Shown here piece by piece: positions 1-64,000 of a stretch of 64,000 bases of DNA (the stretch's first letter is position 1; every line of letters starts with the position of its first letter). A program made the translations under genes and the position numbers. Origin of the DNA: an uncultured bacterium. Lineage in GTDB: Bacteria > Patescibacteriota > Minisyncoccia > Phycocordibacterales > PALSA-1337. A model generated the notes under the pieces. It was not told the origin of the DNA. It did no database searches and saw nothing but the letters and a program-made list of their open reading frames with translations. Where the stretch lies: the NCBI GenBank assembly GCA_963851055.1, contig CAWKMY010000006.1, positions 14,663-78,662 of the forward strand, read 5' to 3'.

Positions 1-103
1 TTAATATTCAAAGTTCATTGCAGAGACTACCAGAGATAAGCATAAACGTCAAACCCGCACAGTCTTGTACTAGCTGGGCGGGTATAGAGATCAAATGATC
101 TCT

Positions 104-147
104 GGAAAAATCGGCTCCGAACCGCACCACCAGCGCGGTCCGGAGCC
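104..147 (-). terminator. Intrinsic terminator: nested GC hairpin (ggctccg/cggagcc with inner accgc/gcggt) followed by a T-run on the minus strand
   Basis: Stem 113-119/141-147, inner stem 121-125/135-139, then gattttt on the minus strand (106-112). Confidence 0.5.
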
Positions 148-460
148 ATGGGATTAGCTCCCATATCTGTAGGTGAACGAGGTTTATACGCCTTTCACGA
201 AGGCGCTCAGAAGGGCGACGCGGCCATTGGGGGGCGCTGTCCAGCTCGCGTCGCTAAGCAAAACCTCTATGCCAACCCTAAACGGACAGCGAAAGTAAAA
301 TCAGTTAGCGACTATTCTAGGGGAAAATATAGCATATGTGGTTTTTGGGCGCAACAAAGTATCCTATGGCGTCGTGATGATAAATCGGTGGCGTCGCCTA
401 CGCAAAGCTACGGCGACATCCTACAAAAACACAGTCGTTCACTGTGTTCACTCCTTGTCT

Positions 461-823
461 TTGTGGAGATGCGCGGAATTGAACCGCGGTGCAATCGAAG
501 TTAGATCGGCTGATTCTACGACGGTAGTATCATTTGAATTTAATGGCTGTGATAGAAAACGAAACAAAATACACAGCCACGATCTCTAAGATTCGGTCAA
601 AGGAGTGAGAAGCTCCCCTGCCCTACTTCCCGATTATTACGCCTGACTCTAGAGTATGGATCCCCCTAGAGAGACGCGCCCTTATACAAGAGCGAATGCG
701 AAATCGCGTTCCGTAAAATACGGAGAAACGGTTTTAGCAATTAGGATTTCCGGCGGATTTACGAGTCACTGGAGCTCGCGCCGCACGGCCGAAAACTGAC
801 GATTGTCGATGCCTGTCATCCCC
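461..823 (-). ncRNA. ssrA: tmRNA (transfer-messenger RNA, ssrA), standard one-piece form
   Basis: The minus-strand 5' end is GGGGAUGACAGGCAUCGAC (conserved GGGGxUG...GGxUUCGAC acceptor/D-analog). The 3' end has T-arm CGCGG-TTCAATT-CCGCG then acceptor strand CATCTCC plus discriminator A. The acceptor pairs with the 5' end including the G3:U wobble (alanine identity). It lies directly downstream of smpB. A candidate tag ORF on the minus strand (738 to 685, stop 684-682) reads AKTVSPYFTERDFAFALV. Confidence 0.8.
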
Positions 824-870
824 AAGTTGGGAGTAAACCGTAATTAGTAAACGGTAAACAGAGACTGTTC

Positions 871-895
871 TTTCTGTTTACGGTTTACTGATTAC
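871..895 (-). promoter_or_regulatory. Conserved upstream element of ssrA (copy of the rpsL upstream motif), 48-72 nt 5' of the tmRNA 5' end
   Basis: 23/25 identity to 44504-44529; sits inside a larger inverted-repeat region 835-900. Confidence 0.5.
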
Positions 896-929
896 TGATT
901 ACTGCATTTCTCAACGATCCTTCATTGCC

Positions 930-1352
930 CTACTCCATCTCACGGTCGGATTCGCGGCGCATTATAGACGCTCTTTTATCATGTTTCTTCTTGCCGCGGA
1001 CTATAGCCACCTGAACCTTGATGAGATTGCGCTTAGTATATATCGAAATAGGCACTATTGTCAAGCCCTTGGCCGCATTGGCGAAGCCGGCTATCTCCTT
1101 CTTTGAGAGAATCAGGCGTCGCTGGCGGCGTGGTTCATAATCTTTCGGCGTATTTTTCTCCTGATACGGCGATATGAGCATGCCTTGCAGAAATGCCTCG
1201 CCTCCTTTGATCAAAACGTATGACCCTTCGAGCGATCCATGCTTCAACTTGAGCGATTTCACTTCCAAACCGAGCAGCTCTATACCAGCCTCGAATGATT
1301 CGAGGATCTCATAGTCGAAACGGGCTTTGGCGTAGTCGATAAGGTTGGCCAT
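930..1352 (-). CDS. smpB: SsrA-binding protein SmpB
   Basis: 140 aa with RFDYEILESFEAGIELLGLEVKSL and C-terminal basic tail typical of SmpB; immediately upstream of tmRNA. Confidence 0.9.
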   Translation of the reverse strand: MANLIDYAKARFDYEILESFEAGIELLGLEVKSLKLKHGSLEGSYVLIKGGEAFLQGMLISPYQEKNTPKDYEPRRQRRLILSKKEIAGFANAAKGLTIVPISIYTKRNLIKVQVAIVRGKKKHDKRASIMRRESDREME

Positions 1353-1416
1353 GGCTTCATTATCGTAGCATAATTAAAACAGAGGAGTATAATTAACCTG
1401 AAAGGAAATTAGAACC

Positions 1417-1695
1417 ATGAAAAATCAATTGTTCGCAATGAAGATCAGACTCGGAAAACCAGCTGATCCAAAAAATCTATCGCTATGGAAAATTGGCCTC
1501 GTATTATTCATTGGAGGCCTTGTGATGCTAACTGCTTCGGCAATTGCCGGCAGTTTTTACTGGCCATACACTCCACCAGGATATGTTTCTGGCCTTTTGC
1601 TCTCTGGCATGGTCGCTGTTTTTCAGGCATTTCTGTTTCAATTTGTGAGCAACACTGTTTACCGTAAATCGGATGAACCTAGCCAAACCAGTTAA
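1417..1695 (+). CDS. Small hypothetical membrane protein (2 predicted TM helices)
   Basis: 92 aa ORF with two hydrophobic segments; no recognisable family. Confidence 0.35.
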   Translation: MKNQLFAMKIRLGKPADPKNLSLWKIGLVLFIGGLVMLTASAIAGSFYWPYTPPGYVSGLLLSGMVAVFQAFLFQFVSNTVYRKSDEPSQTS

Positions 1696-1823
1696 TCGGG
1701 ACTGAATAATAATCGCGCCGCAAGACTTCACTGTCCTGTGGCTTTTTTATATCTTTTGACATTTAACAGTATTCGATTAAGCTAGAGACAAACAGCAAAG
1801 AACAATCAAAACTAAAGGACACT

Positions 1824-2750
1824 ATGAAAGCTTTAATCGTCGGACAAGGCAATGTTGGGAAGGCCTTCGCTCAATCGTCTTCATCGATAGGATGGAAATG
1901 CACATTTTTCCCGGGAAGGATCGCTGATGAAACATTTATCGGTTACGCAAAAGATGCCGACGTCGTTATTATCGCCATATCCACAAAAGATAAAGGCGAG
2001 ATCGAGCTCGGTTTCATCCTTTGCTCGATCGAACTCGGCAAACCAGTTGTCACTGCGGCAAAAGGCGCCGCCGCTTATCACTGGCATATGATCGAACCGC
2101 ATCAAGACAAGGTCGGATTATCTGCAACTGTAGGGGGCGCGAGCGGCATGCGGTCTTTATTTTATTTCATCCACCACCCGATAGATCCGGTCAAGGAAAT
2201 ATTCGGCATCGTGAATGGGACAATAAACCACCATGCGTGGGCAGTCCAAAGCGGCATGACCCATGAAGAAGCGCTTATCGAAGAACAAAAGCTTGGTCTT
2301 TGTGAGCCTGGGAAATTCGGTCTTGCTTCAATCATCAGAGCCGAATTTGATGACGCCAGAAATAAGGCCTCTATCCTGGCCAATTGGTCAGGCTTAGGAG
2401 AGATCGTTACGCCTGATGACTTTAGTTACTCGGTGCTTTCCGAAGCAGAAATAAAAAAGCTGCTAAGCAAATCCGGTAATCGCTTTGTAATCACGATAAG
2501 CAGGCGGCAAAAATACCGCTTCGATATGGAAGGGTTTGCCCTTTACTTGAAGCCATGGCTGATCCAGGGATCTTTCATGGAAAATGCTGCTCGCAAGTTC
2601 CGTGGAGTCTCGACAGACCGTCAGTATAACGCCCTAATGATCAGGACAAAGATAGCTGGTCGGGTAGCGATAGGTGGCATGGGTGCAGGACCAATTCCCA
2701 CAGCCGCAGCTATGCTTGGGGATGCGCGACATTTACTTGGAATCGTTTGA
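1824..2750 (+). CDS. hom: Homoserine dehydrogenase-like NAD-binding dehydrogenase
   Basis: N-terminal GQGNVGKA Rossmann motif, ATVGGASG and GIVNGTINH motifs resembling HSDH catalytic region. Confidence 0.6.
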   Translation: MKALIVGQGNVGKAFAQSSSSIGWKCTFFPGRIADETFIGYAKDADVVIIAISTKDKGEIELGFILCSIELGKPVVTAAKGAAAYHWHMIEPHQDKVGLSATVGGASGMRSLFYFIHHPIDPVKEIFGIVNGTINHHAWAVQSGMTHEEALIEEQKLGLCEPGKFGLASIIRAEFDDARNKASILANWSGLGEIVTPDDFSYSVLSEAEIKKLLSKSGNRFVITISRRQKYRFDMEGFALYLKPWLIQGSFMENAARKFRGVSTDRQYNALMIRTKIAGRVAIGGMGAGPIPTAAAMLGDARHLLGIV

Positions 2751-2770
2751 AGCCATGACAGCAAATAATA

Positions 2771-2801
2771 CCGCGAAGCCATGAGCTCCGCGGCTTTTTT
2801 A
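2771..2801 (+). terminator. Rho-independent terminator after hom
   Basis: ccgcg/cgcgg stem with 13-nt loop followed by cttttttatt. Confidence 0.5.
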
Positions 2802-2820
2802 TTCTGCTATACTTCTCTTC

Positions 2821-3906
2821 ATGTCCCTCTCCCCCGTATCTTGGACCCTATACACCTCGAATGAAGAAGCCTGGGACTCTATGTTCGCCGATTGTGCCGC
2901 AGCCAAGGAATCGATCGTTCTGGAACAATACATATTCGTCAATGACGAGTTCGGCAAGAAGCTCATAGACGTCTGCGTCGAGCGAGCTTCGAAAGGGGTC
3001 AGGGTCAGATTTCTCTGGGATGCCGAGGGATCATTTACTCTTTGGGGCTCGAATATGGCCGAGGATCTAAAGAAGAAAGGCATCGATCTCGTATTCTGGA
3101 AAACTCTAGTTCCGGACTATTCAAAAGTGCCGAATTGGAGGTCATGGTTCTTGCGCAATCACCGCAGAACATTGGTTATAGATGAAAAAATAGGTTACAC
3201 GGGAAGCATGTGCATATATGAGAAGATGAAGAATTGGCGAGACACCAATGTGCGACTGGAAGGCGGCGTCGTCCGCGAGATGGAAAATGCATTCGACCGC
3301 ATGTGGGCCAGAGCGACGAAGACTCACAACACTATGCCCAAGCGCCTCAAAGTCCGAGACCGAGAATTCCGCTATATCACTAACTATCCAACTCCTGGCC
3401 GACGCCATATATATGCCGAGATGGTCGAGGCCATCCGTTCTGCTAGACATTACATTTACATAACTACTCCATATTTTGTTCCCACGCATAGGCTCATAAG
3501 AGTCATCCGCTTGGCGGCGCGGCGAGGCGTTGACGTCAAAATCATCGTCCCAGAGGCTTCTAACTGGCTGGCGGCCGATCTCGGAGCACGATCTTATTTC
3601 AATACATTACTAGAATCCGGTGTGCGTATCTTTCTTTACTCCGGCAACATGATCCATGCAAAAACGGCCGTCATAGATGGTGATTGGGCCACAGTTGGAA
3701 CCATGAACTTGGACCGCATAAGTCTGCTCTATAACTACGAGGCGAATATCGTCAGCTCAAATACGAAATTTGCCGAAGAAATGGCAGCCCTATTCGTCAG
3801 AGATATGGCTGAATCGAAAGAGGTTGATACCGAGAAATGGCATAATAGATTCTTCGTTGAAAGGATACCGGAAATCCTTATACGATTTGTCAGAAAGTTC
3901 CTATAA
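2821..3906 (+). CDS. Phospholipase D family protein (cardiolipin synthase-like), two HKD-type motifs
   Basis: Canonical HAKTAVIDGDWATVGTMNLD HKD motif plus an N-terminal degenerate HxR motif (NHRRTLVIDEK). Confidence 0.7.
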   Translation: MSLSPVSWTLYTSNEEAWDSMFADCAAAKESIVLEQYIFVNDEFGKKLIDVCVERASKGVRVRFLWDAEGSFTLWGSNMAEDLKKKGIDLVFWKTLVPDYSKVPNWRSWFLRNHRRTLVIDEKIGYTGSMCIYEKMKNWRDTNVRLEGGVVREMENAFDRMWARATKTHNTMPKRLKVRDREFRYITNYPTPGRRHIYAEMVEAIRSARHYIYITTPYFVPTHRLIRVIRLAARRGVDVKIIVPEASNWLAADLGARSYFNTLLESGVRIFLYSGNMIHAKTAVIDGDWATVGTMNLDRISLLYNYEANIVSSNTKFAEEMAALFVRDMAESKEVDTEKWHNRFFVERIPEILIRFVRKFL

Positions 3907-3979
3907 ACCTAGTAAAATGGCCAAATACCTCGGTGTTGCTTAAAATGCCGCCGCATGCTATAAATACAGCCTGTAATCA

Positions 3980-4486
3980 TTGATGAAAGCACGTATCAAC
4001 CACCAGATAAAGGCCGCCGAACTGCGTGTAATAACCGCAGAAGGCGAGAATCTAGGCACTTTGCCTACAGATAAGGCCCTCGCGGAAGCCCGGAATCGGG
4101 GACTCGACCTTATCGAGATATCTCCGAATGCCGTGCCGCCGGTGGCCAAGATCATGGATTACGGCAAGTATCAGTACGATGAAAAGAAGAAGTCCAAAGT
4201 AGCCAAGACCAAGTCAAAGCAGAGCGAGCTCAAGACTGTTCAGGTGAAGATAGGCACAGGCGAGCATGACCTAGAGCTCAAAGCCAAGCGCGTATCTGAA
4301 TGGCTGTCCGGCGGCGACAGGGTCAAGATCGACCTTTACCTTGTAGGTCGCTCCAAATATATGGATTTCAATTTCCTGAAAGAACGCCTAGAGCGCATAT
4401 ACAAGCTCATAACCGTTGAATTCAAGGTCGCCCAAGAAGCGGTCAAAGGTCCAAAAGGTTTGACGGTCTATGTCGAAAAGAAATGA
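3980..4486 (+). CDS. infC: Translation initiation factor IF-3
   Basis: INHQIKAAELRVITAEGENLG...DLIEISPNAVPPVAKIMDYGKYQY, classic IF-3; first gene of infC-rpmI-rplT. Confidence 0.85.
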   Translation: MMKARINHQIKAAELRVITAEGENLGTLPTDKALAEARNRGLDLIEISPNAVPPVAKIMDYGKYQYDEKKKSKVAKTKSKQSELKTVQVKIGTGEHDLELKAKRVSEWLSGGDRVKIDLYLVGRSKYMDFNFLKERLERIYKLITVEFKVAQEAVKGPKGLTVYVEKK

Positions 4487-4542
4487 TCAATTATCAATAA
4501 CACAATGATCATTGGAAATTGCATCATTGAGCATTAACTAAC

Positions 4543-4731
4543 ATGTCAGTAAAAACCACAAAATCATATACAAAGCGCCTAAAGATAACCAAGAATGGCA
4601 AGCTTATCGCCAGGAAGCCTGGTCAGAACCATTTCAATGCAAAGGAGCGCAGCCGCACTAGCTCAAACAAGCACCGCAGCCAAGTCATAGTCATGAGCAA
4701 CAAGGATCGCGGACGTTTCCTGCCGAATTAG
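4543..4731 (+). CDS. rpmI: 50S ribosomal protein L35
   Basis: 62 aa basic protein, KTTKSYTKRLKITKNGK pattern of L35. Confidence 0.85.
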   Translation: MSVKTTKSYTKRLKITKNGKLIARKPGQNHFNAKERSRTSSNKHRSQVIVMSNKDRGRFLPN

Positions 4732-4734
4732 CAT

Positions 4735-4786
4735 TCGTATTATTCGTATCATTTGTATTATTCGCAAATTCGTATATTAAACTACC
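4735..4786 (+). promoter_or_regulatory. Repeated ATTCGTAT(CATT) motif cluster in rpmI-rplT intergenic region
   Basis: attcgtattattcgtatcatttgtattattcgcaaattcgtatatt directly before the rplT start. Similar attcgtatcatt/attcgtatatt words lie just upstream of rplB (30042-30088) and map (12271-12305). Confidence 0.3.
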
Positions 4787-5131
4787 ATGACCAGAGTAAA
4801 GAAAGCCGTTAATGCCCTGAAGAACCGCCGAAATGTCCTTCGCCAGACCAAAGGTTTCCGTTTCCGCCGTTCCAACACTGAGCGCGCCGCCAACGAAGCT
4901 TTGGCCCATGCCGGTGCATATTCATTCGCCCATCGTCGCGACAAGAAAGGTGACATGCGCCGCCTATGGAATGTAAAGATAAACGCCGCTCTCCGCCCTC
5001 TCGGCTTCACCTACTCAAAGTGGATAGGGGCCGCCAAGAAGAAAGGCATCGCCCTCGACCGCAAGGCTTTAGCTCATCTCGCTGAATTCAAGCCTGAAAT
5101 CTTCAAGAGGGTTGCGGAATCGGTTAAATAG
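4787..5131 (+). CDS. rplT: 50S ribosomal protein L20
   Basis: MTRVKKAVNALKNRRNVLRQTKGFRFRRSN... typical L20. Confidence 0.9.
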   Translation: MTRVKKAVNALKNRRNVLRQTKGFRFRRSNTERAANEALAHAGAYSFAHRRDKKGDMRRLWNVKINAALRPLGFTYSKWIGAAKKKGIALDRKALAHLAEFKPEIFKRVAESVK

Positions 5132-6605
5132 AGTACTCCTTCAACCTCTCCGGCACTATCGCCTTTAGTCCCAACTCATCATTTATCCTCTGCGCCAAAT
5201 GCATAGATGCGCCAGGCTCGCCCATGACGACGAATACCTGCTTCAAACGTATTTCTTTTGCACTATTATCTGGATCTCCTGCTGTCGCCACAAATTCAAC
5301 TAGGTGATCGCCGTCCTTATGAGCAGAATAGCCGTAGAGCGTCTCAATCTTTGCATTCACCTTTACTTGTTCGCCATGAATCTTGACCTTCTTTGCTCCA
5401 TCGGCCAATTCCCTGCCGAGTGAACCTGCCGCTTGATATCCGACGAGTAATATAGTGCTCTTGGGATCAGGAAGGAAATATGCTTCATGGCTGATGATGC
5501 GTCCGCCGACTGACATTCCTGAGCCTGCCAATATGATCTTGGCGCCTTTGAAATGTTCTATGCTACGCGACTCGCCTTGGCTTTCAACGAATGTGAGATG
5601 CGGAAATGAGAATATATCATCACCTGAAGCTATCTGCTTTTTTGCTTCATCGTTGAAAAGAGCTTCGCTCTGCTTATATATTTCTGTTACTTTCTGTGCC
5701 AATGGTGAATCGAAATATACCGGAACGGACGGTATGCGCTTTTCTTTCACCAGATTGTTGAGCTCATAGAGAAGTACCTGACTCCTATCTACAGAAAAAG
5801 CCGGAATGACGAGAGTGCCACCGCGGGCCAAGGTATCATTGATGACTTTCTCGAATTGAGGCAATCTTGTCTCACGTGGTTCGTGGTTTCGATCGCCATA
5901 GACGCTTTCCATGACTAGATAATCGACATCGCCTACTGGTTCAGTATCCCTTAGAATCGGCGCCGGCGAATTTCCCAAGTCTCCAGTAAAAAGAATTTTT
6001 GGTTATTGAACTTGATCACCGGATTTTTTTACACTCACCTCAATCATGGATGATCCTAAAATATGCCCAGCATCTTTCAAGAAAATTGATACGCAATCAC
6101 TTATCTTGAAATTCTCGTGATATGGAATAGTCTTCCACAATGGAAAAACCCGAGTAACATCATCGGCACTGTAAATAGGTTCACGACCATCTTCTTTTGC
6201 TTCGCTGGCCAAAATGTTGACAGCATCATTCAAGACCAATTCCGCCAATGCGCGCGTCTCTGACGTTGAATAAATAACTCCTTTGAATCCATCTTTGACC
6301 AATTTAGGAATGCGTCCAACGTGATCGAGGTGAGCATGTGTGACGATGAGTGCTGTTATAGAGCCAGTATCATAAGGAAACGCCTCACTATTTTGCTCAT
6401 TTGCCACGCGCTCACCTTGGACCATACCGCAATCTACGAGGATCTTCGTGCCGGTATTATCTTTGGCTCCATTGGAATCGACACTACCCGCCGTTTCCAA
6501 CAGGAAGTTGGCACCAGTGACTGTGCCGACGCCAGTACAGAAAGTCAGTTTGTTTTTTTGAGGCATATTGATGCTCATTATATGTGAGAAAGCGCCAATA
6601 ACCAA
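5124..6605 (-). CDS. MBL-fold beta-CASP ribonuclease (COG1236/RNase J-like), interrupted by a single in-frame TAA
   Basis: The N-terminal part (6605-6006) has the HAHLDHVG motif. The C-terminal part continues in the same frame after the stop at 6003-6005, with KILFTGDLGNSPAPILRDTEP, DYLVMESVYGDRNHEP and GYSAHKDGDHL beta-CASP motifs. ORFs 6003..6605 and 5124..5978 are both in frame 2 mod 3. Confidence 0.6.
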
Positions 6606-6816
6606 GGAAAATACTTTGGATATTTACTGGATTGAAAAACACCTGAACAGTCAGGCGTCCTTCAAGGATTGCGGGAGTATATAACCTGAATAAATCAGGT
6701 GGGATGTCTATCGCTGACATGCCGAAGCATAAGCGAATGTTTCTTCAAGAGATGATCGACTTCCCGTTTGAAATTGTTATAGGGTTTAACTCCCACAACC
6801 TGACCCAATTGTAGAC

Positions 6817-7434
6817 CTACCCCAATATGCCGTCAAGGTCCAAACCATACAGCATCTGCTCTACGAGTAGATTGTAATCGAAAACTTCCTCTTTTTTGAA
6901 CCAATGAGCAATCTCATCATTGGCCTCTTTGACTGATCCTGATGCGTGGACGATATTGCGCACCGCGCGACTATCATTATCGCTCATCATGTAAGAATCC
7001 AAGGCATAATCACCCCTTATCGTTCCCATATCTGCAGCAGCAAGAGGCTCCGTGCCGCCCGTAACTTTGCGCACTATTTCCACGGCATGAGCGCCTTGCC
7101 AAACCATAACCACGATCGGACCTTTGGTCATATAGTTGATGAGGTTCTTCAATATGAGGCCTGTTATATACACAGGATCCATCGATGGTGGCGTCTGACC
7201 TTTGCTGGTATAGCCTTTTATAGTCTTCAAACCAGTCTTCACGCGCCATTCAGGGTCAATAGTGTAATGCTTTTCGATAAGATCAGCCGTTGGTACCATC
7301 ATCTTCACGCCTACCAATTTCAATCCCACTCTCTCATACCTCTTTATGACTTCGCCGATCAGGCCGCGTTGGATACCGTCCGGCTTGATGATGACTAGAG
7401 TGCGTTCGAATTTGGGATGCTTCACGTTGGACAT
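6817..7434 (-). CDS. ndk: Nucleoside diphosphate kinase (long form with insertion)
   Basis: ERTLVIIKPDGIQRGLIGEVIKRYE, GTIRGDYA and NIVHASGS motifs. Confidence 0.8.
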   Translation of the reverse strand: MSNVKHPKFERTLVIIKPDGIQRGLIGEVIKRYERVGLKLVGVKMMVPTADLIEKHYTIDPEWRVKTGLKTIKGYTSKGQTPPSMDPVYITGLILKNLINYMTKGPIVVMVWQGAHAVEIVRKVTGGTEPLAAADMGTIRGDYALDSYMMSDNDSRAVRNIVHASGSVKEANDEIAHWFKKEEVFDYNLLVEQMLYGLDLDGILG

Positions 7435-7763
7435 TGAGATGTATATGATTTGTAAGTAAAACCATCATAACGCAAAAATCCCCACAAAGCCACGGGCCAA
7501 TACTGGATAGACAAGCCAGGAAATCGTGTTTAGAGGAGAGAGATTTTTATAATCTCTCACACTTTTCCCTGATCTGATTCCGTATTGACCTATAGCTTTA
7601 TGGGGACTTTATAAAACCAAATGCACACAAGCTCTATGAACACACAATTCTTTGAAATTATGTGCTCAATGGAGTGGTGAACGCCGTATCGTTCACCTGT
7701 TAACCATAACCATTACACAGAATTGCGGTCTGTTGCGCGATTCCCTATCGCGCAATGAAAGAA

Positions 7764-8717
7764 CTATTTGAGATGGCGGGAGACCACCTCTATAACCTGT
7801 TCGACTTCGAGCTTCGAGCTGACGCCCTGAGGACTTCCGAAGATGTCCCCACGACCGCCCCAACCAGCTTCTAGGGCTTGAAGTTCCTTCAGCGCAGCCG
7901 GCAGATCGCATGGAACGTGCGAATCATACCGACAAACCGTGAACTTTCTATAGACGCCTTTTGAGGCGTCTTTCGGATCAACGACCATTGCCGGGTTCAC
8001 TGCCACCACCACGAGGGCATTTTCATACCCCAGTCCCGTGGCGAACCGATGCGTGGAAACCACGCAGGCGATCCGGCCATTGGCGTTGAGCGTGAGCTCC
8101 GACGCCTTCCGGGCGGCTTCCAACTCGGCGTCATGCGCCGCGTTCAAAGCGGCGATTTCCGCCGTCTTGTCAGCACTCGCCAACAAGTCGGAGACCCACT
8201 GCACCCGATCAGCCAGCGACAACTTAAAGTCGCAGGCCTTGCGAGCAATGGCCGTAACTACGGCCGACGGCTTCCCAGCCGAAGGTCCGAAACGGTCGAA
8301 ACGGCCGACCTCGTGGACAAGGTTTTCGTCCACAAGTCTACCGATCTGGCGATTTGCCAAAACCGCCATAGCCGTGATGCTATCCGCATCCGGCCGAATC
8401 GTCACCAACGCCTCAAGCGCAAGCGATTCCTGGCCACGTGGCCCAAACTTGGGCTCTGGACCCCAATAGGCCACCGAGGCATCAATGGCCTTCTCGGCCG
8501 CACTCGGCGTTTCCGCCGTATCATCTGGACCATGATGGTCCAGATTGCCCCAGCGGCATTTTGCCGCCAAGCTGGGCACCGTGACCTCGATACCGAGGAC
8601 ATGCCCAGTATGTTTGGCGAATATTTTTTCATTCGCCTCCGCACCCTGCGGACGTGGATCTAACTGATAGAACTTCATAATAAGTTCCTTTCTTGATAGT
8701 TTAATAGGCACCATCAA
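7764..8717 (-). CDS. Hypothetical protein, GC-rich relative to surroundings (possible DHH/DHHA1-like phosphoesterase; weak)
   Basis: 317 aa ORF with protein-like composition; GNLDHHGPDD and C-terminal GWGGRGD motifs; no confident family. Confidence 0.45.
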   Translation of the reverse strand: MMVPIKLSRKELIMKFYQLDPRPQGAEANEKIFAKHTGHVLGIEVTVPSLAAKCRWGNLDHHGPDDTAETPSAAEKAIDASVAYWGPEPKFGPRGQESLALEALVTIRPDADSITAMAVLANRQIGRLVDENLVHEVGRFDRFGPSAGKPSAVVTAIARKACDFKLSLADRVQWVSDLLASADKTAEIAALNAAHDAELEAARKASELTLNANGRIACVVSTHRFATGLGYENALVVVAVNPAMVVDPKDASKGVYRKFTVCRYDSHVPCDLPAALKELQALEAGWGGRGDIFGSPQGVSSKLEVEQVIEVVSRHLK

Positions 8718-9080
8718 GCCTCCTGTTTGACCTCAAGATATCGATTAAGAAATCATTTTGCCTTTCGGCGAATCGATATCGCGAGTTCTCTGTATTCAGC
8801 CAACAGATTGGCTGACTTCACTCGTAAGAGCAAAGATTTCTGTTTTCGTCCTTTTGGACTCATCAGTCCCGACACGCATCGGGAGAACAGAGGAGAATGT
8901 TTTAACCAAAACATCCCCCACATAACCTTGCGACTATTCTTTCTCGGGAAGTCGTCTTTCCCATGGCACTGCATGCCAACTCACCATTTACGGACGGTGA
9001 CAACTTTCCAACTGTTAAAGAACGGTCGGACTTTTACGCACTTCTATTACGAAGGTTGTGCGATCCTTCGTCCTTTCGGA

Positions 9081-9446
9081 TCACCGGTCGTCCCACACGT
9101 CTAGGAAATGTAGGTCAGAGATCTCCTCAAAGCGAACACCGAGCAGTTCGGCAATCGCTTTGAGCTTTTTCTCGCCTTCATCCCCAGCAAGTATGCCAAT
9201 TGGCCGCAGGATGACAACACCAGTGTCTTCCAGCGACTCACCGACAACTTGGCAATCGAAGCCAACTGGGCCATCGCACAATTTCACGATGGACCCCATG
9301 ACTTCCTCTGCCACGCCTCGGATCTTACCGGCCTTGAGAATTTCCATAAAGGAACCCCTTCCACCCACTTTTTTCACTAAAGCGGCAAATCGATGACTAG
9401 TCGACTTCGTCAAACAGCTTATTTTTATGTTAGGCATAAGTGCCAC
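9081..9446 (-). CDS. Hypothetical protein
   Basis: 121 aa ORF, no recognisable family. Confidence 0.35.
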   Translation of the reverse strand: MALMPNIKISCLTKSTSHRFAALVKKVGGRGSFMEILKAGKIRGVAEEVMGSIVKLCDGPVGFDCQVVGESLEDTGVVILRPIGILAGDEGEKKLKAIAELLGVRFEEISDLHFLDVWDDR

Positions 9447-9609
9447 TACACAACCTCCTCAGTTACCAATTATCCAACTGAGGAGAAGAGCCACCGTCGC
9501 GAAGATGACTGGCGCGGCAGCCATACCAATGTATGGCGCCTTGTCATCCAGCATCACCCTCAGCCCATCTAATTTTCCCCAAGGTGCATTTCTCATACTA
9601 TTTCTCCTT

Positions 9610-9648
9610 CCAGCATTTAATTGGTTTCGGCATGCTGGAGCCGTTTTT
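9610..9648 (+). repeat. Direct repeat copy 1 (39 bp) carrying a duplicated start region MPKPIKCW of the downstream membrane-protein gene
   Basis: ccagcatttaattggtttcggcatgctggagccgttt, near identical to 10131-10168. On the minus strand it encodes MPKPIKCWKEK-stop. Confidence 0.6.
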
Positions 9649-9767
9649 GTTAACTATCTAAAGAACAATCTACAAACCCACAATCGTTTCTTAAAAATAA
9701 AACGATAATGAGCTTGATAAATTGCCGATCATTAACCATGGAGATCGGCGGTCCATGAGAGTTTTTG

Positions 9768-10154
9768 TTAAGACTCACAACTTTTTTCAAACTCTGACAC
9801 TGCCACTACTCCGATTGGCCCGGCAACCAGTGCCCCAACTGCAACAATCCCATCGCCAGTCAAGTTCAATGACGGCCAAACCATCATCGCCTTGACCCAA
9901 GCTACTGGACCGTGCCTTAAGTGGCCAATCGTAGACACTGCGCTTACGGCCCATAATGCCGTACCCATCGCTGTCACCAGCGCCCACACCATAGCCGCAA
10001 GAAACAGCGGCAATGATGTGGAGTCGTTGTCTGTAATGGTCAAATACCATAGCAGAAACGGCAGGATGGCCGGGCCAGCGATTACCGACACCATGTAGAA
10101 CTTTTTCAATAATTTCACATTATCCTTTTCCCAGCATTTAATTGGTTTCGGCAT
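9768..10154 (-). CDS. Hypothetical multi-pass membrane protein
   Basis: 128 aa, hydrophobic segments; start codon region lies inside repeat copy 2. Confidence 0.45.
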   Translation of the reverse strand: MPKPIKCWEKDNVKLLKKFYMVSVIAGPAILPFLLWYLTITDNDSTSLPLFLAAMVWALVTAMGTALWAVSAVSTIGHLRHGPVAWVKAMMVWPSLNLTGDGIVAVGALVAGPIGVVAVSEFEKSCES

Positions 10155-10168
10155 GCTGGAGCCGTTTT
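10131..10168 (+). repeat. Direct repeat copy 2 (39 bp), overlaps start of ORF 9768..10154
   Basis: Same 39-mer as 9610-9648; contains a 7-bp hairpin ccagcat/atgctgg followed by a T-run. Confidence 0.6.
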
Positions 10169-10524
10169 CTATTTACAGGATCACTTCACGACATGTACCA
10201 CATGGCACAGCGTGCATGCGACCCCTCTTGTCCTGCCGATCTAGAAGTTTTTTACGCTATCAATCAGCATGACGAAGAGGAATAACATTGCGGTTATCGC
10301 TTGCGCGAAATTTGTTCCGCGTTACCCTTTTCCTCGCTATTTTATTGTCAAAAAGCGGCTAATACATCGCTTCATTCCAATAGAAGAGATGTACCAACCG
10401 CCTTATGCTTATGGCACTACCAGATTTCTCTGGTTTTGATTCTCCTCTAAGAAAATCAATATATCAGCTTATAACGTTCACACTGGTACTAGTATAGCAT
10501 ACCTATTAGATTTGTCAAGGGCTT

Positions 10525-11467
10525 CGTAATGGTTCAATAGCTTGGAATCACCCCAGGTCGTAGGATGATTCCATATGCCATATACATCAAACAAACACAT
10601 GCCTCGCATCAGGAGAGATGCTGCAGAGCTTGTCAGAAGAGGATGGTCAACAAGAAAGGTTGCTCGTCACTTTGGATTCAGTCAAAGCGTCATTGTTAAG
10701 TGGTCGAAGAAAGCGGTGACGTATGGAATCCACCCCATACCAACTCTCTCATCAAGACCAAAGCATCACCCCAGACAATTAAATGATGATTTGATCTGGA
10801 AGATCTTCCACAAGAGACTGCTCATCAGACGAAGTGCTGAAGTGGTTCGTCAAGAGCTCAAGAATGAAGGGACCGGAGTATCTCTTGCTTCAGTAAAGCG
10901 TACGCTTGATCGCATGGGACTCCTGAAGAAGCGCAGTCCGTACAAACGATTCCATCCTCACCAGGATCGTCCAATACCCCTTAAACCAGGCGATTTGGTG
11001 CAGATCGACACCATACACCTCATGGTTGATGGCAAGAGAAGAATATACATATACGTTCTCATCGATGTGTATTCGAGATGGGTGTATGCAAAAGCATATG
11101 AAAAAATCGGAGGTAGGAATAGTTTGAAGTTTGTGAGAGAGGCACAGATACACGCATCATTCCAGTTTCAAATGTTGCAATCAGATCATGGACCAGAATT
11201 CGGTGATTGGTTTGTTGAACAAGTCAAAAAGAATCATCGATATACCCGCATCGGTAAACCAAATGACAATGCGCATATCGAACGATTCAATCGCACAGTG
11301 CAGGAGGAATGTGTGGACAAAGTAGAGAAGACTGTCTATGCACTCAACAAAGCGTTAAAAGTATACATTCCGTATTACAACGAAAAACGCCTTCACTTCG
11401 GCTTAAATTTGAAAACGCCAAGTCAATTTATTGACAAAGTGATTCCAAGCTATTGATTAGAATACGG
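10525..11467 (+). mobile_element. Compact IS element (IS481/IS3-superfamily-like, rve DDE transposase) with 18-bp perfect terminal inverted repeats
   Basis: IRL tcaatagcttggaatcac at 10534-10551. IRR gtgattccaagctattga at 11439-11456, overlapping the transposase stop. Single transposase ORF between them. Confidence 0.7.
10575..11456 (+). CDS. DDE transposase (integrase core domain, IS481-family-like), N-terminal HTH
   Basis: QSDHGPEFGDWF ... GKPNDNAHIERFNRTVQEE integrase-core signature; N-terminal HTH RRGWSTRKVARHFGFSQSVIVKW. Confidence 0.8.
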   Translation: MPYTSNKHMPRIRRDAAELVRRGWSTRKVARHFGFSQSVIVKWSKKAVTYGIHPIPTLSSRPKHHPRQLNDDLIWKIFHKRLLIRRSAEVVRQELKNEGTGVSLASVKRTLDRMGLLKKRSPYKRFHPHQDRPIPLKPGDLVQIDTIHLMVDGKRRIYIYVLIDVYSRWVYAKAYEKIGGRNSLKFVREAQIHASFQFQMLQSDHGPEFGDWFVEQVKKNHRYTRIGKPNDNAHIERFNRTVQEECVDKVEKTVYALNKALKVYIPYYNEKRLHFGLNLKTPSQFIDKVIPSY

Positions 11468-11484
11468 GGCTTTGAAATACCCCC

Positions 11485-12270
11485 TTACGCCGTCAGTATC
11501 TCCGCATCCCCTTTCGTTATGAGTACCGTATGCTCAAAATGTGCACTCGGCTTGCCATCAGCTGTGACATAAGTGTAACCATCCTTGTCTAATTCAACTT
11601 CTCTTCCTCCGAGATTGAACATCGGCTCAATAGCTATGACCATCCCAGGTTTGAGAACTGCTCCTTGCCCAGCTTCACCGTAATTTGGCACATATGGATC
11701 TTCGTGGACGTCATATCCGACTCCGTGGCCAGCCAATTCTTCGACTATGCCATATTTTCCAGCAAGACCAATTCTCTCTATTGCTACGCTTATATCGCCT
11801 ATCTTTTTACCTCCTTTGGCGGCTTTTATACCGGCTAGCATGGCTTTTTTGGTTGTATCGATTAAACGGCTCAACTCTATCGAAATTTTTCCAACCGGTA
11901 CTGTTATAGCCGCATCAGTGATTAAACCTTTATGAGTCAGACCCAAATCAAGTGTTACAATGTCGCCTTCTTTGAGGATTTTCTCACCTTCATTCGGAAT
12001 ACCATGGACAACTTCATCATTTATGGAAACACACAGAGCTGCAGGAAAAGGCCTCTTTGCACCTTGTGGTTTGTAATTGAGAAATGCCGGCTTATCACCA
12101 TTTGCGGCAATAAGTTCGCGTGCACAATTTTCTAGCTCAATAGCGCGGACACCAGGCTTCACCATAGCCGCCAATTCACGCAAAATTTCCGCGTGGCGTC
12201 TACCACCTTCGCGCATGATCGCAATATCTTCCTTTGTCTTCGTTGTTATCATATATATAATCCGAATCAA
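11485..12270 (-). CDS. map: Methionine aminopeptidase type I
   Basis: VVHGIPNEGEKILKEGDIVTLDLG ... metal-binding residues typical of MetAP-I. Confidence 0.9.
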   Translation of the reverse strand: MIRIIYMITTKTKEDIAIMREGGRRHAEILRELAAMVKPGVRAIELENCARELIAANGDKPAFLNYKPQGAKRPFPAALCVSINDEVVHGIPNEGEKILKEGDIVTLDLGLTHKGLITDAAITVPVGKISIELSRLIDTTKKAMLAGIKAAKGGKKIGDISVAIERIGLAGKYGIVEELAGHGVGYDVHEDPYVPNYGEAGQGAVLKPGMVIAIEPMFNLGGREVELDKDGYTYVTADGKPSAHFEHTVLITKGDAEILTA

Positions 12271-12305
12271 CGGATCTTATCCGAATGATGCGAATATAAA
12301 ACAGA

Positions 12306-12911
12306 CTATACCAATCCAACCCTTTTCACAATGTCGGCGTGAATCTCTTCTATGGAGCGTTCTCCATCGATGTCCAGAAAGCGAACATTCGGGTTTGTCT
12401 TGTACCACTCTATAGTAGGGGTAACGTCGGCTTCGAATGCCTTCTGGCGTTCGAGCAATTCCTCCTCTCCGTCGTCAACACGACCACTGGTCTTACCGCG
12501 AAGCTTGAGGCGACCGGCGGATTCTGCATGTTCTACGTCCAGATATATGACCCAGGGCTTTTCCAAGTCATAGAATGGAGCAAGCGATTCCAATATCTTC
12601 GCCTCCAAAAGCTTGCGAGGTGTACCGTCAAAAACTATGTGTAGAGATCCATTATATTCTTCAATAAGACGCTTGCCCCAAACGTATACGCACATAAATT
12701 CCGGCATCAAATCTCCGGCTTCGACGATCTTCTTGCTATGTTTAGCTGTATAACTATCGCCAGCCATGAATTTCCTGAATTCAGCGCCAGTCTCGACATA
12801 AAGGACTCCATGAGATGAGTCCGCTTTCTTCAACGCCTCAATTAGAAGCTTCGCTTGTGTACCCTTACCTGCGCCGTAACGACCGATGAAGATGAATGAT
12901 TGAGGTTTCAT
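12306..12911 (-). CDS. adk: Adenylate kinase
   Basis: GRYGAGKGTQAKLL P-loop, LID region with RxDD. Confidence 0.9.
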   Translation of the reverse strand: MKPQSFIFIGRYGAGKGTQAKLLIEALKKADSSHGVLYVETGAEFRKFMAGDSYTAKHSKKIVEAGDLMPEFMCVYVWGKRLIEEYNGSLHIVFDGTPRKLLEAKILESLAPFYDLEKPWVIYLDVEHAESAGRLKLRGKTSGRVDDGEEELLERQKAFEADVTPTIEWYKTNPNVRFLDIDGERSIEEIHADIVKRVGLV

Positions 12912-12932
12912 GAGCCATAGTATAACAAAATC

Positions 12933-14204
12933 CTAATACTCCCTCATCGCCACCTGTGCATCTATCTTCTTGAGCAAATCTAGAACCACAGAGACGACAA
13001 TCAAAAGCGCCGTACCGCCGATGGCCAGAGTAGTACCACCAGTGAAGTTCTGCAAAGCTAGAGGAAGGACCGCCACAACACCTAGGAATAGAGCGCCAAC
13101 CAGAGTGATACGAGTGACGATATTGGCCAGATAATCACGGGTGTGGTCGCCTGGACGGACGCCTGGGATAAACGCGCCACCCTGCTGGAGATTCTGCGAT
13201 ATCATAGCAGGATCGAAGGTGACAGCTGTATAGAAATAAGTGAAAGCTACAACCAGTAGGAAGTAGAAACCTCCATAGACCCAAGGATTATTGAAGAATA
13301 TAGCGAATGAAGTGGCGTAAGCGGCTACGGTCGCATTCGAAGCGTGTGTGAGGAAATTGGCGATGATTTGAGGGAAGAGCAAGATAGAAAGGGCAAATAT
13401 TATCGGAATAACGCCGGCTTGGTTCAAGCGAAGAGGTAAATATGTAGAAGCGCCGCCGTAGACTTTGTTGCCGCGTACCTGCTTTGCATAAGTGACCGGC
13501 ACCGATCGCTCTGCTTCAGTGACGAAAACAACGCCGGCGATGACGATGAGAGCGATGACCAGTACGGCTAGATACACGGCTATCTGGGATGAATCGAAGG
13601 TGGTCCAGAACTGGATGGCATCTTTCGGTAGACGAGCTACGATACCGGCAAAGATGATGAGCGAAACGCCATTGCCGATGCCAAATTCGGAGATGAGCTC
13701 ACCGATCCACATGAGCAATATAGAGCCGGCAGAGACGACGATAGTCGAGATCACCAAAGTGCCAGTGCCGAGATGTGGTAATACATTCTGATTCTCGAGG
13801 AGGAGTATGAAACCTACAGCTTGAATCAAAGCCAATGGTACAGCCATCAGACGCGAATATTGCGAGAGCTTCATGCGACCGGCTTGGCCTTCCTCATGCA
13901 TCAGAGCTTTCCATTTCGGGAACATCATGGTCAGGAGCTGGATGATGATGGAAGCGGTGATGAATGGGCCTACACCGAGCATAACAATAGAAAGATTGGA
14001 AAGGCCTCCTCCAGAGAAGATATTCAGGAAACCGAAGAATTGGCTAGACGAGAGTAATTTTGCCAGAGCGGCTGCATCGACGCCGGGCATAGGGATGGCC
14101 GCCAAGAGACGGAAAATAACCAGAGCAGCAACAGTAAAGCCGATCCTCTTGCGCAAGATGGGATCTTTCAGTGCTAAAGCTATTTTTTGTCCGAAGTTTT
14201 GCAT
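12933..14204 (-). CDS. secY: Preprotein translocase subunit SecY
   Basis: 423 aa, 10 TM protein with SecY signature; position after rplO in spc operon. Confidence 0.9.
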   Translation of the reverse strand: MQNFGQKIALALKDPILRKRIGFTVAALVIFRLLAAIPMPGVDAAALAKLLSSSQFFGFLNIFSGGGLSNLSIVMLGVGPFITASIIIQLLTMMFPKWKALMHEEGQAGRMKLSQYSRLMAVPLALIQAVGFILLLENQNVLPHLGTGTLVISTIVVSAGSILLMWIGELISEFGIGNGVSLIIFAGIVARLPKDAIQFWTTFDSSQIAVYLAVLVIALIVIAGVVFVTEAERSVPVTYAKQVRGNKVYGGASTYLPLRLNQAGVIPIIFALSILLFPQIIANFLTHASNATVAAYATSFAIFFNNPWVYGGFYFLLVVAFTYFYTAVTFDPAMISQNLQQGGAFIPGVRPGDHTRDYLANIVTRITLVGALFLGVVAVLPLALQNFTGGTTLAIGGTALLIVVSVVLDLLKKIDAQVAMREY

Positions 14205-14349
14205 GATTTAAAGCTCTTTGATGCCGTGCAGGGTGGTTTATATAGTAAGCATTAGCCTATCATATGGCTAGTTTTAATACAAGAAAAGTGGCTTGGATTA
14301 TGGGTGGTTTTGGGGTATGAGGCAGGAGTTAGGTTTAATGGGAACAAGC

Positions 14350-14379
14350 TTGACGAAAAGGTATTGAGTATGCTATAAT
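14350..14379 (+). promoter_or_regulatory. Near-consensus sigma70 promoter (TTGACG-N18-TATAAT with TGc extended -10)
   Basis: ttgacg at 14350-14355, tataat at 14374-14379, about 50 nt upstream of ORF 14430. Confidence 0.5.
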
Positions 14380-14429
14380 ATGATTAAAGAAGTTAGTTCG
14401 TTTCCATCAACAATCAACCCCTTAAGATA

Positions 14430-14738
14430 ATGAACCTTATTATTAACACCGTTATTAGTGTCAGTGATTTCATCTTTGGTATCCTCATCCTCATTGGAGC
14501 CATTTTGTTCATCATGTTCGTCTGCGAAGTTATCGGCGCTCTAATGGCTGGCAAATGCCCTAAATGTGGGAGCCGACGCACTGGCGTGGAACGTAGCAGT
14601 TCTCATGATAACCATCGTCTTGGTGGTGCCTACGAAACAACGCATTGTAGGTGCCGTAAATGTCGTCACACATGGAATGCTGGCGAAACCAAATTCGTTA
14701 GCGATGATGACCAGAAGATTCGTGATGTATTTCACTGA
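14430..14738 (+). CDS. Hypothetical membrane-anchored zinc-ribbon protein (CPKCG...CRCRKC)
   Basis: N-terminal TM helix then CxxC...CxxC; inserted antisense between secY and rplO. Confidence 0.4.
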   Translation: MNLIINTVISVSDFIFGILILIGAILFIMFVCEVIGALMAGKCPKCGSRRTGVERSSSHDNHRLGGAYETTHCRCRKCRHTWNAGETKFVSDDDQKIRDVFH

Positions 14739-14844
14739 TCAATCGGGTTATGGGTGACACCTTAAAACATAACAAGTCACTCAAGATTTCCCCGGCGACC
14801 GACTTAACTGTTGGCCGCCGGTATTCTTTTACCTAATCTAGCTT

Positions 14845-14906
14845 CTTAGGCGTTTCTTTATCAGTTCTTAGGCGTTTTTTGATTTCTTTTTGAGCGTTTC
14901 TTTATC
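14845..14906 (+). repeat. 62-bp modular interspersed repeat, copy 1 (variant), directly upstream of ORF 14928
   Basis: cttaggcgtttctttatcagttcttaggcgttttttgatttctttttgagcgtttctttatc; shares ttaggcg, tttgagcg and tttctttatc modules with copies at 18572, 47861 (rc) and 50555 (rc). Confidence 0.75.
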
Positions 14907-14927
14907 TCGGTCTGATACAGTTTCTTA

Positions 14928-15296
14928 ATGGACAAAATCCATTATGAAAAACTACTTGAAAAGAGACGTCAATGGTACAAAACCGTAAAGAAAGTCTACT
15001 GTCCTTGTTTAGGAGTGGATGTATTTTTTAATTCTAAAGGCTTCAGACACATCTTATATGACGGCGAGGGTAAATTGCGTTCCTTGCAAGATCGCATCCG
15101 TAGATTGAACTTATTGCCTCTGGCCATTTCGATGATCGGAAACTCGACGAAAATCCATGAACATAGAACTCAATGGAATATGAACTCCGTTTCTTTCAGA
15201 AAATATCATTCGAATAGAGGAACTTGGATAACGGTCGTCATCAAGATAAATCCTTTGGGTAAAATGAATTTTGTGAGCGTCATCGACCGCAAATAG
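14928..15296 (+). CDS. Hypothetical protein
   Basis: 122 aa ORF starting 22 nt after repeat copy 1; weak terminator-like hairpin with T-run at 15303-15328. Confidence 0.4.
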   Translation: MDKIHYEKLLEKRRQWYKTVKKVYCPCLGVDVFFNSKGFRHILYDGEGKLRSLQDRIRRLNLLPLAISMIGNSTKIHEHRTQWNMNSVSFRKYHSNRGTWITVVIKINPLGKMNFVSVIDRK

Positions 15297-15434
15297 CAAA
15301 AAGACCGTCGTTAGACAGTCCTTTTGGCATACCCACTGACGGTTTGGAGGATATTATCCCGTGACCGAGCCAAGGCTTGCGCCTCATGGGTATGGGAATA
15401 TTATATTCCTCTCAATAAAACAAAGTCAAGAACC

Positions 15435-16073
15435 TTATGCGGCCTTCTTTACTTTGGCCGATTTATCAGCTTTTGGCACCCCACTTTCCTTGGCCGGCTT
15501 ATCAGCCTTCGGTACCTTATCACCCTTTGGTGCCTTGGCGGCCTTCTTTGCCTTAGCTGGTACAACTACTTTCGGTGTACCTACGATGCCTCCATAACCC
15601 GGATTCTTTACAATAACCTTATCAATGATGATAGTGACTGTACCACCAGCCTTCTCAATCTTTTCATTTGCAGAACCGGAAATGAAACATCCTGAAACTT
15701 TGATAGCTTTGGTGATCTCACCATCGCCGAGGATCTTGACCTCTGGAATGCGTCCAGACTGGCTGTATACAACTCCCTTTTCTACGAGTGTGGCTGGAGT
15801 AACCACATCACCCGCCTTGAAAACCTCTTCTATTTGAACGAGGTTGATCACTTTGCGGGCATCACTAACAGGCTTGTTCTGGCTGACGCCACGACCGCGC
15901 AATTTTGGAAGCTTCTTTATGATGTCACGCCATTCTGGGCGGCGCTTGTTACCGGCACGAGCGGACTGGCCTTTGCCCCCGCGACCGGAAGTCTTACCAC
16001 GCTTGCCGCCACGACCGACGGTCATGCGCTTCATATTCTTATGGACTCTTTTTAGTTGATTGGATTGCATGTT
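15435..16073 (-). CDS. rplO: 50S ribosomal protein L15 with K/A/P-rich C-terminal extension
   Basis: L15 core (RGGKRGKTSGRGGKGQ ... ) from internal Met MQSNQLK; C-terminal PKADKPAK... tail. The longer ORF to 16112 overlaps rpsE. Confidence 0.8.
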   Translation of the reverse strand, partial: NMQSNQLKRVHKNMKRMTVGRGGKRGKTSGRGGKGQSARAGNKRRPEWRDIIKKLPKLRGRGVSQNKPVSDARKVINLVQIEEVFKAGDVVTPATLVEKGVVYSQSGRIPEVKILGDGEITKAIKVSGCFISGSANEKIEKAGGTVTIIIDKVIVKNPGYGGIVGTPKVVVPAKAKKAAKAPKGDKVPKADKPAKESGVPKADKSAKVKKAA

Positions 16074-16851
16074 ATTTGTTTTCCTTAGGAGCTTTTCCTT
16101 GCATGGTGGCACGAGACATTCTGGAAAGCTTGTCGAGGGCTACGATAGCGGCGCGAGCGATATTGATCTTGTTCTTGGAACCAGACATTATCTTGGCTGC
16201 AATATCCTTGATACCGGCAAGCTCTATGACTACGCGAGCTGATGAACCGGCAACTATACCGCTACCGCGAGCTGGGAAAATCATAATGCGTGCGCTGCCG
16301 AATTTACCTTCTGTAGCATGCGGTATGACCATCTGAGCATTTAGAGGAATCTTTATGAGATGCTTCTTGGCTTCACGTGTAGCTTTTTCTATGGCGAGCG
16401 ATGTATCTATACCTTTGCCCAAACCAACACCGACACGGCCTTTCTTGTCTCCGGCCACAACAGCTACACTGAAATTCATGCGTCGGCCACCAGAGGTGAC
16501 GCGTGTGACGCGGCGAATATCTATCATTTTGGCATCGAATTCTGGTTTTATACGCTCTCCCCTCTCACCTCCACGGCCACCGGAACGTCCGCCTGAACGG
16601 CCTCCGCGAGAGTCTCCGCGAGCTCCAGGGGCACCAGAACGTCCTCCAGCACGAGCTGAATCGCGCATCTTCCTGCCAGGAGTAATCTTGTTCGGTGATA
16701 CTGGAGCTCCTACTGGAGCGACAGCATCAGCTATAGGCATGACTGGATCAGTAGCCTCAGAGACGACGGCCTCTTTTGCGATAGCATCCAAAGCCACCTT
16801 GTCATTCAAGGAAATTTCTTCGTTATTGTTCTGTATGTCTTGTTTAGGCAT
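16072..16851 (-). CDS. rpsE: 30S ribosomal protein S5 with about 100-aa N-terminal extension containing RGG/RSGG repeats
   Basis: C-terminal S5 domains (FSVAVVAGDKKGRVGVGLGKG ... IMIFPARGSGIVAG); N-terminal RGDSRGGRSGGRSGGRGGERGER. Confidence 0.85.
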   Translation of the reverse strand: MPKQDIQNNNEEISLNDKVALDAIAKEAVVSEATDPVMPIADAVAPVGAPVSPNKITPGRKMRDSARAGGRSGAPGARGDSRGGRSGGRSGGRGGERGERIKPEFDAKMIDIRRVTRVTSGGRRMNFSVAVVAGDKKGRVGVGLGKGIDTSLAIEKATREAKKHLIKIPLNAQMVIPHATEGKFGSARIMIFPARGSGIVAGSSARVVIELAGIKDIAAKIMSGSKNKINIARAAIVALDKLSRMSRATMQGKAPKENK

Positions 16852-16876
16852 GTGTTTATAAAAATTGCATTAAAAT

Positions 16877-17230
16877 TTAGAATTCTAGACCTCCTTCGCG
16901 GGCACCATCGGCTACTAACTTGATCTTGCCTGCATAGAGGTAACCACCCTTGTCGAAGACGACCTTCTTTATCTTTGCCGCTATGGCTTTCTTTGCAAGG
17001 CCCAAACCAACTTCTTTGGCCTTATCAGCTGGACTCTTGCCTTTTGCATCCTTGGAAGAAAATGCCGCCAAAGTATTACCTTTTGTATCATCGATGATCT
17101 GGGCATACATGTAACGATGTGACTTGAAGACAGAAAGGCGTGGGCGCTCGGCCGTGCCGCTTACTTTGGCGCGGACGCGAGCCGCCCTACGAGCAAATTT
17201 CATATTCTGATTTTTGATGATGGATTTCAT
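16877..17230 (-). CDS. rplR: 50S ribosomal protein L18
   Basis: 117 aa, L18 signature and operon position. Confidence 0.9.
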   Translation of the reverse strand: MKSIIKNQNMKFARRAARVRAKVSGTAERPRLSVFKSHRYMYAQIIDDTKGNTLAAFSSKDAKGKSPADKAKEVGLGLAKKAIAAKIKKVVFDKGGYLYAGKIKLVADGAREGGLEF

Positions 17231-17267
17231 GGTGTTGTTTGCTTGATCATTGCGTCATTGATCATTT

Positions 17268-17816
17268 CTACGCGGCTTTCTTTCCTTGCTTCCTGCGGAT
17301 GACTTCATCTGAATATCTGATGCCTTTACCGAGGTAAGGCTCCGGTTTCTTCATGGCACGAACGACGGCCGCGAACTGACCAACTTTCTCGGAATCTATG
17401 CCGCTTATAGTGACGTTATTCTTCTCTGTAGTCACTTTGAGGTCAGTCGGAACTGGTACGTTGATGAGATGTGAGAATCCTACGGCCAAAACGAGATCTT
17501 TACCCTTTATATCAGCCTTGTAACCGATACCTTCTACTATGAGTTTCTTTTCGTAGGCCTTATTGACGCCAGCTATCATATTGCGGATATGCGAAGCGTA
17601 AGTGCCGATCATGGCCTTGGACTGGAGAGTATTCCTGGTCGTAGCTAGAGCGATCTCTTTTGCGCCAGTCTCATTTGCAGTGATAGTGACTGAAACATCA
17701 TCACGGAAATTTTTAGTCAAAGTGCCGAGAGGACCCTTTACGGTCATGACGCCAGCAGCAAAGCTAGCCTCTGTACGGCTCGGAATAATTATTGGTTTCT
17801 TTGCAATGCGTGACAT
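17268..17816 (-). CDS. rplF: 50S ribosomal protein L6
   Basis: 182 aa, two L6 domains; operon position. Confidence 0.9.
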   Translation of the reverse strand: MSRIAKKPIIIPSRTEASFAAGVMTVKGPLGTLTKNFRDDVSVTITANETGAKEIALATTRNTLQSKAMIGTYASHIRNMIAGVNKAYEKKLIVEGIGYKADIKGKDLVLAVGFSHLINVPVPTDLKVTTEKNNVTISGIDSEKVGQFAAVVRAMKKPEPYLGKGIRYSDEVIRRKQGKKAA

Positions 17817-17854
17817 GGTATTTAAATAAGGAGTTAGAAGTTGGGAGTTAGAAG

Positions 17855-18241
17855 TTACCAGATTTTAAATAAAATTTCGCCGCCCAACTTGTGCTTCTTG
17901 GCTTCCATATCAGTCATGATGCCCTTGGAAGTAGAAAGAATGAGGTTTCCGAAGCCGCTACGGAATGAACGTATGTCGCTGGCCTTCTGATAAAGACGGC
18001 GTGAAGGCTTGGACAGGCGCTCAACACCATGGATGCGGGGCTCACCATCGAAATAGACTAGGCCGAGCTCTATCTCTCTTTTGGTCTTTGACTTCTCAAC
18101 AGTAGAGAGATAACCAGCCTTCTTCAGAGAATGAGCTACATTCTCAGCAAATTTGGATCCGAGGACAACGACTGAAGCCTTCTTGGCGTCTGAGCCATTC
18201 TTGATGCGGATTATGAGGTCTGATATTGGGTCGGTTACCAT
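17855..18241 (-). CDS. rpsH: 30S ribosomal protein S8
   Basis: S8 begins at MVTDPISDLIIRIKNG; upstream part of ORF is a read-through extension overlapping rpsN. Confidence 0.85.
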   Translation of the reverse strand: MVTDPISDLIIRIKNGSDAKKASVVVLGSKFAENVAHSLKKAGYLSTVEKSKTKREIELGLVYFDGEPRIHGVERLSKPSRRLYQKASDIRSFRSGFGNLILSTSKGIMTDMEAKKHKLGGEILFKIW

Positions 18242-18420
18242 GATGATTTCTTTATACCTGGAATAGCTCCTTCGTTGGCGAATTCGCGGAAACAGATACG
18301 GCACATGTCGAAGTCGCGCATATAGCCGTGCTTACGACCACAGCGGAAACAGCGTCGAACAACCCTAGACTTGAACTTGGGCTTCTTTTTCGAGCGGGCT
18401 ATGACTGCTTTTGTGGCCAT
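18235..18420 (-). CDS. rpsN: 30S ribosomal protein S14 type Z (zinc-binding, 61 aa)
   Basis: CFRCGRKHGYMRDFDMCRIC four-Cys motif, 61 aa. Confidence 0.85.
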   Translation of the reverse strand: MATKAVIARSKKKPKFKSRVVRRCFRCGRKHGYMRDFDMCRICFREFANEGAIPGIKKSSW

Positions 18421-18571
18421 GGTTATTTTTGCAAAACAAATGGGATTGGTCAGCTGTTCGGCGCTTTTAAGAGCGGACCCGATGTGCTTCCAATCATTTC
18501 CTCATAAAACTCTTGTTTTCTAAGGTAAGGATGATACTAGCAGATGAAGACTAGAGAGTCAATAACAAAAT

Positions 18572-18633
18572 CTTAGGCGAATTTTGAGCGAAAATTATGC
18601 GTTTTTTGATTTCTTTTTGAGCGTTTCTTTATC
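18572..18633 (+). repeat. 62-bp modular interspersed repeat, copy 2, 11 nt upstream of mazF-like start
   Basis: cttaggcgaattttgagcgaaaattatgcgttttttgatttctttttgagcgtttctttatc. Confidence 0.8.
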
Positions 18634-18644
18634 ACCTCTATGAT

Positions 18645-19085
18645 ATGTTGCTGTGTATGGACGAAATATACATCAAAGACTTCGATAAATGGAATGAATG
18701 CCAAAAGGCTCTTGATAAACAAGAATTCGAGGGATTTTGTCGTGAACGAGAAGTTTGGTGGTGCGCCTTGGGAGTGAATATTGGCTCGGAACAAGACGGT
18801 AAGAATGATTTATTTGAACGACCAGTACTCATTATCAAGAAGATCCGAAAAGATCTATTACGCATCATTCCACTTACAAGTAAAATAGAAAACCACGATG
18901 ACCGTATAACTGCGATCATTGCTGGAGAAAAATCCCAAATACTTCTCTCACAAGCTAAAACTATCAGCAGTAAGAGGTTATTAAGAAAAATAGGTTATGT
19001 ACGAATCCCATTATTCCAAGAGGTAATCATCCGTCTAGTCAAATCCATACTTGATATCCCTTACGAAAGCGAAACCCCGCTATAA
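18645..19085 (+). CDS. MazF/PemK/EndoA-family endoribonuclease toxin homologue (no obvious cognate antitoxin ORF)
   Basis: REVWWCALGVNIGSEQDGKNDLFERPVLIIK and SQILLSQAKTISSKRL closely parallel B. subtilis EndoA/MazF ([41 protein letters not shown]). Confidence 0.7.
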   Translation: MLLCMDEIYIKDFDKWNECQKALDKQEFEGFCREREVWWCALGVNIGSEQDGKNDLFERPVLIIKKIRKDLLRIIPLTSKIENHDDRITAIIAGEKSQILLSQAKTISSKRLLRKIGYVRIPLFQEVIIRLVKSILDIPYESETPL

Positions 19086-19577
19086 AAGCGGGGAATCTCG
19101 GAGCCCGAAGGCCAAGGTGATACAAGTATATAGGATATAATTTCTGTGTCAAGAAAGATGCTTAGGTGGCATTCACAGCAAAAATAATAACCTTCATTTC
19201 TTGAGTGTAATGAATGAAAGACAACACAAGAGGCCTCTATTAAAGGCCTCTTGAAGAATCTCCGCGTTTTTCGCAAAGCAAGACTGTTCCGGAGGGACCC
19301 CTATTTTTCTCCCTCAACGCCTTTTCATGCCGTATATAAATCAAGGCCGTAGACCTGGGGGATTTACTACATCAAAACTAGTCTTATGACTACATTTTAA
19401 CAAAAATAAAGGCGTTGTCAAACAAAAAAAATATTCATAAATATGCAGAAAACCCGTGCGATTCCATCGTACGGGTTTTGAATGTCAGCGGCTCATTCCG
19501 TGCCGGGTGGTTAGACCACCAAATTTTTAGGACAAAGGTCAAAGTGACAAAAGTCATCAGTGACTAAGTCCAGAGTG

Positions 19578-20387
19578 CTAACTTGCGGACACCGCGGCCG
19601 GGCTGCGGCCATTGAAGTCAACGTCGAGCCAGCGGTAGACCCAGACCCACCCATCGCCGCGCCAGTAGAGGAAACGGACACAGAGGCGGCCACCGGCGTC
19701 GCGGTATATGGTGCCCCAGAAGAAGACGGCTTTGCCTTTCCATTCCTCCGGAATCAGATGGAGATTCGCCATATAGAAGTCCCCCAATTGGGCACCATAG
19801 ACCGGAACTTTCTCCAGCTTCTGGCGAAGTTTGTTCCCCTGGATCCATTTGCCGTCCTTCTGTCCGTCGTCCAGATGAAGCGCAACTTTCTTGGAGTCGA
19901 ACTTCATGGTGCCACGCACCCGATTGGGAAGCTGTTTGGCATCCGGCAGGATCGTCCAACCTTTCGGCACAGACGGAGCCTTGTCGAAGTCAATCAGGTG
20001 TTCAATGGGTTTGATTTCGGAGCAGCCGCGGATATACGAGAGGATTCGGCCGAGCTTGTCGGTATCCCCCGCGATCGAAGCAAAGTCTGCCTCGCGGAAC
20101 CCCACCTTCTTGGCGTAATCCTCGATGGCCAACAAGGACATGAGGAACGGCTGGCCTTGAATGACTTCCGCCGTGATGGCCTGTTTCCACGGTAGGGCCT
20201 TACGGAGCGCCTCGAGATGTTCGGATTCGACTCCGAACGAGGCGAGCAACTCCAAGGTTGCGGTGATTTCAGAATACGGTGTTTTGACAAGATTCCCTTT
20301 CATAAAGGTCATCCTTTCTTTGTTTGGCTCCCTCTCGCATAGCGAAAGGTCGCTGGTTTTTGTTTGCTGGACTCTTCGCCACAGCAT
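19578..20387 (-). CDS. Hypothetical protein in a conspicuously GC-rich segment
   Basis: 269 aa ORF with protein-like composition; overlapping plus-strand ORF 19560..20195 judged antisense artefact of GC-rich DNA. Confidence 0.45.
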   Translation of the reverse strand: MLWRRVQQTKTSDLSLCEREPNKERMTFMKGNLVKTPYSEITATLELLASFGVESEHLEALRKALPWKQAITAEVIQGQPFLMSLLAIEDYAKKVGFREADFASIAGDTDKLGRILSYIRGCSEIKPIEHLIDFDKAPSVPKGWTILPDAKQLPNRVRGTMKFDSKKVALHLDDGQKDGKWIQGNKLRQKLEKVPVYGAQLGDFYMANLHLIPEEWKGKAVFFWGTIYRDAGGRLCVRFLYWRGDGWVWVYRWLDVDFNGRSPAAVSAS

Positions 20388-20448
20388 TCAAAGGCCTAAG
20401 ATTCAAGCCGCTAAATTAAGGGCTTTTTTTCTGCAATCTTCTAACTCC

Positions 20449-21012
20449 TTACTTCTTACTTCCTGCTTCTTCTCTTTTGAGTGGCAATCCCAGATATTCG
20501 AGGAAAGTGAGAGTGGTCTTCTTGTCGTTGGAAGTAGTAACGAGAGTGATACCCATACCGAAGACGTCTTTGAGGTCCTCATCCGAGGTCTCGGCGAAAA
20601 TACTGTGCTCTTTGATACCGATAGTGTAATTGCCCATGGCGTCGACGGCTGTGCGAGAAAGTCCGCGGAAGTCCTTGGTGCGAGGCAAAGCGATATTGAT
20701 GAGACGATCCATAAACTCTGTCATTCGAGGGCCGCGAAGAGTGACCTGGTAAGCGAGTGGGTCACCAAGGCGAGTCTTGAATGTGGCGATGGCTTTCTTG
20801 GCAACACGAAGAGCAGGCTTCTGACCGGTAATGCGGGCCATACGGTCAGCGATGAGCTCGATCTTCTTCTTGTCTTTGACCGAGCCAAAACCGGTTCCGA
20901 TAACAACTTTGGAGAGCTTCGGAGCTTGCATAGGATTCTTTAGATGGAGCTTTTCCTTAAGAGCGCTGAATGATTCCTTATTTAGCTGTTGAGTTGTCTT
21001 TACGTGTGTCAT
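20449..21012 (-). CDS. rplE: 50S ribosomal protein L5
   Basis: 187 aa, L5 signature. Confidence 0.9.
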   Translation of the reverse strand: MTHVKTTQQLNKESFSALKEKLHLKNPMQAPKLSKVVIGTGFGSVKDKKKIELIADRMARITGQKPALRVAKKAIATFKTRLGDPLAYQVTLRGPRMTEFMDRLINIALPRTKDFRGLSRTAVDAMGNYTIGIKEHSIFAETSDEDLKDVFGMGITLVTTSNDKKTTLTFLEYLGLPLKREEAGSKK

Positions 21013-21035
21013 GGTAGTTTATTGAAAATCCGGAA

Positions 21036-21254
21036 TTAGCTGACTTTAACGACTTTGCTTGCGTGCATGGGCATTGCCCTCTCGACAACTTGACCTTTTT
21101 GGTCTTGCCTCTTTGAACGTTCGTGCTTCTTTACTGTATTCATGCCTTCAATGACGATCTTGTTTACAGCCGGAAAAGCGTGAGCAACCTTGCCGGTCTT
21201 GCCCTTGTCATCGCCTGAGAGTATTTTGACTGTGTCGCCTTTTTTGATATGCAT
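21036..21254 (-). CDS. rplX: 50S ribosomal protein L24
   Basis: KOW motif MHIKKGDTVKILSGDDKGKTGKV. Confidence 0.85.
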   Translation of the reverse strand: MHIKKGDTVKILSGDDKGKTGKVAHAFPAVNKIVIEGMNTVKKHERSKRQDQKGQVVERAMPMHASKVVKVS

Positions 21255-21285
21255 GGTAGTTAAATGAAATGGGAAATTGTATCGG

Positions 21286-21657
21286 TTAGACGATTTCGGC
21301 GGCCTTAGATGCTATGGTTTTGAAACCAGCTTCGGCTATCTCGCGAGGAATAGGCCCGAATATACGTCCGGCAATAGGCTCTTTCTTGTCCTTCTCTATG
21401 ATGACTACTGCATTCTCGTCGAAACGGATGTATGAACCATCTTTTCTGCGAGTGGCTTTGATCTGGCGGACGACGACAGCATGGAGGACGTCCTTCTTCT
21501 TCACAGCCTTACGAGGTTCAGCTTTCTGAACAGACAGAACCACGATCTCACCGAGCTCCGCATAGCGCTTCTTTGACGAACCGAGCACCTTGAATATGCG
21601 TCCGATCTTTGCGCCGGAATTGTCTGCTATATTCACTATTGAGCGGGGTTGGATCAT
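21286..21657 (-). CDS. rplN: 50S ribosomal protein L14
   Basis: MIQPRSIVNIADNSGAK ... classic L14. Confidence 0.9.
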   Translation of the reverse strand: MIQPRSIVNIADNSGAKIGRIFKVLGSSKKRYAELGEIVVLSVQKAEPRKAVKKKDVLHAVVVRQIKATRRKDGSYIRFDENAVVIIEKDKKEPIAGRIFGPIPREIAEAGFKTIASKAAEIV

Positions 21658-21666
21658 ATCGGTATA

Positions 21667-21954
21667 TTATACGATGACCTTAAATGCTTTATTCTTGGAG
21701 ATGGGCTTGCAAGCCTCGATGGTGGCTGTATCCCCCACTTTCTTGGTATTTCCGACATCATGAGCCATGAGCTTGGTCTTACGGGTCTGGAACTTGTGAT
21801 ACTTGGCATGCTTGATGAAACGCTCTATGACTACGACTGTCGTATCTTTCATGCTGGCCGAAGAAACAACGCCTGTATAAGTTTGGCGGTTCACCTTCTT
21901 TGTTGAATCTTTGGAAGAAGCTTCGTCTTTAGTTGTTATCTTGGTTGCGGTCAT
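21667..21954 (-). CDS. rpsQ: 30S ribosomal protein S17
   Basis: 95 aa, S17 OB-fold sequence. Confidence 0.85.
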   Translation of the reverse strand: MTATKITTKDEASSKDSTKKVNRQTYTGVVSSASMKDTTVVVIERFIKHAKYHKFQTRKTKLMAHDVGNTKKVGDTATIEACKPISKNKAFKVIV

Positions 21955-21997
21955 TGGGTTGTTGATACTACTTGAATTTGATTGAAATGTCTATAGT

Positions 21998-22207
21998 CTA
22001 GGCCCTCTTTCCATTATCAATAACAGACATGGCTGTCATGATGCGAGCAATGTCCTTACGGATGGTCCTGCCCTCTTTTACATTCTTGGTCTTGGCACCG
22101 GAAGCACCAAACCTGAATACACGCAAAGCTTCGCGCTTGTCGGAGACCAGTTTGGCTAGGTCTGCTTGAGTCTTATTGGTTATATCCTTCATTTTGGTGG
22201 ATTTCAT
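21998..22207 (-). CDS. rpmC: 50S ribosomal protein L29
   Basis: L29-like 69 aa from internal Met MKSTKMKDITNKTQADLAKLVSDKREALRVFRF; upstream 61 codons of the ORF are non-L29 read-through. Confidence 0.7.
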   Translation of the reverse strand: MKSTKMKDITNKTQADLAKLVSDKREALRVFRFGASGAKTKNVKEGRTIRKDIARIMTAMSVIDNGKRA

Positions 22208-22400
22208 GGGGGACTGAATATAAAAAGCTCCACAGAGCCGTGGGAATAGACTACCAAAGCCGCTTGACAAAGTCAATGAAACGGCTATGATTGATTCCAA
22301 CGAGCAGGCAGGGACAAATTCCTGTAGGAAAAGCCATAAAAAGCTACTTGCCGAGCTGGCCTCCCCCGAAAGGGGGCGGTTTCGTCTCAACCTATGTTAG

Positions 22401-22428
22401 TTGTCCTAATATTCCTTCGTAGTATACT
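22401..22428 (+). promoter_or_regulatory. Sigma70-like promoter (TTGTCC-N16-TATACT) for the antisense cargo genes
   Basis: ttgtcc at 22401-22406, tatact at 22423-22428, ATG at 22431. Confidence 0.45.
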
Positions 22429-22430
22429 TA

Positions 22431-22943
22431 ATGTTAAATATGCTTAAAACAAGGTCACAACAACTGAACGAGCGTTTATACGAGAATGCAATCTTGTATT
22501 TTATCAAGTATTGCAACAATCAATACCTCGGCAAGACTAAGCTGAATAAGCTTTTGTACTACTTGGATTTCATCTCTTTCAGGGATACGACGAAGACCGT
22601 GAGCGGTGATTCGTATGTACATCAGGAATATGGTCCAGTACCCACTCACATGGATCAAGTATTAACCGAACTCAAAACAAAAGGAATTATTGAAACCGAG
22701 GCTATGCCATACAAAGACGGAGAAATGATCCGTTTTCAGATAAAGAAGACTGACTCCTTGAACGAGAATCTCTTCTCTAAGGATCAAAAAATCCTTTTGA
22801 AAGAAATCTGCGATGAATTCGGTAGTTGGTCAACTGACAAGATCGTGACGCAAACACACCTTGAAGCTCCATGGTTCTTCTCCAAGCCATTTGAAATAGT
22901 CGACTACAAATACGCTGAGGATATAGACTTTTTCCGAAAGTAA
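22431..22943 (+). CDS. Panacea-domain (DUF4065, SocA-like) putative antitoxin
   Basis: KLNKLLYYLDFISFRDTTKTVSGDSYVHQEYGPVP matches the DUF4065/Panacea core (KLxKLLYY...GxPxx...EYGPV). Confidence 0.55.
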   Translation: MLNMLKTRSQQLNERLYENAILYFIKYCNNQYLGKTKLNKLLYYLDFISFRDTTKTVSGDSYVHQEYGPVPTHMDQVLTELKTKGIIETEAMPYKDGEMIRFQIKKTDSLNENLFSKDQKILLKEICDEFGSWSTDKIVTQTHLEAPWFFSKPFEIVDYKYAEDIDFFRK

Positions 22944-22957
22944 TCTCTACTAACGCG

Positions 22958-23347
22958 ATGATCTGGATATATGTCGAACGCGAACAGTATGTCCGGATGT
23001 GCGAGAGGCTAAGGATTTCCACTGAATTGCGTGGAGCAATCAAAAGTTGGGCGCAGACGGTATCGAATAAAAGTGAAGCCCCTCGTTTGAAGCTAGTGTA
23101 TCGCTCACCGAATAATCGCTATGAAGCATGGAATGCTGGAATACCTAACCCAGAGAGCAATCGCGGCAAAAGAGGCGGATATCGCATTGTCTATTTCCTT
23201 GATCTTTTCGAAGGATCAATAAACTTGGATTTCATCGAGGAACGGAAGAACCTCGGATTTGGCAATGAACACCCCAGAGATAAAGAGAGATACAATGATT
23301 ATGTACGCGTGCTGAAAGGATATATCTTGAGATTATGCGCGGAGTAG
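22958..23347 (+). CDS. RelE/HigB/Gp49-like putative toxin
   Basis: NRGKRGGYRIVYFLD resembles the G(K/R)xGGYR(V/I)(I/V)Y signature of RelE/ParE-superfamily Gp49/HigB toxins. The gene starts 15 nt downstream of the Panacea gene. Confidence 0.45.
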   Translation: MIWIYVEREQYVRMCERLRISTELRGAIKSWAQTVSNKSEAPRLKLVYRSPNNRYEAWNAGIPNPESNRGKRGGYRIVYFLDLFEGSINLDFIEERKNLGFGNEHPRDKERYNDYVRVLKGYILRLCAE

Positions 23348-23371
23348 GGAAAAAGCTGTTATACTTCCGAT

Positions 23372-24139
23372 ATGAAAGAGTTTGAGCAAATAATAAAAGA
23401 GGCAGAAAAGCAAGAAGAAATCGTAGGCTTGATCTTGCTCGGTTCACGTGGCAAAGGATTTGAGAATGAATACTCCGATTATGATGCAGTGATGATCGTG
23501 AAGGATGAGTTTGCTGGTGCTTTTAGAGAAAGATATGGAAAACGAGATTTTAACAATGTTGAACTCGTGATAATGTCCATTTCTGACTTCAAGAAATATG
23601 CAGAATGGGGCAGTCCCGAATCGTGGGACAAATACGATTATGCCCATACAAAAATACTTGTAGACAAGACTAACGATTTACCTGCTCTTGTCAAAGAAAA
23701 AGGATTTGTGCCAGCAGAAAAATTGGAAGAGTTTATTGGTGGCTGTATAGATGGATATGTGAATGGGGCATATCGTTCGATAAAATGTATCCGTAATAAC
23801 AATCTATTCGGTGCACGCTTGGAAGCGTCTAACTCGATGCTTGACTTACTAACCTGTGTTTTCGCCTTCAATGGCAGATGCAGGCCTTTTCTTGGGTATG
23901 TCGAGAAGGAACTCGAGAAGTATCCGCTGGAATATCTCCCGTGGCATTCCATCGAACTTCTGGCAAAAATAGAAAAAGTGCTGGCAACTGCAGACCTTAA
24001 AACTCAACAGGAACTACTTATGGGAATTGAAAAGATGAGCCGTGAGACTGGGCATGGCAAAGTGTTCGATGGCTGGAAGGGCAAGGATAAGTGGGCGATG
24101 GAATATAAGCCCGCAGTAAAATCAAAAACCAAGCAGTAA
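23372..24139 (+). CDS. ANT(6)/AadK-family nucleotidyltransferase (streptomycin adenylyltransferase-like)
   Basis: EIVGLILLGSRGKGFENEYSDYDAVMIVKDEF matches the ANT(6) N-terminal GSR...SDYD(I/V)...V.D nucleotidyltransferase motif; about 255 aa as in AadE/AadK. Confidence 0.6.
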   Translation: MKEFEQIIKEAEKQEEIVGLILLGSRGKGFENEYSDYDAVMIVKDEFAGAFRERYGKRDFNNVELVIMSISDFKKYAEWGSPESWDKYDYAHTKILVDKTNDLPALVKEKGFVPAEKLEEFIGGCIDGYVNGAYRSIKCIRNNNLFGARLEASNSMLDLLTCVFAFNGRCRPFLGYVEKELEKYPLEYLPWHSIELLAKIEKVLATADLKTQQELLMGIEKMSRETGHGKVFDGWKGKDKWAMEYKPAVKSKTKQ

Positions 24140-24140
24140 G

Positions 24141-24566
24141 TTAACCCCTCGCCACTATCTTTGTCTTCATCGGAAGTTTGGTACCAGCCTTGCGAAGGGC
24201 TTCATGAGCTACAGCCGGTTCTACACCGTCTATCTCGAACATGACGCGACCTGGCTTGACCACGGCTACGAATCCGACAGGTTCTCCCTTGCCCTTTCCC
24301 ATTTTCACTTCGGCAGGCTTCTGGGTGAAAGGATGATCAGGGAAAATGCGGATCCAAACTTTACCGGTCTTTCCTGCATTGTGCATGGCGGCCTTGCGTG
24401 CTGACTCGATCTGGTTGGAAGTGACGCGGCCATACTTCATGGCTTTCAAACCAAAAGAACCAAAAGAAACTTCGAGACCACGAGTCTCTGTCTTCATCGA
24501 TTCCTTGGCAGCGTTCTTGCGCTTTGTGAACCACTTGCGATGCTTTACTTTCTTTGGGAATAACAT
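24141..24566 (-). CDS. rplP: 50S ribosomal protein L16
   Basis: [13 protein letters not shown] ... classic L16. Its stop codon lies 1 nt from the convergent ANT(6)-like stop. Confidence 0.9.
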
Positions 24567-24615
24567 TGTAGTTAATTATTCAATGATCAATTTTCAATGA
24601 TCATTGTGTTATTGA

Positions 24616-25287
24616 TTATTTCTTCATATCCGCCTTAAATATCTCACCCTTGTATATCCAAACCTTTATGCCTATGTCTCCATAAGTCATATGCGCCTTC
24701 TCGCGAGCAAAATCAATGTCGGCGCGCAAAGTCTGGAGAGGGACTTGGCCTTTCTTGAGCTCTTCTGAGCGGGCGATTTCAGCACCACCGAGACGACCGC
24801 CGAGACGGACGCGGATGCCTTTGACTTCTTTGTGAGCCATGACCTTTTCTATAGTCTGCTTGAGAACACGGCGGAATGGCAGACGCTTCTCGAGAGCTTC
24901 AGCTATCATCATTCCGGTAATGGCGGCATTTGATTCTGGGCCGCGGATCTCTTCGACATCGAGCTTGAGCTCCTGACCCTTGAGATCAATCTTGGCTTTG
25001 CGGATGAGAGTCATTACCTTCTCGCGCAGCTTGACGATACCGTCGCCGGCCTTGCCTATGAGCATACCTGGACGAGAAGTTTTGACGATAACGCGTATAC
25101 CCTTCTGGGTGCGCTCTATATCTATACCTCCGAGGTAGAATGAGCGCAATTCTTTCTGCAAGAATTCGCGGATAATAATGTCGGTCTTCAGTGCTGTGCG
25201 ATATTCCTGATCCACGCGGAACCAGCGGCTCTTCCAGTCGCGAATGATTCCTAGTCTATGAGAATATGGGTGTACGGTGTGTGACAT
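24616..25287 (-). CDS. rpsC: 30S ribosomal protein S3
   Basis: 223 aa with KH domain and S3 C-terminal domain. Confidence 0.9.
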   Translation of the reverse strand: MSHTVHPYSHRLGIIRDWKSRWFRVDQEYRTALKTDIIIREFLQKELRSFYLGGIDIERTQKGIRVIVKTSRPGMLIGKAGDGIVKLREKVMTLIRKAKIDLKGQELKLDVEEIRGPESNAAITGMMIAEALEKRLPFRRVLKQTIEKVMAHKEVKGIRVRLGGRLGGAEIARSEELKKGQVPLQTLRADIDFAREKAHMTYGDIGIKVWIYKGEIFKADMKK

Positions 25288-25288
25288 G

Positions 25289-25618
25289 TTATTTGGAAGC
25301 TAATGTTATGGAAACGTGGCTGGTGCGCTTCTTTATAGGATGGGCGGAGCCACGCGATACTGGCATATGGCGCTTCAGGACATATCCCTGATTTACCTGG
25401 ATCTCTTTTACAAAAAGGGTTGCCTTGTCTAACTTGTGATTGTGAGAGGCGTTGGCAACAGCAGAATCTATGAGGTCAGCCAATGGATGACGAGCCTTCT
25501 TGTCTACGTTAGCAAGAATGGTCAAAGCCTGTGCTATCCCCTTTCCGCGTATCATATCAGCCACAACGCGAACTTTGCGTGGAGAAATTCTATAGTTCTG
25601 TAGGGATGCGGTGACCAT
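25289..25618 (-). CDS. rplV: 50S ribosomal protein L22
   Basis: 109 aa, L22 signature. Confidence 0.9.
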   Translation of the reverse strand: MVTASLQNYRISPRKVRVVADMIRGKGIAQALTILANVDKKARHPLADLIDSAVANASHNHKLDKATLFVKEIQVNQGYVLKRHMPVSRGSAHPIKKRTSHVSITLASK

Positions 25619-25638
25619 GTTAGTTAGGAGTTAGGAGA

Positions 25639-25989
25639 TTATTTTTTGGTACTGCCCTCGGAGGCGGCGGCCTTGGCGGCGGATGCGGCTGCGACTTCAG
25701 CCTCCTTGGCCTTGAGCTCAATCTCCTTCTGCATCTTACCTCCATGGCGTACGAACTTCTTCGTAGGCGAGAATTCACCGAGGCGGTGTCCAACCATATC
25801 CTCGGTGACTAGTACTTCATTATGAACTCTTCCATTGTGAACGCCGAAAGTGAATCCAACCATCTCTGGAGAAATCTGTGAGCGGCGAGCCCAAGTTTTT
25901 ATGATGCCTGCTGTCGCAGGTTTCTTGCCGGCTATTTTGTGAAGCAGGCGTTCATCCACGTATGGACCTTTAGATAGTGATCTGGACAT
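25639..25989 (-). CDS. rpsS: 30S ribosomal protein S19 with A/K-rich C-terminal tail
   Basis: S19 core from [12 protein letters not shown]; C-terminal [29 protein letters not shown] extension. Confidence 0.85.
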
Positions 25990-26063
25990 AAAAAAGCTCG
26001 TAGCGAGCGTAAGAGGCATGGTAGCATAGCCAGTTTAGGCCGTCAAATTGGCGTGAGACAGGT

Positions 26064-26411
26064 CTATTTTGTGTATTTTATAGGCGCTTCCTGAACAGAT
26101 AATACTAGAGTATCTTCAGCCACCTCGTAACCATGTGGAACACCTTTAGGAAGATCAATGACCTGCCCTGATTTATAATCAATATTTTTGTCTCCGAGAA
26201 TAGCTATGCCTTTACCTTTTAGTATATACAACTTAGAAGAGGCCTCATTGTGTGAATGAACCGGGTCTATAACGCCTTTGGCGAGAAAGGCAAATACAAT
26301 TTGCTGACCATCTTCAAATACAGGAAAGATAAAAACATCTCGTTCCTCCTTACCTTTCCCAAGGTGTTTATGAGTGAGTAGATTCTTTAATATAATAAAT
26401 AAATTATCCAT
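26064..26411 (-). CDS. Cupin-domain protein
   Basis: 115 aa, two-His cupin motifs (HSHNEASSKLYILKG ... GVPHGYEV). Confidence 0.5.
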   Translation of the reverse strand: MDNLFIILKNLLTHKHLGKGKEERDVFIFPVFEDGQQIVFAFLAKGVIDPVHSHNEASSKLYILKGKGIAILGDKNIDYKSGQVIDLPKGVPHGYEVAEDTLVLSVQEAPIKYTK

Positions 26412-26418
26412 ATTAATA

Positions 26419-27093
26419 TTATTTTCTACCCCAAACTAATACGCGTTTTCTGATTCCATAACCTGGACGGAAATACCTTAAGTACTTAGAACCAACTGAT
26501 TTATAACCAGATCTTTTAAGAGAATCTCTAAGATATTTTGCAGAGAACCAATATATATTTTTAAAACCATCGTGTATCTGTACTGGCACTTTCTTTGTCG
26601 GTGAATCATTTGCAATAAATAATACCCCGTCTTCCTTTAAAGCCTTTTTTGCCTCTGCCAGAAATTTTCCCACAGATGCATTTTTATCTGCTAAATGACC
26701 AATCACCCCATCGCTTAAGATCAGATCAAAATGATTATTGAGGTCGAATTTTCCTGTTGCATCTAAATACTTAACCTTGAGTCCTTTGGCCATAGCAAAC
26801 TTCAAAGCTTGTATCGACACATCGGTCGCCAACACATTGCAACCACTATCGGCTAGTCTCTTCTCTATAAAAGCATTGCCGCAACCAATACTTAATATAT
26901 TTGGCTTTTTTACCCTCTTTAGAAGAGATAGTATATCTGAGCAAATTGCTTCTAGATAATCTTTGTCAAAAGTTGATGGAGTAATCGAGCTCCCAACATT
27001 TTTTCCCTTTTCCCAAAGCTCAAATCTAGACCGACCATCTTGTACTGGTTCTTCATACATCCTCACTGTTTCTTTTATCTCCGACAATCTCAT
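26419..27093 (-). CDS. Class I SAM-dependent methyltransferase
   Basis: Motif I ILSIGCGNAFIEKRLADSGCNVLATDVS and downstream acidic motif LILSDGV. Confidence 0.6.
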   Translation of the reverse strand: MRLSEIKETVRMYEEPVQDGRSRFELWEKGKNVGSSITPSTFDKDYLEAICSDILSLLKRVKKPNILSIGCGNAFIEKRLADSGCNVLATDVSIQALKFAMAKGLKVKYLDATGKFDLNNHFDLILSDGVIGHLADKNASVGKFLAEAKKALKEDGVLFIANDSPTKKVPVQIHDGFKNIYWFSAKYLRDSLKRSGYKSVGSKYLRYFRPGYGIRKRVLVWGRK

Positions 27094-27169
27094 CGCAAAA
27101 ATATATCATAATCGTAGGCAAAAAACCCGTAGCGCAATGCCACGGGCTGACTACTTTATGAAAAACAGG

Positions 27170-28090
27170 CTAATTGTGAACCGCCTTCGAAGAGCTGGCG
27201 CACAAGTCGTGAGCAAACTTCTCGACTGGCGTAAGGTCATATGCGGCAACGAGCCACAATAAACCGTGCGCCACACCAATAACAAGCGGATCTTGGCGCG
27301 GAATCTCCTTGACCTTCCAAGACTCATCCGGTGCTTCGGCGACGATAAACATGTCATCGAAGCGAGGACAACCTGGTTTTGGATCAAGCCAACCACGGAC
27401 TTGTTCACGAACATCTGACGGCATCACACCGCCATACTTGGCCGTAAGCTCAATCCGCTCAAGGTTTTTGGAGTCACACCAAGCGCCGAGGCTTTGGCGA
27501 AGATTCGCGTCCAAATAATGCGTGGCCATAATTTCCGGAATTTTTGGAGAAATACTGAATCCGGAAGTCGTGGTCCGTGCTAGGCCTCGCCTCTCGATCA
27601 ACTCGACAAGGGGAATGGCCGCTTGTCTTTCTTGAAAGAGATCATTCATCCAAGATGAACGGCCATCGTGAGTGAAGACCACCGTCATCGTATCACTGTC
27701 TAGACGGAAGATTGAAAAGGCGGGAAAGCCCTCTTGGGTCTTCCAAGACAGGAATGAAGGATCAATCGTCGGTAATTCGAACTCCGGAGTATGTTCAAAC
27801 CTGGCAATTTCCCGACCAACCACACCTAGCCGAAAATCAAGGGTGGTCTTCAGTTCAGTCTCGAGAAGCAAAGCGCGGTGCAAAGTATTTTGCATCAGGC
27901 GCCTGGAACTGTAGAGCCTTTCGAGCTTGACTGGGTCCTCCAATTCTTGGAGTGAGAGATGCCGAGCCGTCAATGCGGCGACTGGCACAAATTCACCGAT
28001 TTTTAGGAGCCGATTTCCTATTCTGGCTCCCATGAGCGGGGGTTGGGTAACATTAGTTTTCATAGGACTATGTGGTTGTTTGTTTTGCAT
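27170..28090 (-). CDS. Hypothetical protein (GC-richer than flanks)
   Basis: 306 aa ORF; no recognisable family. Confidence 0.4.
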   Translation of the reverse strand: MQNKQPHSPMKTNVTQPPLMGARIGNRLLKIGEFVPVAALTARHLSLQELEDPVKLERLYSSRRLMQNTLHRALLLETELKTTLDFRLGVVGREIARFEHTPEFELPTIDPSFLSWKTQEGFPAFSIFRLDSDTMTVVFTHDGRSSWMNDLFQERQAAIPLVELIERRGLARTTTSGFSISPKIPEIMATHYLDANLRQSLGAWCDSKNLERIELTAKYGGVMPSDVREQVRGWLDPKPGCPRFDDMFIVAEAPDESWKVKEIPRQDPLVIGVAHGLLWLVAAYDLTPVEKFAHDLCASSSKAVHN

Positions 28091-28263
28091 GGCTATCCTG
28101 TCGTCACTTTCAGACAGGACTCATGTATTTCCTCTATAAGTATAGCTCCGTATAAGATTGCAACAACGTAAAAGTTGATAAAAGGTGCATAACTTTTAGG
28201 CAAAAACGGGCTTACGATCAGGCCTTGTATACCATGCTATAATTCCCCCACAACTCCTCTTCC

Positions 28264-29082
28264 ATGGCATCCTCATATATCCCCGACACCATAGACTTCC
28301 TTGGGCAAAACCCGGTCTGGCTACTCGCCCTAGCGACGGCCATCATCCTGACTATCACCCTCATCAATCACATCCTTTGGCGCAAACTGAAGGAAGGTGA
28401 GAAATTGAAATATGAATTCATCACCATCATGGCCCACAAGTTCCGCACGCCACTCACCCATATCAAGTGGATATCGGACGAGTTGGTAGGAACGGTTCAA
28501 GACCAGCGGATAAAAGAGGGCCTGGAGCAGATACGGCGAGCCGGTACAAATCTAGTGGGACTGACCACCACTCTACTAGAACTGACCGATTCGAGAAAAG
28601 AAAAGACCTTATACGCTTTCGAACGGACAAACTTGTGCGACTTTGTCCGTACCATAGGCGAAGCAGCCAGAAGGACATTTCAAGAGAAGAACATTTCCTT
28701 CTCCGTAGTCTGTGACGATGGACCCGTTTTCGCCAAAATAGATAAGCCGCGCATGGAATTTGCCGTGCAAGTGCTCATGGATAACGCCTTTGCTTACACT
28801 CCCACCGGCAAAGTTGTGGCGATAACGGTCTCGAGGTCCGGACGCAAAGCGAACATATCCGTCAAAGATAACGGTATAGGTATCAGGCCGGAGGATATGA
28901 AGAAGATTTTCGGCAAATTCTTCCGGGCAGGCAATGCCCAGGCTATGGACACGGAAGGGTTCGGCGTCGGTTTATATCTAGCCAGATCAGTGGTAGAAAG
29001 GCACCATGGAAAGTTGGAAGCCTTCTCGGATGGAGAGGGCTTCGGCTCTACGTTCAAGATAGTTTTGAGAGCGATCAAATAG
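28264..29082 (+). CDS. Orphan sensor histidine kinase (1 TM, HisKA + HATPase_c)
   Basis: H-box MAHKFRTPLTHIKWISDEL; N, G1 (DNGIGI) and G2 (GFGVGL) boxes; no response regulator adjacent. Confidence 0.7.
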   Translation: MASSYIPDTIDFLGQNPVWLLALATAIILTITLINHILWRKLKEGEKLKYEFITIMAHKFRTPLTHIKWISDELVGTVQDQRIKEGLEQIRRAGTNLVGLTTTLLELTDSRKEKTLYAFERTNLCDFVRTIGEAARRTFQEKNISFSVVCDDGPVFAKIDKPRMEFAVQVLMDNAFAYTPTGKVVAITVSRSGRKANISVKDNGIGIRPEDMKKIFGKFFRAGNAQAMDTEGFGVGLYLARSVVERHHGKLEAFSDGEGFGSTFKIVLRAIK

Positions 29083-29189
29083 AACCCCGACGGGTACTAT
29101 TCCACAATTTCACCGGTGACTATGATCTTGGCGATTTTGTGAATGACAGCTTTGGTGGTCTTGATGAAAAAATCTACTATTGCCATTGA

Positions 29190-30041
29190 TTAGAGTTTGG
29201 TTTTCTTCTTGCCAACCTGACGGCGAGAGACGATGAAAATATTCGAGTATTTCTTTGGAGTCCTGGTCTTCTGACCCTTACCTGCTGGCTTACCCCAGCG
29301 AGTCTTGAGTCGGCGTAGACCGCGACCAGAGCGCTGTTCACCTCCGCCATATGGGTGATCTACTGGGTTCTGGGCGGAGCCACGAACTGTAGGACGTATA
29401 CCCATCCAACGGGTACGACCTGCTTTGCCGATATTAACCAGACGACTCTCTTCATTGGAAACGGCGCCGATAGTGGCCCAAGCATCTTCGTGGACTTTGC
29501 GTACTTCGCTGGAAGGCATCTTTATGTGCGTATAGCTCTGGTCATTAGCGACTACTTGACCGAATGAACCGGCGGAACGAACTAGTTTAGCTCCTGAACC
29601 TGGCTTGATCTCTATATTGAAAATGAATGTGCCGACAGGGATCTTCTTCAAAGGCAGGCGATTGCCCGTCTCTATAGGAGCGTGCTCGGATACCATAAAT
29701 GAGTTACCGACTTTCATCGTCTTTGGCAAAAGCACATAGCGCTTTGTGCCGTCCTTGTATGCCACGAGGCCGATGTAGCCAGTACGGAAAGGATCGTACT
29801 CTATGGTTTTGACCGTAGCTATGATGTCTTTCTTGTCATAATTGAAATCTATCTCACGGTAGAGCTTGGCATGACCTCCTCCCTTGTGGCGAACAGTGAT
29901 ACGACCAAAGGCATTGCGTCCCATGTCGCGCTTCCAACCATGAGTCAGAGGCTTGTAAGGCTCTGAAGCGGTCAGATATTGCTTGAACGGCAATACTGTC
30001 ATGTGGCGGCGAGATTTGGATGTTGGGCGGAATGATTTCAT
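29190..30041 (-). CDS. rplB: 50S ribosomal protein L2
   Basis: 283 aa, L2 signature incl. GGGEQR-like region. Confidence 0.9.
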   Translation of the reverse strand: MKSFRPTSKSRRHMTVLPFKQYLTASEPYKPLTHGWKRDMGRNAFGRITVRHKGGGHAKLYREIDFNYDKKDIIATVKTIEYDPFRTGYIGLVAYKDGTKRYVLLPKTMKVGNSFMVSEHAPIETGNRLPLKKIPVGTFIFNIEIKPGSGAKLVRSAGSFGQVVANDQSYTHIKMPSSEVRKVHEDAWATIGAVSNEESRLVNIGKAGRTRWMGIRPTVRGSAQNPVDHPYGGGEQRSGRGLRRLKTRWGKPAGKGQKTRTPKKYSNIFIVSRRQVGKKKTKL

Positions 30042-30084
30042 GGAAGTAAATATGCAAATATACGAATGATGCTAATGATACGAA

Positions 30085-30585
30085 TTATACAAAGTCGATT
30101 TTGTCGCCCGCTTTCAGCGTGACCAACGCTTTGCGGAAACCAGCCACTCTACCCTTCTTGCCGCGGAGGAAGACCTTCTTTGCCGGAGCATTCATGACTG
30201 CGACTTTGACCGGGGTGACTTTGTATAGAGCCTTCACGGCCTTGGCGATAGAATGCTTGTTGGCTGAACGTCCGACTTCGAAAGTATAGACGCCAGTTTG
30301 GCTCAAAAGGCCTGATTTCTCTGTGATGCGAGGGCGGATGATAGAATCTGTGACACTAGAGAAAACACCGGCCGGCAATGCTGCACCTGACTTTGCGGCG
30401 GCGGCATCTTTGGTGACTAAAGCACGAGCGACCTTCTCCGGCTTAACTGATGAAGACCTTCTCGCGCCTTTCTGAGGAGTGCCACCTTTCTTTCCGGCTA
30501 CAGATGAGGCCTTAGCCAGATTGGCTTCCGCCTGAACATGGCTCTGTGCGTGCTTCTTATCTGTTCTAAATCCGAATAAAGGCAT
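30085..30585 (-). CDS. rplW: 50S ribosomal protein L23 with about 70-aa A/K-rich N-terminal extension
   Basis: C-terminal L23 domain (YTFEVGRSANKHSIAKAVKALYKVTPVKVAVMN); N-terminal low-complexity region. Confidence 0.8.
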   Translation of the reverse strand: MPLFGFRTDKKHAQSHVQAEANLAKASSVAGKKGGTPQKGARRSSSVKPEKVARALVTKDAAAAKSGAALPAGVFSSVTDSIIRPRITEKSGLLSQTGVYTFEVGRSANKHSIAKAVKALYKVTPVKVAVMNAPAKKVFLRGKKGRVAGFRKALVTLKAGDKIDFV

Positions 30586-30596
30586 GGTAGTTAAGG

Positions 30597-31280
30597 TTAT
30601 TTGGTGGTTTTAGCTGCACTCGGAGTCTTAGCTGAAAAAGCTTTCAACGATTGTTCTGGATTGGCGATGATCAGATACTTGTGATTCATGACCGAGACCG
30701 GATTTATATTGCGGAATTCCTCAACTGAAACATTACCAAGGTTACGGAAGCTCTTTTCGATGATGGTTGACTTGGAATCTGTAGCAATGATAGCGGTATT
30801 GACCTTTTTTGTGGCGAGTTTTTCATAGCCCTTAATTGTGGCCAATGAGGAAAGAATCGTCTTTGCGTCTTTTGCCTTTGGGGCGGACATATTCAAAGTA
30901 TCGACAAAGAGAATGTCGCCATCTTTGAACTTGCGTGACAATACAATGAAAAGCGCCTTGGAACGAACCTTCTTGTTGATCTTACGGGAATAATTCTGAT
31001 CATTCCTAGGACCATGAGCTATACCACCACCTACCCAGATAGGAGAACGTGTGGAACCGTGACGAGCGCGGCCAGTACCCTTCTGCTGCCAAGGCTTCTT
31101 ACCACCACCACGGACTTCTCCACGGGTCTTGGTATGAGCGACGTTATCGCGAGAGTTATTATTCATGAGACGAACGACTTCGTGGACCAAGTCAGCATTC
31201 CATGGCAGGCCGAATACTCCTTCAGGGAGTTTCATCTTCCCTGTTTCTTTGCCTGATTGATTGTAGATTTTTGTTTCCAT
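30597..31280 (-). CDS. rplD: 50S ribosomal protein L4
   Basis: 227 aa, L4 signature. Confidence 0.9.
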   Translation of the reverse strand: METKIYNQSGKETGKMKLPEGVFGLPWNADLVHEVVRLMNNNSRDNVAHTKTRGEVRGGGKKPWQQKGTGRARHGSTRSPIWVGGGIAHGPRNDQNYSRKINKKVRSKALFIVLSRKFKDGDILFVDTLNMSAPKAKDAKTILSSLATIKGYEKLATKKVNTAIIATDSKSTIIEKSFRNLGNVSVEEFRNINPVSVMNHKYLIIANPEQSLKAFSAKTPSAAKTTK

Positions 31281-31304
31281 TTTATTGAATCAAATTTCGC
31301 CCTA

Positions 31305-31929
31305 TTAGCCGACGATCTCGACAAGCGTTCCGCGGCGTCCCGGGATAGCTCCGGCAACATACAGGATATTCTCTTCTGGGTCAACGTGAGCGATCTTCAG
31401 ATTCTTTACGGTGATGCGATCCGATCCCATGCGTCCAGCCATGCGCATACCTGTCGGTACGCGGTTACGCAAACCTCCGCCGATGGAACCTGGCTCGCGC
31501 TCGCTGTGCTTCTGGCCGTGAGAACGAGGACCTCCGTGGAAACCATGGCGCTTGACCACACCCTGAAAGCCTTTACCTTTTGAAACAGCCGAGACAACGA
31601 CAACGTCACCAGCTTTGAATTGTGAGAGCTCTACTTTGTCGCCGATCTTTAAGAGCAGGGGCTATCTGACCCGGAGTCTGGTCCGTTCGAAATTCAGATA
31701 AAGCGGCAAAATTACCAAGATCTTTGAAATGGCCTTTTTGAGCCTTATTTATCTTATTGGCATTGCGCTCACCTTCTCCTACCTGAACAGCTTCATAGCC
31801 GTCATTTTCCTTTGTCCTCAATTGGGTGACAATATTACCACGGGCGACAACCAGAGTAACTGGAATAGCCGCGCCTGAGGCATCGTAGATTTGGGACATG
31901 TTTAACTTTCTTCCAAGAATAAATTTCAT
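31305..31929 (-). CDS. rplC: 50S ribosomal protein L3, split into two ORFs by an apparent +1 frameshift near 31647-31652
   Basis: N-terminal ORF 31606-31929 (MKFILGRKLNMSQIYD...) and C-terminal ORF 31305-31559 (VKRHGFHGGPRSHGQKHSER...). The conserved GDKVELSQFKAGDVVVVSAVSKGKGFQGVVKRHGF is readable in the second frame upstream of the annotated Met. The frames meet at cttaaagatcgg. Confidence 0.8.
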
Positions 31930-31951
31930 GGCGGTAAGCGGTCGTATTGGG

Positions 31952-32350
31952 CTACATCATCTTTACGTCTATATTGACGCCAGATGGCAGACTCATATTG
32001 GTAAGGGCTTCTATAACTTTCGGATTTGGATTGATGATATCGATCAAACGCTTGTGCACTCTCATCTCGAACTGCTCACGGCTATTCTTGTCGATGAAAG
32101 AAGAACGATTGACTGTGTACTTCTTTATCTCCGTCGGCAACGGCACCGGACCGAGGATCTCTACGTCGTACCTAGACGCAGTATCCATGATCTGACGAAG
32201 GCTAGCGTCGAGAATCTTGTGCTCATAAGCACGGACGCGAATGCGGAGGTGTGGCAGGGCGCCCTCAACCTTGGCCTTCTTTGCGCGAGCAACCTTGGCG
32301 GCCGGCTTTGCGTGAGTCTCTTTTTTAACTGTTTCTTTGTGAGGAGCCAT
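31952..32350 (-). CDS. rpsJ: 30S ribosomal protein S10 with about 30-aa K/A-rich N-terminal extension
   Basis: S10 core LRIRVRAYEHKILDAS...; N-terminal MAPHKETVKKETHAKPAAKVARAKKAK. Confidence 0.85.
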   Translation of the reverse strand: MAPHKETVKKETHAKPAAKVARAKKAKVEGALPHLRIRVRAYEHKILDASLRQIMDTASRYDVEILGPVPLPTEIKKYTVNRSSFIDKNSREQFEMRVHKRLIDIINPNPKVIEALTNMSLPSGVNIDVKMM

Positions 32351-32383
32351 TTTAATATTGCGTGCTTTATTCGTCGATTCGCA

Positions 32384-33571
32384 TTAAGCAATGATCTTGG
32401 TAACAACTCCGGCACCGACGGTCTTGCCACCCTCGCGGACGGCGAAACGCATCTTCTCTTCGAGAGCTACTGGGGCTACGAGCTTGACCTTGAAGGTCAC
32501 GGTGTCACCTGGCATGACCATCTCCACCTTCTCGGCGAGGGTCACTTCTCCAGTAACGTCAGTAGTACGGATATAGAATTGAGGCTTGTAACCTGTGAAG
32601 AATGGAGTGTGGCGACCGCCTTCTTCCTTCTTCAAAACGTAAACCTCTGACTCGAATTCTGTGTGAGGCTTGACGGAACCCGGCTTGGCCAAAACCTGAC
32701 CGCGGGAAACGTCATCCTTGGCTGTACCACGGAGCAATACTCCGGCATTGTCTCCAGCCATACCTTCCTTGAGAGACTTGTTGAACATTTCGATACCTGT
32801 CACAACTGTCTTCACCGTGTCGCGGAAACCGACGATCTCGACTTCCTCACCAACTTTGATGATGCCGCGATCGATCTTGCCTGTGACGACTGTGCCACGA
32901 CCTTCGATCGAGAAGATGTCTTCTATAGGCATGAGGAAAGGCTTGGCTGTATCGCGTACAGGCTCAGGAATATAGGTATCCAAGGCTGTCATGAGAGCAT
33001 CGATAGACTTTGACCATTCTGCGTCTCCGGCGAGAGCGAGAGAAGCTGAACCGCGGATAACCGGGACATTCTTGCCATCGAACTGGTTCTTGGTCAGAAG
33101 TTCGCGAACTTCCTCTTCAACGAGGTCGATAAGGTCTTTCTCAGGAACGAGGTCACACTTGTTGAGGAAAACAACGATCTTCGGCACACCGACTTGGCGG
33201 GCGAGAAGAACGTGCTCACGAGTCTGAGGCATGACGCCGTCAGTGGCGGATACGACGAGGATAGCTCCGTCCATCTGGGCGGCGCCTGTGATCATATTCT
33301 TGATGAAGTCAGCGTGGCCTGGACAGTCGATGTGAGCGTAGTGACGAGTAGGTGTCTCGTACTCTACGTGCGAGAGAGAGATGGTGACGGTCTTTGTTGC
33401 ATCGCGGACTGTACCACCCTTGGTGATATCTGCGTAAGCCTTTATATTGGCCAATCCTTTCTTGGACTGAACCGCGAGGATAGCGGCGGTCAAAGTAGAC
33501 TTGCCGTGGTCGATGTGACCGATGGTGCCGACGTTAACGTGCGGCTTTGTGCGATTGAATTCTGCTGCCAT
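32384..33571 (-). CDS. tuf: Elongation factor Tu
   Basis: [29 protein letters not shown]-motifs; 395 aa. Confidence 0.95.
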
Positions 33572-33744
33572 ATTATTTGTTTAGTGCTTTGGCTTGTGGC
33601 GCGTGGTCCGCAGGTAAGCGGGCGAAGCGTCAAGAGCCAAAGATAATGTTGTTAATAGTTATTAAAACGCCTCCAATAGGAAAACAGAGGCGGATAGCGA
33701 AGAGCATAGCATATCTGGAAATACTGTCAAATTTCCGCCCGGTA

Positions 33745-33780
33745 AATAGAAAAACCGTCCGGGATTTCTCCGAACGGTTT
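33745..33780 (-). terminator. Rho-independent terminator downstream of the surface-protein gene
   Basis: aaaccgt/acggttt stem with inner pairing, followed on minus strand by tttttcta. Confidence 0.5.
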
Positions 33781-33804
33781 CTCCTCAAGACTGACTTGAA
33801 ATAT

Positions 33805-35325
33805 CTAGTGAGAATTTAGGTACTGCTGTACTGCGTTCCAGACGGAAGCCGAGAGCGAAGTCTGAAAGTTATACGAGGTCGTCCCTACGCATGCCGAACC
33901 ATTCCATGTCTGACCGGCTACAGGACAAGTGTACTGAGCAGAGTTGAACAGAGACGAATCCCATATCCAGTTGGCTCCGGAAATGCGAGCCCAGCTTCTA
34001 TAGAGGTTATTTGACGGTATAACTAAGGTGGATCCTCCGGATGATTGTTCCGTACCATCGCTCGAGGCTATGATGCTCCCTCCCGAAGATATGGTGTAAT
34101 CAACTCCGGCTGGATTTCCCCACCATCCCCATTCTATGGACGGATTCGGAATGTTTGTAACCGTTATAGCTATAGTATTGCTACCTTGATTGACGGCAGA
34201 AGTGATGTCGTAAGTCTTAGGTGATGTGAAGTTAGTCGCATTCACATCTCCTGAAGCAACAGGGATACCATTCACAGACACGGAATATCCGTTATCAGCC
34301 GCTATAGACAGAGACACTGGGCTGGTTGTCGAAGTCAAATTGAATGTCTTGGTGAAGGTTATGACTTGCGGAGGAACGTTGGCGTAAGAGACTGGAGCCG
34401 ATGGAGGAGTCTGCGTCTGCGTTGAGCACGTGTAGCTAGGCGGACAATTCGAGGTGACACCGGTGCAAGTGTATCCTGAAGGACAAGTGGTCGTCTGACC
34501 AGGAGGAGTACAGACATAACCTGCAGGACAAGCAACAGGGGTAGCAGTCACATTCACCGTCGTTGTCGTCTGTGCGGACAAGCCTGCGCTGTCGGTCACC
34601 GAGAATGTAATCGTGTAATTCCCCGCTGAAGCGTATGAATGGGTGAACGTAGAATTCTGTACAACAAGGCTAGCGCTGTTCGCACATACATAACCGACAG
34701 GGCAGGCTGAACCATTATCTCCCCAATTGACCGAGTAACTCAACGAACCATTCTGCGGATCACTTGCATTGACCGCCCAAGTACCTGTCTGACCGACCGT
34801 GAGTGTCGTCGGGAACGTCCCGCCGGAGATGACCGGGGGTTGGGAAGTCGGCTGCTGTGTCGTGGTACAAACGTAACCATTGCAAGACGCCTGTGAGATA
34901 GAACTATTGTATAGAGCGGAATCCCATATCCAGCTAGCGCCAGGAATAGAAGTCCATGAATAGAGAATCTTGCTTTGCGGAATAACTATAGTCGATCCGC
35001 CGGAAGATTGTTCTGTGCCATCGCTCGAGGCCAGAGTCGCCCAGTTCTGAGTTACCTTGTAGTCCAGTCCGGCCGGATTGCTGGCCCAGATAGTGCCGGT
35101 AGTCGCTGGATTGACGATATTGTCCACCGTTATAGCCAAAGTGTTGCTTCCCTGATGGATAGCCGAAGTTATATCCACATTCTGCGGTGAATAGAAGTTC
35201 GTCTCTGAATTGTTCGTCGAGACATTCGTGCCATTCACGGAAACGGAGAATCTGTTATCAGCCGCGATGGCGAGAGTCACCGGACTGCCGGTCTGGTTCA
35301 CATTGAAGGTCTTGGTGAAGGTCAC
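33805..35325 (-). CDS. Extracellular Cys-rich repeat protein (PKD-like domain, two about 170-aa internal repeats); probably the C-terminal part of one giant gene with 35333..37678
   Basis: CP(A/V/S)GY(V/T)CT repeats; PKD-like WGDNGS...AGNYTITFSVTDSAG; duplicated ITFTKTFN...SSDGTEQSSGGST...WIWDS modules. GTG start with no signal peptide. The frame stays open upstream (…NDQVVTFTKTFN), matching the internal repeat. Confidence 0.55.
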   Translation of the reverse strand: MTFTKTFNVNQTGSPVTLAIAADNRFSVSVNGTNVSTNNSETNFYSPQNVDITSAIHQGSNTLAITVDNIVNPATTGTIWASNPAGLDYKVTQNWATLASSDGTEQSSGGSTIVIPQSKILYSWTSIPGASWIWDSALYNSSISQASCNGYVCTTTQQPTSQPPVISGGTFPTTLTVGQTGTWAVNASDPQNGSLSYSVNWGDNGSACPVGYVCANSASLVVQNSTFTHSYASAGNYTITFSVTDSAGLSAQTTTTVNVTATPVACPAGYVCTPPGQTTTCPSGYTCTGVTSNCPPSYTCSTQTQTPPSAPVSYANVPPQVITFTKTFNLTSTTSPVSLSIAADNGYSVSVNGIPVASGDVNATNFTSPKTYDITSAVNQGSNTIAITVTNIPNPSIEWGWWGNPAGVDYTISSGGSIIASSDGTEQSSGGSTLVIPSNNLYRSWARISGANWIWDSSLFNSAQYTCPVAGQTWNGSACVGTTSYNFQTSLSASVWNAVQQYLNSH

Positions 35326-35332
35326 GACTTGA

Positions 35333-37678
35333 TCATTCGGACCAACATTGAGAGCTGTTGAGACCGGGGTCGGAGTACGTGGTAGGCGTTTCGCTGTAAC
35401 ATGTATAACCAGTCGGGCAATTGCTTATACTGACTGGAGTGCAGACATAACCAGCAGGACAGCCTGATGAACCACCACCTGGAACTGAACATATGTAACC
35501 AGCAGGACAGACAGCTGAAGCGCCTCCATTAAACATCACCACAGCTTTCAAATTATCTAGACCAGAAGTGATGGAGTACGCATGAAGGTTAGTCGCACTG
35601 GTACCATAATCTATCGCCGTCATTTGAGCTATGTTGGCGCCATTTACGGTAGCCGCCGAACTACTAAGGGTACCGCTTAGATTTATCTGACGAGAAGAAC
35701 CTGGCGGAAGATACCAATAATTTTCATTATCTCCTGGCACTAGGGATGGAACCGCTCCGCTAGCGACAATGTTCGGTATGATATTTCCATTTCCTGAAGC
35801 AAAGTGTAGAGAGGAGTAGGTATTCTGCGCGACAGAAGTGCTTACGAATATCGGATTATTCCCCGCTATCAGAGTGAAAGAGAAAGTGACAGGCTGGACA
35901 CAAGAGACCATTGCATTATCACAAGTCTGAGAGCCAAGCGTCGACGAAGTATTACTGATTTGGACGCCGCTAGAGGCGGAAGAGAAGGTGATGGTGTTAC
36001 CGACTATAAGACTTTGCCCAGCAGATACATTATTATAGTTAGAATCGAGTGCCACAAGTGCGCTCGTAGGCAACTCAACTAATGCATTCGAGCTATTGAG
36101 ATTATGATTCGTATCTTGAGCCACGCTACCTAGGATCGTGATCGGCACAGAGACATCCGCGGGCAGGGGGATGTTGAAATTAGTGAACGATACGCTCTTG
36201 TTATCGCTAGCAATCGAAGTTTCAGCATACGTTCGACCGCCTGCTTTTATAAATAGATTAGTGAAGAAACTGGATATATTCGTATTTCCTCCGTTTACGA
36301 TCACGCCGATAGTAAGCGCTTGAAGCGTAGAAGGACTGCCTTGTGACTTCACATCAAACACCGCGAGTGGCACATTTTGAGTCACTGCTGAAGTCGAGAT
36401 CTGCACTGTGCTCGCAAGTGGCGAAGACGGATCGAGAGAAGCGGTTATTCCTGCGCCACCAATCGGTTGTGGATTGATTGGCTGAGGCTGGGCACAACTC
36501 TTATTCAAGGCCGCACGAGTCGCCGGACCAAAGAAGCCTGTAGCAGGTATGCCTACGCTAGCCTGATATTTTGCCACAGCGGCGGCTGTTTGATAACTAT
36601 ATACGCCCTTTTGCTGGCGACCGGAAGAGACGGCCGGAATGTCATAACCGTTGCCCATGAGCCATGTCTGTAGGGCAACGACGTCAGCACCTGTAGATCC
36701 AATAGTTAAGTTGTTACTGAATACATAGCAAGACGTCGAACCGGCTGATTGAACTTGGAAGCTGACCTGATTGCTGGCACCGGTATTTTCATTTTTGACT
36801 TGAATACTATGATAGCCATTTGTCAGAGACGGCGCGACAAATGTCATAGATGTACCGTCAGTCGATATACCAGTAGTCACATTGTACAAAACACTGTTAT
36901 CTATAAATATGACGGAATTCGTAAGCCGCTGACCCGATATCGTGAGTGTCTGTCCCGGGCTGACGATACTCGGCGTGACGGAAGTTATATAAGGAGAAAC
37001 TTCGCCGACGATGGTGACCGCATTGCTCTGATTCGTTGGAACACTGGCAAATACCGATGATCCATCAGTGCTTGGAGGCATTGAATCACCGTAAACACTC
37101 TGAAGGCTTGCCGTGTAGCTTCCAGCGAACATTTGCTTTGGATTGACACTAGCGGAAACACCAAAACTAGTAGTCTGTCCCGGTGCTACAACGAACACAT
37201 TCCTGCCATATGAATCGACACTGCTGCTTGCAAGGGAAGAATTAGACGGAGTAATGACTACTTGACCAGAGCCTTGGCTATGAGCCGATGAAATGAACTG
37301 TACGGCGGCTCCATTCTGATATATTTCAATACCTTGAGTATTACCATGAACTGTAAATGATCCCGTAAGGGTAAGAGCAGCTTCGCCATGTTGGGAATCA
37401 TAAGTAAGCGCCAAAGAAGGTGTTCCGTTTATCGTAACCGTGGCATCTGTAGTCGGAGCTACAACACCCCCGCCGCCACCTGAAGAACCTCCGCCTGAAT
37501 TATTAGGCGTACAAACATATCCTACTGGACAATTAGTGACCGGAGTTATTGGCGTACATGTATATCCAGCCGGACAAGCTACCGTCTGCGCCTCTGCCGC
37601 AGGAGCTGGCATAAAAGCGACTAAGGCGAGAGAGAATGCTACAACCGGAACGATAACCGAAAACATGGCTCTTTTCAT
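35333..37678 (-). CDS. Secreted giant surface protein with signal peptide, CPxGYxCT Cys-rich repeats and a PG_binding_1-like peptidoglycan-binding domain
   Basis: Signal peptide MKRAMFSVIVPVVAFSLALVAFMPAPAAEA; LTIGSTGADVVALQTWLMGNGYD...GFFGPATRAALNK PGBD; many CPAGYVCT units. Confidence 0.6.
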   Translation of the reverse strand: MKRAMFSVIVPVVAFSLALVAFMPAPAAEAQTVACPAGYTCTPITPVTNCPVGYVCTPNNSGGGSSGGGGGVVAPTTDATVTINGTPSLALTYDSQHGEAALTLTGSFTVHGNTQGIEIYQNGAAVQFISSAHSQGSGQVVITPSNSSLASSSVDSYGRNVFVVAPGQTTSFGVSASVNPKQMFAGSYTASLQSVYGDSMPPSTDGSSVFASVPTNQSNAVTIVGEVSPYITSVTPSIVSPGQTLTISGQRLTNSVIFIDNSVLYNVTTGISTDGTSMTFVAPSLTNGYHSIQVKNENTGASNQVSFQVQSAGSTSCYVFSNNLTIGSTGADVVALQTWLMGNGYDIPAVSSGRQQKGVYSYQTAAAVAKYQASVGIPATGFFGPATRAALNKSCAQPQPINPQPIGGAGITASLDPSSPLASTVQISTSAVTQNVPLAVFDVKSQGSPSTLQALTIGVIVNGGNTNISSFFTNLFIKAGGRTYAETSIASDNKSVSFTNFNIPLPADVSVPITILGSVAQDTNHNLNSSNALVELPTSALVALDSNYNNVSAGQSLIVGNTITFSSASSGVQISNTSSTLGSQTCDNAMVSCVQPVTFSFTLIAGNNPIFVSTSVAQNTYSSLHFASGNGNIIPNIVASGAVPSLVPGDNENYWYLPPGSSRQINLSGTLSSSAATVNGANIAQMTAIDYGTSATNLHAYSITSGLDNLKAVVMFNGGASAVCPAGYICSVPGGGSSGCPAGYVCTPVSISNCPTGYTCYSETPTTYSDPGLNSSQCWSE

Positions 37679-37924
37679 GGTTTTATGTGATTACGAACTA
37701 ATTAATAGATAATGGACGACATCCAAATACTTGCTCAAGTATACCCCCCCCCGACGAATTTGCACAATATAAGTTGTGAACAGTCGAGATGCAAGGAGAA
37801 AGCGACGCTCGCCGTCTGGCAAGCATCGCTTGGGTAGTGGAAACATTATAGCGCGTCACAAATTGCATGCAAAGAGGTTATCCACATGTTAAAGTGAAAC
37901 CGTGCACGCAGACATTTACCTAAA

Positions 37925-38779
37925 ATGAGGAAAGTTTTTAAAGTTCTAATATACATATTTGCCGTAATCGGCTTTGTACTGGTCATCGTCTATGCGGCTC
38001 TAGAGCTTGGCCTAACCAAAACAGCCGGTATCATCGATGCTCAACATGATTATTTCAAAAACCAATTGAGCAACGCCACAAATACAGATTCTTCCGGTAT
38101 CAATTCATTTAATAGCGATGCCTGGGCTCAAGGTGAAGAGTGGACCGTGCTCAAAGAAGCTATCGCAACTGATACAAAAAGCATAAATATGGCAGCTCAA
38201 CTCTCCGGCGTGCCAGCTAGAATGATCACTTCCCTACTCATCGTCGAACAGCTACGACTTTTCCATTCGGATCGTGAATTATTCAAAGAAGTTTTCGCCC
38301 CACTCAAGATATTGGCTGTTCAAAGCCAATTTTCTTGGGGTGTCATGGGTGTGAAGCAAGATACTGCGCGGCAAATAGAAAACAACCTAAAGGATCCGAG
38401 CTCGCCATGGTATTTGGGACCTGAATATAGCCATTTATTGGACTTTGCTACTTCAACGGCTACTTCGACTCTGCCGAATCAGGATACCCAGCGTTTCAAT
38501 CGTCTGACGGATGAGCATAACCGATATTATTCTTACTTATATGCTGGATTATTCGTCAAAGAGATCGAGGCTCAATGGCAGAAAGCCGGCTTTCCTATAG
38601 CTGATAGGCCGGACATCATCGCCACCCTCTATGACATCGGTTTTGGTAATTCCCACCCCAATGCCAATCCTCTTTCTGGTGGCGCGGAGATAGATGTTGG
38701 CACGACTACTTATAGTTTTGGCACTCTGGCAAATAGCTTTTACCAGTCAAATGAGATGACTGACATATTCCTGAAATAA
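37925..38779 (+). CDS. Membrane-anchored putative lytic transglycosylase-like protein
   Basis: N-terminal TM; MAAQLSGVPARMITSLLIVEQLRLF ... SQFSWGVMGVKQDTARQI reminiscent of SLT-domain E...S...GxMQ..TA pattern (weak). Confidence 0.4.
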   Translation: MRKVFKVLIYIFAVIGFVLVIVYAALELGLTKTAGIIDAQHDYFKNQLSNATNTDSSGINSFNSDAWAQGEEWTVLKEAIATDTKSINMAAQLSGVPARMITSLLIVEQLRLFHSDRELFKEVFAPLKILAVQSQFSWGVMGVKQDTARQIENNLKDPSSPWYLGPEYSHLLDFATSTATSTLPNQDTQRFNRLTDEHNRYYSYLYAGLFVKEIEAQWQKAGFPIADRPDIIATLYDIGFGNSHPNANPLSGGAEIDVGTTTYSFGTLANSFYQSNEMTDIFLK

Positions 38780-38854
38780 GGTGGATTACGGAGTTTGACT
38801 TCCCAACGGCAAGGTGTAGATTTATCTTGGCGGTAAAACAAAATATCCATAGTT

Positions 38855-39364
38855 ATGAGCGTAACATCATTGAAAAGTGAGGATGCCACCCAGACGGGTG
38901 TCATGAGAACAAACATCATCCGCGTCGAAGCCGAGGAAATTCTCCGGTTGCGGCATCAAGGATTGAGAACGAACCGGCCCATAGATGTGGCGAGATTCGA
39001 AGGCGACCACGCCAAATCATCGTGGCACTTGGCGGCCGTCCCCGTTGATGAAAACGGTTGGAAAATACTCGGCAGCGACGTCATAGGCTGCGCCAGTTTC
39101 ATTGCGGGCAAACTGGAAGATCATAGCACCTGGCAGCTCCAAGGCTTGGTAGTCACCACCAGTTTCAGAAAAATGGGGTTGGGACGGAATTTGCTGGCCT
39201 ATGCCGAAAGCCATATCCCAACGGATACCGGTATCCACTTGTTCTTGTGCGACGCCCCATTGGAGACGGTCAGATTCTTCGAGAAGTGTGGCTGGATGGT
39301 CATTTCCGACCAAATAGACGTGCAGGACTTCGGCGCCTGTCGGAAAATGGTCAGGCAGTTGTGA
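38855..39364 (+). CDS. GNAT family N-acetyltransferase
   Basis: Motif A QLQGLVVTTSFRKMGLGRNLLAYAE. Confidence 0.65.
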   Translation: MSVTSLKSEDATQTGVMRTNIIRVEAEEILRLRHQGLRTNRPIDVARFEGDHAKSSWHLAAVPVDENGWKILGSDVIGCASFIAGKLEDHSTWQLQGLVVTTSFRKMGLGRNLLAYAESHIPTDTGIHLFLCDAPLETVRFFEKCGWMVISDQIDVQDFGACRKMVRQL

Positions 39365-39476
39365 TACCATGTGAATCTATCGAGCCGCGGGAATGATCCT
39401 GCGGCTTTTTTAATTAAAACATTTAGAGCTAATAAAAAGCCGGACGTGAGTCCAGCTATTACGGCAATCCGGGGCA

Positions 39477-39761
39477 TCAATCTTCTTCGACCTTGGTTTT
39501 GGGCGCAAATCTTTGCGGCACCCACGCCTCATCCCTCGACGATGTGGGCTCTCCTCGAGGAAATAAGGCCCTAAGGACTCGTTTTTGGTCCCGACGATCA
39601 AGGGTTTCTTCGATCACTCTTTTCGCCTTCATTGCATCCGTCTGGACTACCGGGCCCTTTTTGAGAGCCTCAGCGTCAGACTTCTTGTTTATGACATTCA
39701 AGGTAACCTCTGGTGTTAATTTGTTCATGACAAGCGTAATACTCAATCTAGAAAAAATCAA
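39477..39761 (-). CDS. Hypothetical small protein
   Basis: 94 aa ORF, basic; no family assignment. Confidence 0.25.
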   Translation of the reverse strand: MIFSRLSITLVMNKLTPEVTLNVINKKSDAEALKKGPVVQTDAMKAKRVIEETLDRRDQKRVLRALFPRGEPTSSRDEAWVPQRFAPKTKVEED

Positions 39762-39838
39762 GATGGAACTATTTCATTGCCTCACTTTCAATTGACACAA
39801 TTCCAACATAGAAGTAGTCTGACCACGGATGGTAAACA

Positions 39839-40585
39839 ATGAAACTAAAGAAACTTATGAAAAAACCAAATGAAATCGCTGAGCAGAACTTTGCCAAATT
39901 ACGCAGTAACATCTATCCCGGCCGCGGCATCATCGTCGGCGTTGATGAGACGGGACAAAACATGGTCCAAGTCTATTTCCTCATGGGCAGGAGCGAAAAT
40001 AGCCGGAACCGCATTCTGAGTTCCGAAGGGGGACGCCTATTCACCGAAGCAGCTGACCCAGCCAAGGTGAAGGACCCGAGCCTGATCATCTATAATGCCA
40101 TGCGCGACGATGGAAAAAACTTCGTCGTGAGCAATGGCCATCAGACCAATGCCGTCATGACGAGTCTCCAGTGTGGAGGATCTCTTGCCCTGGGATTGGA
40201 AGCATACGAATATGAGCCCGATGCTCCAAACTACACACCGCGCATCACAGCCGTTTGCTGGCCGCGTGGTTCCATGATTGCTGAGGTGTCCATATTGAAG
40301 AAGTCGTCTGACACCCCTCCCTGCAATCGTTTCTATTACGGGTATGCAACGATTTCTCCTGGGTTCGGCTACTGCGTCACCACATACGATGGAGACGGCG
40401 ACCCATTACCATCGTTCACCGGAGGGCCATTCACAATGCCGCTCAATGGCGATGCCAAAATGGTAGCGGAAACTTATTGGGCTGCCCTAAACACGGATAA
40501 CCGGATCTCATTAGCAGTCAAATGGATTCCGAGGGGAAACGTGGAGTCAACGGTCCACGTCATCAACCGGTTCAGCAAGGCCTAA
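39839..40585 (+). CDS. PurO-like (archaeal-type IMP cyclohydrolase family) protein, tentative
   Basis: IYPGRGIIVG...VYFLMGRSENSRNR resembles N-terminus of PurO family; assignment from memory only. Confidence 0.35.
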   Translation: MKLKKLMKKPNEIAEQNFAKLRSNIYPGRGIIVGVDETGQNMVQVYFLMGRSENSRNRILSSEGGRLFTEAADPAKVKDPSLIIYNAMRDDGKNFVVSNGHQTNAVMTSLQCGGSLALGLEAYEYEPDAPNYTPRITAVCWPRGSMIAEVSILKKSSDTPPCNRFYYGYATISPGFGYCVTTYDGDGDPLPSFTGGPFTMPLNGDAKMVAETYWAALNTDNRISLAVKWIPRGNVESTVHVINRFSKA

Positions 40586-40601
40586 ACCTCATCAATCACT
40601 C

Positions 40602-40637
40602 AAAACGCGCCAGCTTTCGCCGGCGCGCTTTTTTTAT
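40602..40637. terminator. Bidirectional intrinsic terminator between convergent PurO-like gene and fusA
   Basis: cgcgcc/ggcgcg GC stem flanked by aaaa on the left and ttttttt on the right. Confidence 0.55.
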
Positions 40638-40656
40638 TCCCCAAAAATTATTTCTT

Positions 40657-42802
40657 TTACTTCCTCTTCTCCTTTATACCCTCTGCAACGTTAGCCGGAA
40701 CGACTTCATAGTGATCGAATTCCATCTGAGCAGAACCTTGGCCGGAAGTCATGGAACGAAGAGCCGTGGTATAGCCGAACATCTCTGACAATGGAACCTT
40801 GGCGATGATAGAGATGACTTGGCCCTTTGGATTGGAGCCCTCGATGGTACCGCGCTTGGAAGCAATGGAACCATTGACGTCACCCATGTACTTCTCCGGA
40901 CAGACGACTTCGAGCTTCATGATAGGTTCGAGAATGACAGGCTTGGCGCGCTTGGCTGCATCTTGGAAAGCCTGGGAAGCGGCTATCTTGTAAGCGATCT
41001 CTGATGAGTCAACGTCGTGGTAAGAACCGAAAGTGAGCTCGCAGGAAATGTTAACAAGTTTGAAACCGGCGACGATACCGCGATCGAGTGCCTCACGAAC
41101 ACCTTTCTCGACGGCTGGAATAAATTCATTCGGAATGACGCCGCCTTTGATGGAGTTGATGAATTCAAAATCATCATAGCGGTGAACTGTCTTGGGTATC
41201 TTCTCCCCTTCCGGCCATGGTTCCATAGGTTTCGAGAGTCAGACGGACGTGACCGTATTGACCCTTGCCTCCGGTCTGCTTGATATATTTGTGTTCAGCT
41301 TCAGCGGTGCCGAGGATGGTCTCACGATATGCTACCTGTGGCTCACCGACATTGGCTTCAACGCCAAATTCGCGCTTCATACGATCCACCATGATCTCGA
41401 GGTGAAGTTCTCCCATGCCTGAAATAATAGTCTCGCCTGTTTCCTGGTTGCTGGAGATACGGAATGTTGGGTCTTCATTGCCGAGCTTGCGCAGAGCCAA
41501 GCCCATTTTCTCCTGATCAGCCTTGGTCTTCGGCTCGATGCGTAGAGACACAACCGGTTCCATGAATTTGATAACTTCGAGGACTATCGGGTGTTCCTCA
41601 TCGCAGAAAGTATTGGAAGTGAGGGCGTCTTTCAGTCCTACGGCGGCAGCGATCTCTCCGGCAAAGACTTTCTTGACCTCTTCACGCTTGTCGGCTTGGA
41701 GGCGGACGATACGACCGAGGCGTTCCTTCTTGCCAGTGGTGGAATTGTAAATATATGAACCAGCTTCTATGGTTCCGGAATAGACACGGAAGAATGTCAG
41801 AGCTCCGACGAATGGATCATTCTGAAGTTTGAATGCCAAGGCGGAAAAAGGTTCTTTGTCATCTGCGTGGCGGAGTATCTCTTCGCCTGTATTCGGGTCA
41901 ATACCCTTTATTGGAGGCATATCTAGAGGCGAAGGCAGGTAGTCGACGACGGCATCGAGAACGAGTTGAACGCCTATATTCTTCAAGGCGGAACCAGTGA
42001 AGACTGGGAACATCTTGTTGTCTATGACGGCACGGCGGACGATTTTCTTGAGCTCATCAACCGAAGGAGTTTTACCATCGAGATAAGAGGCCATGGCCAC
42101 ATCATCATGCTCGACGATCTTTTCTATGAGCTCGGCATGATATTTCTTTGCATCGGCGGCGAGTTCATCAGGAATCTCTTTTTCAACTATTTTATTTCCC
42201 ATTTCTCCCTCGAAATAGTATGCCTTCATCTTTAGAAGATCGACTACCCCAATGTGATTGCCCTCTGTGCCTATAGGGAGCTGGAAACGAACGGCCTTCG
42301 GACTCAACCTTTCGAGAATTGATTTGAATGAAAATTCGAAAGAAGCTCCCATGCGGTCCATTTTATTGATGAAACAAAGACGTGGCACATTGCCTTCGTC
42401 GGCATAGCGCCAGTTGGTCTCTGACTGTGGTTCAACGCCGGCAACGCCGTCGAAAACCACAACTGCTCCGTCGAGTACGCGTAGAGACCTTTTCACTTCT
42501 ACAGTGAAGTCGATGTGTCCAGGAGTGTCGATGATGTTGAAGCGAACCATCTTCGACTTATCGGTCGGAGGCATGTATGACGGATTCCAGAAACAAGTGA
42601 TAGCGGCAGCCGTGATGGTGATACCGCGCTCGCGCTCCTGTTCCATCCAGTCTGTGACAGTGTCACCTTCGTGCACTTCACCGATCTTGTGCGTCATTCC
42701 TGTATAGAAAAGAATACGCTCTGATGTAGTCGTCTTGCCCGCATCGATGTGGGCAATGACTCCGAAGTTACGTACTTGAGAGAGTGGGTAGTCGCGGTTC
42801 AT
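40657..42802 (-). CDS. fusA: Elongation factor G, split into two ORFs by an apparent +1 frameshift at about 41224-41236
   Basis: N-terminal ORF 41174-42802 (AHIDAGKTTTSERILFYTG...GQYGHVRLTLET) and C-terminal ORF 40657-41226 (MEPWPEGEK...). The frames switch inside aacctatggaaccatgg, a near-tandem aaccatgg duplicate with one extra t. Confidence 0.85.
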
Positions 42803-42945
42803 GGTGGTTTTGGCTTATAAAGCTAGTAAATTATTGGGTTAAATTAAAAAAGCTGAGAGGCTTTAATGAATAGTACGATACAGGAAAACCGAAGAATAAT
42901 CAAATAATATCGCCATGGCTCATTTCCACCACTTGAGCCACAAGG

Positions 42946-43197
42946 TTATTTCTTGTAATGATTGGTGATACTGAACACTTCAATCACTTCCTTCTTAGCA
43001 AAAAAGAATAATGCGCGGTATTTACGATCAATCCTGAATGAATAGATGCCGTGCCACTTCGGCTCCAAAAGCTCCACATTGAGAGAGGGGTGTCTAGTAT
43101 TTGATTGGAGTAGCGCCGACGCTTTCTTATATTTGGAAATTAGCTTGCGCGCGACAAGATACTCTACCAAATCCTGACGAAGAGGCTTGACCTTCAT
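42946..43197 (-). CDS. RelE/ParE-family type II toxin
   Basis: 83 aa; WHGIYSFRIDRKYRALFFFAKKEVIEVFSITNHY resembles RelE/ParE core (yelRi..dyRiiy...i.il.i.hR). Confidence 0.6.
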   Translation of the reverse strand: MKVKPLRQDLVEYLVARKLISKYKKASALLQSNTRHPSLNVELLEPKWHGIYSFRIDRKYRALFFFAKKEVIEVFSITNHYKK

Positions 43198-43208
43198 ACG
43201 CTAAATGA

Positions 43209-43418
43209 TTATTTGGCATATGAAGACTTACGCAGGCCGGATTCAAGGTCGGAAATAAATTCTCTTGAATAAAGTCCTGATGCGCGGAAATCTTCGACCA
43301 CGGTCTTGATCGGATCTTTTATAAGCAATTCAAAAAGGCGAGCCGCTACGGCATGGTAGGCTTTAGCTTCTTTCTTTAGCTTGGTATATTCGGTTTTCTG
43401 GATGGTTATTCTGCTCAT
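43209..43418 (-). CDS. Putative cognate antitoxin (small, upstream of RelE-like gene)
   Basis: 69 aa ORF 11 nt upstream of the toxin on the same strand; family not recognised. Confidence 0.4.
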   Translation of the reverse strand: MSRITIQKTEYTKLKKEAKAYHAVAARLFELLIKDPIKTVVEDFRASGLYSREFISDLESGLRKSSYAK

Positions 43419-43524
43419 AATTCAATATTATCACTTGGAACAAATCACGACAAGCCATGGCCTATGTTTGATATCACAAATTGTGACTTCAAACAGATGG
43501 CCCAGTTGAGCGACCTCTCGAAAT

Positions 43525-43995
43525 CTACCAAGCAAAGTGAGCAAAAGCCTTGTTGGCTTCGGCCATCTTGTGAACGTTCTCGCGCTTCTTGACGGCTTCG
43601 CCTTCATTCTTTGAGGCGGCGATGATCTCATCGGCGAGTTTGAGGTGCATAGGCTTGCCCTTCTTTCCGCGAGCTGCTTCTACGATCCATTTCATTGAGA
43701 GTGAATTCTTGCGCTCCGGACGGACTTCGCGAGGAACCTGATAGTTGGCGCCACCGACACGGCGTGAGCGGACTTCCATAGCTGGAGTTGTGTTCTTGAG
43801 AGCCAATTCGAAGACTTCTATAGGATTCTCTACTTTGGCTTGGACCTTGATAGCATCCATGCAGCTGTAGACGATATCGCGAGCAGTATTCTTCTTGCCC
43901 TCTTGCATGACATAGTTGATGAGCTTGGCTACTTTCAGAGAATCGAATGTCGAATCGGGCTTGAGATCTCTTTTTATGTTTGTTTTTCTGCGCAT
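43525..43995 (-). CDS. rpsG: 30S ribosomal protein S7
   Basis: S7 from internal Met [11 protein letters not shown]...; the upstream 15 codons of the ORF overlap rpsL. Confidence 0.9.
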
Positions 43996-44032
43996 GATAG
44001 TTAAATGAAAATGGAAAAAGCAAAATGGAAAA

Positions 44033-44455
44033 TTAAGCAACCTTAGCGGCCTTTGGCTTCTTGTTTCCGTATTGGCTGCGACCTTTGCGACGCTTCTCTA
44101 CTCCGGCGCAGTCCAGGACTCCGCGGACGATGGAATAGCGCAAACCTACGTCCTTGACGCGACCTCCACGAAGGAGGACGACGGCGTGTTCCTGTAGATT
44201 ATGACCTTCACCCGGGACATATGCTGTGACTTCGACGCCGTTAGAAAGGCGTACGCGAGCAATCTTGCGGATAGCGGAGTTAGGCTTCTTTGGAGTCTTT
44301 GTCGTGACTTTCACGCATACACCACGCTTGAAAGGCGCAGGGAAAAAGCTCGGACGATTCTCGATCGAGTTGAAGGTGCGGGTGAGAGCGATAGACTTTG
44401 ACTTCCTCTTGAAAGTCTTGCGGCTTCTCTTTGTGAGCTGATTAATTGTTGGCAT
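44033..44455 (-). CDS. rpsL: 30S ribosomal protein S12
   Basis: [13 protein letters not shown] ... [10 protein letters not shown] classic S12. Confidence 0.9.
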
Positions 44456-44503
44456 AGTTTGTTAGTAATTCGTAAACAGTAAACTGTAAACGGAAAGTGT
44501 TGT

Positions 44504-44529
44504 TCTCTGTTTACGGTCTACTGATTACC
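44504..44529 (-). promoter_or_regulatory. Conserved upstream element (25-nt core) of the rpsL-operon promoter region, shared with ssrA
   Basis: ttctctgtttacggtctactgattac vs tttctgtttacggtttactgattac at 871-895, with further flanking similarity (taaacgg, tgttct, ccgtttact). Confidence 0.5.
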
Positions 44530-44739
44530 GTTTACTGCGATTTTTCCGTTTGAATTTTTTCATCATTTTCAGCTCGAGCGAGCTTGAATGATTACTCATA
44601 CGGAACTAGTAATTAAATTGTAGCCCCCTTGGGCAGTGGGGAGACTTTAGCATAGAAGAGATTCTCTGGCAAATCTGAATTGAATCCTCCAGCGCATTCA
44701 AAATTTGCCGATAACTGCGGATAGTTTCCAAACAGCTAT

Positions 44740-45402
44740 TTAATTTGGTAATCTTGGAATAACTACTTTTGCAATATTTTCAGCCTTAGACAGATTCTGA
44801 TCTACTATACCGGGTTCATAAACATATATGATACCTATTGTCTTTCCAATGGCAAAATATAGCACCACCTTATTATTTAGAGACCTCCATGCAGCTTGAT
44901 CACCGATTCCTGATATCTGAGTCAGATATAAGGGGCTCGACTTAGCGTAAGTATTCAAAATAATATTAAAATCCTGGGAATTAGCATTCGCAGAAAGTAT
45001 CTCGAGGCTTGCCGCTAGGGTTTTATCTTGAACTGGCGTTGAACTATTGACAGATCCGTATCCATAAACACATACTTGATCGGTATTCTGATATAAATAC
45101 AAGGATTTTTCACTAAGAATCGACTTTGCATCTGCAAGAGTAAAGTAATCGCAAGTATTGTTACTCCAAGTCTTAGGCGCGTTAGTTGTCGGTGAATTGA
45201 CAGCTTCTGTTGGTGGTTGTGACTGGGAGTTAGTATTTATTTGAACTGGAGAATTAACTGGCACCTGTTCTTTTTGTGCAGAGTTATTTCTTAGATAAAA
45301 ATAACCTCCGATACTTAGAATAATAATAGTAAGAACTACTATAGCCCATATCGCAGCTGAGCCTTTTTGTGAGTTTTTCATGATAAATACATTATACAGC
45401 AA
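44740..45402 (-). CDS. Hypothetical membrane-anchored protein
   Basis: 220 aa, N-terminal TM then Ser/Thr/Asn-rich region. Confidence 0.4.
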   Translation of the reverse strand: MLYNVFIMKNSQKGSAAIWAIVVLTIIILSIGGYFYLRNNSAQKEQVPVNSPVQINTNSQSQPPTEAVNSPTTNAPKTWSNNTCDYFTLADAKSILSEKSLYLYQNTDQVCVYGYGSVNSSTPVQDKTLAASLEILSANANSQDFNIILNTYAKSSPLYLTQISGIGDQAAWRSLNNKVVLYFAIGKTIGIIYVYEPGIVDQNLSKAENIAKVVIPRLPN

Positions 45403-46045
45403 CGAATATATAAAAGTAAATATTCACATCGCCACCCCAGTAAACAATTGAAACACCCACGGAATTATCGGCGCCACTACTTGCCAGAGAAAAAAAATGA
45501 CAATTAGAGCAAAAATCGGTGAATTCCTTTCCATCGTCATTCTTACTCGGCCATATTGATTGGGTAAAACGAAAAGAGCAATTTGGAACCATCAAGCGGC
45601 GGCAGATGGAATGAAATTAAAGACAGCTAAGATAATATTGATAATAACTATATAAGAAATGATCGTAATAAAAGGCGCCAACGAAGTGGCAGAAGCAGCA
45701 TCAGTTATTCCGCCAGCGACAAAGCGCAAATAGTCCCAAAAACCAAAGCAATCAGAAGATTCGAAGCTGGCCCAGCAGCCGCGATGAGGAATTCACCTTG
45801 GCGTTTATTCTTGAGATTATATGGATTGTAAGGAACAGGCTTGGCCCAACCAAACGTGGAGCCTGAGTAAGCGAGGTGATAAGAGGCACTATTATAGAAC
45901 CGAGCGGATCTATATGTTTGAGCGGATTCAAAGTCAGCCTGCCAGCCAATCGCGCCGTAGGATCACCCAGCGGTCAGCCATATAGCCATGGGAAAGCTCG
46001 TGAAGGATGACGGATATTATGAGAATGACTATAGATAATATAGTA
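45400..46045 (-). pseudogene. Site-2 protease / peptidase M50 family gene disrupted by multiple frameshifts
   Basis: Minus-strand reading gives MLTILSIVILIISVILHELSHGYMADRWV (HExxH) then stop. After shifts come ...[16 protein letters not shown]... and [35 protein letters not shown]. Confidence 0.5.
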
Positions 46046-46099
46046 AGCATGATTGTTGACCTCCAAACCAATCAATGATAGCATACGATTCTCACTCTT

Positions 46100-46345
46100 A
46101 TGGCAAAAGTATGCGACATAACAAAGGTAGGCTCGGTCGTCGGCGGCCGCTACTCCAATAGGACTCGCGCAACGCAGTTCAATCCCTGCGGCAATATTCG
46201 TCGTTACCCAAATCTCCAGAAGAAAAAGATCTATGTGCCAGAACTGAAGAAGTCATTCTCCTTGACCGTCTCCGCTCGCGGCCTCCGCACCATCCAGAAG
46301 AAAGGACCATTCCGAGCTCTCAAGGATGCGGGGATAATAAAATAA
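46100..46345 (+). CDS. rpmB: 50S ribosomal protein L28
   Basis: MAKVCDITKVGSVVGGRYSNRTRATQFNPCGNIRR pattern of L28. Confidence 0.75.
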   Translation: MAKVCDITKVGSVVGGRYSNRTRATQFNPCGNIRRYPNLQKKKIYVPELKKSFSLTVSARGLRTIQKKGPFRALKDAGIIK

Positions 46346-46466
46346 GTTTGGTTTGACTTTAATCATAAAACTGCTTACACTTATAGCAGTTAACTCTGAC
46401 GCCAGGAAATCGGCTTAGCTGGATATCTCCCGAATAAATGAGGGAGTAGCAAATGAGGGGATACCA

Positions 46467-46934
46467 TTATGGTGCCGTCCCTCCAGAGATATCATACATT
46501 TTCTCATAGGTTCTCGGATCTATGATAAATGCGGAAACGACCTGATTCTCTGAACCAGGCGTTTTTGTTATCTCAAGAACTACTCCATAATTTCTACTAA
46601 TTTTCCGTGTTAGGATAAAACTATTATCTCGTTTTAGAAAATTGTTGACTATCTTTTCGGGCATATTTAGAACCACTGGAATTATACTTATAACTTCATC
46701 GGCCTTATTTCCTCTACTGTCGATGATATGCTTGAGAGCTCTTCTGGAAATATATACCCCACGGGATTTAGACCCGATAACTTGTGCCGTGCAGTATGAG
46801 ATGAATGCCACACTAAATATTCGGAGTGGATCGGGAATGGCCTCACCAACACTGATGTTCTTAAGCTCCTCAATTATTTCATCCGGTATACTCATGTATT
46901 TATGTTCATTGAGAAATACCGATGTCAATTCCAT
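46467..46934 (-). CDS. Hypothetical protein, paralogue A of a two-member family with RR(A/T)LKH motif
   Basis: Aligns with ORF 48733..49176: YISRRALKHIIDSRG...IIPVVLNMPEKIV...VVLEI vs FFTRRTLKHLAEKG...IIPNILEYPDVIF...IIVIEF. Confidence 0.4.
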   Translation of the reverse strand: MELTSVFLNEHKYMSIPDEIIEELKNISVGEAIPDPLRIFSVAFISYCTAQVIGSKSRGVYISRRALKHIIDSRGNKADEVISIIPVVLNMPEKIVNNFLKRDNSFILTRKISRNYGVVLEITKTPGSENQVVSAFIIDPRTYEKMYDISGGTAP

Positions 46935-47838
46935 CTGACTCTATTTTCACAGTCCCTTTCTCTTTTACATTGAAACGTTTGTCGTCGAGTATGAAATAAA
47001 GTGGATCAACTTTTTTGGCCACAGACTTTTTGGTCCCGCTAGTTATAGATTGCGAATAAACCAAATATTCAGGACGCATTTTATTCATTAGCTCAGCTGA
47101 TAAAGAGCCGGCCAATGCGCTATTCGGCATAACCAAAACATTTGCGCGCAATGAATTTGAACCAAATTGATCAGATGAAGATGCCGCCGAAACCAAAAAC
47201 TTTTGCACTTTGGTCGTTGCATTTCCGAGTAACATAACTGAAGTCTGGCCGTATGAAATTTTCATTATAATCTCCGGCGCGCTTGCATTTGAATACGCAA
47301 ATAAAGATGGCGGTGCTGGAAAAAGAACACCCGCTTTTACCGGCTCTCCCCCGATTCTCTGTCCAAAATCGAGCACATCCCCAGCCGAAACCTCCTCCAT
47401 AGGCACCTTTAATTGCTTAACCGTATCGAGAAAAGTCTGATATATCTGACCTGTCGAACTAGCTAGACCCAAAGCCTGTAATGAAACGCCCGGCACAACG
47501 ACTTTATCGACAGAGTATCGTTCCAAAACATCGATAAGCCCCGAGACATCCTTGTCGTCAGCGTCAGTGGCAATAACTACGTCGATCCGACGCGAATAGA
47601 AAGGCAGAATGTCCGTCAATTCACGGATGACTTCGGAATTCGCTCCGCCATTTATCAAAATCCTTTTATCATCGGGTGTGCGGACGAAGACTGATGAACC
47701 GCTTTTCAGGTTGAAGACGTATACCTCAAGGATGGGCAGACGATGTTCTTCTCGCCACGCATAACCGGCAATGCCGCAGGCTAGAGTCGCGGCTGTGGCA
47801 CCGATCAAGAACGGTTTGGACATGATTTTGACTGTCAT
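46906..47838 (-). CDS. Membrane-anchored MBL-fold protein resembling the ComEC C-terminal metallo-beta-lactamase domain
   Basis: Start at MTVKIMSK; the listed ORF start at 47877 lies inside the repeat. TM anchor, then LEVYVFNLKSGSSVFVRTPDDKRILINGG typical of the ComEC MBL domain. Confidence 0.5.
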   Translation of the reverse strand: MTVKIMSKPFLIGATAATLACGIAGYAWREEHRLPILEVYVFNLKSGSSVFVRTPDDKRILINGGANSEVIRELTDILPFYSRRIDVVIATDADDKDVSGLIDVLERYSVDKVVVPGVSLQALGLASSTGQIYQTFLDTVKQLKVPMEEVSAGDVLDFGQRIGGEPVKAGVLFPAPPSLFAYSNASAPEIIMKISYGQTSVMLLGNATTKVQKFLVSAASSSDQFGSNSLRANVLVMPNSALAGSLSAELMNKMRPEYLVYSQSITSGTKKSVAKKVDPLYFILDDKRFNVKEKGTVKIESDGIDIGISQ

Positions 47839-47860
47839 GCACCCCAGTCTACAGACCCGA

Positions 47861-47922
47861 GATAAAGAAACGCTCAAAAAGAAATCAAAAAACGCCTAAT
47901 TTTCGCTCAAAATTCGCCTAAG
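47861..47922 (-). repeat. 62-bp modular interspersed repeat, copy 3, 22 nt upstream of the MBL gene start
   Basis: rc reads cttaggcgaattttgagcgaaaattaggcgttttttgatttctttttgagcgtttctttatc; shares the extra tcgg(g)tctg tail with copy 1. Confidence 0.8.
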
Positions 47923-47997
47923 AAAGGCCAAAAATGTTAAAATTACTTGGTAAAATCTAAATACTGACACATTAATACCAATAACGAGAATTATTTT

Positions 47998-48582
47998 ATG
48001 AAAACATTTACCGCAAAATCTTTTAATATTCCGGTTCTAAAGGGCATTTCGGCGAAGACCATAGCTGAACACATAAAGCTGTACGAAGGATACGTCAAGC
48101 ATTTGAATCTCGTACATGAGATCGTGGAAAACCAGGATAATCCTGAATACGCACGTAGAGAAACATACCGCAGACAAGCATTTGAATTCGACGGCATGCG
48201 TAACCATGAATATTACTTTGGAAGCCTTGAAGGTGGTCCGCATGAGATTTCCAAAGATTCAGCCCTATACAAGAAAATAATCGAGTGGACCGGCTCTTTC
48301 GAACTATTCATGAAAATATTTAGCAACCTCGCTACTACAAGAGGTGTTGGATGGGCAATGCTAGGCTACGATAAACAAGATGATACGTTGATCCAATATT
48401 GGGTTGACGAACAGCACCTAGGACATTTGGTAGGAGTCAGCCCAATAATTGCCCTCGACATGTGGGAACACTCGTATGTCGCCGACTATCAGCCGTCAGG
48501 CAAGAAGCAATATGTCGAAGACTTTTTCGCTAATCTAAATTGGGAAGTGGTGGAGGAGAATTTTAAGGCGGCGAGGAAGTAA
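47998..48582 (+). CDS. sodA: Fe/Mn superoxide dismutase family protein
   Basis: C-terminal LDMWEHSYVADYQ...NLNWEVVEENF matches the Fe/Mn-SOD D.WEHAYY signature; N-terminal region divergent. Confidence 0.75.
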   Translation: MKTFTAKSFNIPVLKGISAKTIAEHIKLYEGYVKHLNLVHEIVENQDNPEYARRETYRRQAFEFDGMRNHEYYFGSLEGGPHEISKDSALYKKIIEWTGSFELFMKIFSNLATTRGVGWAMLGYDKQDDTLIQYWVDEQHLGHLVGVSPIIALDMWEHSYVADYQPSGKKQYVEDFFANLNWEVVEENFKAARK

Positions 48583-48732
48583 AGACTACTACTCATTGAC
48601 ATCACCCCTTTATTTGTCCTACACTTATGCCAGTGAAATACCTTGAGAGTTTCGAGATTCTCTAAGAGCGGAAAATTCGGGTCGGCCGCCAGCGTTCGCT
48701 TTACCGCGAATATGCAGTATGGAGGGATCGCC

Positions 48733-49176
48733 TCACGAAAGTGAGCCGCCCGTCCTCCAGAGAATCTCAAAGTTCTTGAGGTATTTTTCGTCCGTGACAA
48801 AAGATGTGACCAGAATCACGCCTCTCTCAAGAAATTCAATTACGATTATATGCGGCTCTCTTTTCTTGCCCTGATTGAAAAATTTTGCAGAAAGTAACCG
48901 AGTCTTCTTTCCCCGGAAAATAACATCTGGATATTCGAGGATATTTGGAATAATTCCGAGCAATCTTTTACCCTCTACTCCCTTTTCGGCAAGATGTTTT
49001 AGTGTACGTCGAGTAAAAAATGCCTGTAACTTTCCTCTAGAAAAAATCTGCATAATTACAGGGTGTACAGAAAAACCAGTCTGGATTAATTCATCAGGCC
49101 TATCAATCAAAATCCCTTTCGGAATTTTTTGGAATTCGTAAAAAATTGACCGTAAAGGTGTGGTGTGCTTATTCAT
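48733..49176 (-). CDS. Hypothetical protein, paralogue B (RRTLKH motif)
   Basis: See paralogue A; overlaps stop of comEC N-terminal gene by 4 nt. Confidence 0.4.
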   Translation of the reverse strand: MNKHTTPLRSIFYEFQKIPKGILIDRPDELIQTGFSVHPVIMQIFSRGKLQAFFTRRTLKHLAEKGVEGKRLLGIIPNILEYPDVIFRGKKTRLLSAKFFNQGKKREPHIIVIEFLERGVILVTSFVTDEKYLKNFEILWRTGGSLS

Positions 49177-50540
49177 ATCATTTTTTCAAGATTCTTTGGC
49201 CGACTTCTCCTCCTCTTCACCAGCATAAACCCGACGAGAAATACCCCATAAAACCCCACCACCCACCAGCCGGAAAATTGCGGCAGGTAGACGGCGGCGA
49301 ATGGCAATCTGGCGAAATGCTCGACTATAAAGAGCTCGTAGGCCAGAAGTAGATGCGCTCCCCAGCCGAATATGTGCGAGACCGGCGACGAAATGAAACC
49401 TGAGGCACCCGTTAGGAAGACGGCCAACATCGTCAGCGGAATAAAAGGCAAAACCAAAATATTCACTACTACGCCGACTATAGAAAGCTGGCCCATCATA
49501 TATAGGATGAATGGCGAGACGAATATCTGGGTCGAGGTCGTGGCAGCAACTATGCCGCGCATGCCGAATGTCTCCGGTATGAAGGTTAGGCGCTTTTCGA
49601 TAGGGCTGGCTAGAAGGATCAACCCGAGTGTGGCCAAAAATGAAAGTTGAAATGATGGGTCATGCAGGAGAATCATCGGATTTTCTATGAGCATCAGACA
49701 TGCGGCGAAAGACAGGGCACGGACGACATTGTAGTCACGACGGGTAAGGTCGGCAGACAGGGCAACTCCCGCCATGAAGCACGAGCGCACAACCGTCGCT
49801 CCTCCGCCGACCAAAATGCCGAAAAGAGCGATACCTATTCCGCCGACCACTATTCCCCAAACTCGAGGAAGCCTCGATAGCAATTTACGTAATGCATAGG
49901 CTACGATGGTTATATTGAAACCGGACAAAACGACTATATGTATAAGACCGACGATACGAAAATCATTGAGTAAATCTTTACCCAGAGCCGCTTTCTCCCC
50001 TACCACCAGCCCTGCCGCCAATGCAGAGTGGGGCTCGCCTAGAGAGCTATTCAGGTTATTGACAAAGCCGCGTTTGAGCTTGAGCAAGAGCGAAGTTATC
50101 GACCATCCATTATCAGGATTGGTCAAGACGACCGCCGAGCTTTTCATTTCATAGAAAATATCGTCCTTGGCTAGATAATCTCTGTAATCGAAAGACCTGC
50201 CCGTATCGCTTTGAAAATTAAATGGTGCAGACAATTTTCCCGTAAATGAAACCGTGTCTCCATAATGGAATCGGGGATACAATTTAGTTTTCATTTGGAT
50301 TAGAAGGCCGTCCGGGCATTTATTTTCGCCAGCTGACAATCGACTGGTCGAAACAACCAGAACCTGACCCGTATTAGTGAATGACGGATCTTCGGTGATC
50401 GTCCCAACTCCTTCTATCTGTTGTTTGAGACATGGACCAATGTCTGGCGACACTATGAAAAATGATTGGCCGACGCGAAAAATCGCGGCCGTTATGAATA
50501 TGCTCCAGAAAATGAAAACCCCCCTGTTCATGGAGAGCAT
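49173..50540 (-). CDS. comEC: ComEC/Rec2-like competence membrane channel, N-terminal (DUF4131 + competence) portion only
   Basis: 455 aa polytopic membrane protein with typical ComEC channel region; lacks C-terminal MBL domain, which is encoded separately at 46906..47838. Confidence 0.65.
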   Translation of the reverse strand: MLSMNRGVFIFWSIFITAAIFRVGQSFFIVSPDIGPCLKQQIEGVGTITEDPSFTNTGQVLVVSTSRLSAGENKCPDGLLIQMKTKLYPRFHYGDTVSFTGKLSAPFNFQSDTGRSFDYRDYLAKDDIFYEMKSSAVVLTNPDNGWSITSLLLKLKRGFVNNLNSSLGEPHSALAAGLVVGEKAALGKDLLNDFRIVGLIHIVVLSGFNITIVAYALRKLLSRLPRVWGIVVGGIGIALFGILVGGGATVVRSCFMAGVALSADLTRRDYNVVRALSFAACLMLIENPMILLHDPSFQLSFLATLGLILLASPIEKRLTFIPETFGMRGIVAATTSTQIFVSPFILYMMGQLSIVGVVVNILVLPFIPLTMLAVFLTGASGFISSPVSHIFGWGAHLLLAYELFIVEHFARLPFAAVYLPQFSGWWVVGFYGVFLVGFMLVKRRRSRPKNLEKMI

Positions 50541-50554
50541 TTTACTGGGACAGC

Positions 50555-50616
50555 GATAAAGAAACGCTCAAAAAGTAATCAAAAAACGCCTAATTTTCGC
50601 TCAAAATTCGCCTAAG
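50555..50616 (-). repeat. 62-bp modular interspersed repeat, copy 4, 14 nt upstream of comEC start
   Basis: rc reads cttaggcgaattttgagcgaaaattaggcgttttttgattactttttgagcgtttctttatc. Confidence 0.8.
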
Positions 50617-50638
50617 AAACTCAAGGTTAAACCTTGAG
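50612..50638 (-). terminator. Intrinsic terminator after rnhA (palindrome ctcaagg..ccttgag then tttctt on minus strand)
   Basis: Perfect 7-bp stem 50620-50626/50632-50638 immediately after rnhA stop. Confidence 0.45.
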
Positions 50639-50641
50639 GCG

Positions 50642-51397
50642 CTAAAAAGCTCCGAATTCGTCTACTATTTCCTGCTCATTCTCGATGCTTATCGATTTTT
50701 TGTATTTTGCGCCTTTTGTGCCTTTTACCCGCTTCTCACATTCGGCCCATGAATGATGGGTTTCGATAATTCCGCCAACCATGCTCACATAAGAATATGC
50801 TTTGGCATTCGAGTGCGAGGAACTAGACTTCTTTTTGGCCGCACTCATCTCATCATGTGAAATATCCAGAATATCCGGCAAGTCATAAGCACCAAGCGGA
50901 CCTTTATAAAGATTTATTTTTCTTCCATCAGCGAAAGCTGTGGCTATATGGTCGCAACGCTCATTGCCGAGAATACCTACGTGACCACCGATGTATTTCC
51001 ACTCGATCTTGCCGCCTGACAATTCTATGAGACCGGCGGCCTCGTCGAGCCTCTCCCAAAGATCGGCATTCAAGACGTCTTTTTTAGCCTTTGTTTTCCA
51101 GCCATTCTTCTTCCAAGCATGGATCCACTTGGTGATCCCATTTATGACGTAGCGGGAATCCGTGTGGACAATGATCCCTCCACCAACATTGGAATGCAAA
51201 TGATCGATGGCTTTTAAACCTTCTAAAGCGGCTTTAAGCTCCATACGATTATTCGTAGTCTCTCTTTCTCCGCCGCCGAGTTCGATAACTTCTGTTTTTA
51301 TTCCTGGTACAACAATGACCGCGCCCCAACCTCCCGGGCCTGGGTTATTGCGGGATGAGCCGTCGGTGAAAATGGTGATTTTGGAATTATCTTTCAT
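50642..51397 (-). CDS. rnhA: Ribonuclease HI with C-terminal extension
   Basis: ITIFTDGSSRNNPGPGGWGAV ... HTDSRYVINGITKWIHAWKKNGW RNase H fold motifs. Confidence 0.8.
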   Translation of the reverse strand: MKDNSKITIFTDGSSRNNPGPGGWGAVIVVPGIKTEVIELGGGERETTNNRMELKAALEGLKAIDHLHSNVGGGIIVHTDSRYVINGITKWIHAWKKNGWKTKAKKDVLNADLWERLDEAAGLIELSGGKIEWKYIGGHVGILGNERCDHIATAFADGRKINLYKGPLGAYDLPDILDISHDEMSAAKKKSSSSHSNAKAYSYVSMVGGIIETHHSWAECEKRVKGTKGAKYKKSISIENEQEIVDEFGAF

Positions 51398-51417
51398 TGG
51401 GTTTTTATTTTAGCGTC

Positions 51418-53169
51418 TTAAGATATTACCACATCCACCACTCGGAGTCGCAATTCCGCCCTTCCGCGGAACATAGATTTTTCAATAGAAGCGATCAGAT
51501 CTAATGGCTTATTCGCCTCGACCTTTTTGGCCCATTCATTCTCGACACCGAAGAATGAGATGGCCGGAATTTTAACACCGTTTGATTTTTTGAAAGTTAA
51601 TTCTATGTGTTCGCCCCCCTTCCCAAATAGCTTGACCAGGATCGGGGAGACTTTCCTGAAAAGGAATACCGGCTTTGGATTGCCGAAGCCGAATGGTGCA
51701 AGTTGGCCGATATCTTTTTGTAAATTCCAATCGACATCATCCATCGACAGTTCGGCATCTATGAAATCTTCATCGGCCTGTGGAACATTCTTCAAATTTC
51801 CTGCTGCGGTGTTCAAATGTCCTTCCAAAAAATGTACTGACTCGCTGGCCACTGCAAACCCACCAGAATATCTATGGCCGCCGAACTGGGTGAGCACGCC
51901 TGCTGGAACGGCGCGCATTAACTCTACGACATTAGATAAGCCTTCGGACCTACACGAGCCCTTGAGAAGATTATCTCCATCGCGGCCCCATAGGAAAACT
52001 GGGCGACTGAATTCACCTGCACAAGTATTGGCCACTAGACCTAGAAGAGATGGTCGCCATTCCGGATTGCCGAGCACAATTACCGACGGAAATGTGGCGA
52101 CATCGTGGCCATGGCGACCATGCAGAGTCTTTTTCACTTCTTTGACCAATGAAGCGACGACTCCTTTGCGCTCATTGTTGATACTATCTAGATGATCGGC
52201 AAATTTGCACGCGTCTTCATCAGTTGTCGCCGCCAAAAGGCTGAAGGCGTCCATGGGCAGACCCATCCTCGAAGCGGCATTGATGCGCGGCGTGACCATA
52301 AAGGCGATATCGTCCTCTGTTAAATGTTGCTTGGCGATCTTTAATTTCTCAAGGAGCCTGACCAGGCCTTTGCGCTGGCTTTTGCGCAAGACTTCCATGC
52401 CGTAATATGCAAAGACTCGATTTTCGCCGATGAGCGGAACCATATCAGACAGTGTGGCTATGCCGACCATGTCCAGTAACCATTTCTCATGGCCTTCCTT
52501 GAATTCATTTTCACCTTTGAATATTGAAGTGTCTTTTGTCTCTTTAATTTTCTTCAAAATTGCTTGGATCAATTTGAAAGCTACACCCGAGCCGCAGATA
52601 TTTTTGTCAGGATAATGACAATCGGCCTGTTTGTGGTCGACAATAGCGAATGCCGGCGGCAATTTTGCCGGCGGCTCATGGTGATCGGTTATGATAACGT
52701 CCATTTTCAATTCATTGGCGCGCTCAACCGGCTTTACATCCGATATGCCACAGTCGACAGTGACGATGAATTTTACTTTTTCGCTCGCCAATTGCTCGAT
52801 AGCATCAATGTTCAAGCCAAATCCTTCATCGTGACGATGTGGAATGTATACGGAAAAATTCTTGAAGCCGATCCTGCCGAAAAAATCATTCCATATAACC
52901 GCTCCTGGTATACCGTCAGCATCATAGTCGGAGTATATGGCGATGCGTTCATCTCTTTTAATGGCTTGGATGATTCTCTCCGCTGATTTTTCCGCGTCTT
53001 TCAATAAAAATGGATCGTGAGTGTCGCGGATATAGTCAGGTGAGAGGAATCTTTTAGCGGCCATCGCGTCTTTGAGCCCTCTATGATGCATGAGATGCGA
53101 AAGCGGTGACGAAAAGCCGGCAAGATTGGATTGCTCTTCATTTGAAAGAGGTTTACGGAGAGAATACAT
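51418..53169 (-). CDS. recJ: Single-stranded-DNA-specific exonuclease RecJ
   Basis: DHH family motifs (YSDYDADGIPGAVIW, ITDHHEPP), DHHA1 GGGH-like region, 583 aa. Confidence 0.85.
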   Translation of the reverse strand: MYSLRKPLSNEEQSNLAGFSSPLSHLMHHRGLKDAMAAKRFLSPDYIRDTHDPFLLKDAEKSAERIIQAIKRDERIAIYSDYDADGIPGAVIWNDFFGRIGFKNFSVYIPHRHDEGFGLNIDAIEQLASEKVKFIVTVDCGISDVKPVERANELKMDVIITDHHEPPAKLPPAFAIVDHKQADCHYPDKNICGSGVAFKLIQAILKKIKETKDTSIFKGENEFKEGHEKWLLDMVGIATLSDMVPLIGENRVFAYYGMEVLRKSQRKGLVRLLEKLKIAKQHLTEDDIAFMVTPRINAASRMGLPMDAFSLLAATTDEDACKFADHLDSINNERKGVVASLVKEVKKTLHGRHGHDVATFPSVIVLGNPEWRPSLLGLVANTCAGEFSRPVFLWGRDGDNLLKGSCRSEGLSNVVELMRAVPAGVLTQFGGHRYSGGFAVASESVHFLEGHLNTAAGNLKNVPQADEDFIDAELSMDDVDWNLQKDIGQLAPFGFGNPKPVFLFRKVSPILVKLFGKGGEHIELTFKKSNGVKIPAISFFGVENEWAKKVEANKPLDLIASIEKSMFRGRAELRLRVVDVVIS

Positions 53170-53284
53170 GTGAGGAAGTATAGCACGCGACCTCGATTGA
53201 CTTATGAAGTGATTTGTTGTATGGTCAATTTAAATAAATGTAAAAAGGTCGGCACAGGCCGATGTAATTTGAAAGGAGTTTGCT

Positions 53285-53761
53285 TTGAAAATAATTGACC
53301 CGAACACTTTGACCGTCAAACAACGAATCGCCCAAATCGAGGAACTGCTCGGCATATCTATTCCGGCTGGCTCAGAAACAAGGATTGCAGAGAAAAACGA
53401 CAAGATCGCCATAATACAGAGAGTTGTCTGCTTCGTCTGCGTGGTGAGCTTCGCGGATCTTGTGAGCCGAAAGAGAACGGATCCTGTGAAAAACACCAGG
53501 AAACTCGGTTTCCTTTTGTGCAAGGAATATGGAGCTGTTAGAAATCTCACTTATCTCGCCAAACGCTTCGGATGCGACAACCATGCGACAGTAATTCATG
53601 CGAATAATACCGCGAAGGATATGGTCGGCGATGGTCCTGGATCTGACCCAAACTTCCAAGAGCAATACCGGAAATGTAAAAATCTTTTGGGTGACAAACT
53701 CGACGAGGCCAGCCTTAGCGTCTTGAATGCTTGGTTGAAAACCGTCGAAAATCCGATCTAA
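53285..53761 (+). CDS. Stand-alone DnaA domain IV (DnaA C-terminal HTH) protein
   Basis: SRKRTDPVKNTRKLGFLLCKEYGAVRNLTYLAKRFGCDNHATVIHANNTAKDMV parallels the DnaA box-binding domain (R.ARQiAMYL...IG..FGgRDHTTVlHA..ki). Confidence 0.5.
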   Translation: MKIIDPNTLTVKQRIAQIEELLGISIPAGSETRIAEKNDKIAIIQRVVCFVCVVSFADLVSRKRTDPVKNTRKLGFLLCKEYGAVRNLTYLAKRFGCDNHATVIHANNTAKDMVGDGPGSDPNFQEQYRKCKNLLGDKLDEASLSVLNAWLKTVENPI

Positions 53762-53794
53762 CTGCCCCCCGCCTGAAAACCGGTCGGGGCATTT

Positions 53795-54211
53795 TTGTCG
53801 CCGCTGAATTTGAATGGACTATCCAATCAGATGTATAATGTCGGCATGAAAGACTGCATCTTCTGCAAGATAACCAAAAAAGAGATACCGGCACATATTA
53901 TCTATGAAGATGATGATTTTGTGGCATTCCTGGATATACATCCGCAATCACCAGGCCACGCGCAAGTCATTTCCAAGAATCATTATCGTTGGGTCTGGGA
54001 TGTGCCGCAGTTAGGAAAATATTTCGAGGTCGTGGGCAAGATCGCAAAAGCGCAACAAAAAGCTTTCAACAATGAATGGATTTTGAGTCGAATCATCGGC
54101 GACGAAGTGCCTCACGCGCATATATGGGTCTTCCCTAGCAATGAGACCAAAGGCGACAAAATGGATTTTGAGGGAAACAAGAAGAAAATCGTCGCGGCTT
54201 TGAAAGAATAA
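53795..54211 (+). CDS. HIT (histidine triad) family protein
   Basis: [41 protein letters not shown] and HAHIWVFP histidine triad; true start probably the internal MKDCIF. Confidence 0.7.
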
Positions 54212-54224
54212 CCGGTAACAACAG

Positions 54225-55442
54225 TCAATCTTCTTTTGCTGACTCCTCCAGCGCCTCTATCCCCGGCAAAGTGCCGGTAGCCAGGAAATCCAACATGGCT
54301 CCGCCGCCGGTAGAAACAAAAGTGAACTTATCTTCAACCCCGAGCTTTGAAATAGAAGACAAAGTATCGCCGCCGCCAACAATCGAGTGGACACTTGGCC
54401 CATTGCCGCCTTCAATCTTTCCGTTCTCTGTCCTCTCCGCGATTATCTTGGCCAAAGCTTCCGTGCCTTCAGTGAATCCCTTCTCAAATACGCCGAGCGG
54501 GCCATTCCAGAGGATAAATTTCGCCGCATCAATCTTTACTTTTAGCGCTTCGAGAGTCTTTGGCCCTGAATCAAAGATGACATCGCTAGTACTGACGGCG
54601 TCTATCCCCTTTTCCACATGATCTTGGATAATCACATCAACTGGAATCATTATATTCGGCTGATTGATGACATTAGAAATATCATCGGTGCCGCTGGAGA
54701 CCTTGGAAATACCGACTTCATATCCTTTTGCTTTCAAAGCATCGTTAGCCAAAGCTCCGCCGATGAAAACTGTGTCGGCTGTTTTGGAGAATTTCTGGAT
54801 GAGCGGCAACTTGGTATCGAACTTCGCTCCGCCGAGGATGAAAATGAACGGGTGAGACGGGTTAAAAGCCGCGCTCAATTGCTTTACTTCTTCTTCGAAT
54901 TGAAGTCCTGCGTAACTAGGTAAAAATTCAGTGACTGCACATACGGAAGCATGCTCTCGATGCGAAACAGAGAAGGCATCGTTAACGTATATGTCCGCAA
55001 GGGAGGCCAATTGTTTAGCAAATTTTTTATCATTCTCTTTTTCGCCAGAATTTTCGCGTATATTCTCGAGCAATATCATTTCGCCGTCTTTCAATCCTTC
55101 CGCCGATTCGAATGCGGAAGCCAAATTCTTCACAAAAGTCACCGGCAATCCTTTTTTCTTCAAATAATCAGCGACCGGCACCAAAGTCGGCATTTTTTCT
55201 AATGGATTCTTCACGCCAACCCCTAACTTCAAACTCCCAACTTCCACCAATCCATCGGCCGTCTCGATATGGCTAATCAGAATTAGTCGCGCGCCTTTAT
55301 TCCGCAAAAAATCTATCGTCGGCAACGCCTTGCGGATGCGAAAATCATCCCCTACGACCCCATTTTTGATCGGCACATTGAAATCCACACGCAAAAGGAC
55401 TTTTACGCCTTCTAAATGTGGAATATCGGCAAGTGTCTTCAT
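54225..55442 (-). CDS. pgk: Phosphoglycerate kinase
   Basis: LRVDFNVPIKNGVV...RIRKALPTI N-terminal signature, 405 aa. Confidence 0.9.
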   Translation of the reverse strand: MKTLADIPHLEGVKVLLRVDFNVPIKNGVVGDDFRIRKALPTIDFLRNKGARLILISHIETADGLVEVGSLKLGVGVKNPLEKMPTLVPVADYLKKKGLPVTFVKNLASAFESAEGLKDGEMILLENIRENSGEKENDKKFAKQLASLADIYVNDAFSVSHREHASVCAVTEFLPSYAGLQFEEEVKQLSAAFNPSHPFIFILGGAKFDTKLPLIQKFSKTADTVFIGGALANDALKAKGYEVGISKVSSGTDDISNVINQPNIMIPVDVIIQDHVEKGIDAVSTSDVIFDSGPKTLEALKVKIDAAKFILWNGPLGVFEKGFTEGTEALAKIIAERTENGKIEGGNGPSVHSIVGGGDTLSSISKLGVEDKFTFVSTGGGAMLDFLATGTLPGIEALEESAKED

Positions 55443-55443
55443 C

Positions 55444-56205
55444 CTATTTTATGGCATCCACCGCCTTGAGCAGTGCGATAAAACCCGGCGTATTGACGCT
55501 CTCGCGACCGACGAGGAGACCATCTACTGCGCCTATGGTCATGATATCCGGAGCATTCAGATAATTGACCGAGCCACCATATAGTACGCTCACTCTGAGG
55601 CCGGCTTCAGAACCAAAAAGGTCGGCGAATATCTTCTTTACGAAGATAGACATCTCATGTATGTCTTCCGGCTTCATTGCTTCCTTTGCCCCGATGGCCC
55701 AGACGGGCTCATAAGCTATGACGATACGGCCGGCCGACTTTGCGGGCACATCGGCAAAAGTATTTTTGATCTGGCTTTTTAGAGTCTCGAGATAAGCGCC
55801 ATTCTCATCGCGGACGGCTTCACCTACGCAAACAATCGGAATAAGTCTGGATTCTAGGACTGCTTTTAATCTCTTTGAGACTATTCCGTCGCTATCGCCG
55901 GCTTTACGCTCTTCAGAATGACCGACGATGACGTATTCAACGCCTATATCACGGAGCATAGCCGCTCCCACTTCCCCGGTATGCGGGCCGCCTTCTTCAT
56001 AAGAGACGGATTGCGCGCCCATACGAAAATTCTTCACCGGCTTTCGCGGCGAGCACGAGGCTATAAATGGAAAAGGCGGCGCTATGACCGTCTCGCTATT
56101 CGTGAGATCCGGGGCCATGTGTTTTATCTTGGCGGCGATCTTCTTTGCTTCAGCCAGAGTACCGGGATTCATCTTCCAATTGCCGACTATGAGTTTTTTT
56201 GACAT
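55444..56205 (-). CDS. tpiA: Triosephosphate isomerase
   Basis: LIVGNWKMN, AYEPVWAIG, GGSVN motifs. Confidence 0.9.
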   Translation of the reverse strand: MSKKLIVGNWKMNPGTLAEAKKIAAKIKHMAPDLTNSETVIAPPFPFIASCSPRKPVKNFRMGAQSVSYEEGGPHTGEVGAAMLRDIGVEYVIVGHSEERKAGDSDGIVSKRLKAVLESRLIPIVCVGEAVRDENGAYLETLKSQIKNTFADVPAKSAGRIVIAYEPVWAIGAKEAMKPEDIHEMSIFVKKIFADLFGSEAGLRVSVLYGGSVNYLNAPDIMTIGAVDGLLVGRESVNTPGFIALLKAVDAIK

Positions 56206-56259
56206 GCGTACATTATAGCAAGCCGAGAAATCCTAGGATACTGGGCTAACGAAATGACG

Positions 56260-57831
56260 TCATTGCAGCTGTTGCCAGGAAATAACCTGATACTGCGTCG
56301 TAGCTTGCGGGAATGAAGGCGGCGGCCCATAGAGGAGGTTGTTATCGTAATTGATATTGCGTATGGCATAACCTGTGTTATCCGTGTAGGCAAAACCATA
56401 TCGGAGAGCAGTGCCTATCATGCCGAGGAGCGTGAGCGAGCTTCGCGTAGAATAATTGGTACTACTGACGGAACAATTGCTATTGTAATAGAATCTGCCG
56501 ACGCGGCCGTTCTCGGCGACCAATGCTCCATCTATCTCGTAGCTGTTGTCGCTGACCATTCCGGAGTTTATATTTCCCTGGGCTATTAGGCCGATGACAT
56601 CATTGCCGTTTGTATTCGTATATTTCAGATTGGTGTTTATATTTATATTGGTATAGCTATTGGCGCTGGAGGCTCCGACATTCGCGGAGGCTATAGTCAC
56701 GCGGGCATTGCTCACTGTACCGTCGACCCACAGGTCGTCATCGACGAAAATAATATCGTTGGTAGGGATCGGCCATGAATGGTCTAGATTCGGCCCAGTA
56801 TTGACTAGAATCTCGCTGGCGCCGGACTGACTTCCACCGACTAGGTTGTTGATGGTCCATGTGCCCCAGTTCGTGCCGGTATTCTGTTGGCCGTTCTGAT
56901 TCATCTGACTCTGAGCCGTGACGTCATTGCCGCAATTGCTCGGAGTAGGCTGAAGGGACGTGACTTTGTACATGTTGTATTCGGTCACTCCGCCCACGAC
57001 TTGAAAGACTATGTGATACCCGTAATATCCAGAACCCAAAGCGGTCCATTCCTTGCCGCTCTGCTGTGCCAGCGTCTGCAGTTGCGTCAAGTTCGCCGTC
57101 AAGCTATTGAAAGAGAATGCGGGAACCGGAGATTGCCTGCCGGCCATGAAGATGTCAGGCCGATTTATGACGGGAGTGTTCGGTTGGGGATCAGGATTCG
57201 GATATGTGGGCGGATTGGTCACATCCGTGTACACAGCCCATTCATTGAGGCCAGTGTCGGGATCGGTATAAGTAGTAAGAGCGCTCGCCACCAAGTTGTG
57301 AGCCACGCCGTCGAAATGGATGCCTTTATTGGACTGGATCGGACCGTATATGGTTGTGCCTGGACCGAAATACATATTGTCGTTGGCCACCACGGCAAAT
57401 TTCGCCAGTGAAGGTATGGCCATAGACTCCTGGACTTTGCGGGTGATCGTAGACGAAGCCAATGTGCCAACGGAAAGTATTTTTACTATAGTCGATCCGG
57501 TCGGCGGCGGAGTTATGGTCAAAGAATATGTTCCCAAAAGATTGTCGTTGCGATCGTAAAAATTGTGGACATATGGTCCGGAGTTGTTAGTTCCGTCTTT
57601 ATAATCCGTCGGGAATTGAGCCAAGTGCCATTGATAGTAGTCCACGCCTGCTTCGGCGATCTGCAAAGCCTGTTCCCTAGATGCCACGCTCCTTATGTTG
57701 GATAGCATGGACACGCCCCAGTTGGTAAGTCCCGTGATTATGGTCACCGCTATGGCTGCAAAAATAATGACTGACAGGAGAATGTCGCCACTTTCCATTT
57801 TCATCTTTGCTTTTTCCATTTTCATATTCAT
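56260..57831 (-). CDS. Large pilus-associated protein (pilin-like N-terminal hydrophobic segment, non-canonical leader)
   Basis: 523 aa, N-terminal TM-like helix, Thr/Asn/Gly-rich; clustered with pilins. Confidence 0.45.
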   Translation of the reverse strand: MNMKMEKAKMKMESGDILLSVIIFAAIAVTIITGLTNWGVSMLSNIRSVASREQALQIAEAGVDYYQWHLAQFPTDYKDGTNNSGPYVHNFYDRNDNLLGTYSLTITPPPTGSTIVKILSVGTLASSTITRKVQESMAIPSLAKFAVVANDNMYFGPGTTIYGPIQSNKGIHFDGVAHNLVASALTTYTDPDTGLNEWAVYTDVTNPPTYPNPDPQPNTPVINRPDIFMAGRQSPVPAFSFNSLTANLTQLQTLAQQSGKEWTALGSGYYGYHIVFQVVGGVTEYNMYKVTSLQPTPSNCGNDVTAQSQMNQNGQQNTGTNWGTWTINNLVGGSQSGASEILVNTGPNLDHSWPIPTNDIIFVDDDLWVDGTVSNARVTIASANVGASSANSYTNININTNLKYTNTNGNDVIGLIAQGNINSGMVSDNSYEIDGALVAENGRVGRFYYNSNCSVSSTNYSTRSSLTLLGMIGTALRYGFAYTDNTGYAIRNINYDNNLLYGPPPSFPQATTQYQVISWQQLQ

Positions 57832-58436
57832 AGGTTGCTCTTTAGATTACGCAGGTTCGCCTGAACCGTGTAAGTTATCGGCGCTGGTGAACGGTTCGGA
57901 TCAAGATCAAGGGTGATATTTATCTTTACCAGACGAACTGCCGTGGTCGTGACCGGTTGGGTAAGTGGCGAGCTTGTACCGTTGTAATTCGTATCGAAAT
58001 ACTGGAAAACGGGAGTGTTTGAACCGTTGCGAACACTCGTCAGTAAAGTCGAAGTCGATTGGTTGGCGATCAGGTACGTTGGTGGGTTGCCCGAAGGTTG
58101 TATGACAGCGCGGTATAGAGTTGTGGTAGAAAGTGAATAGGTGACTTCTTCCTCTGTGCCGTCATTATCCGGATCAGAGAAAAAAGATATGGTCGTACTG
58201 CCGGCATTTACCAGTGGATATGAGCCGTCAGCCCCGGGGGCCATCTCGCGCAATTCCGTGAGCATGGTCTTCAGAATGACTTGGGCATTCTGGGCCGTCT
58301 GAAAAGATCCGGAGACATTGCCCTGGTATATGAATACATTTGCTTCAAACATGCCCACGGATACTATGACCGTCGCGAATATGGCGAGAGTTATGAGCAC
58401 TTCGACCAATGTCATTCCCCTATTGAAAGCCTTCAT
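57828..58436 (-). CDS. Type IV pilin-like protein (prepilin leader MKAFNRG / MTLVEVLI)
   Basis: G-1, M+1, E+5 prepilin peptidase motif and hydrophobic alpha1 helix. Confidence 0.6.
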   Translation of the reverse strand: MKAFNRGMTLVEVLITLAIFATVIVSVGMFEANVFIYQGNVSGSFQTAQNAQVILKTMLTELREMAPGADGSYPLVNAGSTTISFFSDPDNDGTEEEVTYSLSTTTLYRAVIQPSGNPPTYLIANQSTSTLLTSVRNGSNTPVFQYFDTNYNGTSSPLTQPVTTTAVRLVKINITLDLDPNRSPAPITYTVQANLRNLKSNL

Positions 58437-58454
58437 TGATTTAATTGTACCACG

Positions 58455-60290
58455 CTACAAATGGCTTAATGAGATCGTCTTCTGTTGCCAGCCGCTCCCT
58501 ACGGTCACGCTACCAGAATATGGAGAATAACCGCTCGCGGATATCGAGACCGTGTAGGTGCCGGTCGAGAGTCCTTGGAACAGGACTTGTCCCGGCGGTA
58601 TACATCCGGAAGTATAAGCGAAGGAAACATTCGAGACCGCAGGAGTGACGGTGGCAGTGTTAGTGGTCAGATAGGCCTTATAGCGGGCAAACTCATTACT
58701 GTTATTTATGCTATTGATGGAGCCTCCCGGAACAGTGAAAAAGGTATTGGACGTTCCATCCGGACCGCTATAGCTCCAAGGACCGTTCGGACTGGAGCTG
58801 GGGGCCGTGGCGAACTGGAATTTCACCGGCGTAGTCCCGGCTTTGAGCGGCTGATTTATGGGAGCCCAATTGAAGATATAGAAATTACTGGTCGTACCGG
58901 TATCGAAAGTAGAAGATTCCAAAGTTCCCGTGGCGTTGGTTAGATACGGAGTCGAGCCACCGAGCCAATGCAAGACGATGTTGCCCGAAGAAGTGCCGGC
59001 GACAGTGGTGTCCACTCCACCGTTATTCGTGGCGTAAGCTTTTGGATCGATAAATGCGCCGTTCTGGGTCGGACCATCTGACCAATTTGATTGAGAGAGG
59101 TATCCTTGTCCGGTTATGAACGTGCTGTTATAGCTGCTTGGGCCCGTCAATTGGACAGTTGCGTTCGATATGGGCAACTTGCTGGAACCGTCCATTACGG
59201 AGATCATCAGACTGTTCGGGTTGTGAGGCACCACGGTCAGTTGGATATTCTGGACATTATTCGGATTGAGAACCACCGGACTGAATGGATTTATACCCGC
59301 AATATCGTATGTAGTGACGGTAGGCGTGATGTTATAAGTATCCCATTCCATATTATTCATATTCAGTAGGCCGCCGGAATTTGTGGAAAGGCTTGTCGCC
59401 GGATATTTCAACACTCCTACACCTATCAGCTTCGAGCCCGCCATGGAAAAACTGATATTCCCTGTCGGCACGCAAGTCGGCGAAACGCTGGTGAAATTGA
59501 GCGTGCTCAAGGCGTCTATGGATAAGCTCAGGCTAGTAACTTGTTGATTTAGCACGGTCGCATCAGGGTTGGTAGGGTTGGGATTGCCGGAACCGCCTAC
59601 GGGATAAGTCCTGTCAGTAGAGTAACCTTGTTTTGTCACGGTGATCCTATACATGCTAGCTCCGGGCGGTACGCCGATGACATTCAAAACGCCATTATCG
59701 TTGGTAACATCGGTATCCTGAACAGAAGAAGTTGCCAGACTCTGGATATTGACCGTGGCGCCTTGGACCGGTTGGCCGTTCGCGTTGAAGACGCTGACGA
59801 CGATGGCGCCACCGGTTGATGCAGATTGGAGATTGGCCGGGGAAACTTGGCCGGACAAAGCTATAGGCTGGAAATCCTTGCATGTCGGACAGGTGACATC
59901 TACCTCGACAATCTTGTCGCTAGCTTGAACGCTCGAGGTCGAAAGATTTATGTTGCGAATGGTCAGGCCTACGTTAAATGTATACCCGCCGCGTACCAAA
60001 GTAGTTGTCGCCGGCAAAATGCCCTGAGGTATGCCATTGGTGAGACCAACTGATACATATGGCATATTTCTGACGATCTCGAATTGCTCATCCGCCAATT
60101 CGACCGCCAATGTCCGAGACTGGCTACCACTCGACAATTGGATCAAACTTGTAAAAGCACTGTAAGAGGCAAGGCCAACCATTAGAAATATGGCCGTGCC
60201 AATCAGAACCTCGATCAATGAGAAACCTCGGGCTTTTTTCCCTCCTTTCCTCTTCCTTCTTTCTCCCTGCTTCATATTAATTAATGGCAT
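58455..60290 (-). CDS. Giant type IV pilin-like protein (611 aa) with long basic leader
   Basis: Leader MPLINMKQGERRKRKGGKKARG then FSLIEVLIG (G-1, F+1, E+5). Confidence 0.6.
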   Translation of the reverse strand: MPLINMKQGERRKRKGGKKARGFSLIEVLIGTAIFLMVGLASYSAFTSLIQLSSGSQSRTLAVELADEQFEIVRNMPYVSVGLTNGIPQGILPATTTLVRGGYTFNVGLTIRNINLSTSSVQASDKIVEVDVTCPTCKDFQPIALSGQVSPANLQSASTGGAIVVSVFNANGQPVQGATVNIQSLATSSVQDTDVTNDNGVLNVIGVPPGASMYRITVTKQGYSTDRTYPVGGSGNPNPTNPDATVLNQQVTSLSLSIDALSTLNFTSVSPTCVPTGNISFSMAGSKLIGVGVLKYPATSLSTNSGGLLNMNNMEWDTYNITPTVTTYDIAGINPFSPVVLNPNNVQNIQLTVVPHNPNSLMISVMDGSSKLPISNATVQLTGPSSYNSTFITGQGYLSQSNWSDGPTQNGAFIDPKAYATNNGGVDTTVAGTSSGNIVLHWLGGSTPYLTNATGTLESSTFDTGTTSNFYIFNWAPINQPLKAGTTPVKFQFATAPSSSPNGPWSYSGPDGTSNTFFTVPGGSINSINNSNEFARYKAYLTTNTATVTPAVSNVSFAYTSGCIPPGQVLFQGLSTGTYTVSISASGYSPYSGSVTVGSGWQQKTISLSHL

Positions 60291-61497
60291 TGACCAAAGA
60301 ATACATCGGACTGATTATGGAAACGGCGAAGAAACCTACGGCCGCGCCGATGACTATCATCAGGAACGGCTCAATGACCGTGGACATATCCTTGGTCTTC
60401 TGATCGACGTCTTCTTCATAATATTTGGCCACACCGGAGAGCATTTCCCCTATTTTTCCAGTCTCCTCACCGACGGAAAGCATCTCCGCGAAGAATACCG
60501 GGTATAGCTTTTCATGTTGGCTGAAGACCTTCGACATCAGGTCGCCCTTCTTTATGGCTTCACCGGCTTGCTGCAACACGACCCGGAAATAAACGTTCTG
60601 GACGACGCCAGAAGTTATGTTCATGGACTCGACCACATCGACACCGGAGCTCAAAAGAGACGACAGGGTACGAGCCGTACGAGCGGTATTGACCTCCTGC
60701 ACCAAAGTGCCGATGATGGGGATCTTCAGGAGAACGGCGTGAATGATCTTCTTTCCCGAGGGCTTGCGAGACCACCATACATAAGCGGCAACAATTATTG
60801 TCACGCCGAGAAGCACGAACATGCCCTGATGTTGAACTACGTTGCTAATATCCAGGATGACCTGCGTAGCGAAAGGCAGCTGCACATTGAGGCTGGTGAA
60901 AGTGGAAAGAAGCGTCGGTATGACGAATATGAACATCAATATCGCTATGATGATCATAGCCGACAATATCACAGCCGGATACATGAGAGCGCCGCGGATG
61001 CGACGCTCCAGAGCGAATGTGCTCTCCATCTGTAAAGCCACTGCTTTTAGCGACTGGGCCAATGTGCCGCTCTGTTCGCCGGCGTGGACCATTGAGACCA
61101 GGAGAGAGGAAAAGACTTTCGGATGATGCGAGAGAGCTTCGGCGAATGTGGTGCCGCGATCTATATCGGCCATGACAGCGATGAGAACTTCCGTAAGGGC
61201 TTTGCTGTGAGACTGCTTCTGTAGCACGGACAGGCCCCGAGACAGTGCCAGACCCGCTTCTAACATCGAACCAAGGTTGCGGGCAAAGTTTATCTTGTCT
61301 ATCGTCTTGACTCTTTTCAGAAAACCCAAGTTTATATTTATTTTCAGGCCTTTATGAACTGACTTTTCCTCAACCGAGACCAGCTCATCTCCGCTCTCGC
61401 GGATGAGTCTGTAGAGCTCGTAGCGGTCGGCGGCATCGCGCTCGCTCTCGTAAACCTCTCCGCCTGGTTTTTTTGCTTTGAAAATGAAATGTGACAT
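60277..61497 (-). CDS. pilC: Type IV pilus assembly platform protein PilC (T2SS F family)
   Basis: 406 aa, two T2SSF repeats, three TM segments. Confidence 0.85.
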   Translation of the reverse strand: MSHFIFKAKKPGGEVYESERDAADRYELYRLIRESGDELVSVEEKSVHKGLKININLGFLKRVKTIDKINFARNLGSMLEAGLALSRGLSVLQKQSHSKALTEVLIAVMADIDRGTTFAEALSHHPKVFSSLLVSMVHAGEQSGTLAQSLKAVALQMESTFALERRIRGALMYPAVILSAMIIIAILMFIFVIPTLLSTFTSLNVQLPFATQVILDISNVVQHQGMFVLLGVTIIVAAYVWWSRKPSGKKIIHAVLLKIPIIGTLVQEVNTARTARTLSSLLSSGVDVVESMNITSGVVQNVYFRVVLQQAGEAIKKGDLMSKVFSQHEKLYPVFFAEMLSVGEETGKIGEMLSGVAKYYEEDVDQKTKDMSTVIEPFLMIVIGAAVGFFAVSIISPMYSLVNAIN

Positions 61498-61498
61498 A

Positions 61499-63247
61499 TT
61501 ATTCTGATACTACTCTTAATACTTCCTCTATAGTCGTCAATCCTGAGACGCACTTGAATATACCATCCTCCAACATGGTAAGCATGCCTTCGGACTTGGC
61601 CTGTTTCTCTATTTCCGATGAAGCGGCCCCTTTCATTATGAGGTCTTTGATGGTCTGACTCATCTTCAGGACTTCATGTATGCCTACGCGACCCTTGAAA
61701 CCGTCATCATCGCTTCCCGCCACAGGTTTATAAAATGTTATATCTTTCCAATCATCCTCGGGTTTGACTATTTTTTCCGCCTTGAGGACATCCAGAACGC
61801 GCTTCATATCCACGAGCTTCTCCAGTTGGGCAAATTCGGCTTTGGAAAGATAATACCTCTCTTTCCCGTCCGTCAGGCGCCGGACCAAACGCTGGCCGAT
61901 GACTATGTCCAGGGTCGAAACGAGAAGAAACGACTCTACTTTCATATCCAAGAGGCGTGGTATGGCTCCGGCGGCGCTATTGGTATGCAAGGTCGAAAGG
62001 ACCAAGTGGCCGGTCAGGGCGGCATTCACGGCCAAAGCCGCCGTCTCATTGTCGCGAATTTCACCCACCATGATGATGTCAGGATCTTGACGGACTAGAG
62101 TGCGTATTCCCTGGGCAAATGAAAATCCGATATCCGGCCGCACCTGGGTCTGATTGATGCGGGCCATCTGATATTCTATCGGATCCTCGATGGTGGAGAT
62201 ATTCACATCCGGCGTGTTCAATATATCCAGCATGGTGTAGAGAGTCGTAGTTTTACCGGAACCGGTCGGTCCGGTAGTCAGGATCATTCCCGTCGTCTGC
62301 TGTAATGCCTGATGTATTCTTTCCAAACTCTCGCCGTGGAATTGCAGAAATTCCAATGTGAAGCCGGATATGCTGTCGCGCAAGAGGCGCATAACTATCT
62401 TCTCGCCATAATAAGTCGGTAGTATAGACACGCGGAAAGAGACTTTTTCATTCGTCAGGTCCACTTTGAAGCGGCCGTCCTGCGGCAGACGCTTCTCATC
62501 GAGCTTCAGGTTCGAGAGCACCTTGATGCGGGCGGACACGGAAGGTCCGGCCTGCCTCGGGAGCACCATGGCGTCATGGAGAAGGCCGTCAATGCGATAA
62601 CGAACGAGCACCTGTTCTTCCATAGGCTCTATATGTATGTCAGAAGCATTCTGGAGGATAGCGTGCTTTATGAGGGTATCCACGATACGAACGACCGGCA
62701 GATCGTCGGCCAATTTTTTCAGGTCTTCTTCGGATGCCAGCTCGCCCTTCTCTTCCGATATCATCTTCAGAGTGTCTGTCTCCTTTTGGATGATATCTCC
62801 AAATTCCGCTTTAAGGGACTTCTGATATTGCACCAGAGCCTCTTTTATGGAATCGCTGTCCGTGAGCCTTGGCACGATCTTCAAGTTCACTTTCTTCTTT
62901 ATAAAATCGATAGCCGAAAGGTCGTTCACGTCCAACATGGCTACCTCGAGAGAGACATCGTTCTTCTTGAAAGCGACGATATTGTGAGTGCGAGCGATAG
63001 GCTCCGGTATGAGCGAGAGAGTCTCGAATGGCACTTTCTTGCCTTTGAGGTCGACAAATGGAATGCCCAGCACGTATGCCTGCATGCGCCGCAAGTTGTC
63101 GGCGGTTATCTTTCCTTGGGTCACGAGAATGTCGCCGAGGCGCTTATTCTGCTTGTCCGCATCCGTTTTGGCTTTCTCCAAGTCGTCCTTGGTGACGAGC
63201 CCCGAGTCGAGGATGAATTTATAGAGCTGGGTGTCTTCGATGAGCAT
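61499..63247 (-). CDS. pilB: Type IV pilus assembly ATPase PilB (GspE family)
   Basis: Walker A GPTGSGKTTTLY, Asp box, His box; N-terminal GSPII domain. Confidence 0.9.
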   Translation of the reverse strand: MLIEDTQLYKFILDSGLVTKDDLEKAKTDADKQNKRLGDILVTQGKITADNLRRMQAYVLGIPFVDLKGKKVPFETLSLIPEPIARTHNIVAFKKNDVSLEVAMLDVNDLSAIDFIKKKVNLKIVPRLTDSDSIKEALVQYQKSLKAEFGDIIQKETDTLKMISEEKGELASEEDLKKLADDLPVVRIVDTLIKHAILQNASDIHIEPMEEQVLVRYRIDGLLHDAMVLPRQAGPSVSARIKVLSNLKLDEKRLPQDGRFKVDLTNEKVSFRVSILPTYYGEKIVMRLLRDSISGFTLEFLQFHGESLERIHQALQQTTGMILTTGPTGSGKTTTLYTMLDILNTPDVNISTIEDPIEYQMARINQTQVRPDIGFSFAQGIRTLVRQDPDIIMVGEIRDNETAALAVNAALTGHLVLSTLHTNSAAGAIPRLLDMKVESFLLVSTLDIVIGQRLVRRLTDGKERYYLSKAEFAQLEKLVDMKRVLDVLKAEKIVKPEDDWKDITFYKPVAGSDDDGFKGRVGIHEVLKMSQTIKDLIMKGAASSEIEKQAKSEGMLTMLEDGIFKCVSGLTTIEEVLRVVSE

Positions 63248-63286
63248 GTTGGGTTAATTGTACCAGATTACTATTGTATGGCCTAC

Positions 63287-63547
63287 TCAAGTAATTTCAA
63301 TTGTGATAGTAAGCTCTTTAGACATATCTGGTACTGGGTTTTCACCCAAATAATCATTTTTGGGACGGAATTTGTGCATGAATTTGATCATTTCAAGATC
63401 TTCATCCTCCATTTCCTTAGAAAATATAATCTCCATAGCTAGACCAGCCTCTTCTTTGTCCATACGACCGTCCTCTAGCATCTTAAATACACAATTGATC
63501 GCTTCTGTGACTTTATCTGGCTTCATTTTTGTTTTATTTTTTCTCAT
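63287..63547 (-). CDS. Hypothetical acidic small protein
   Basis: 86 aa ORF; no family. Confidence 0.25.
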   Translation of the reverse strand: MRKNKTKMKPDKVTEAINCVFKMLEDGRMDKEEAGLAMEIIFSKEMEDEDLEMIKFMHKFRPKNDYLGENPVPDMSKELTITIEIT

Positions 63548-63559
63548 ATCTTCAAAAGA

Positions 63560-63997
63560 TTATTTTCTTTTAATCATTCCAAGTGCTTTCACCTCCTTCT
63601 TCAACTGCCGAATATGTTTTTCTGGTTTTAGATTCTCCGGCATTTCACTACCAAGATCTTTCATGGCTTTACGGACTCTTTTTCCCACATCAAAATGCGT
63701 TCGCCTTGAATCCAGGTCACCTTTGATGTTTTCACGTCTAAGTTTTGCTTCAGTTTGTGTTATACGGAACATGTTCGCACCCAATTCCTCCGAGCCGGCT
63801 CGGTCTAGCAATTGTCCTTTCGGTATCTGTTTCTTTGTTTCGATTTCTGTAAGAGACATACTGTATAGACCTTTGTATCCAGCATCATTAAATAGACCAA
63901 AATGCGAAACTCCCGCCAAACGGGCTGTGCTGAATAATAGTTTATTCTTGTCGCTGACTTCTTCGCGTTTCTGTATTCTCTTTTCGGCTTCTGACAT
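63560..63997 (-). CDS. Hypothetical protein
   Basis: 145 aa, Lys/Glu-rich; start codon at 63995-63997. Confidence 0.35.
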   Translation of the reverse strand: MSEAEKRIQKREEVSDKNKLLFSTARLAGVSHFGLFNDAGYKGLYSMSLTEIETKKQIPKGQLLDRAGSEELGANMFRITQTEAKLRRENIKGDLDSRRTHFDVGKRVRKAMKDLGSEMPENLKPEKHIRQLKKEVKALGMIKRK

Positions 63998-64000
63998 CCC

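Follow-up and report, generated by a model that had tools for sequence, protein, structure and literature searches.

The str-S10-spc ribosomal protein gene cluster is normally unbroken, and an interrupted version is unusual among bacteria generally. For such cases there is a stepwise "insert, then disconnect" model (Brandis 2021, PMC8046335), and the pattern described below agrees with it. We analyzed a window of 64,000 nucleotides, a genuine chromosomal segment of a member of Candidatus Taylorbacteria (Paceibacteria, CPR) with a tiny genome. In this lineage the interrupted cluster is typical: it forms a chain of short ribosomal modules with a small number of fixed slots between them.

Layout of the cluster

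The cluster occupies the minus strand, starting with rpsL at 44455 and ending with map at 11485; ORF calling and Pfam recovered all expected genes there in canonical order. The original prediction of an operon broken at six or more points and stopping after map at an IS element was confirmed by these calls and by Logan contigs: there are seven modules and six interruptions. Module 1 (43525-44455) comprises rpsL (44033-44455; Ribosom_S12_S23, 107 bits) and rpsG (43525 to about 43992; Ribosomal_S7, 182 bits). Module 2 is fusA (40657-42802; Pfam GTP_EFTU, EFG_III, EFG_IV, and EFG_C), split into two ORFs by one extra A near 41228; deleting one A gives a 714-aa EF-G. Module 3 contains tuf, rpsJ, rplC, rplD, rplW, and rplB (29190-33571), with a 1-nt indel near 31655 in rplC, whose frame was repaired. 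Two other genes of the window, encoding an M50 protease and an RNase J-like protein, also had apparent single-base indels. Modules 4 (rpsS, rplV, rpsC, and rplP, 24141-26019), 5 (rpmC, rpsQ, rplN, rplX, and rplE, 20449-22207; also on Logan contig L122), and 6 (rpsN, rpsH, rplF, rplR, rpsE, and rplO, 15435-18420; also on L119) were likewise assigned by Pfam, except that rpsN was identified by tblastn to relatives; rpmD was absent between rpsN and rplO. Module 7 consists of secY, adk, and map (11485-14204; SecY 331 bits, ADK, and Peptidase_M24). The IS element that closes the cluster (10534-11456, plus strand) encodes an rve-family transposase (10575-11456; Pfam rve, rve_3, and HTH_23) and is flanked by perfect 18-bp inverted repeats (10534-10551 and 11439-11456), with no target duplication seen there. 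Five Logan contigs (L118 to L122, run ERR10755936) match the window at 99.8 to 100% without gaps, together cover 14888-29198 and 42666-43665, and independently reproduce the junctions of five of the six inserts (1, 3, 4, 5, and 6).

Content and composition of the six inserts

Insert 1 (42946-43418, operon strand), between rpsG and fusA, is the gene pair that had been read as RelE with its antitoxin. The 83-aa ORF (42946-43197, GC 0.421) may be RelE/YoeB/HigB-like, as weak but concordant matches suggest (Pfam HigB-like, E = 8e-5, 23.4 bits with a cutoff of 27; NCBIfam Txe/YoeB, E = 7e-5, 22.9 bits with a cutoff of 51.8; PHROG RelE-like, E = 5e-5). The 69-aa ORF (43209-43418, GC 0.424), which ends 11 nt upstream of it and which Logan contig L120 likewise places between rpsG and fusA, is a putative antitoxin by position and size and had no family match in profile searches. 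Insert 2 (33805-40585), between fusA and tuf, carries on the plus strand an antisense PurO-type IMP cyclohydrolase (39839-40585; IMP_cyclohyd 139 bits; PDB 2ntk, E = 7e-5), an antisense GNAT acetyltransferase (38855-39364; Acetyltransf_7/_1) followed by a terminator-like hairpin (39382-39407), and the membrane-anchored ORF284 (37925-38779). On the minus strand it carries two secreted or surface proteins (33805-37678) of 781 aa (PG_binding_1 and TIG) and 506 aa (PKD). The predicted PurO, GNAT, and surface protein genes are all there, but the label "transglycosylase-like" for ORF284 is unsupported, as Pfam and PDB searches gave no match. A homolog of ORF284 (59% identical) sits after fusA in relative L042, and homologs of the surface proteins adjoin tuf or fusA in L001-L005, L008, L030, L038-L042, L045, L064, and L088; no fetched relative has a PurO homolog at this position.

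Insert 3 (26064-29082), between rplB and rpsS, has the four genes expected there. A cupin (26064-26411; Cupin_2; GC 0.365), a SAM-methyltransferase (26419-27093; Methyltransf_11; GC 0.369), and ORF306 (27170-28090; terminator-like hairpin at 27148-27124; no match in Pfam, NCBIfam, PADLOC, or PHROGs) lie in sense on the minus strand, the first two adjoining rpsS on Logan contig L121. The fourth is an orphan histidine kinase in antisense (28264-29082, plus strand; HATPase_c 77 bits, HisKA; GC 0.499). Antisense homologs of the kinase are found at this junction in eight relatives (L001, L006, L010, L013, L014, L015, L024, and L026), making it a conserved resident of the slot.

Insert 4 (22264-24139), between rplP and rpmC, consists of three antisense genes on the plus strand, as anticipated: a SocA_Panacea gene (22431-22943; 64.8 bits), ORF129 (22958-23347), and a 255-aa Pol-beta-type nucleotidyltransferase (23372-24139; weak Polbeta and NTP_transf_2 matches). 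On the same strand are a promoter-like site (22264-22291), a DUF3800-II RNA motif (22297-22361; Rfam RF02961, 53.5 bits versus a gathering score of 43.2), and a terminator-like hairpin (22359-22377). The Panacea gene and ORF129 form a conserved two-gene module; 178 homologs of ORF129 occur in CPR bacteria, and JGI calls some of them RelE, a label that is unproven for ORF129. The ANT(6)-like resistance assignment of the nucleotidyltransferase was not borne out, since Adenyl_transf scored 18.5 bits (cutoff 22) and its predicted structure (AF2 pLDDT 94) resembles its top Foldseek matches, ANT(6)-Ib, LinB, ANT(4'), and HalB, only distantly (TM 0.3 to 0.53, 11 to 17% identity). This gene and rplP converge with their stop codons 1 nt apart and no terminator between their ends; instead of cleanly separated modules, there may be transcriptional read-through and antisense transcripts here.

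Insert 5 (18569-20312), between rplE and rpsN, contains the predicted MazF-like gene and GC-rich gene. The former is an antisense MazF/PemK toxin gene (18645-19085, plus strand; PemK_toxin 38.3 bits; PHROG MazF-like; GC 0.383) with no antitoxin ORF upstream. The latter, ORF269/244 (19578-20312, minus strand, in sense; GC 0.565, GC3 0.71), belongs to a hypothetical CPR-only family with 436 homologs, every one from Patescibacteria, and no Pfam domain. Insert 6 (14350-15296, plus strand), between rplO and secY, holds two small antisense ORFs and, as foreseen, a consensus promoter (TTGACG-18-TATAAT at 14350-14379; 11/12 matches, with TG). The promoter precedes ORF102 (14430-14738), which has a membrane helix and a zinc ribbon, the latter with weak matches only; ORF122 (14928-15296; GC 0.382) has a weak LPD3 match (E = 2e-4, below cutoff). 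The junction of this insert with rplO lies on Logan contig L119.

The inserts had been said to differ in GC content from their flanks, and this holds for one part of the cargo. Against core genes at 0.490 ± 0.023, the methyltransferase and cupin lie more than 5 standard deviations lower and the small cassettes deviate by 3 to 5; MazF, ORF122, Panacea (0.390), and the GC-rich ORF269 also depart from the flanks, while the GC of the histidine kinase, ORF306, PurO, GNAT, and surface protein genes is close to native. These two classes agree with conservation among relatives. The small low-GC cassettes (RelE-like pair, Panacea pair, nucleotidyltransferase, MazF, cupin with methyltransferase, and ORF122) look recent; the antisense histidine kinase and surface proteins are old residents of native composition. 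Not every insert therefore counts as an invasion; these residents correspond in part to the ancestral lineage genes that the original prediction had named as its counterargument.

Recurrence of the same junctions in relatives

Synteny was compared across 28 related Taylorbacteria/Paceibacteria loci, with rpsG-fusA counted separately in about 36 wider S7-anchored loci. Many of these are MAG contigs whose completeness is not established, and the relatives' events share ancestry, so that junction counts are not counts of independent events. The rplB-rpsS junction was expanded in 17 of 21 loci and rplE-rpsN-rpsH in 9 of 11, with nine further loci extending more than 2 kb beyond rplE without rpsH. 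Expansion was rarer at rplP-rpmC (scored as rplP-rpsQ; 3/26) and rplC-rplD (one or two of 16), and was found in none of the 28-locus survey at the remaining 15 junctions; outgroup loci were compact. At rpsG-fusA, 23 of the approximately 36 loci were expanded, often with toxin-antitoxin pairs, the cargo being rich in MazE, HicA, YafQ, ParE, RelB, ORF6N, and Cas2-like genes. The slots, which recur at identical junctions in many independent genomes, are rpsG-fusA, fusA-tuf, rplB-rpsS, and rplE-rpsN, less often rplP-rpmC and rplC-rplD, and here also rplO-secY.

Within these junctions the genes differ between relatives and are replaceable in place. L002 and L004 share flanks at about 89% DNA identity and a PIF1 helicase at 95% protein identity, yet their cassettes at rplB-rpsS, of the same architecture, are only 27, 40, and 41% identical in protein, and L030 is without this cassette. 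Ribosomal modules are reshuffled at slot junctions in L039, L047, and L108. Cassettes also seem able to move: the Panacea-ORF129 pair occupies an unrelated locus in Taylorbacteria GCA_001821305.1, and elsewhere a homolog of the nucleotidyltransferase adjoins a serine recombinase. The description of the locus as a hotspot rather than random drift is upheld in this sense, of expansions at recurrent, nonrandom junctions whose content turns over. It needs amending in that the relatives' slots are filled mostly by common chromosomal genes (such as those for aminotransferase/decarboxylase, pyruvate kinase, PIF1 helicase, an ABC transporter, and an ECF sigma factor), not by selfish elements alone. 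Old native residents occur in the slots alongside small cassettes of foreign composition, of which many resemble toxin-antitoxin modules.

Origin and turnover of the slots

We consider it likely that the slots are permissive break points, lineage-wide sites for accessory genes whose content turns over by recombination. An early insertion, for example of the antisense histidine kinase, would have broken cotranscription at a junction; the downstream module would then have gained its own promoter, making the intergenic site selectively permissive, and later gains, losses, and replacements would have piled up there. Turnover would be confined to the slots because insertion at other junctions would disrupt ribosomal protein expression. 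Exchange between relatives probably follows DNA uptake and proceeds by homologous recombination anchored in the strongly conserved ribosomal genes on either side, and genes for ComEC and type IV pili are present in the window; we infer this route, and the flanking ribosomal genes of L002, L004, and L030 showed no obvious mosaic identity. Toxin-antitoxin modules may be retained because they are addictive, and the recent antisense cassettes would carry their own promoters. Promoter-like sites do lie directly upstream of tuf (33730-33703), rpsS (26046-26018), rpmC, and rpsN; secY had none within the preceding 225 nt. Such sites (31 versus 28.1) and terminator-like sites (30 versus 24.5) were no more common than in shuffled sequence, so reinitiation after the inserts is offered as a proposal.

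Site-specific mobile elements of integrase, transposase, or integron type could instead target the junctions, with the repeat shared by the inserts as recombination site. We regard this as unlikely, even though an IS element with perfect inverted repeats closes the cluster and the serine recombinase beside the nucleotidyltransferase homolog is a large one. No insert has a recombinase or transposase gene (Pfam) or a tRNA, and direct or inverted repeats at the borders were not above chance; integration in the site-specific sense was thus not borne out. The repeat, predicted at 62 bp, is real, with four copies of about 63 nt: before the MazF gene (18569-18654, plus strand; model R1, 84 bits), before ORF122 (14843-14926, plus strand; 70.9 bits), and, outside the cluster on the minus strand, upstream of a 323-aa ORF at 46906-47877 (47842-47925; 88.7 bits, and alignment) and of the ComEC gene at 49173-50540 (50535-50619; 87.7 bits; Pfam Competence, 165 bits). 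It also precedes cassettes in L001, with a weak copy before the MazF homolog of L004, but was absent from viral contigs. Because it occurs once per cassette, in gene orientation, always 21 to 24 nt upstream of the ATG, and also before the two comEC-related genes, it behaves as a promoter-like, promoter-proximal element, not as an att site or insertion scar. The -10 box that follows it, 6 to 7 nt before the ATG, suggests leaderless mRNAs.

Purely vertical descent, in which all intervening genes are ancestral to a lineage-specific extended operon without hotspot behavior, would account for the histidine kinase, the surface proteins, and a PIF1 helicase that occupies rplE-rpsN in eight relatives, all genes of native GC. 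Nevertheless, it is improbable, given that most gap ORFs in relatives are singletons (114/208), that cassettes come, go, or are swapped between closely similar flanks, that the small ones deviate in GC, and that the rplO-secY insert is missing in all seven relatives spanning that junction. An equally low probability applies to functional coupling, by which the products of the inserts would target the translation machinery and their genes would owe their position to coregulation. The ribosome-dependent RelE/YoeB-like toxins, MazF, the methyltransferase, and GNAT could plausibly act on ribosomes or mRNA, the cupin and nucleotidyltransferase are further candidates, and toxin-antitoxin modules recur at rpsG-fusA. 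However, the same slots in relatives also hold ABC exporters, a penicillin-binding protein, and an MFS transporter besides the ordinary genes listed above, and the recent cassettes are for the most part antisense and have promoters of their own, hence are not cotranscribed with the ribosomal genes. Finally, an assembly or binning chimera joining accessory genes to ribosomal gene fragments, to which the imperfect consensus (the indels noted above) and the breaking of Logan contigs at the potentially misjoining 63-nt repeat might point, is largely refuted and hardly credible, since an independent assembler gave the same junctions for five inserts, in other studies about 20 independent MAGs are expanded at these junctions, and the nearest relative, a closed 876-kb chromosome, shows the same pattern.

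The modular ribosomal cluster and its assembly

Genes of the window were identified by six-frame ORF calling and Pfam scans of the concatenated ORFs, which describe a CPR-type segment (47% GC) carrying tmRNA, smpB, infC-rpmI-rplT, type IV pilus genes and ComEC. The str-S10-spc ribosomal-protein cluster has a textbook conserved gene order, its genes form the standard syntenic marker block for CPR phylogeny, and no part of a genome is usually less permissive than its ribosomal-protein operons. In the Pfam scans its canonical content and order (rpsL-rpsG-fusA-tuf-rpsJ...rplO-secY-adk-map) was complete on the minus strand except for rpmD, the absence of which is commonly reported for CPR. Contiguity was lost at six junctions, where 0.7 to 7 kb of other genes intervene. 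The cluster runs on the minus strand from rpsL (44455) to map (11485) as seven modules, namely rpsL-rpsG, fusA, tuf-rpsJ-rplC-rplD-rplW-rplB, rpsS-rplV-rpsC-rplP, rpmC-rpsQ-rplN-rplX-rplE, rpsN-rpsH-rplF-rplR-rpsE-rplO and secY-adk-map.

The six inserted gene groups of the original prediction, made from the sequence alone, are exactly those found between these modules by ORF calling and Pfam. They are numbered here from the rpsL side as inserts 1 (rpsG/fusA), 2 (fusA/tuf), 3 (rplB/rpsS), 4 (rplP/rpmC), 5 (rplE/rpsN) and 6 (rplO/secY). The antisense orientation predicted for the rplP/rpmC cargo was borne out as well: inserts 4 and 6 are entirely antisense to the cluster, as are the genes for the histidine kinase, MazF, PurO, the GNAT protein and ORF284, and the sense cargo comprises the RelE-like pair, ORF306, the methyltransferase, the cupin, ORF269 and two surface proteins. 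The IS element predicted after map is also present, with a length of 923 bp, an rve transposase (Pfam rve, 38.2 bits; rve_3, 52.6 bits) and perfect 18-bp inverted repeats; it has no target-site duplication, the flanks being ...AATGGT and TTAGAA.... Just past it, a perfect 38-nt direct repeat (9610-9647 and 10131-10168) surrounds a 128-aa ORF and adjoins a GC-rich stretch (8001-9000, GC of 0.548) whose ORFs gave no Pfam match.

Several of the ribosomal proteins themselves are extended at length (genes at 15435-16112, 16072-16851, 30085-30585 and 31952-32350): L15 has a lysine-rich repeat tail, S5 an N-terminal extension of ~100 aa, and L23 and S10 are extended at their N termini too. Short common sequences, e.g., TAAACTACCATG, were found at ribosomal-protein start codons (4778-4802, 20997-21021, 21242-21276 and 43983-44017), where they stand in place of a Shine-Dalgarno motif.

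Five contigs from an independent Logan assembly of run ERR10755936, found by exact-protein look-ups, match the window with 99.8 to 100% identity and zero gaps (L119 at 14888-18628, L122 at 18610-22253, L118 at 22262-25248, L121 at 25219-29198 and L120 at 42666-43665). They span the junctions of ORF122 with rplO, of MazF-ORF269 with rplE, of the nucleotidyltransferase with rplP, of the cupin with rpsS and of the histidine kinase with rplB, as well as both borders of insert 1, leaving insert 2 uncovered. For the junctions covered in this way, the locus is not an assembly artifact. Logan contigs end at a 63-nt repeat (see below), as would be expected of a multicopy sequence. Exact look-ups of RpsC, RplD and the truncated N-terminal ORF of FusA in the public collection gave zero matches. 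Several reading frames are disrupted: fusA contains one extra A near 41228, the removal of which restores a 714-aa EF-G, rplC has a single-base disruption at about 31655, an M50 protease gene (45392-46071) is split into four ORFs and a beta-CASP/RNase J-like gene (5124-6605) into two. These probably reflect indel errors in the consensus of the source assembly, and those in fusA and rplC were taken as such because both genes are essential and present in single copy.

Expanded junctions in related genomes

To place the inserts in a wider frame, window proteins were mapped onto loci from an RpsC-anchored scan with one genome per species, which comprised 28 Taylorbacteria/Paceibacteria loci (S3 identity of 77 to 94%) and 9 outgroup loci; the closest was on the closed 876-kb chromosome OY969557.1. 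Across 19 junctions, from tuf to secY, expansion (at least 0.7 kb at rplB/rpsS) was confined to a few positions. The rplB/rpsS junction was expanded in 17 of 21 clade loci, by up to 8.5 kb, and rplE/rpsN-rpsH in 9 of 11, with 9 further loci extending more than 2 kb past rplE without rpsH. Expansions at rplP/rpmC (3 of 26 loci) and rplC/rplD (1 to 2 of 16) were rarer, and the other 15 junctions were expanded in zero clade loci. Since rplO/secY was compact in all seven relatives (7/7), insert 6 is specific to the window. Outgroup loci (Sungiibacteriota, Alphaproteobacteria and Bacilli) were compact. In an S7-anchored metagenome scan, rpsG/fusA was expanded by 0.45 to 4 kb in 23 of ~36 loci, and fusA/tuf was variable too. 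Three relatives (L039, L047 and L108) have their modules reshuffled at the same break points, with rpsH-rplF-rplR-rpsE-rplO directly following fusA or rpsG. The original prediction had seen a hotspot rather than random drift in these inserts, and comparison of synteny with relatives does place the expansions at a few recurring junctions, in a sharply nonrandom manner.

The contents of these slots are variable: of 208 gap ORFs, 114 were without homologs in the other gaps. At rplB/rpsS, eight loci have an antisense homolog of the window histidine kinase, and other cargo at this junction includes an aminotransferase and an Orn/DAP decarboxylase, MacB/HlyD exporters, a penicillin-binding protein, alpha-2-macroglobulin, PemK and HicA. 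At rplE/rpsN a PIF1 helicase recurs in eight loci, besides an ECF sigma factor with DUF5667, pyruvate kinase, an MFS transporter and PemK. Each slot therefore holds a semiconserved resident plus variable extras. Many small paired ORFs were found at rpsG/fusA (with MazE, HicA, YafQ, ParE, RelB, ORF6N and a Cas2-like PaaX_M among the cargo), and this slot is enriched for toxin-antitoxin-like cassettes. In the closest relative (L001), rplC/rplD holds an antisense Gp49/HigB gene with an HTH antitoxin, and rplP/rpmC a 975-aa Ig-like surface protein.

Three close relatives (L002, L004 and L030) have ribosomal modules that are ~89 to 93% identical in DNA, and the PIF1 proteins of L002 and L004 are 95% identical. 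However, the three genes of their rplB/rpsS cassette (aminotransferase, small ORF and decarboxylase) share only 27, 40 and 41% identity between L002 and L004. The L004 cassette is closer to its counterpart in L027, a more distant genome (82 to 83% identity), and no such cassette is present in L030. Judged from these identities, the cassette has undergone in-place replacement and loss rather than vertical divergence. Such replacement at ~90% genome identity would make recombination-driven exchange in uncultivated bacteria amenable to testing.

We found no account of interrupted CPR ribosomal operons in the searchable literature, and several recurrent hypervariable slots inside the S10 and spc operons, with positions conserved across a CPR clade, are unusual. 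The slots are a real, lineage-wide comparative pattern, not a new molecular mechanism. If the clade tolerates them, they provide a natural test of the need for cotranscription of ribosomal genes and a good system to study how operons are constrained and how genes come and go when genomes are reduced. They would also show where the flexible gene pool of these tiny genomes resides, toxin-antitoxin modules included, and mean that contigs with the ribosomal block include DNA of foreign composition, with possible effects on binning and marker extraction.

The 63-nt element and the turnover of the slots

A 62-bp repeat shared by several inserts had been predicted. It exists, with a length of ~63 nt and four copies in the window (14843-14926, 18569-18654, 47842-47925 and 50535-50619). 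Every copy lies in gene orientation and contains four TT(A/G)(G/A)GCG boxes with 11-nt spacing, then a -10-like hexamer and, 6 to 7 nt on, an ATG. For MazF, the ComEC-domain gene and a 323-aa ORF, this ATG is the second one in frame in the ORF as called. The genes downstream are ORF122, MazF, a ComEC "Competence"-domain gene, the 323-aa ORF (46906-47877) and, in L001, the HigBA-like pair (element at 4473-4557). Among 72 related loci, the element was found only in L001 and, as a weak copy directly upstream of a MazF homolog, in L004; it was absent from the viral contigs searched. We infer from this layout that the element is a promoter/operator module common to these genes, from which leaderless mRNAs may arise, rather than a recombination site, and the arrangement suggests a common regulator for toxin-like genes and comEC.

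In the region at 46467-50540 (minus strand), the ComEC-domain gene (49173-50540) and the 323-aa ORF are each followed by a PBECR2 or PBECR3 nuclease-like ORF, and a superoxide dismutase gene lies between the two on the opposite strand. By eye, the 323-aa ORF resembles the ComEC C-terminal MBL-like domain, with no Pfam match. The whole looks like a split comEC with toxin-like partners.

For the origin of the slots, the best-supported explanation is a stepwise model put forward for this same cluster in other bacteria (PMC8046335). A founder insertion would interrupt cotranscription, the downstream module would acquire a promoter of its own and the site would turn permissive, after which insertions, deletions and replacements would pile up there because they are tolerated only at such sites. 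Promoter-like sites were found just upstream of tuf, rpsS, rpmC and rpsN, and strong consensus promoters precede the DUF3800-II RNA of insert 4 and ORF102, the latter being the one predicted for the rplO/secY insert. In the scans, counts of promoter-like and terminator-like sites showed no excess over shuffled sequence. The stop codons of rplP and the nucleotidyltransferase are 1 nt apart (24139-24141) with no terminator, so that the convergent transcripts probably overlap and some read-through is likely.

Within this stepwise model, a plausible route of exchange would be DNA uptake followed by homologous recombination within the conserved flanking genes, and the window does have ComEC and type IV pilus genes; however, no obvious mosaicism was seen when the flanks were compared among L002, L004 and L030. 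In a more ambitious reading, which we consider rather unlikely, fixed cluster junctions in Taylorbacteria and Paceibacteria relatives would be integrase-free cassette slots with a portable promoter, swaps by recombination and antisense coupling. The cassettes may then be small toxin-antitoxin, defense or regulatory units carrying the 63-nt element, the -10 box and a leaderless start; they may be exchanged between strains by transformation and homologous recombination, with the ultraconserved ribosomal genes as homology arms; and antisense transcription against the ribosomal modules may couple their expression to ribosome synthesis.

Mobile-element explanations fared worse. None of the six inserts has recombinase or transposase genes, a tRNA, or flanking direct or inverted repeats above chance. 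A site-specific integrative element was ruled out, there being no recombinase, att repeats, tRNA or other defined target at any insert. The slots do resemble integron or superintegron arrays in their small, often promoter-bearing cassettes (toxin-antitoxin pairs included) at fixed sites that differ between relatives; unlike those arrays, they have no IntI integrase, attI/attC sites or tandem cassette array. Integron cassettes were rejected because the window has no integrase domain besides the IS transposase and no repeated cassette-end sites. The defining features of integrons, integrative elements and transposon arrays were tested and are lacking, and the slots are none of these. A second, decaying copy of the cluster was rejected as well, given genomes of <1 Mb, otherwise intact genes and relatives with the same single cluster.

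The slots can be compared with patterns known from other bacteria. Hotspots flanked by core genes, as Oliveira et al. (2017, Nat Commun) are said to have described them, concentrate gene gain, loss and replacement, many of them with no identifiable mobile-element genes, and their turnover was reportedly ascribed to recombination in the flanking core genes. The slots similarly gather gene flux in a few core-gene intervals, although here the flanks are adjacent members of a ribosomal-protein operon, in genomes of <1 Mb. By the E. coli definition of the S10 and spc operons, the breaks at rplB/rpsS, rplP/rpmC, rplE/rpsN and rplO/secY fall inside these operons. In contrast, the four insertions detailed for Gammaproteobacteria and Bacilli separate operon pairs or interrupt the rpoBC operon (rplL/rsmC) (Brandis 2021, PMC8046335). 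That study shares with ours the insertion of few genes, pieces later fully disconnected (here L039, L047 and L108), alteration rates raised in particular lineages and an IS element inside the cluster; it differs in that our breaks recur over a whole CPR clade with hypervariable content. The slots work like core-gene-flanked flux hotspots and like these operon-cluster alterations.

Cargo genes and candidate small RNAs

Core ribosomal genes have a GC content of 0.490 ± 0.023. The deviant composition predicted for the inserts held for the small cassettes, which are low in GC (methyltransferase, 0.369; cupin, 0.365; MazF, 0.383; ORF122, 0.382; Panacea gene, 0.390; nucleotidyltransferase, 0.417; RelE-like pair, 0.42), and for ORF269, which is high (0.565, GC3 of 0.71), but not for the histidine kinase, ORF306, PurO, GNAT and surface-protein genes, which are native-like. 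This split agrees with the conservation of the cargo genes in relatives. Secure annotations by Pfam include a PurO-type IMP cyclohydrolase (139 bits), GNAT, a HisKA/HATPase kinase, a SAM-methyltransferase and Cupin_2, as well as the PG_binding/TIG and PKD surface proteins of insert 2. PurO (39839-40585, plus strand) is archaeal-type and has native GC, and none of the relatives fetched was found to carry it here. ORF284, labeled transglycosylase-like in the original prediction, had no match in Pfam or PDB, so the label was dropped. The family of ORF269 is confined to CPR and comprises 436 hypothetical proteins. For the remaining unknowns, PADLOC returned only subthreshold hints and NCBIfam nothing useful, and PDB sequence searches with ORF83, ORF129, ORF284 and the nucleotidyltransferase found no match.

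In insert 1, a 69-aa ORF (the putative antitoxin), an 11-nt spacer and the 83-aa ORF83 follow one another in one orientation, the antitoxin-first layout of a putative type II toxin-antitoxin pair. ORF83 was RelE/YoeB/HigB-like in three libraries, concordantly and always below cutoff (Pfam HigB-like, 23.4 bits against 27; NCBIfam YoeB, 22.9 against 51.8; PHROG RelE-like, E value of 5e-5). MazF in insert 5 is better supported (PemK/MazF domain, 38.3 bits against a cutoff of 23.1; PHROG MazF-like, E value of 3e-15), and no MazE-type antitoxin ORF lies directly upstream, the space being filled by the 63-nt element and rpsN. The spacer between MazF and ORF269 contains two units (19215-19421 and 19075-19152, minus strand), each made up of an 11-of-12 consensus promoter and a strong terminator hairpin. 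The longer product (~170 nt) has a fold z score of -3.0 and no Rfam family match, and the shorter one is antisense to MazF, with which it overlaps at the 3' end of the gene. Both are candidate small RNAs, possibly an RNA antitoxin.

Insert 4 holds a SocA_Panacea domain (Pfam, 64.8 bits against a cutoff of 25.7) and its partner ORF129, a highly conserved family (178 CPR homologs, 62 to 73% identity) of which some members were named RelE by JGI. ORF129 matched nothing in Pfam, NCBIfam, PADLOC, PHROG or PDB, and its AF2 model (pLDDT of 57) was too poor for an informative fold search. An ORF129 homolog directly 3' of a Panacea gene was found at an unrelated locus of another Taylorbacteria genome (8 assemblies), and the two therefore form a portable module. 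Panacea-domain antitoxins reportedly occur in the PanAT toxin-antitoxin systems of Kurata et al. (2022, PNAS). As in PanAT, a small conserved partner follows the SocA_Panacea gene by 12 to 14 nt and the pair sits at different loci per genome; unlike in PanAT, the partner in this putative pair has no known toxin family match, and a DUF3800-II RNA precedes the pair here but not in the other genome. This RNA (RF02961) was detected at full length (53.5 bits against a gathering threshold of 43.2) and adjoins the Panacea gene; it occupies 22264-22377 (plus strand) together with a consensus promoter of its own and a hairpin resembling a terminator. The class is known for a neighboring DUF3800 gene (Weinberg 2017, PMC5737381). 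No DUF3800 domain was found among the window proteins scanned with Pfam, nor was the RNA detected by the Panacea pair of the other Taylorbacteria genome or in five relatives' loci.

The third gene of insert 4 had been taken for an ANT(6)-like resistance gene. This label was not sustained: the ANT(6) model PF04439 scored 18.5 bits against a cutoff of 22, over 44 N-terminal positions only (8-51 of 279), and NCBIfam gave no match. The 255-aa protein, a member of a family of >150 Patescibacteria proteins, was modeled with confidence (AF2 pLDDT of 94). Its best PDB fold matches were ANT(6)-Ib (the top one, with a TM score of 0.43 and 17% identity), LinB and ANT(4'), Hailong HalB and MNT antitoxins being similar, all with TM scores of 0.3 to 0.53 and 11 to 17% identity. 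Given the weak, partial ANT(6) match and the mixed fold matches, we read it as a predicted two-domain Pol-beta nucleotidyltransferase and not a resistance gene. Elsewhere (L124, 623-4170), an HTH-ORF219-nucleotidyltransferase set that ends with a homolog of 68% identity lies beside a large serine recombinase, which suggests that this nucleotidyltransferase may ride integrative elements in other CPR genomes.

Follow-up and report, generated by a model that had tools for sequence, protein, structure and literature searches.

An 11-bp-phased repeat array as the probable upstream half of a shared promoter in Patescibacteria

Comparison with described promoter architectures

Response regulators of the DrrD, PhoP, MtrA and BasR type bind direct repeats with a period of 10–11 bp, and the pho box takes the place of the −35 box, some 10 bp ahead of the −10 box. 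In the window (the whole 64-kb stretch of DNA analysed here, from a tiny, uncultivated Patescibacteria bacterium), a 62-bp repeat array precedes four genes and resembles the pho box and the related PhoB-, PhoP- and PmrA-type sites of class II activation in several respects. Its half-sites recur directly every 11 bp, and the proximal one stops some 10 bp short of the −10 box, where a −35 box would otherwise stand. The orientation is fixed and, in related genomes, the two-component locus itself carries sites, as in autoregulation. The half-site words of the array differ from those of the pho box, however, and about 4–8 half-sites are found here against 2–4; the array targets are DNA-uptake and toxin genes, with no pst or pho genes seen among them, and the predicted mRNAs are leaderless.

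The OmpR sites of ompF and ompC (F1-F2-F3 and C1-C2-C3) offer a second parallel, in which three adjoining sites, some 20 bp long, consist of two 10–11-bp half-sites apiece. They span roughly −40 to −100 and are filled cooperatively by head-to-tail dimers, a mode of filling that is only proposed for the array. The array departs from them in its period of 22 rather than 20 bp, in reaching as far as −23 and in being near-identical at many promoters.

Competence cis elements (the com-box or cin-box of ComX, the ComE repeats, the ComK boxes of B. subtilis and the CRP-S/Sxy sites) likewise place one element before comEC, comF, comM, pilin and recA genes. The closest geometry is that of streptococcal ComE, where extended −10 promoters are preceded by direct repeats of 9 bp at a spacing of about 21 bp. 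The sequence of the array is unrelated to any of these elements, its candidate regulator is of the OmpR type and not a LytTR protein, ComK, CRP or a sigma factor, and its gene set includes many toxin genes. Plasmid iterons are also tandem direct repeats of 22-bp period that bind protein and double as operators, but the arrays are scattered over the chromosome with no origin context, and each keeps a fixed register with a −10 box and the start of a gene.

Anatomy of the array and its register with the −10 box

The four copies of the original prediction were all recovered at their coordinates and on their strands:

14845..14906, plus strand: array copy 1, with the TTTCTTTATC variant as the distal one of its three 22-nt units
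18572..18633, plus strand: array copy 2, read from the sequence, the core match and the unit alignment
47861..47922, minus strand: array copy 3, from the core match and the unit alignment, with orthologous arrays in L016 and L067
50555..50616, minus strand: array copy 4, from the core match and the unit alignment, with orthologous arrays in L016, L039 and L041

These copies are real and chance is excluded: a 39-nt core has four matches in the window at ≤1 mismatch, against 0.00 expected from 100 shuffles. A search of the window with the 20-nt proximal unit, allowing up to 5 mismatches, gave no fifth copy. Copies 2–4 agree at 60–61 of 62 bases (97–98%), and copy 1 shares 51–52 of 62 with them, the differences being confined to the distal third; the flanks of the four copies are mutually unrelated. 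The sub-modules of which the element had been said to be built can be defined more sharply, as the 62 bp comprise three 22-nt units, or six 11-nt half-sites, with CTTnAnC-like words (TTCTTGAGCG / TTTCTTTATC). The autocorrelation of the array peaks accordingly at lag 11 (z = 3.1–3.9 for the element in the window, 3.1–5.9 overall) and lag 22 (z = 4.3–5.7 and 4.3–6.8, respectively), and the register of the units is supported by the alignment of 48 unique copies.

Each copy is followed by a putative −10 box, read from the sequence and from the register statistics given below:

14913..14921, plus strand: extended −10 box of copy 1, TGaTACAGT, with the ATG 6 nt on
18641..18649, plus strand: extended −10 box of copy 2, TGaTATGTT, with the ATG 7 nt on
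47846..47851, minus strand: −10 box of copy 3, TAGACT, with the ATG 7 nt on
50539..50544, minus strand: −10 box of copy 4, TAAAAT, with the ATG 7 nt on

Taking the window and related genomes together gives 64 copies, and a TAnnnT −10 box begins 9–10 nt past the proximal unit in 58 of them, a TG stands at −15/−14 in 37 (TGnTAnnnT, an extended −10 box), and an ATG or GTG follows the −10 box at 4–9 nt, mostly 6–7 nt, in 29. The copies were collected with the proximal 20-mer as the search pattern, the −10 box and the distal units being left out of it; that the 20-mer is invariant in this collection is thus partly built in. Of 50 unrelated matches to this 20-mer, most of which lie in coding DNA, no more than 4 have a hexamer at the same place. 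The tcgg(g)tctg tail noted earlier on copies 1 and 3, which many related copies also have, proves to be the spacer and the TG of the extended −10 box.

The gap to the start codon, previously given as 11–22 nt, is in fact 21, 23, 22 and 23 nt for copies 1–4, the true starts being the ATGs at 14928, 18657, 47838 and 50531. Two ATGs that lie closer to the arrays, at 18645 and 50540, fall within the −10 box and are not used by the orthologues; that at 50540 is also not used for ComEC in the public gene call P0121. Since the array ends 9–10 nt before the −10 box and the start codon comes 6–7 nt after it, the mRNAs are predicted to be leaderless. Many genes of the window have a TAnnnT 6–7 nt ahead of the ATG and no Shine-Dalgarno sequence, and this putative leaderless design is general in the genome of the window.

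A sigma-70 scan of the four copies found a −35/−10 pair for copy 2 only (TTGAGC-16-TATGAT). Copy 2 can therefore also be read as a plain sigma-70 promoter, a point against an array-dependent reading. The promoters of the ComEC N-part and the MBL part (copies 4 and 3) lack both a −35 box and a TG extension and should therefore depend on a protein that binds the array.

The genes behind the four copies, whose labels as MazF-like, ComEC N-terminal and MBL/ComEC C-terminal-like stand, and the features beside them are as follows:

14792..14821, plus strand: G+C-rich hairpin with a T-run, which terminates the 102-aa gene ahead of it, read directly and absent from the list of a simple scan
14928..15296, plus strand: gene behind copy 1 for a 122-aa protein whose weak resemblance to LPD3 stays under the Pfam cut-off
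18534..18562, minus strand: divergent canonical promoter TTGACT-17-TAGTAT (with TG) toward rpsN/rpsH, from a promoter scan
18657..19085, plus strand: MazF/PemK-like gene behind copy 2, 142 aa, by domain match
46467..46934, minus strand: PBECR3 nuclease-like gene, 155 aa, 32.7 bits against a cut-off of 30
46906..47838, minus strand: gene behind copy 3, whose 310-aa product is anchored in the membrane and is a homologue of the C-terminal, beta-lactamase-like domain of ComEC
48733..49176, minus strand: PBECR2-like nuclease gene, 147 aa, a weak match (E 4.9e-4) below the cut-off
49173..50531, minus strand: ComEC N-part behind copy 4, 452 aa, with the DUF4131 and Competence channel domains
50620..50638, minus strand: terminator-like hairpin that follows the RNase H gene and lies 3 nt ahead of copy 4

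The hairpin at 14792..14821 sits just upstream of copy 1, and seven homologues of the 122-aa protein elsewhere are preceded by this type of array. The MazF/PemK-like gene lies antisense within the ribosomal-protein operon, between rpsN/rpsH and rplE, and the divergent promoter stands back to back with copy 2, 9 nt from its distal end. The 310-aa protein matches residues 535–746 of a solved ComEC (PDB 30bt_A, E 1.8e-7; also 9ic4_A), and the ComEC N-part is 100% identical to P0121, with the start codon agreeing. The PBECR3-like gene overlaps the end of the 310-aa gene and the PBECR2-like gene overlaps the ComEC N-part; each pair probably forms one operon.

Copies in related Patescibacteria and the candidate regulator

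Searches of public genomes and metagenomes added some 60 copies from related Patescibacteria, every one of them intergenic and in the orientation of the downstream gene. Several of these genes serve DNA uptake and recombination, namely those for the ComEC channel part, the separate MBL part, ComM, ComF-like proteins, RecA and type IV pilins. Many others encode small RNase-toxin-like proteins of the MazF, Gp49/HigB, LPD3 and PBECR types, and the remainder include the histidine kinase that is the regulator's partner and some secreted proteins; domain evidence covers ComM (TIGR00368, 519 bits), RecA, the ComF family, prepilin, PemK and Gp49. A few copies have no clear ORF downstream (L052, L061, L107b, L027b). 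About half of the array-preceded genes are toxin-like or of unknown function, with no known tie to DNA uptake, so the term competence regulon may be too narrow. The distribution points to a co-regulated gene set that has not been described before.

The arrays of the ComEC N-part and the MBL part are kept in an 876-kb relative (OY969557.1), which is 70–77% identical to the window in coding DNA, and in metagenome populations. In a test free of the motif, ComEC-N homologues were picked by protein similarity in four further lineages, whose ComEC loci keep the synteny RecJ-RNaseH-ComEC_N-(SOD)-MBL. All eight ComEC-N and MBL-part promoters carry 3–8 in-phase 11-nt half-sites, followed after 6–10 nt by a −10-like hexamer (TAnnnT in seven, CATAAT in one), with the start codon 6–8 nt past the hexamer wherever it could be assigned. 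Orthologous com promoters thus retain the array. When about 250 kb were scanned for four or more in-phase YTTNA words, eight arrays came up, against none in shuffles; they lay at com promoters, in regulator-kinase spacers and at one further regulon copy (L107:18158-18219), which precedes a conserved non-coding stretch.

The array also stands directly 3' of an OmpR-family response-regulator gene in seven lineages, before the histidine kinase gene where one is present:

L046, L068/L111, L107, L108, L110, L112 and L113: regulator-adjacent arrays

The regulator is conserved at 56–93%, its recognition helix is nearly invariant, and the solved structures nearest to it are those of DrrD, M. tuberculosis PhoP, MtrA and BasR/PmrA. 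The repeat dialect of the com promoters is, genome by genome, also that of the regulator-kinase promoter. Adjacency and the family-typical geometry of the sites (10–11-bp half-sites, a proximal site in place of −35, sites at the cognate locus) make this protein the candidate array-binding factor, and the gene set is probably run by this conserved two-component regulator. There is a tension in that the half-sites diverge between lineages (TTAGGCG, TTCATCG, TTGAAC, TTTATC) while the recognition helix hardly changes, which counts against the link. In the window-type lineage (L111, L068) the kinase gene has been deleted, yet the arrays remain.

We regard the array as a regulon promoter, part of a novel regulon of a known, pho-box/OmpR-like mechanistic kind, in which the 62-bp element is quite probably the upstream, activator-bound half of a promoter shared regulon-wide. 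The array would span about −23 to −86 in place of a −35 box, with the TAnnnT box (often TGnTAnnnT) following 9–10 bp downstream. Transcription is predicted to start at or beside the A of the ATG, 6–7 nt past the −10 box, giving a leaderless mRNA. A sequence-specific protein would occupy the array as dimers set head to tail and bring RNA polymerase to the promoter; its best candidate is the conserved OmpR/PhoB-family response regulator whose own gene directly precedes an array. The array would then mark the regulon of a broad Patescibacteria group, with DNA uptake, recombination, toxin-like genes, secreted proteins and the partner kinase among its members.

Alternative explanations and wider significance

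The same array and protein might instead form a repressor filament from −23 to −86 that silences constitutive extended −10 promoters until a signal arrives, although we consider this unlikely. The TGn extension of 37 of the 64 copies would work without a −35 box, tight repression is usual for toxin genes, of which there are many among the targets, and the persistence of arrays after loss of the kinase fits repression by an unphosphorylated regulator. The ComEC-N and MBL-part promoters, however, lack both TG and −35 and so would be weak unaided. Moreover, repressor operators commonly overlap −10 or +1, and a direct-repeat array abutting −35 in one fixed orientation is the classic geometry of OmpR/PhoB activators. 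We therefore infer activation and not repression.

It is very improbable that the element acts without a protein of its own, as phased UP-element-like tracts that bend DNA or contact the polymerase alpha subunit in a strong constitutive promoter copied around the genome. The array is indeed T-rich, its tracts are in helical phase and near-identical copies occur inside one genome, but the best-conserved positions are G/C-containing words (GAGCG, ATC, GGCG) and not the T/A tracts, and the element extends to −86 or −110, past the reach of UP elements. It is limited to a coherent gene set, being absent in the window from ribosomal-protein and other strong promoters, and its conservation beside the regulator gene in seven lineages is also at odds with this explanation.

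Promoter propagation in prokaryotes, with putative mobile promoters, was reportedly described by Matus-Garcia et al. in 2012, and the array shares with these the occurrence of near-identical promoter segments before unrelated genes of one genome. The original prediction likewise proposed a portable or mobile promoter, or the junction scar of a recombination system. Copies 2–4, together with L111, are 96–99% identical at non-orthologous sites within a genome, while orthologous promoters of the window and the relative have just 26–28 of 44 distal positions in common. The copy 1 promoter variant lies ahead of unrelated toxin genes in two genomes, its array being 90.5% identical over 74 nt to that before an unrelated toxin gene at another site in the relative (L009), and an array-toxin-antitoxin cassette lies between rplD and rplC in the relative and is missing from the window. 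These data point to copying or gene conversion between promoters. What stands of the portable promoter is a promoter module at a fixed orientation and distance to gene starts in the further copies, of which the 62 bp are not the whole; what stands of mobility is the near-identity within a genome, with no pattern of transposition. REP and MITE elements were rejected for want of terminal inverted repeats, a palindromic core or target duplications, and an integron attC site because the element lies on the 5' side of genes and all its repeats are direct. Among the genes tested beside the copies there was no transposase or integrase, the MazF-like cassette recurs at the same ribosomal-operon site in another lineage (L058), and orthologous com promoters keep arrays across distant lineages in lineage-specific sequence. 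A MITE-like mobile promoter or a recombination scar is thus, if anything, a shade less probable than UP-like tracts; the conserved regulon with its orthologous sites dominates, and homogenisation is an overlay only.

A transcribed 5' leader (riboregulator) or an alternative sigma factor site, suggested by the constant position 5' of genes and by ECF-type sigma genes in related loci, can practically be discarded, as the element folds as RNA worse than shuffles (z +0.5 to +1.6) with no Rfam family at the four copies, a housekeeping-type −10 box lies downstream of it before predicted leaderless mRNAs, and its roughly 4–8 repeats reach beyond −100, where, to our knowledge, no sigma factor contacts DNA.

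Returning to an activator-bound array, we tentatively suggest a wider picture, somewhat short of an even chance, for a broad Patescibacteria group (Paceibacteria-type, including Taylorbacteria). One OmpR-type two-component system may control split ComEC, ComM, ComF, RecA and pilins through 11-bp-phased arrays on leaderless promoters, and co-induce RNase toxins (MazF-, RelE/Gp49-, PBECR- and LPD3-like), the kinase having been lost and the promoters homogenised in the lineage of the window. If true, the candidate phyla radiation would thereby gain its first defined regulon and its first defined competence switch.

Array architecture and predicted promoter geometry

All four copies of the 62-bp sequence lie where the original prediction placed them, and each stands directly before a gene.

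Copies of the array in the window
14845–14906 (+): copy 1; -10 box TGaTACAGT at 14913–14921; ATG at 14928; 122-aa protein with weak LPD3 similarity
18572–18633 (+): copy 2; -10 box TGaTATGTT at 18641–18649; ATG at 18657; MazF/PemK-like protein
47861–47922 (-): copy 3; -10 box TAGACT at 47846–47851; ATG at 47838; 310-aa protein aligning to the beta-lactamase-like domain of solved ComEC (E 1.8e-7; the MBL part)
50555–50616 (-): copy 4; -10 box TAAAAT at 50539–50544; ATG at 50531; ComEC N-part (ComEC-N), with DUF4131 and Competence channel domain

The 39-nt core has four matches at ≤1 mismatch against 0.00 expected in shuffles, and the 64-kb window holds no fifth copy at ≤5 mismatches to the 20-nt proximal unit. 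Copies 2–4 are identical at 60–61 of the 62 positions; copy 1 shares 51–52, its differences being confined to the distal third. The sub-modules noticed originally turn out to be a regular structure of three 22-nt units with two 11-nt half-sites each, which in copy 3 read TTCTTAGGCGA ATTTTGAGCGA / AAATTAGGCGT TTTTTGATTTC / TTTTTGAGCGT TTCTTTATC. Self-similarity of the window copies peaks at lag 11 (z 3.1–3.9) and lag 22 (z 4.3–5.7), and that of the consensus of a related population at the same lags (z 5.9 and 6.8).

In every window copy a TAnnnT hexamer begins 9–10 nt past the last base of the array and the ATG follows 6–7 nt past the hexamer, with no Shine–Dalgarno sequence between the two. 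The distance of 11–22 nt to the start codon, as first proposed, has to be given up: the nearer ATGs on which it relied fall within the -10 box and are not open in orthologues, and the public ComEC gene call P0121 (100% identical) starts at the ATG at 50531. Judged from the sequence, this geometry is that of leaderless mRNAs. It is common in the genome, many window genes having TAnnnT 6–7 nt before the ATG and no ribosome-binding site. The idea of a 5'-leader was dropped because the four copies fold as RNA no better than shuffles; Rfam, searched over the window and nine related loci, has no family at the element. The only Rfam matches elsewhere were a tRNA in one related locus and, in the window, DUF3800-II RNA and tmRNA (461–823, minus strand; standard one-piece, 106 bits, with the unusual tag peptide AKTVSPYFTERDFAFALV).

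The 62-bp array thus described is, with good confidence, predicted to function as a promoter array. A simple sigma-70 scan calls copy 2 only (TTGAGC-16-TATGAT) and finds no -35 box at 16–18 nt in copies 1, 3 and 4; TTGAGC was rejected as a general -35 box, lying 20–21 nt from the -10 box. Terminator-like hairpins are found upstream of copy 1 (14792–14821) and copy 4 (50620–50638), a canonical promoter TTGACT-17-TAGTAT directed towards rpsN/rpsH (18534–18562, minus strand) stands back to back with copy 2, and copy 3 is located in a divergent spacer adjoining a superoxide dismutase (SOD) gene.

Related copies and the genes they precede

A scan of one genome per species with the proximal 20-mer found six intergenic sites in the 876-kb chromosome OY969557.1 (below, the relative), which comes from an uncultured bacterium and shares synteny with the window at 70–84% nucleotide identity. 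Further intergenic sites were found in MAGs of Paceibacterota and Taylorbacteria; all other matches were singletons in unrelated organisms, mostly within coding DNA. A slightly degenerate pattern run against metagenomes gave 77 loci, about 45 of them in the family. In all family members the 20-mer is intergenic and has the orientation of the next gene; upstream of it stand one or two further 22-nt units, or three in a single case, e.g. aATCTTCATCGTTTCTTTATCag ATCTTCATCGTTTCTTGAGAAC. TAnnnT begins 9–10 nt downstream in 58 of 64 copies, with TG at -15/-14 in 37 and a start codon 4–9 nt past the hexamer in 29, and just 4 of 50 unrelated 20-mer matches have a hexamer at the matching position. Part of the invariance of the 20-mer follows from its use as the search pattern; the distal units and the -10 box lay outside that pattern, and their conservation therefore counts as independent evidence.

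Downstream proteins were classed by clustering and family searches.

Genes preceded by the array (L-numbers, related loci from public genomes and metagenomes)
ComEC N-part: window, L016, L039, L041
ComEC MBL part: window, L016, L067
ComM/YifB: L012, L096 (519 bits to TIGR00368)
Prepilin-type: L004, L060, L066, L090, L093
RecA: L045
ComF-family phosphoribosyltransferase: L088
MazF/PemK-like: n = 8
LPD3-like: n = 7
Gp49/HigB-like toxin: n = 2, one with XRE antitoxin
IS200/RAYT-like Y1 transposase: L050:1368
Histidine kinase
Others: small coiled-coil proteins, large secreted proteins

The coherent core of this set is DNA-uptake genes. A Pho regulon was not adopted, pst/pho genes being absent from the roughly 60 targets.

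An examination independent of the motif used ComEC-N homologues picked on protein similarity alone (62–85% identical), from four further lineages, all of which retain the synteny RecJ - RNase H - ComEC_N - (SOD) - MBL part - L28 ... S12 - S7. All eight ComEC-N and MBL-part promoters carry 3–8 in-phase 11-nt half-sites, followed after 6–10 nt by a -10-like hexamer (TAnnnT in seven, CATAAT in one) and, wherever the start is assignable, by a start codon 6–8 nt past it. The half-site words are lineage-specific: TTCTTGAAC, TCTTTATC, CCTTGAGC and TTTGAGC/CTTTAGC. A blind scan of about 250 kb for ≥4 in-phase YTTNA words, a pattern that does not cover the window's TTAGGCG dialect, returned eight arrays. 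One is a further regulon copy before a conserved non-coding stretch (L107:18158–18219); the others lie at ComEC-N/MBL-part promoters or at the regulator locus. Shuffled sequence gave none.

That non-coding stretch, of about 270 nt (L107:18220–18500; L052:4036–4315; L061, minus strand, about 2700–2973), contains a hairpin resembling a T-arm (GGGGTTCGATTCCCC), the word CTTGAC, which is conserved, and a strong terminator. Rfam gave no match to it and the window has no homologue; a small RNA of the regulon is one possibility. Separately, in the metagenome population the distal unit is often swapped for a perfect palindrome, GCGCAGGTCTATCCTGCGC-N6-GCGCAGGATAGACCTGCGC, REP-like in appearance (L065, L066, L039, L070, L083, L096).

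The element had been suggested to be a portable promoter or leader cassette. Copies in the window and in L111 are 96–99% identical over 62–72 nt, spacer positions included, while the orthologous ComEC-N and MBL-part promoters of the relative have just 26–28 of 44 distal positions in common; an array before an unrelated Gp49-type toxin at a different ribosomal-operon site in the relative matches the copy-1 variant at 90.5% identity over 74 nt, and this array-toxin-antitoxin cassette is missing from the window. Portability therefore holds in part: promoters were probably copied or homogenised within genomes, but no inverted repeats or duplications accompany the element, nor any recombinase among the neighbouring genes tested. 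A larger mobile module, considered from a resemblance of the ~35 nt upstream of copy 2 to those of the L009 copy, was rejected: the resemblance is the organism's consensus strong promoter, TTGACT-N14-TGcTAsTAT, present at 4–5 of 49 copies. In another lineage, the MazF-like cassette sits at the matching rpsN/rplE site, and the com arrays are ancient. The element is primarily the signature of a regulon and secondarily a copied module.

Candidate regulator and proposed mode of action

An OmpR/PhoB-type binder was proposed from the 11-bp direct-repeat geometry before any such gene had been seen. The copy in L046 then proved to lie directly past an OmpR-family response-regulator gene and ahead of a histidine kinase, and the regulator-then-array layout is present in seven lineages in all (L068 and L111 representing one), with the kinase gene next wherever present.

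Regulator-array loci and their palindrome sites
L046: 997–1016
L068: window-type units
L111: window-type units; palindrome present
L107 (OY969557.1): four units; 10884–10901
L108 (Taylorbacteria): 10813–10830
L110 (Paceibacterota, MAG shared with L002): 10809–10826
L112, L113: palindrome present

Each of these arrays is followed by a -10 box and then by the palindrome GTTATGwGTCGACATAAC, also written GTTATG(T/A/C)GTCGACATAAC, which lies where the histidine-kinase transcript is predicted to begin. The palindrome is kept in seven lineages even where the array sequence drifted, and may be a second operator or an RNA hairpin.

The regulator is 56–93% identical across the lineages, with a nearly invariant recognition helix; among solved structures, those closest to it are DrrD, M. 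tuberculosis PhoP, MtrA and BasR/PmrA. Proteins of this type bind as dimers, arranged head to tail, to direct repeats with a 10–11-bp period. The pho box takes the place of the -35, about 10 bp upstream of the -10 box; at ompF and ompC, OmpR occupies three 20-bp sites in tandem. One repeat dialect is common to the com promoters and the regulator-kinase promoter of a given genome. Adjacency, the site geometry of the family and the common dialect make this regulator the best candidate binder, with about an even chance of being the protein that occupies the arrays. The receiver-domain protein upstream of the L082/L103 copies was rejected as binder, having two receiver domains and no DNA-binding domain.

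In the proposed mechanism, an activator-dependent leaderless promoter, regulator dimers would occupy the three 22-bp sites along one helix face, the proximal dimer (about -23 to -42) would touch RNA polymerase in place of a -35 box, and transcription would begin at the ATG. Activation is the probable mode of action, because a -35 box and a TG extension are both missing from the ComEC-N and MBL-part promoters. Repression by the array protein would agree with the extended -10 boxes at most toxin promoters and with the persistence of arrays after kinase loss, and we regard it as unlikely. The latter situation is seen in the window-type lineage (L111:10827–10948; L068), where the kinase gene is deleted to about 27 codons and the regulator left orphan, yet the arrays are kept and homogenised. 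The window's 62-mer occurs a fifth time in L111, at 98.6% identity to copy 3, and we infer that L111 comes from the window's own or a very close genome.

Genomic setting and biological meaning

Both com genes each overlap a following PBECR-type nuclease-like gene:
46467–46934 (-): PBECR3 nuclease gene, overlapping the 3' end of the MBL-part gene
48733–49176 (-): PBECR2-like nuclease gene, overlapping the 3' end of the ComEC N-part gene
Public homologues include a PBECR3-ComEC fusion (P0240, 633 aa). The overlaps and the fusion suggest that the PBECR nucleases are functionally linked to the DNA channel.

Copies 1 and 2 are part of short insertions of plus-strand genes within a minus-strand ribosomal-protein supercluster. 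This S10-spc-type run (rpsJ/rplC to secY; 12933–32350) has at least four interruptions by foreign, mostly plus-strand genes:
14430–15296: 102-aa gene and LPD3-like gene
18657–20387: MazF-like gene and 269-aa unknown
22431–24139: SocA/Panacea antitoxin, 129-aa gene and nucleotidyltransferase
28264–29082: histidine-kinase-like gene
Three canonical outward promoters (15400–15429, 18534–18562 and 19125–19152, all minus strand) may restart the ribosomal operon and would read antisense through the toxin genes. The DUF3800-II RNA (22297–22361, plus strand, 53.5 bits) lies directly upstream of the SocA/Panacea-domain gene (22431–22943) and not of a DUF3800 gene. The fusA (EF-G) gene (40657–42802, minus strand) is present as two overlapping ORFs, 41174–42802 and 40657–41226, split within domain IV by a frameshift, either real or a long-read assembly error. 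Other short word arrays occur just upstream of translation-related genes without Shine–Dalgarno sequences (4734–4778, 30049–30093, 873–905, 44466–44538, 44005–44033, 57797–57825), among them repeats of ATTCGTAT upstream of two ribosomal-protein genes and of GTTTAC/TTACTG upstream of rpsL and beside the tmRNA gene; a regulatory or translation-enhancing role is possible for these arrays as well.

The element resembles pho-box/OmpR-type arrays in mechanism and competence-regulon boxes in function, and, as judged from Rfam and full-text literature searches, belongs to no described motif family. Patescibacteria make up a large share of bacterial diversity and have tiny genomes, mostly without nucleotide synthesis, and ComEC-mediated DNA uptake is considered central to how they live. 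Full-text literature searches found no paper on com-gene regulation or any regulon in Patescibacteria; in Saccharibacteria, ComEC-dependent natural transformation has been demonstrated (PMC10633639). With the arrays, the regulation of DNA uptake in this radiation has for the first time a proposed circuit that can be tested: a cis element, a predicted gene set, a candidate sensor-regulator pair and a leaderless promoter architecture, in which an activator array would replace the -35 box and which is a possible expression tool in these organisms. The finding also connects toxin-antitoxin-type RNases with the DNA-uptake programme.

Follow-up and report, generated by a model that had tools for sequence, protein, structure and literature searches.

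An accessory island between rplE and rpsN

In the window (the whole 64-kb stretch of DNA analysed here, part of a 214-kb contig) the ribosomal protein genes rplE and rpsN, both identified with Pfam and both on the minus strand, are 2028 nt apart. An earlier reading of the DNA, made from the sequence only, had described a 2-kb insert in the spc operon at this point, and this is borne out. The borders and the main contents of the insert are as follows:

18235-18420, minus strand: rpsN, encoding a zinc-type S14 protein of 61 aa (PF00253, E 7e-22); left border of the island
18421-18562, minus strand: rpsN promoter and 5' leader of about 115 nt, kept in relatives; border of the variable island
18562-18557 and 18539-18534, minus strand: -35 (TTGACT) and -10 (TAGTAT) of the conserved rpsN promoter, 17-nt spacer (promoter scan)
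18571-18633, plus strand: dispersed repeat of 63 nt, with five units of 11 nt each (TTrrGCGnnnn); occurs four times in the window
18657-19085, plus strand: MazF/PemK-family endoribonuclease-like ORF, 142 aa (Pfam, PHROG and PDB profile matches)
19065-19118, minus strand: predicted sRNA of about 54 nt, convergent with the MazF-like gene (covariance model, covariation, MFE fold)
19153-19440, no strand assigned: unexplained spacer with no homologue in any locus fetched (BLAST) and no Rfam match
19227-19253, no strand assigned: perfect 12-bp hairpin within this spacer
19421-19394, minus strand: promoter-like site (11/12, promoter scan) within this spacer
19452-19476, no strand assigned: hairpin of 11-14 bp with A/T-run flanks, resembling a bidirectional terminator, downstream of the DGR-target gene
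19578-20312, minus strand: gene of a DGR variable-protein family, 244 aa (419 homologues; product identical to P0121)
20449-21012, minus strand: rplE (PF00281 and PF00673); right border of the island

Similarity to relatives restarts exactly at the rpsN promoter (with its -35 at 18562-18557) and at 20445-20466. These points delimit a variable island of about 1.9 kb (approximately 18566-20448). The gene rpsN has its own conserved promoter and leader: in five relatives with differing upstream cargo, the -35 and -10 elements are invariant and the leader is conserved.

Because the cargo at the rplE/rpsN junction differs among relatives, the junction is, judging from these comparisons, an insertion hotspot. 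An orphan MazF inside a ribosomal operon had been considered odd. Its position within the ribosomal cluster is accounted for by the hotspot, together with the promoter and leader that rpsN carries. The junction would provide a natural landing pad for accessory genes in reduced genomes.

The explanation we favour, with moderate confidence as a whole, is that the island represents two unrelated accessory units that share this hotspot. The first (approximately 18600-19156) would be a two-gene module composed of a MazF-fold RNase and a convergent sRNA. The second (approximately 19441-20403) would be a DGR variable-protein gene that has kept its variable-region scaffold and IMH-like end.

The 63-nt repeat had been noted in front of the MazF-like gene as a 62-bp repeat, and it is indeed present there, but with a length of 63 nt and without being specific to this gene, since further copies (at 14844, 47861 and 50555) precede unrelated genes. 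Each copy lies about 20 nt upstream of an ATG, and the other genes concerned are an LPD3-like ORF and two ORFs of the ComEC region. The repeat supplies the -35 (TTGAGC, 18617-18622) of a promoter-like site whose -10 is TATGAT (18639-18644; promoter scan). It is a genome-wide promoter-associated repeat and not part of the toxin module. We also considered it as a type-III-like antitoxin array; this was discarded since the same repeat occurs upstream of unrelated genes.

The GC-rich gene and its DGR-linked relatives

The minus-strand ORF on the rplE side had been read as a 269-aa protein of obscure nature whose GC content sets it apart from its surroundings. The ORF is real but was over-extended (the called product has 244 aa), and an alternative start (ATG 20303) shows better Shine-Dalgarno spacing. 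Its GC content is indeed high (56.5%, with a GC3 of 71%, against 47.1% for the window). This is a property of the whole family, in which GC exceeds that of the flanks at 41 of 42 loci, and is therefore no proof of recent foreign origin. The gene belongs, by homology, to a family of variable proteins of diversity-generating retroelements (DGRs), a family for which Pfam has no model. The elements associated with it are:

19524-19577, minus strand: segment of about 50 nt past the stop codon, a candidate target-recognition region (BLAST, alignment)
19581-19707, minus strand: variable-region (VR) scaffold with a GC-rich IMH-like end, GCCGCGGTGTCCGCAAG; aligns to the template repeat (TR) of locus L012
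20357-20403, minus strand: element ahead of the gene that is conserved in relatives, its promoter or 5' UTR (sequence identity)

Homologues of the protein have hypervariable columns at the C-terminus, in a VR of about 125 nt. For example, at L012 the VR departs from the TR at 23 positions, every one of them (23/23) an adenine in the TR, and Avd and the reverse transcriptase (RT) then follow. Among 57 homologous loci, 27 have a TR (310-400 nt downstream) and 24 an RT or Avd, while TR adenines account for 523 of the 622 VR/TR mismatches. These counts include the long-form relatives (L105, L107, L113, L116 and L150). The order in the DGR-linked homologues is VR, TR, Avd on the opposite strand, and RT.

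The window gene shares its IMH-like GCCGCGGTGTCCGCAAGTTAG and about 50 nt past its stop with the DGR-linked loci, the BLAST similarity of many of which reaches 19524-19566. The segment at 19524-19577 contains a hairpin (z -3.2), and no consensus structure was predicted for the post-VR segment by RNAalifold on a MAFFT alignment. The upstream element is 85% identical to positions 4900-4946 of L012 and to L109, and L103 is 88.7% identical to the window over 20369-19998. Further downstream, the hairpin at 19452-19476 (fold z -3.5 on the plus strand and -2.4 on the minus strand) lies within a stretch, 19441-19656, that is 79% identical to L186.

Known DGR variable proteins such as Bordetella phage Mtd, Treponema TvpA and the targets of DGR clade 2 provide the closest comparison. 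Like them, the family has a C-terminal VR, a TR with adenine-specific mismatches, Avd and RT, and the window gene retains the VR scaffold and the GC-rich IMH-like end; unlike them, the window gene is not accompanied by TR, Avd or RT in the 64 kb analysed. Sensitive blastn detected no TR-like repeat in the window and sensitive tblastn no similarity to RT or Avd. One Avd-like tblastn match (19255-19338, E 6) was dismissed as noise. Structural comparison of the protein, using a confident AF2 model, gave no significant Foldseek match to solved variable proteins of the C-type-lectin fold, the one to be expected for such proteins: the best E was 0.27, and matches to C-type-lectin domains were only weak.

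The second unit would thus be without the TR, Avd and RT that follow about 45% of its homologues. From this absence we infer its present diversification status: the gene would be either the remote target of a DGR at another place in the genome or an orphan whose diversification has ceased. It is quite possible that the gene was acquired horizontally, has an obscure function and is unrelated to DGRs at this locus, as a decayed or domesticated copy that has long been undiversified. The absence of TR, Avd and RT from the 64 kb agrees with this, and among homologues whose flanks are long enough, over half are likewise without them. A distant homologue occupying the same rplE/rpsN site (L186) is likewise without RT. 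Against it, the ORF is intact, the VR scaffold, the IMH-like end and the 50 nt past the stop are conserved with DGR-linked copies, and remote DGR targets are documented (PMC8144416). The same study restricts DGR clade 2 to Patescibacteria (Roux et al. 2021, PMC8144416).

Membership in the family provides a function-level label, 'DGR variable protein', for hundreds of 'hypothetical proteins' of Patescibacteria. Many copies, including that of the window, lie far from any retroelement, which bears on how frequently DGRs act in trans.

A MazF-family gene with a predicted convergent sRNA gene

The ORF at 18657-19085 is, by its profile matches, a gene of the MazF/EndoA family, as had been proposed from its motifs. 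It passes the curated threshold of PF02452 (42.4 bits with a cut-off of 23.1, E 8.8e-11) and is matched by phrog_9567, 'MazF-like growth inhibitor' (E 3e-15). The profile of its family matches B. subtilis EndoA (4mdx, E 1.4e-7). Alignment of the homologues and of the four repeat copies places the start at ATG 18657 and not at 18645. In an alignment of 26 homologues, R55, P56 and T74 are invariant; in EndoA they correspond to positions of the VRP and IT motifs. Arg55 and Thr74 are the counterparts of EndoA R25 and T48, which we take to be the catalytic residues in the B. subtilis MazF structure. The protein would presumably be toxic.

Members of the clade are extended at the N-terminus by about 30 aa (a helix), a feature that classical MazF lacks, and in the window protein a 5-residue insertion precedes the conserved Arg. 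The AF2 model is poor (pLDDT 66). The GC content of the gene is 38.2%. There are 543 homologues at E<=1e-3. GTDB species representatives include 493 relatives, with a top identity of 65%, and 80 of these loci were examined. The module is found in many contexts, for example between the terminase and portal genes of a Campylobacter prophage, and the clade with the sRNA may have a possible relative in such prophages. No PADLOC defence model matches the locus, which is uninformative in either direction.

MazF proteins are the standard example of type II toxins, whose defining feature is an antitoxin that is a protein. No MazE-sized ORF had been seen beside the window gene, and this holds: none of the eight small ORFs that flank it has a Pfam match. 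The survey of the 80 related loci (a greedy ORF survey) found no recurrent small ORF upstream or downstream. An adjacent co-transcribed gene for a protein antitoxin is therefore absent from the window and does not recur across the 80 loci. The missing antitoxin, regarded initially as an oddity of this locus, is, as the comparison indicates, a family-wide trait. A conventional type II system, with an overlooked antitoxin (a tiny or fast-evolving neighbour) or a MazE-like protein supplied in trans, seems quite improbable. Some loci do have sporadic upstream ORFs (one of 82 aa in L003, for instance, and a HicB-like ORF of 112 aa in L065), the visible genome amounts to 64 kb, and a solitary MazF is reported to be under control in trans in Myxococcus (PMC2701414). 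These points have to be set against the lack of any recurring ORF on either side in 80 loci and the small ORFs of the window, which are not conserved and match no family. In addition, the sole conserved element linked to the toxin is non-coding.

This element is the predicted sRNA gene, which together with its promoter spans 19056-19152 and covers roughly the final 21 nt of the MazF ORF. A small gene of this kind, convergent with the 3' end of MazF, is present in every close relative. The parts of the window copy are:

19152-19125, minus strand: sigma-70-type promoter (TTGACA, 16 nt, TATACT; 11/12, promoter scan)
19113-19102, minus strand: hairpin 1, GGCC-UUCG-GGCU
19101-19094, minus strand: invariant linker CCGAGAUU (YCCGAGA)
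19093-19075, minus strand: intrinsic terminator hairpin; the MazF stop codon (19083-19085) falls within the loop
19074-19065, minus strand: U-tract, UUUCGCUUUC

A small-ORF and sRNA prediction downstream of MazF, suggested in the sequence-only reading, gives this gene and no conserved ORF. The stretch of 470 nt that follows MazF had been called non-coding and hairpin-rich. It does have hairpins (19227-19253 and 19452-19476) and no conserved ORF, but it holds a conserved sRNA gene.

The covariance model matches the window at 19056-19121 on the minus strand (69.9 bits, E 6e-26), its sole full-length match in 64 kb. It identifies 61 copies at E<1e-6, every one antisense at a MazF 3' end, and has no true match in 422 kb of DNA from other loci of the candidate phyla radiation (CPR), used as a control. 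With a threshold of E<1e-3 and either of two models (R1 or R2), the sRNA is found at 66 of the 80 MazF loci; approximately 6-14 of the 80 show no match or a weak one. A divergent MazF at the rplE/rpsN site (L188) likewise has the promoter and the two-hairpin layout. The unit is single in the window and occurs as two tandem units in L017, L046 and L068. Rfam gave no match at the gathering score and none that is credible at E<=10 over 18400-20480, and nothing relevant to a 'pemK RNA motif' was found in Rfam or the literature.

A 15-nt core, CGGAGCCCGAAGGCC, does not vary among the first six copies, in which it is situated at or after the MazF stop. Depending on the copy, any of the three frames may run through it, or it is found 13-109 nt beyond the stop; the constraint on it must therefore operate at the nucleotide level. 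Conservation of a C-terminal protein motif ('ETPP') was rejected on the same grounds. The layout hairpin, linker, hairpin, AGTATA, N16, TGTCAA is common to 29 distinct copies. A promoter scoring at least 9/12 is present on the antisense strand at 52 of 61 loci, compared with 4/61 on the sense strand and 9/61 in shuffles, and is situated 11-15 nt from hairpin 1 at 50 of the 61.

In the alignment, 97.4% of the cells at paired positions are paired, a value inflated by fitting of the alignment to the model. In the same model-fitted alignment, double changes number 85, compared with 22 in shuffles. Compensatory changes occur at 9 of the 11 pairs, and the observed values were matched by none of 500 shuffles. 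G-U pairs (16) outnumber A-C pairs (4). Both the U-tract behind the hairpin and the cUUCGg tetraloop exist on the minus strand only. Covariation, G-U bias and promoter all fit a minus-strand RNA. Conservation, covariation, promoter, terminator and the exclusive tie to the MazF clade together define, at the level of sequence, a predicted sRNA gene, which would be transcribed from its own promoter.

Could the element instead be a cis-acting 3' structure of the MazF mRNA (a terminator, a stabiliser or an autoregulatory MazF site), with no separate sRNA and with the toxin controlled by other means? In all copies the hairpin extends across the stop codon, Watson-Crick covariation is strand-neutral, and the invariant plus-strand UCUCGGAG is a possible recognition site for the RNase. 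We nevertheless think this unlikely, given a sigma-70-type promoter at fixed distance on the opposite strand only, the excess of G-U over A-C, the confinement of the tetraloop to the minus strand and the lack of a plus-strand U-tract after the hairpin.

Possible role of the sRNA

The observations are best accommodated by a module in which MazF would be transcribed on the plus strand from the promoter embedded in the 63-nt repeat. The facing sRNA would have its own sigma-70-type promoter and an intrinsic terminator overlapping the last MazF codons, and would restrain the RNase. The sRNA is thus probably an RNA antitoxin or regulator of MazF. Of the three sources of antitoxin envisaged in the sequence-only reading (a very small protein, an RNA encoded downstream of MazF, or supply in trans), the RNA is the one we favour. 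That reading has therefore held for a MazF without MazE partner in an spc insertion and for the RNA option; it has not for the repeat, for foreignness or for the peculiarity of the locus.

Restraint could be exerted in two ways. The sRNA might act as a cis-antisense RNA, pairing with the toxin mRNA at its 3' end and favouring degradation of this mRNA (type-I-like), or it might bind the RNase directly as a pseudo-substrate (type-III-like). The second option is raised because the invariant, single-stranded YCCGAGA linker suggests binding by a protein. A purely cis-antisense role leaves the sequence invariance of the linker and hairpin 1 unexplained. Pairing in trans was considered at two other positions and is unsupported: there is no conserved complementarity of the sRNA to the MazF translation-initiation region (mean z -0.05) nor to the conserved GSE codons (in GSEQDG, the Ser codon is free).

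An invariant linker without a conserved mRNA target would also suit a MazF-like protein that is the dedicated partner of the sRNA (for example, a nuclease that processes RNA, is guided by it or senses it, as part of a defence or mobile cassette) rather than a growth-inhibiting toxin. The RNA would then be a cofactor or substrate and not an antidote. The N-terminal extension and the many contexts of the module, including the Campylobacter prophage with its terminase/portal interval, are compatible with this. However, in its fold family and in the residues at the catalytic positions the protein agrees with mRNA interferases, and no further conserved partner gene was seen at the 80 loci. We consider such a role to have a low probability.

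The favoured module, in which the sRNA restrains the RNase, has something in common with each of three known types of system. Like type II toxins (MazEF, PemIK and EndoA-EndoAI), the window protein falls within PF02452 and has the Arg and Thr aligned with EndoA R25 and T48. Unlike them, it and its 80 relatives have no gene for MazE, PemI or another protein antitoxin, and it carries the N-terminal helix, the 5-residue insertion and a convergent sRNA partner.

Some type I modules have a convergent antisense RNA that overlaps the 3' end of the toxin gene (for example, Fst/RNA II of Enterococcus par, and TxpA/RatA and BsrG/SR4 of B. subtilis). The predicted arrangement is similar in that a small RNA gene with its own promoter faces and overlaps the 3' end of the toxin, and in that a hairpin is common to both genes at the point of convergence. 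It differs in that the toxin is a soluble RNase-fold protein of 142 aa and not a small membrane peptide, and in that the RNA has only about 54 nt, with a non-overlapping part that is invariant in sequence across distant lineages.

In type III systems (ToxIN, CptIN and TenpIN) a structured RNA neutralises an endoribonuclease whose fold is related to that of Kid/MazF. The antitoxin there is an array of tandem repeats that precedes the toxin gene on the same strand, and the toxin processes it. The invariant single-stranded motif of the window sRNA would fit recognition by a protein as in these systems. In contrast, the window sRNA is a single unit located downstream and on the opposite strand, and the family of the toxin is PF02452 and not ToxN/AbiQ.

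Our literature search, which covered MazF of Patescibacteria, MazF described as orphan or solitary, and RNA antitoxins that act on MazF, returned no description of a MazF-sRNA module. We propose, tentatively and at a little under an even chance, that in a large, mostly Patescibacteria clade of PemK/MazF-fold RNases the protein antitoxin has been replaced by a convergent sRNA of about 54 nt, whose YCCGAGA loop acts as a pseudo-substrate or inhibitor. If this is true, the module would represent a hybrid class of toxin-antitoxin (TA) system, in which a type II toxin is combined with the gene layout of type I and with a type-III-like inhibition. It would be a self-contained cassette of 0.55 kb that colonises intergenic hotspots, even in operons for ribosomal proteins and chaperones. 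A widespread MazF clade with an sRNA gene and without a protein partner would make TA types I, II and III harder to keep apart, would add an uncatalogued RNA family and would explain many of the 'orphan MazF' annotations in CPR genomes.

The rplE/rpsN junction

The S10-spc ribosomal-protein cluster of the window lies on the minus strand in the order tuf, rpsJ, rplD, rplW, rplB, rpsS, rplV, rpsC, rplP, rpmC, rpsQ, rplN, rplX, rplE, rpsN, rpsH, rplF, rplR, rpsE, rplO, secY, adk, map. Accessory genes break it at four places:

Between rpsN (18235-18420) and rplE (20449-21012): the interruption studied here
14430-15296, rplO/secY: an LPD3-like 122-aa ORF and a 102-aa ORF
22431-24139, rpmC/rplP: a SocA/Panacea-domain protein, a 129-aa protein of unknown kind and a nucleotidyltransferase
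26064-29082, rplB/rpsS: a histidine kinase, a 306-aa protein of unknown kind, a methyltransferase and a cupin

An Rfam DUF3800-II RNA (RF02961, 53.5 bits; 22297-22361, plus) lies immediately upstream of the SocA/Panacea gene. Two related contigs (L185, L191) carry a DUF3800 protein gene immediately upstream of rpmC, matching the rpmC side of this insert. Other features of the window are:

461-823, minus: tmRNA gene, tag AKTVSPYFTERDFAFALV
10575-11456, plus: IS-type rve integrase, adjoining map
33805-35325, minus: 506-aa ORF with internal direct repeats 963 nt apart

Homologues of the studied genes come nearly all from Patescibacteria (CPR) MAGs (for example, Taylorbacteria, Nomurabacteria, Paceibacteria and Kaiserbacteria). 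Among contigs with an identical S14 protein, the rplE/rpsN cargo varies:

L185 and L190-L192: a 163-aa protein of unknown kind
L186: a distant DGR (diversity-generating retroelement)-target-like gene and DUF2127, its 3' end 79% identical to window 19441-19656
L188: a MazF-like gene
L189: a 165-aa ORF without Pfam match, membrane-protein-like in appearance
L184 and L187: a giant surface protein

The junction thus tolerates insertions and accumulates them. Homology with all these contigs restarts exactly at TTGACT (18562-18557), followed after 17 nt by TAGTAT, and a conserved leader, about 115 nt long, separates this predicted promoter from rpsN. The conservation of both argues that rpsN to rplO form their own transcription unit in this lineage. 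The promoter and leader (18421-18562, minus) are common to relatives whatever the upstream cargo. The leader has apparent covarying stems and the region has no Rfam match; a ribosomal protein may regulate its own synthesis through this leader, which would then divide the spc operon.

The repeat reported ahead of MazF as 62 bp is present as a 63-nt element of five 11-nt units (11 nt being one helical turn), and it also precedes other genes. Its four window copies (14844-14928, 18571-18633, 47861-47925 and 50555-50619) precede the start codons (ATG) of four unrelated genes by about 20 nt each, which rules it out as part of a toxin module. It is, on its distribution, a dispersed promoter-associated repeat: the -35 of a MazF promoter-like site comes from its last unit, and the element resembles a promoter or operator common to several genes. 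Two of the genes preceded by the repeat are ORFs that lie side by side in the ComEC region, and after each comes a paralogous ORF of about 150 aa (46467-46934, 48733-49176). A 29-nt piece of the repeat is also present in L184 and L187.

The GC-rich gene

The minus-strand ORF, first read as 269 aa, is present but encodes 244 aa (19578-20312), with the same sequence as database protein P0121; the longer figure includes an upstream extension. Its GC content (56.5%, GC3 71%) does exceed that of the window (47.1%) and of MazF (38.2%). This is no sign of a recent foreign origin: GC in the family is 55.3%, compared with 42.6% for the flanks, and exceeds that of the flanks in 41 of 42 loci. High GC is a trait of this DGR-target family.

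Homologues of the product number 419, and it contains no Pfam domain. In loci of the homologue P0148 (L011-L014) bAvd and an RVT_1 reverse transcriptase (RT) lie downstream of the gene, and in L012 its last 121 nt (5466-5586) are repeated at 5983-6103, with 23 of 23 differences at adenines of this second copy. Differences confined to adenines are the hallmark of DGR mutagenic homing. Our survey combined 80 metagenomic loci, picked out by means of the family alignment, with loci already collected. Where at least 700 nt were available downstream, a template repeat (TR) lies 310-400 nt after the stop in 27 of 57 loci, and Avd or RT in 24 of 57. Mismatches fall at TR adenines in 523 of 622 cases, the exceptions being paralogue pairs. 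The survey includes long-form relatives with the N-terminal domain of the window protein (L105, L107, L113, L116, L150). The protein alignment has hypervariable columns, as expected, within the fixed scaffold FFWGTIYR..G.L.VR.L.W.G..W.W...WL......PAAV.AS. The window gene retains this variable-region (VR) scaffold, a GC-rich IMH-like end and about 50 conserved nucleotides past the stop, and can be classed by sequence as a DGR variable protein, a further member of a kind already known.

No TR, RT or Avd was found in the 64-kb window, and homology to DGR-linked loci ends near 19524-19530, so this copy is either an orphan or a DGR target at a distance from its retroelement. Both remote targets and a DGR clade confined to Patescibacteria have been described (PMC8144416).

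An AF2 model of the product is confident (pLDDT 92), with a helical N-terminal domain and a beta-rich C-terminal domain bearing the VR. Foldseek with this model gave no significant neighbour, and C-type-lectin-domain matches were weak. DNA identity to the P0122 locus (L099-L103) is 88.7% over window 19998-20369 (5' UTR and N-terminal domain) and about 70% over the C-terminal half, which suggests domain-wise recombination. Each of the four P0122 contigs shown breaks off some 200-300 nt before the gene on its upstream side.

MazF and its neighbours

The sequence-only reading had assigned the plus-strand ORF to MazF/EndoA and seen no MazE-sized ORF beside it. Both observations are confirmed, and the other features it listed are present as well; its interpretation is supported in part. 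The ORF (18657-19085, starting at the ATG at 18657, 142 aa) belongs to the PemK/MazF family (PF02452, 42.4 bits, cut-off 23.1; also phrog_9567), and a profile of 26 homologues matches Bacillus subtilis EndoA (E 1.4e-7). R55, P56 and T74 are invariant across the family and correspond in the alignment to the VRP and IT motifs of EndoA, which hold the catalytic R25 and T48.

Small ORFs on either side of MazF have no family match. GTDB species representatives were scanned, giving 493 MazF relatives, and 80 loci were examined. No small ORF recurs upstream or downstream in these, and the neighbours vary by locus and in any orientation. An overlooked protein antitoxin would be a rival reading; candidates are sporadic, an 82-aa ORF in L003 and a HicB-like ORF in L065. 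With no recurring partner ORF in the 80 loci, the 'orphan' state is the rule for this clade.

Campylobacter phage CJIE4-3 (L183, 1980-2480) carries a lone MazF-like gene, flanked by the genes for the terminase large subunit and the portal, with 38% identity and an N-terminal extension as in the window MazF. A CCCCGC...GCGGGG hairpin spans its stop codon, followed by a second small hairpin; the CPR RNA model described below gives no significant match there.

A predicted RNA gene convergent with MazF

Over 18600-19156 the window is 81% identical to L001 and L002, of unrelated context, which marks the borders of the unit made up of MazF and the RNA gene. Alignment of DNA downstream of six MazF copies in differing contexts (among them ahead of ftsK, in the grpE-dnaK gap and twice within an ABC-transporter operon) revealed an invariant 15-mer, CGGAGCCCGAAGGCC. 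The window has it a single time (19099-19113), and in those loci there is one for each MazF copy. Its position ranges from 85 nt before to 109 nt after the stop codon. Its translations use all three frames (...GNLGARRP, ...RGISEPEG, ...GESRSPKA), which places the constraint at the nucleic-acid level.

Twenty-nine distinct copies share one layout on the strand opposite MazF: TTGACA, 16 nt, TATACT, about 11 nt, GGCC-UUCG-GGCU, CCGAGAUU, a GC-rich hairpin whose sequence varies and UUUCGNUUUU. This reads as a promoter, a short two-hairpin RNA and an intrinsic terminator. The predicted elements in the window, all minus strand, are:

19152-19147: -35
19130-19125: -10
near 19118: start
19113-19102: hairpin 1
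19101-19094: linker
19093-19075: terminator hairpin, its loop containing the MazF stop codon (19083-19085)
19074-19065: U-tract

The conserved element might instead act in cis on the plus strand, a rival on which the strand-specific signals bear. Promoter scores of at least 9/12 occur in 52 of 61 copies on the RNA strand, against 4 on the other strand and 9 in shuffles. The -10 ends 11-15 nt ahead of hairpin 1 in 50 of the 61, and 43 have a 16-nt spacer. The U-tract and cUUCGg tetraloop are on the minus strand only, and G-U pairs outnumber A-C pairs (16 versus 4). RNAalifold gives 11 pairs, with compensatory changes in 9. In the 61-sequence alignment, which was fitted to the model, 97.4% of cells pair. 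Double-change cells number 85, compared with 22 in shuffles, and 0 of 500 shuffles attain the observed figure; the covariation signal is lost when partner columns are slid.

The covariance model R1 has 61 matches at E<1e-6, every one antisense to MazF at its 3' end, with a single full-length match in the window (19056-19121, 69.9 bits). R1 or the broader R2 matches there at E<1e-3 in 66 of the 80 loci, and weakly in 8 more. No true match was found in 422 kb of CPR DNA gathered for another gene. The L188 gene, more distant (36% identity) and at the same junction of a relative, has no model match; by eye, TTGACA, 17 nt and TACAAT precede two hairpins. Comparative support for a minus-strand RNA gene at the MazF 3' end is thus strong.

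Two tandem RNA copies follow a single MazF gene in L017, L046 and L068, and tandem or nearby duplicate modules occur in L053, L083, L094 and L005/L022 (for example, two in one ABC-transporter operon). A strong promoter-like site (19421-19394, minus; 11/12, with TG), together with a perfectly paired 12-bp hairpin (19227-19253, z -4.8), could delimit another small transcript, about 150 nt long; the region 19153-19440 has no homologue in any fetched locus.

Since the RNA is the sole conserved partner of a toxin-family gene, the economical reading, reached by inference, is that it controls the toxin; a rival is that the pair has a non-toxin role. The RNA might act as an antisense RNA against the toxin 3' end, in the type I manner, or be bound by the RNase, in the type III manner. 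As in some type I modules, it converges on and overlaps the toxin 3' end. Unlike in these, the toxin candidate is a 142-aa RNase-fold protein, and outside the ORF the RNA does not vary in sequence, which simple cis-complementarity does not demand. The linker is the most invariant part (TCCGA in 51 of 61 copies), and no conserved complementarity was found to the MazF start region or to its conserved GSE codons. This combination indicates that a conserved protein recognises the RNA, the simplest candidate being the RNase, as in type III systems. Rfam has no family matching the RNA and literature searches found no description of the module. As far as these show, MazF and its RNA would represent an undescribed variant of toxin-antitoxin organisation.
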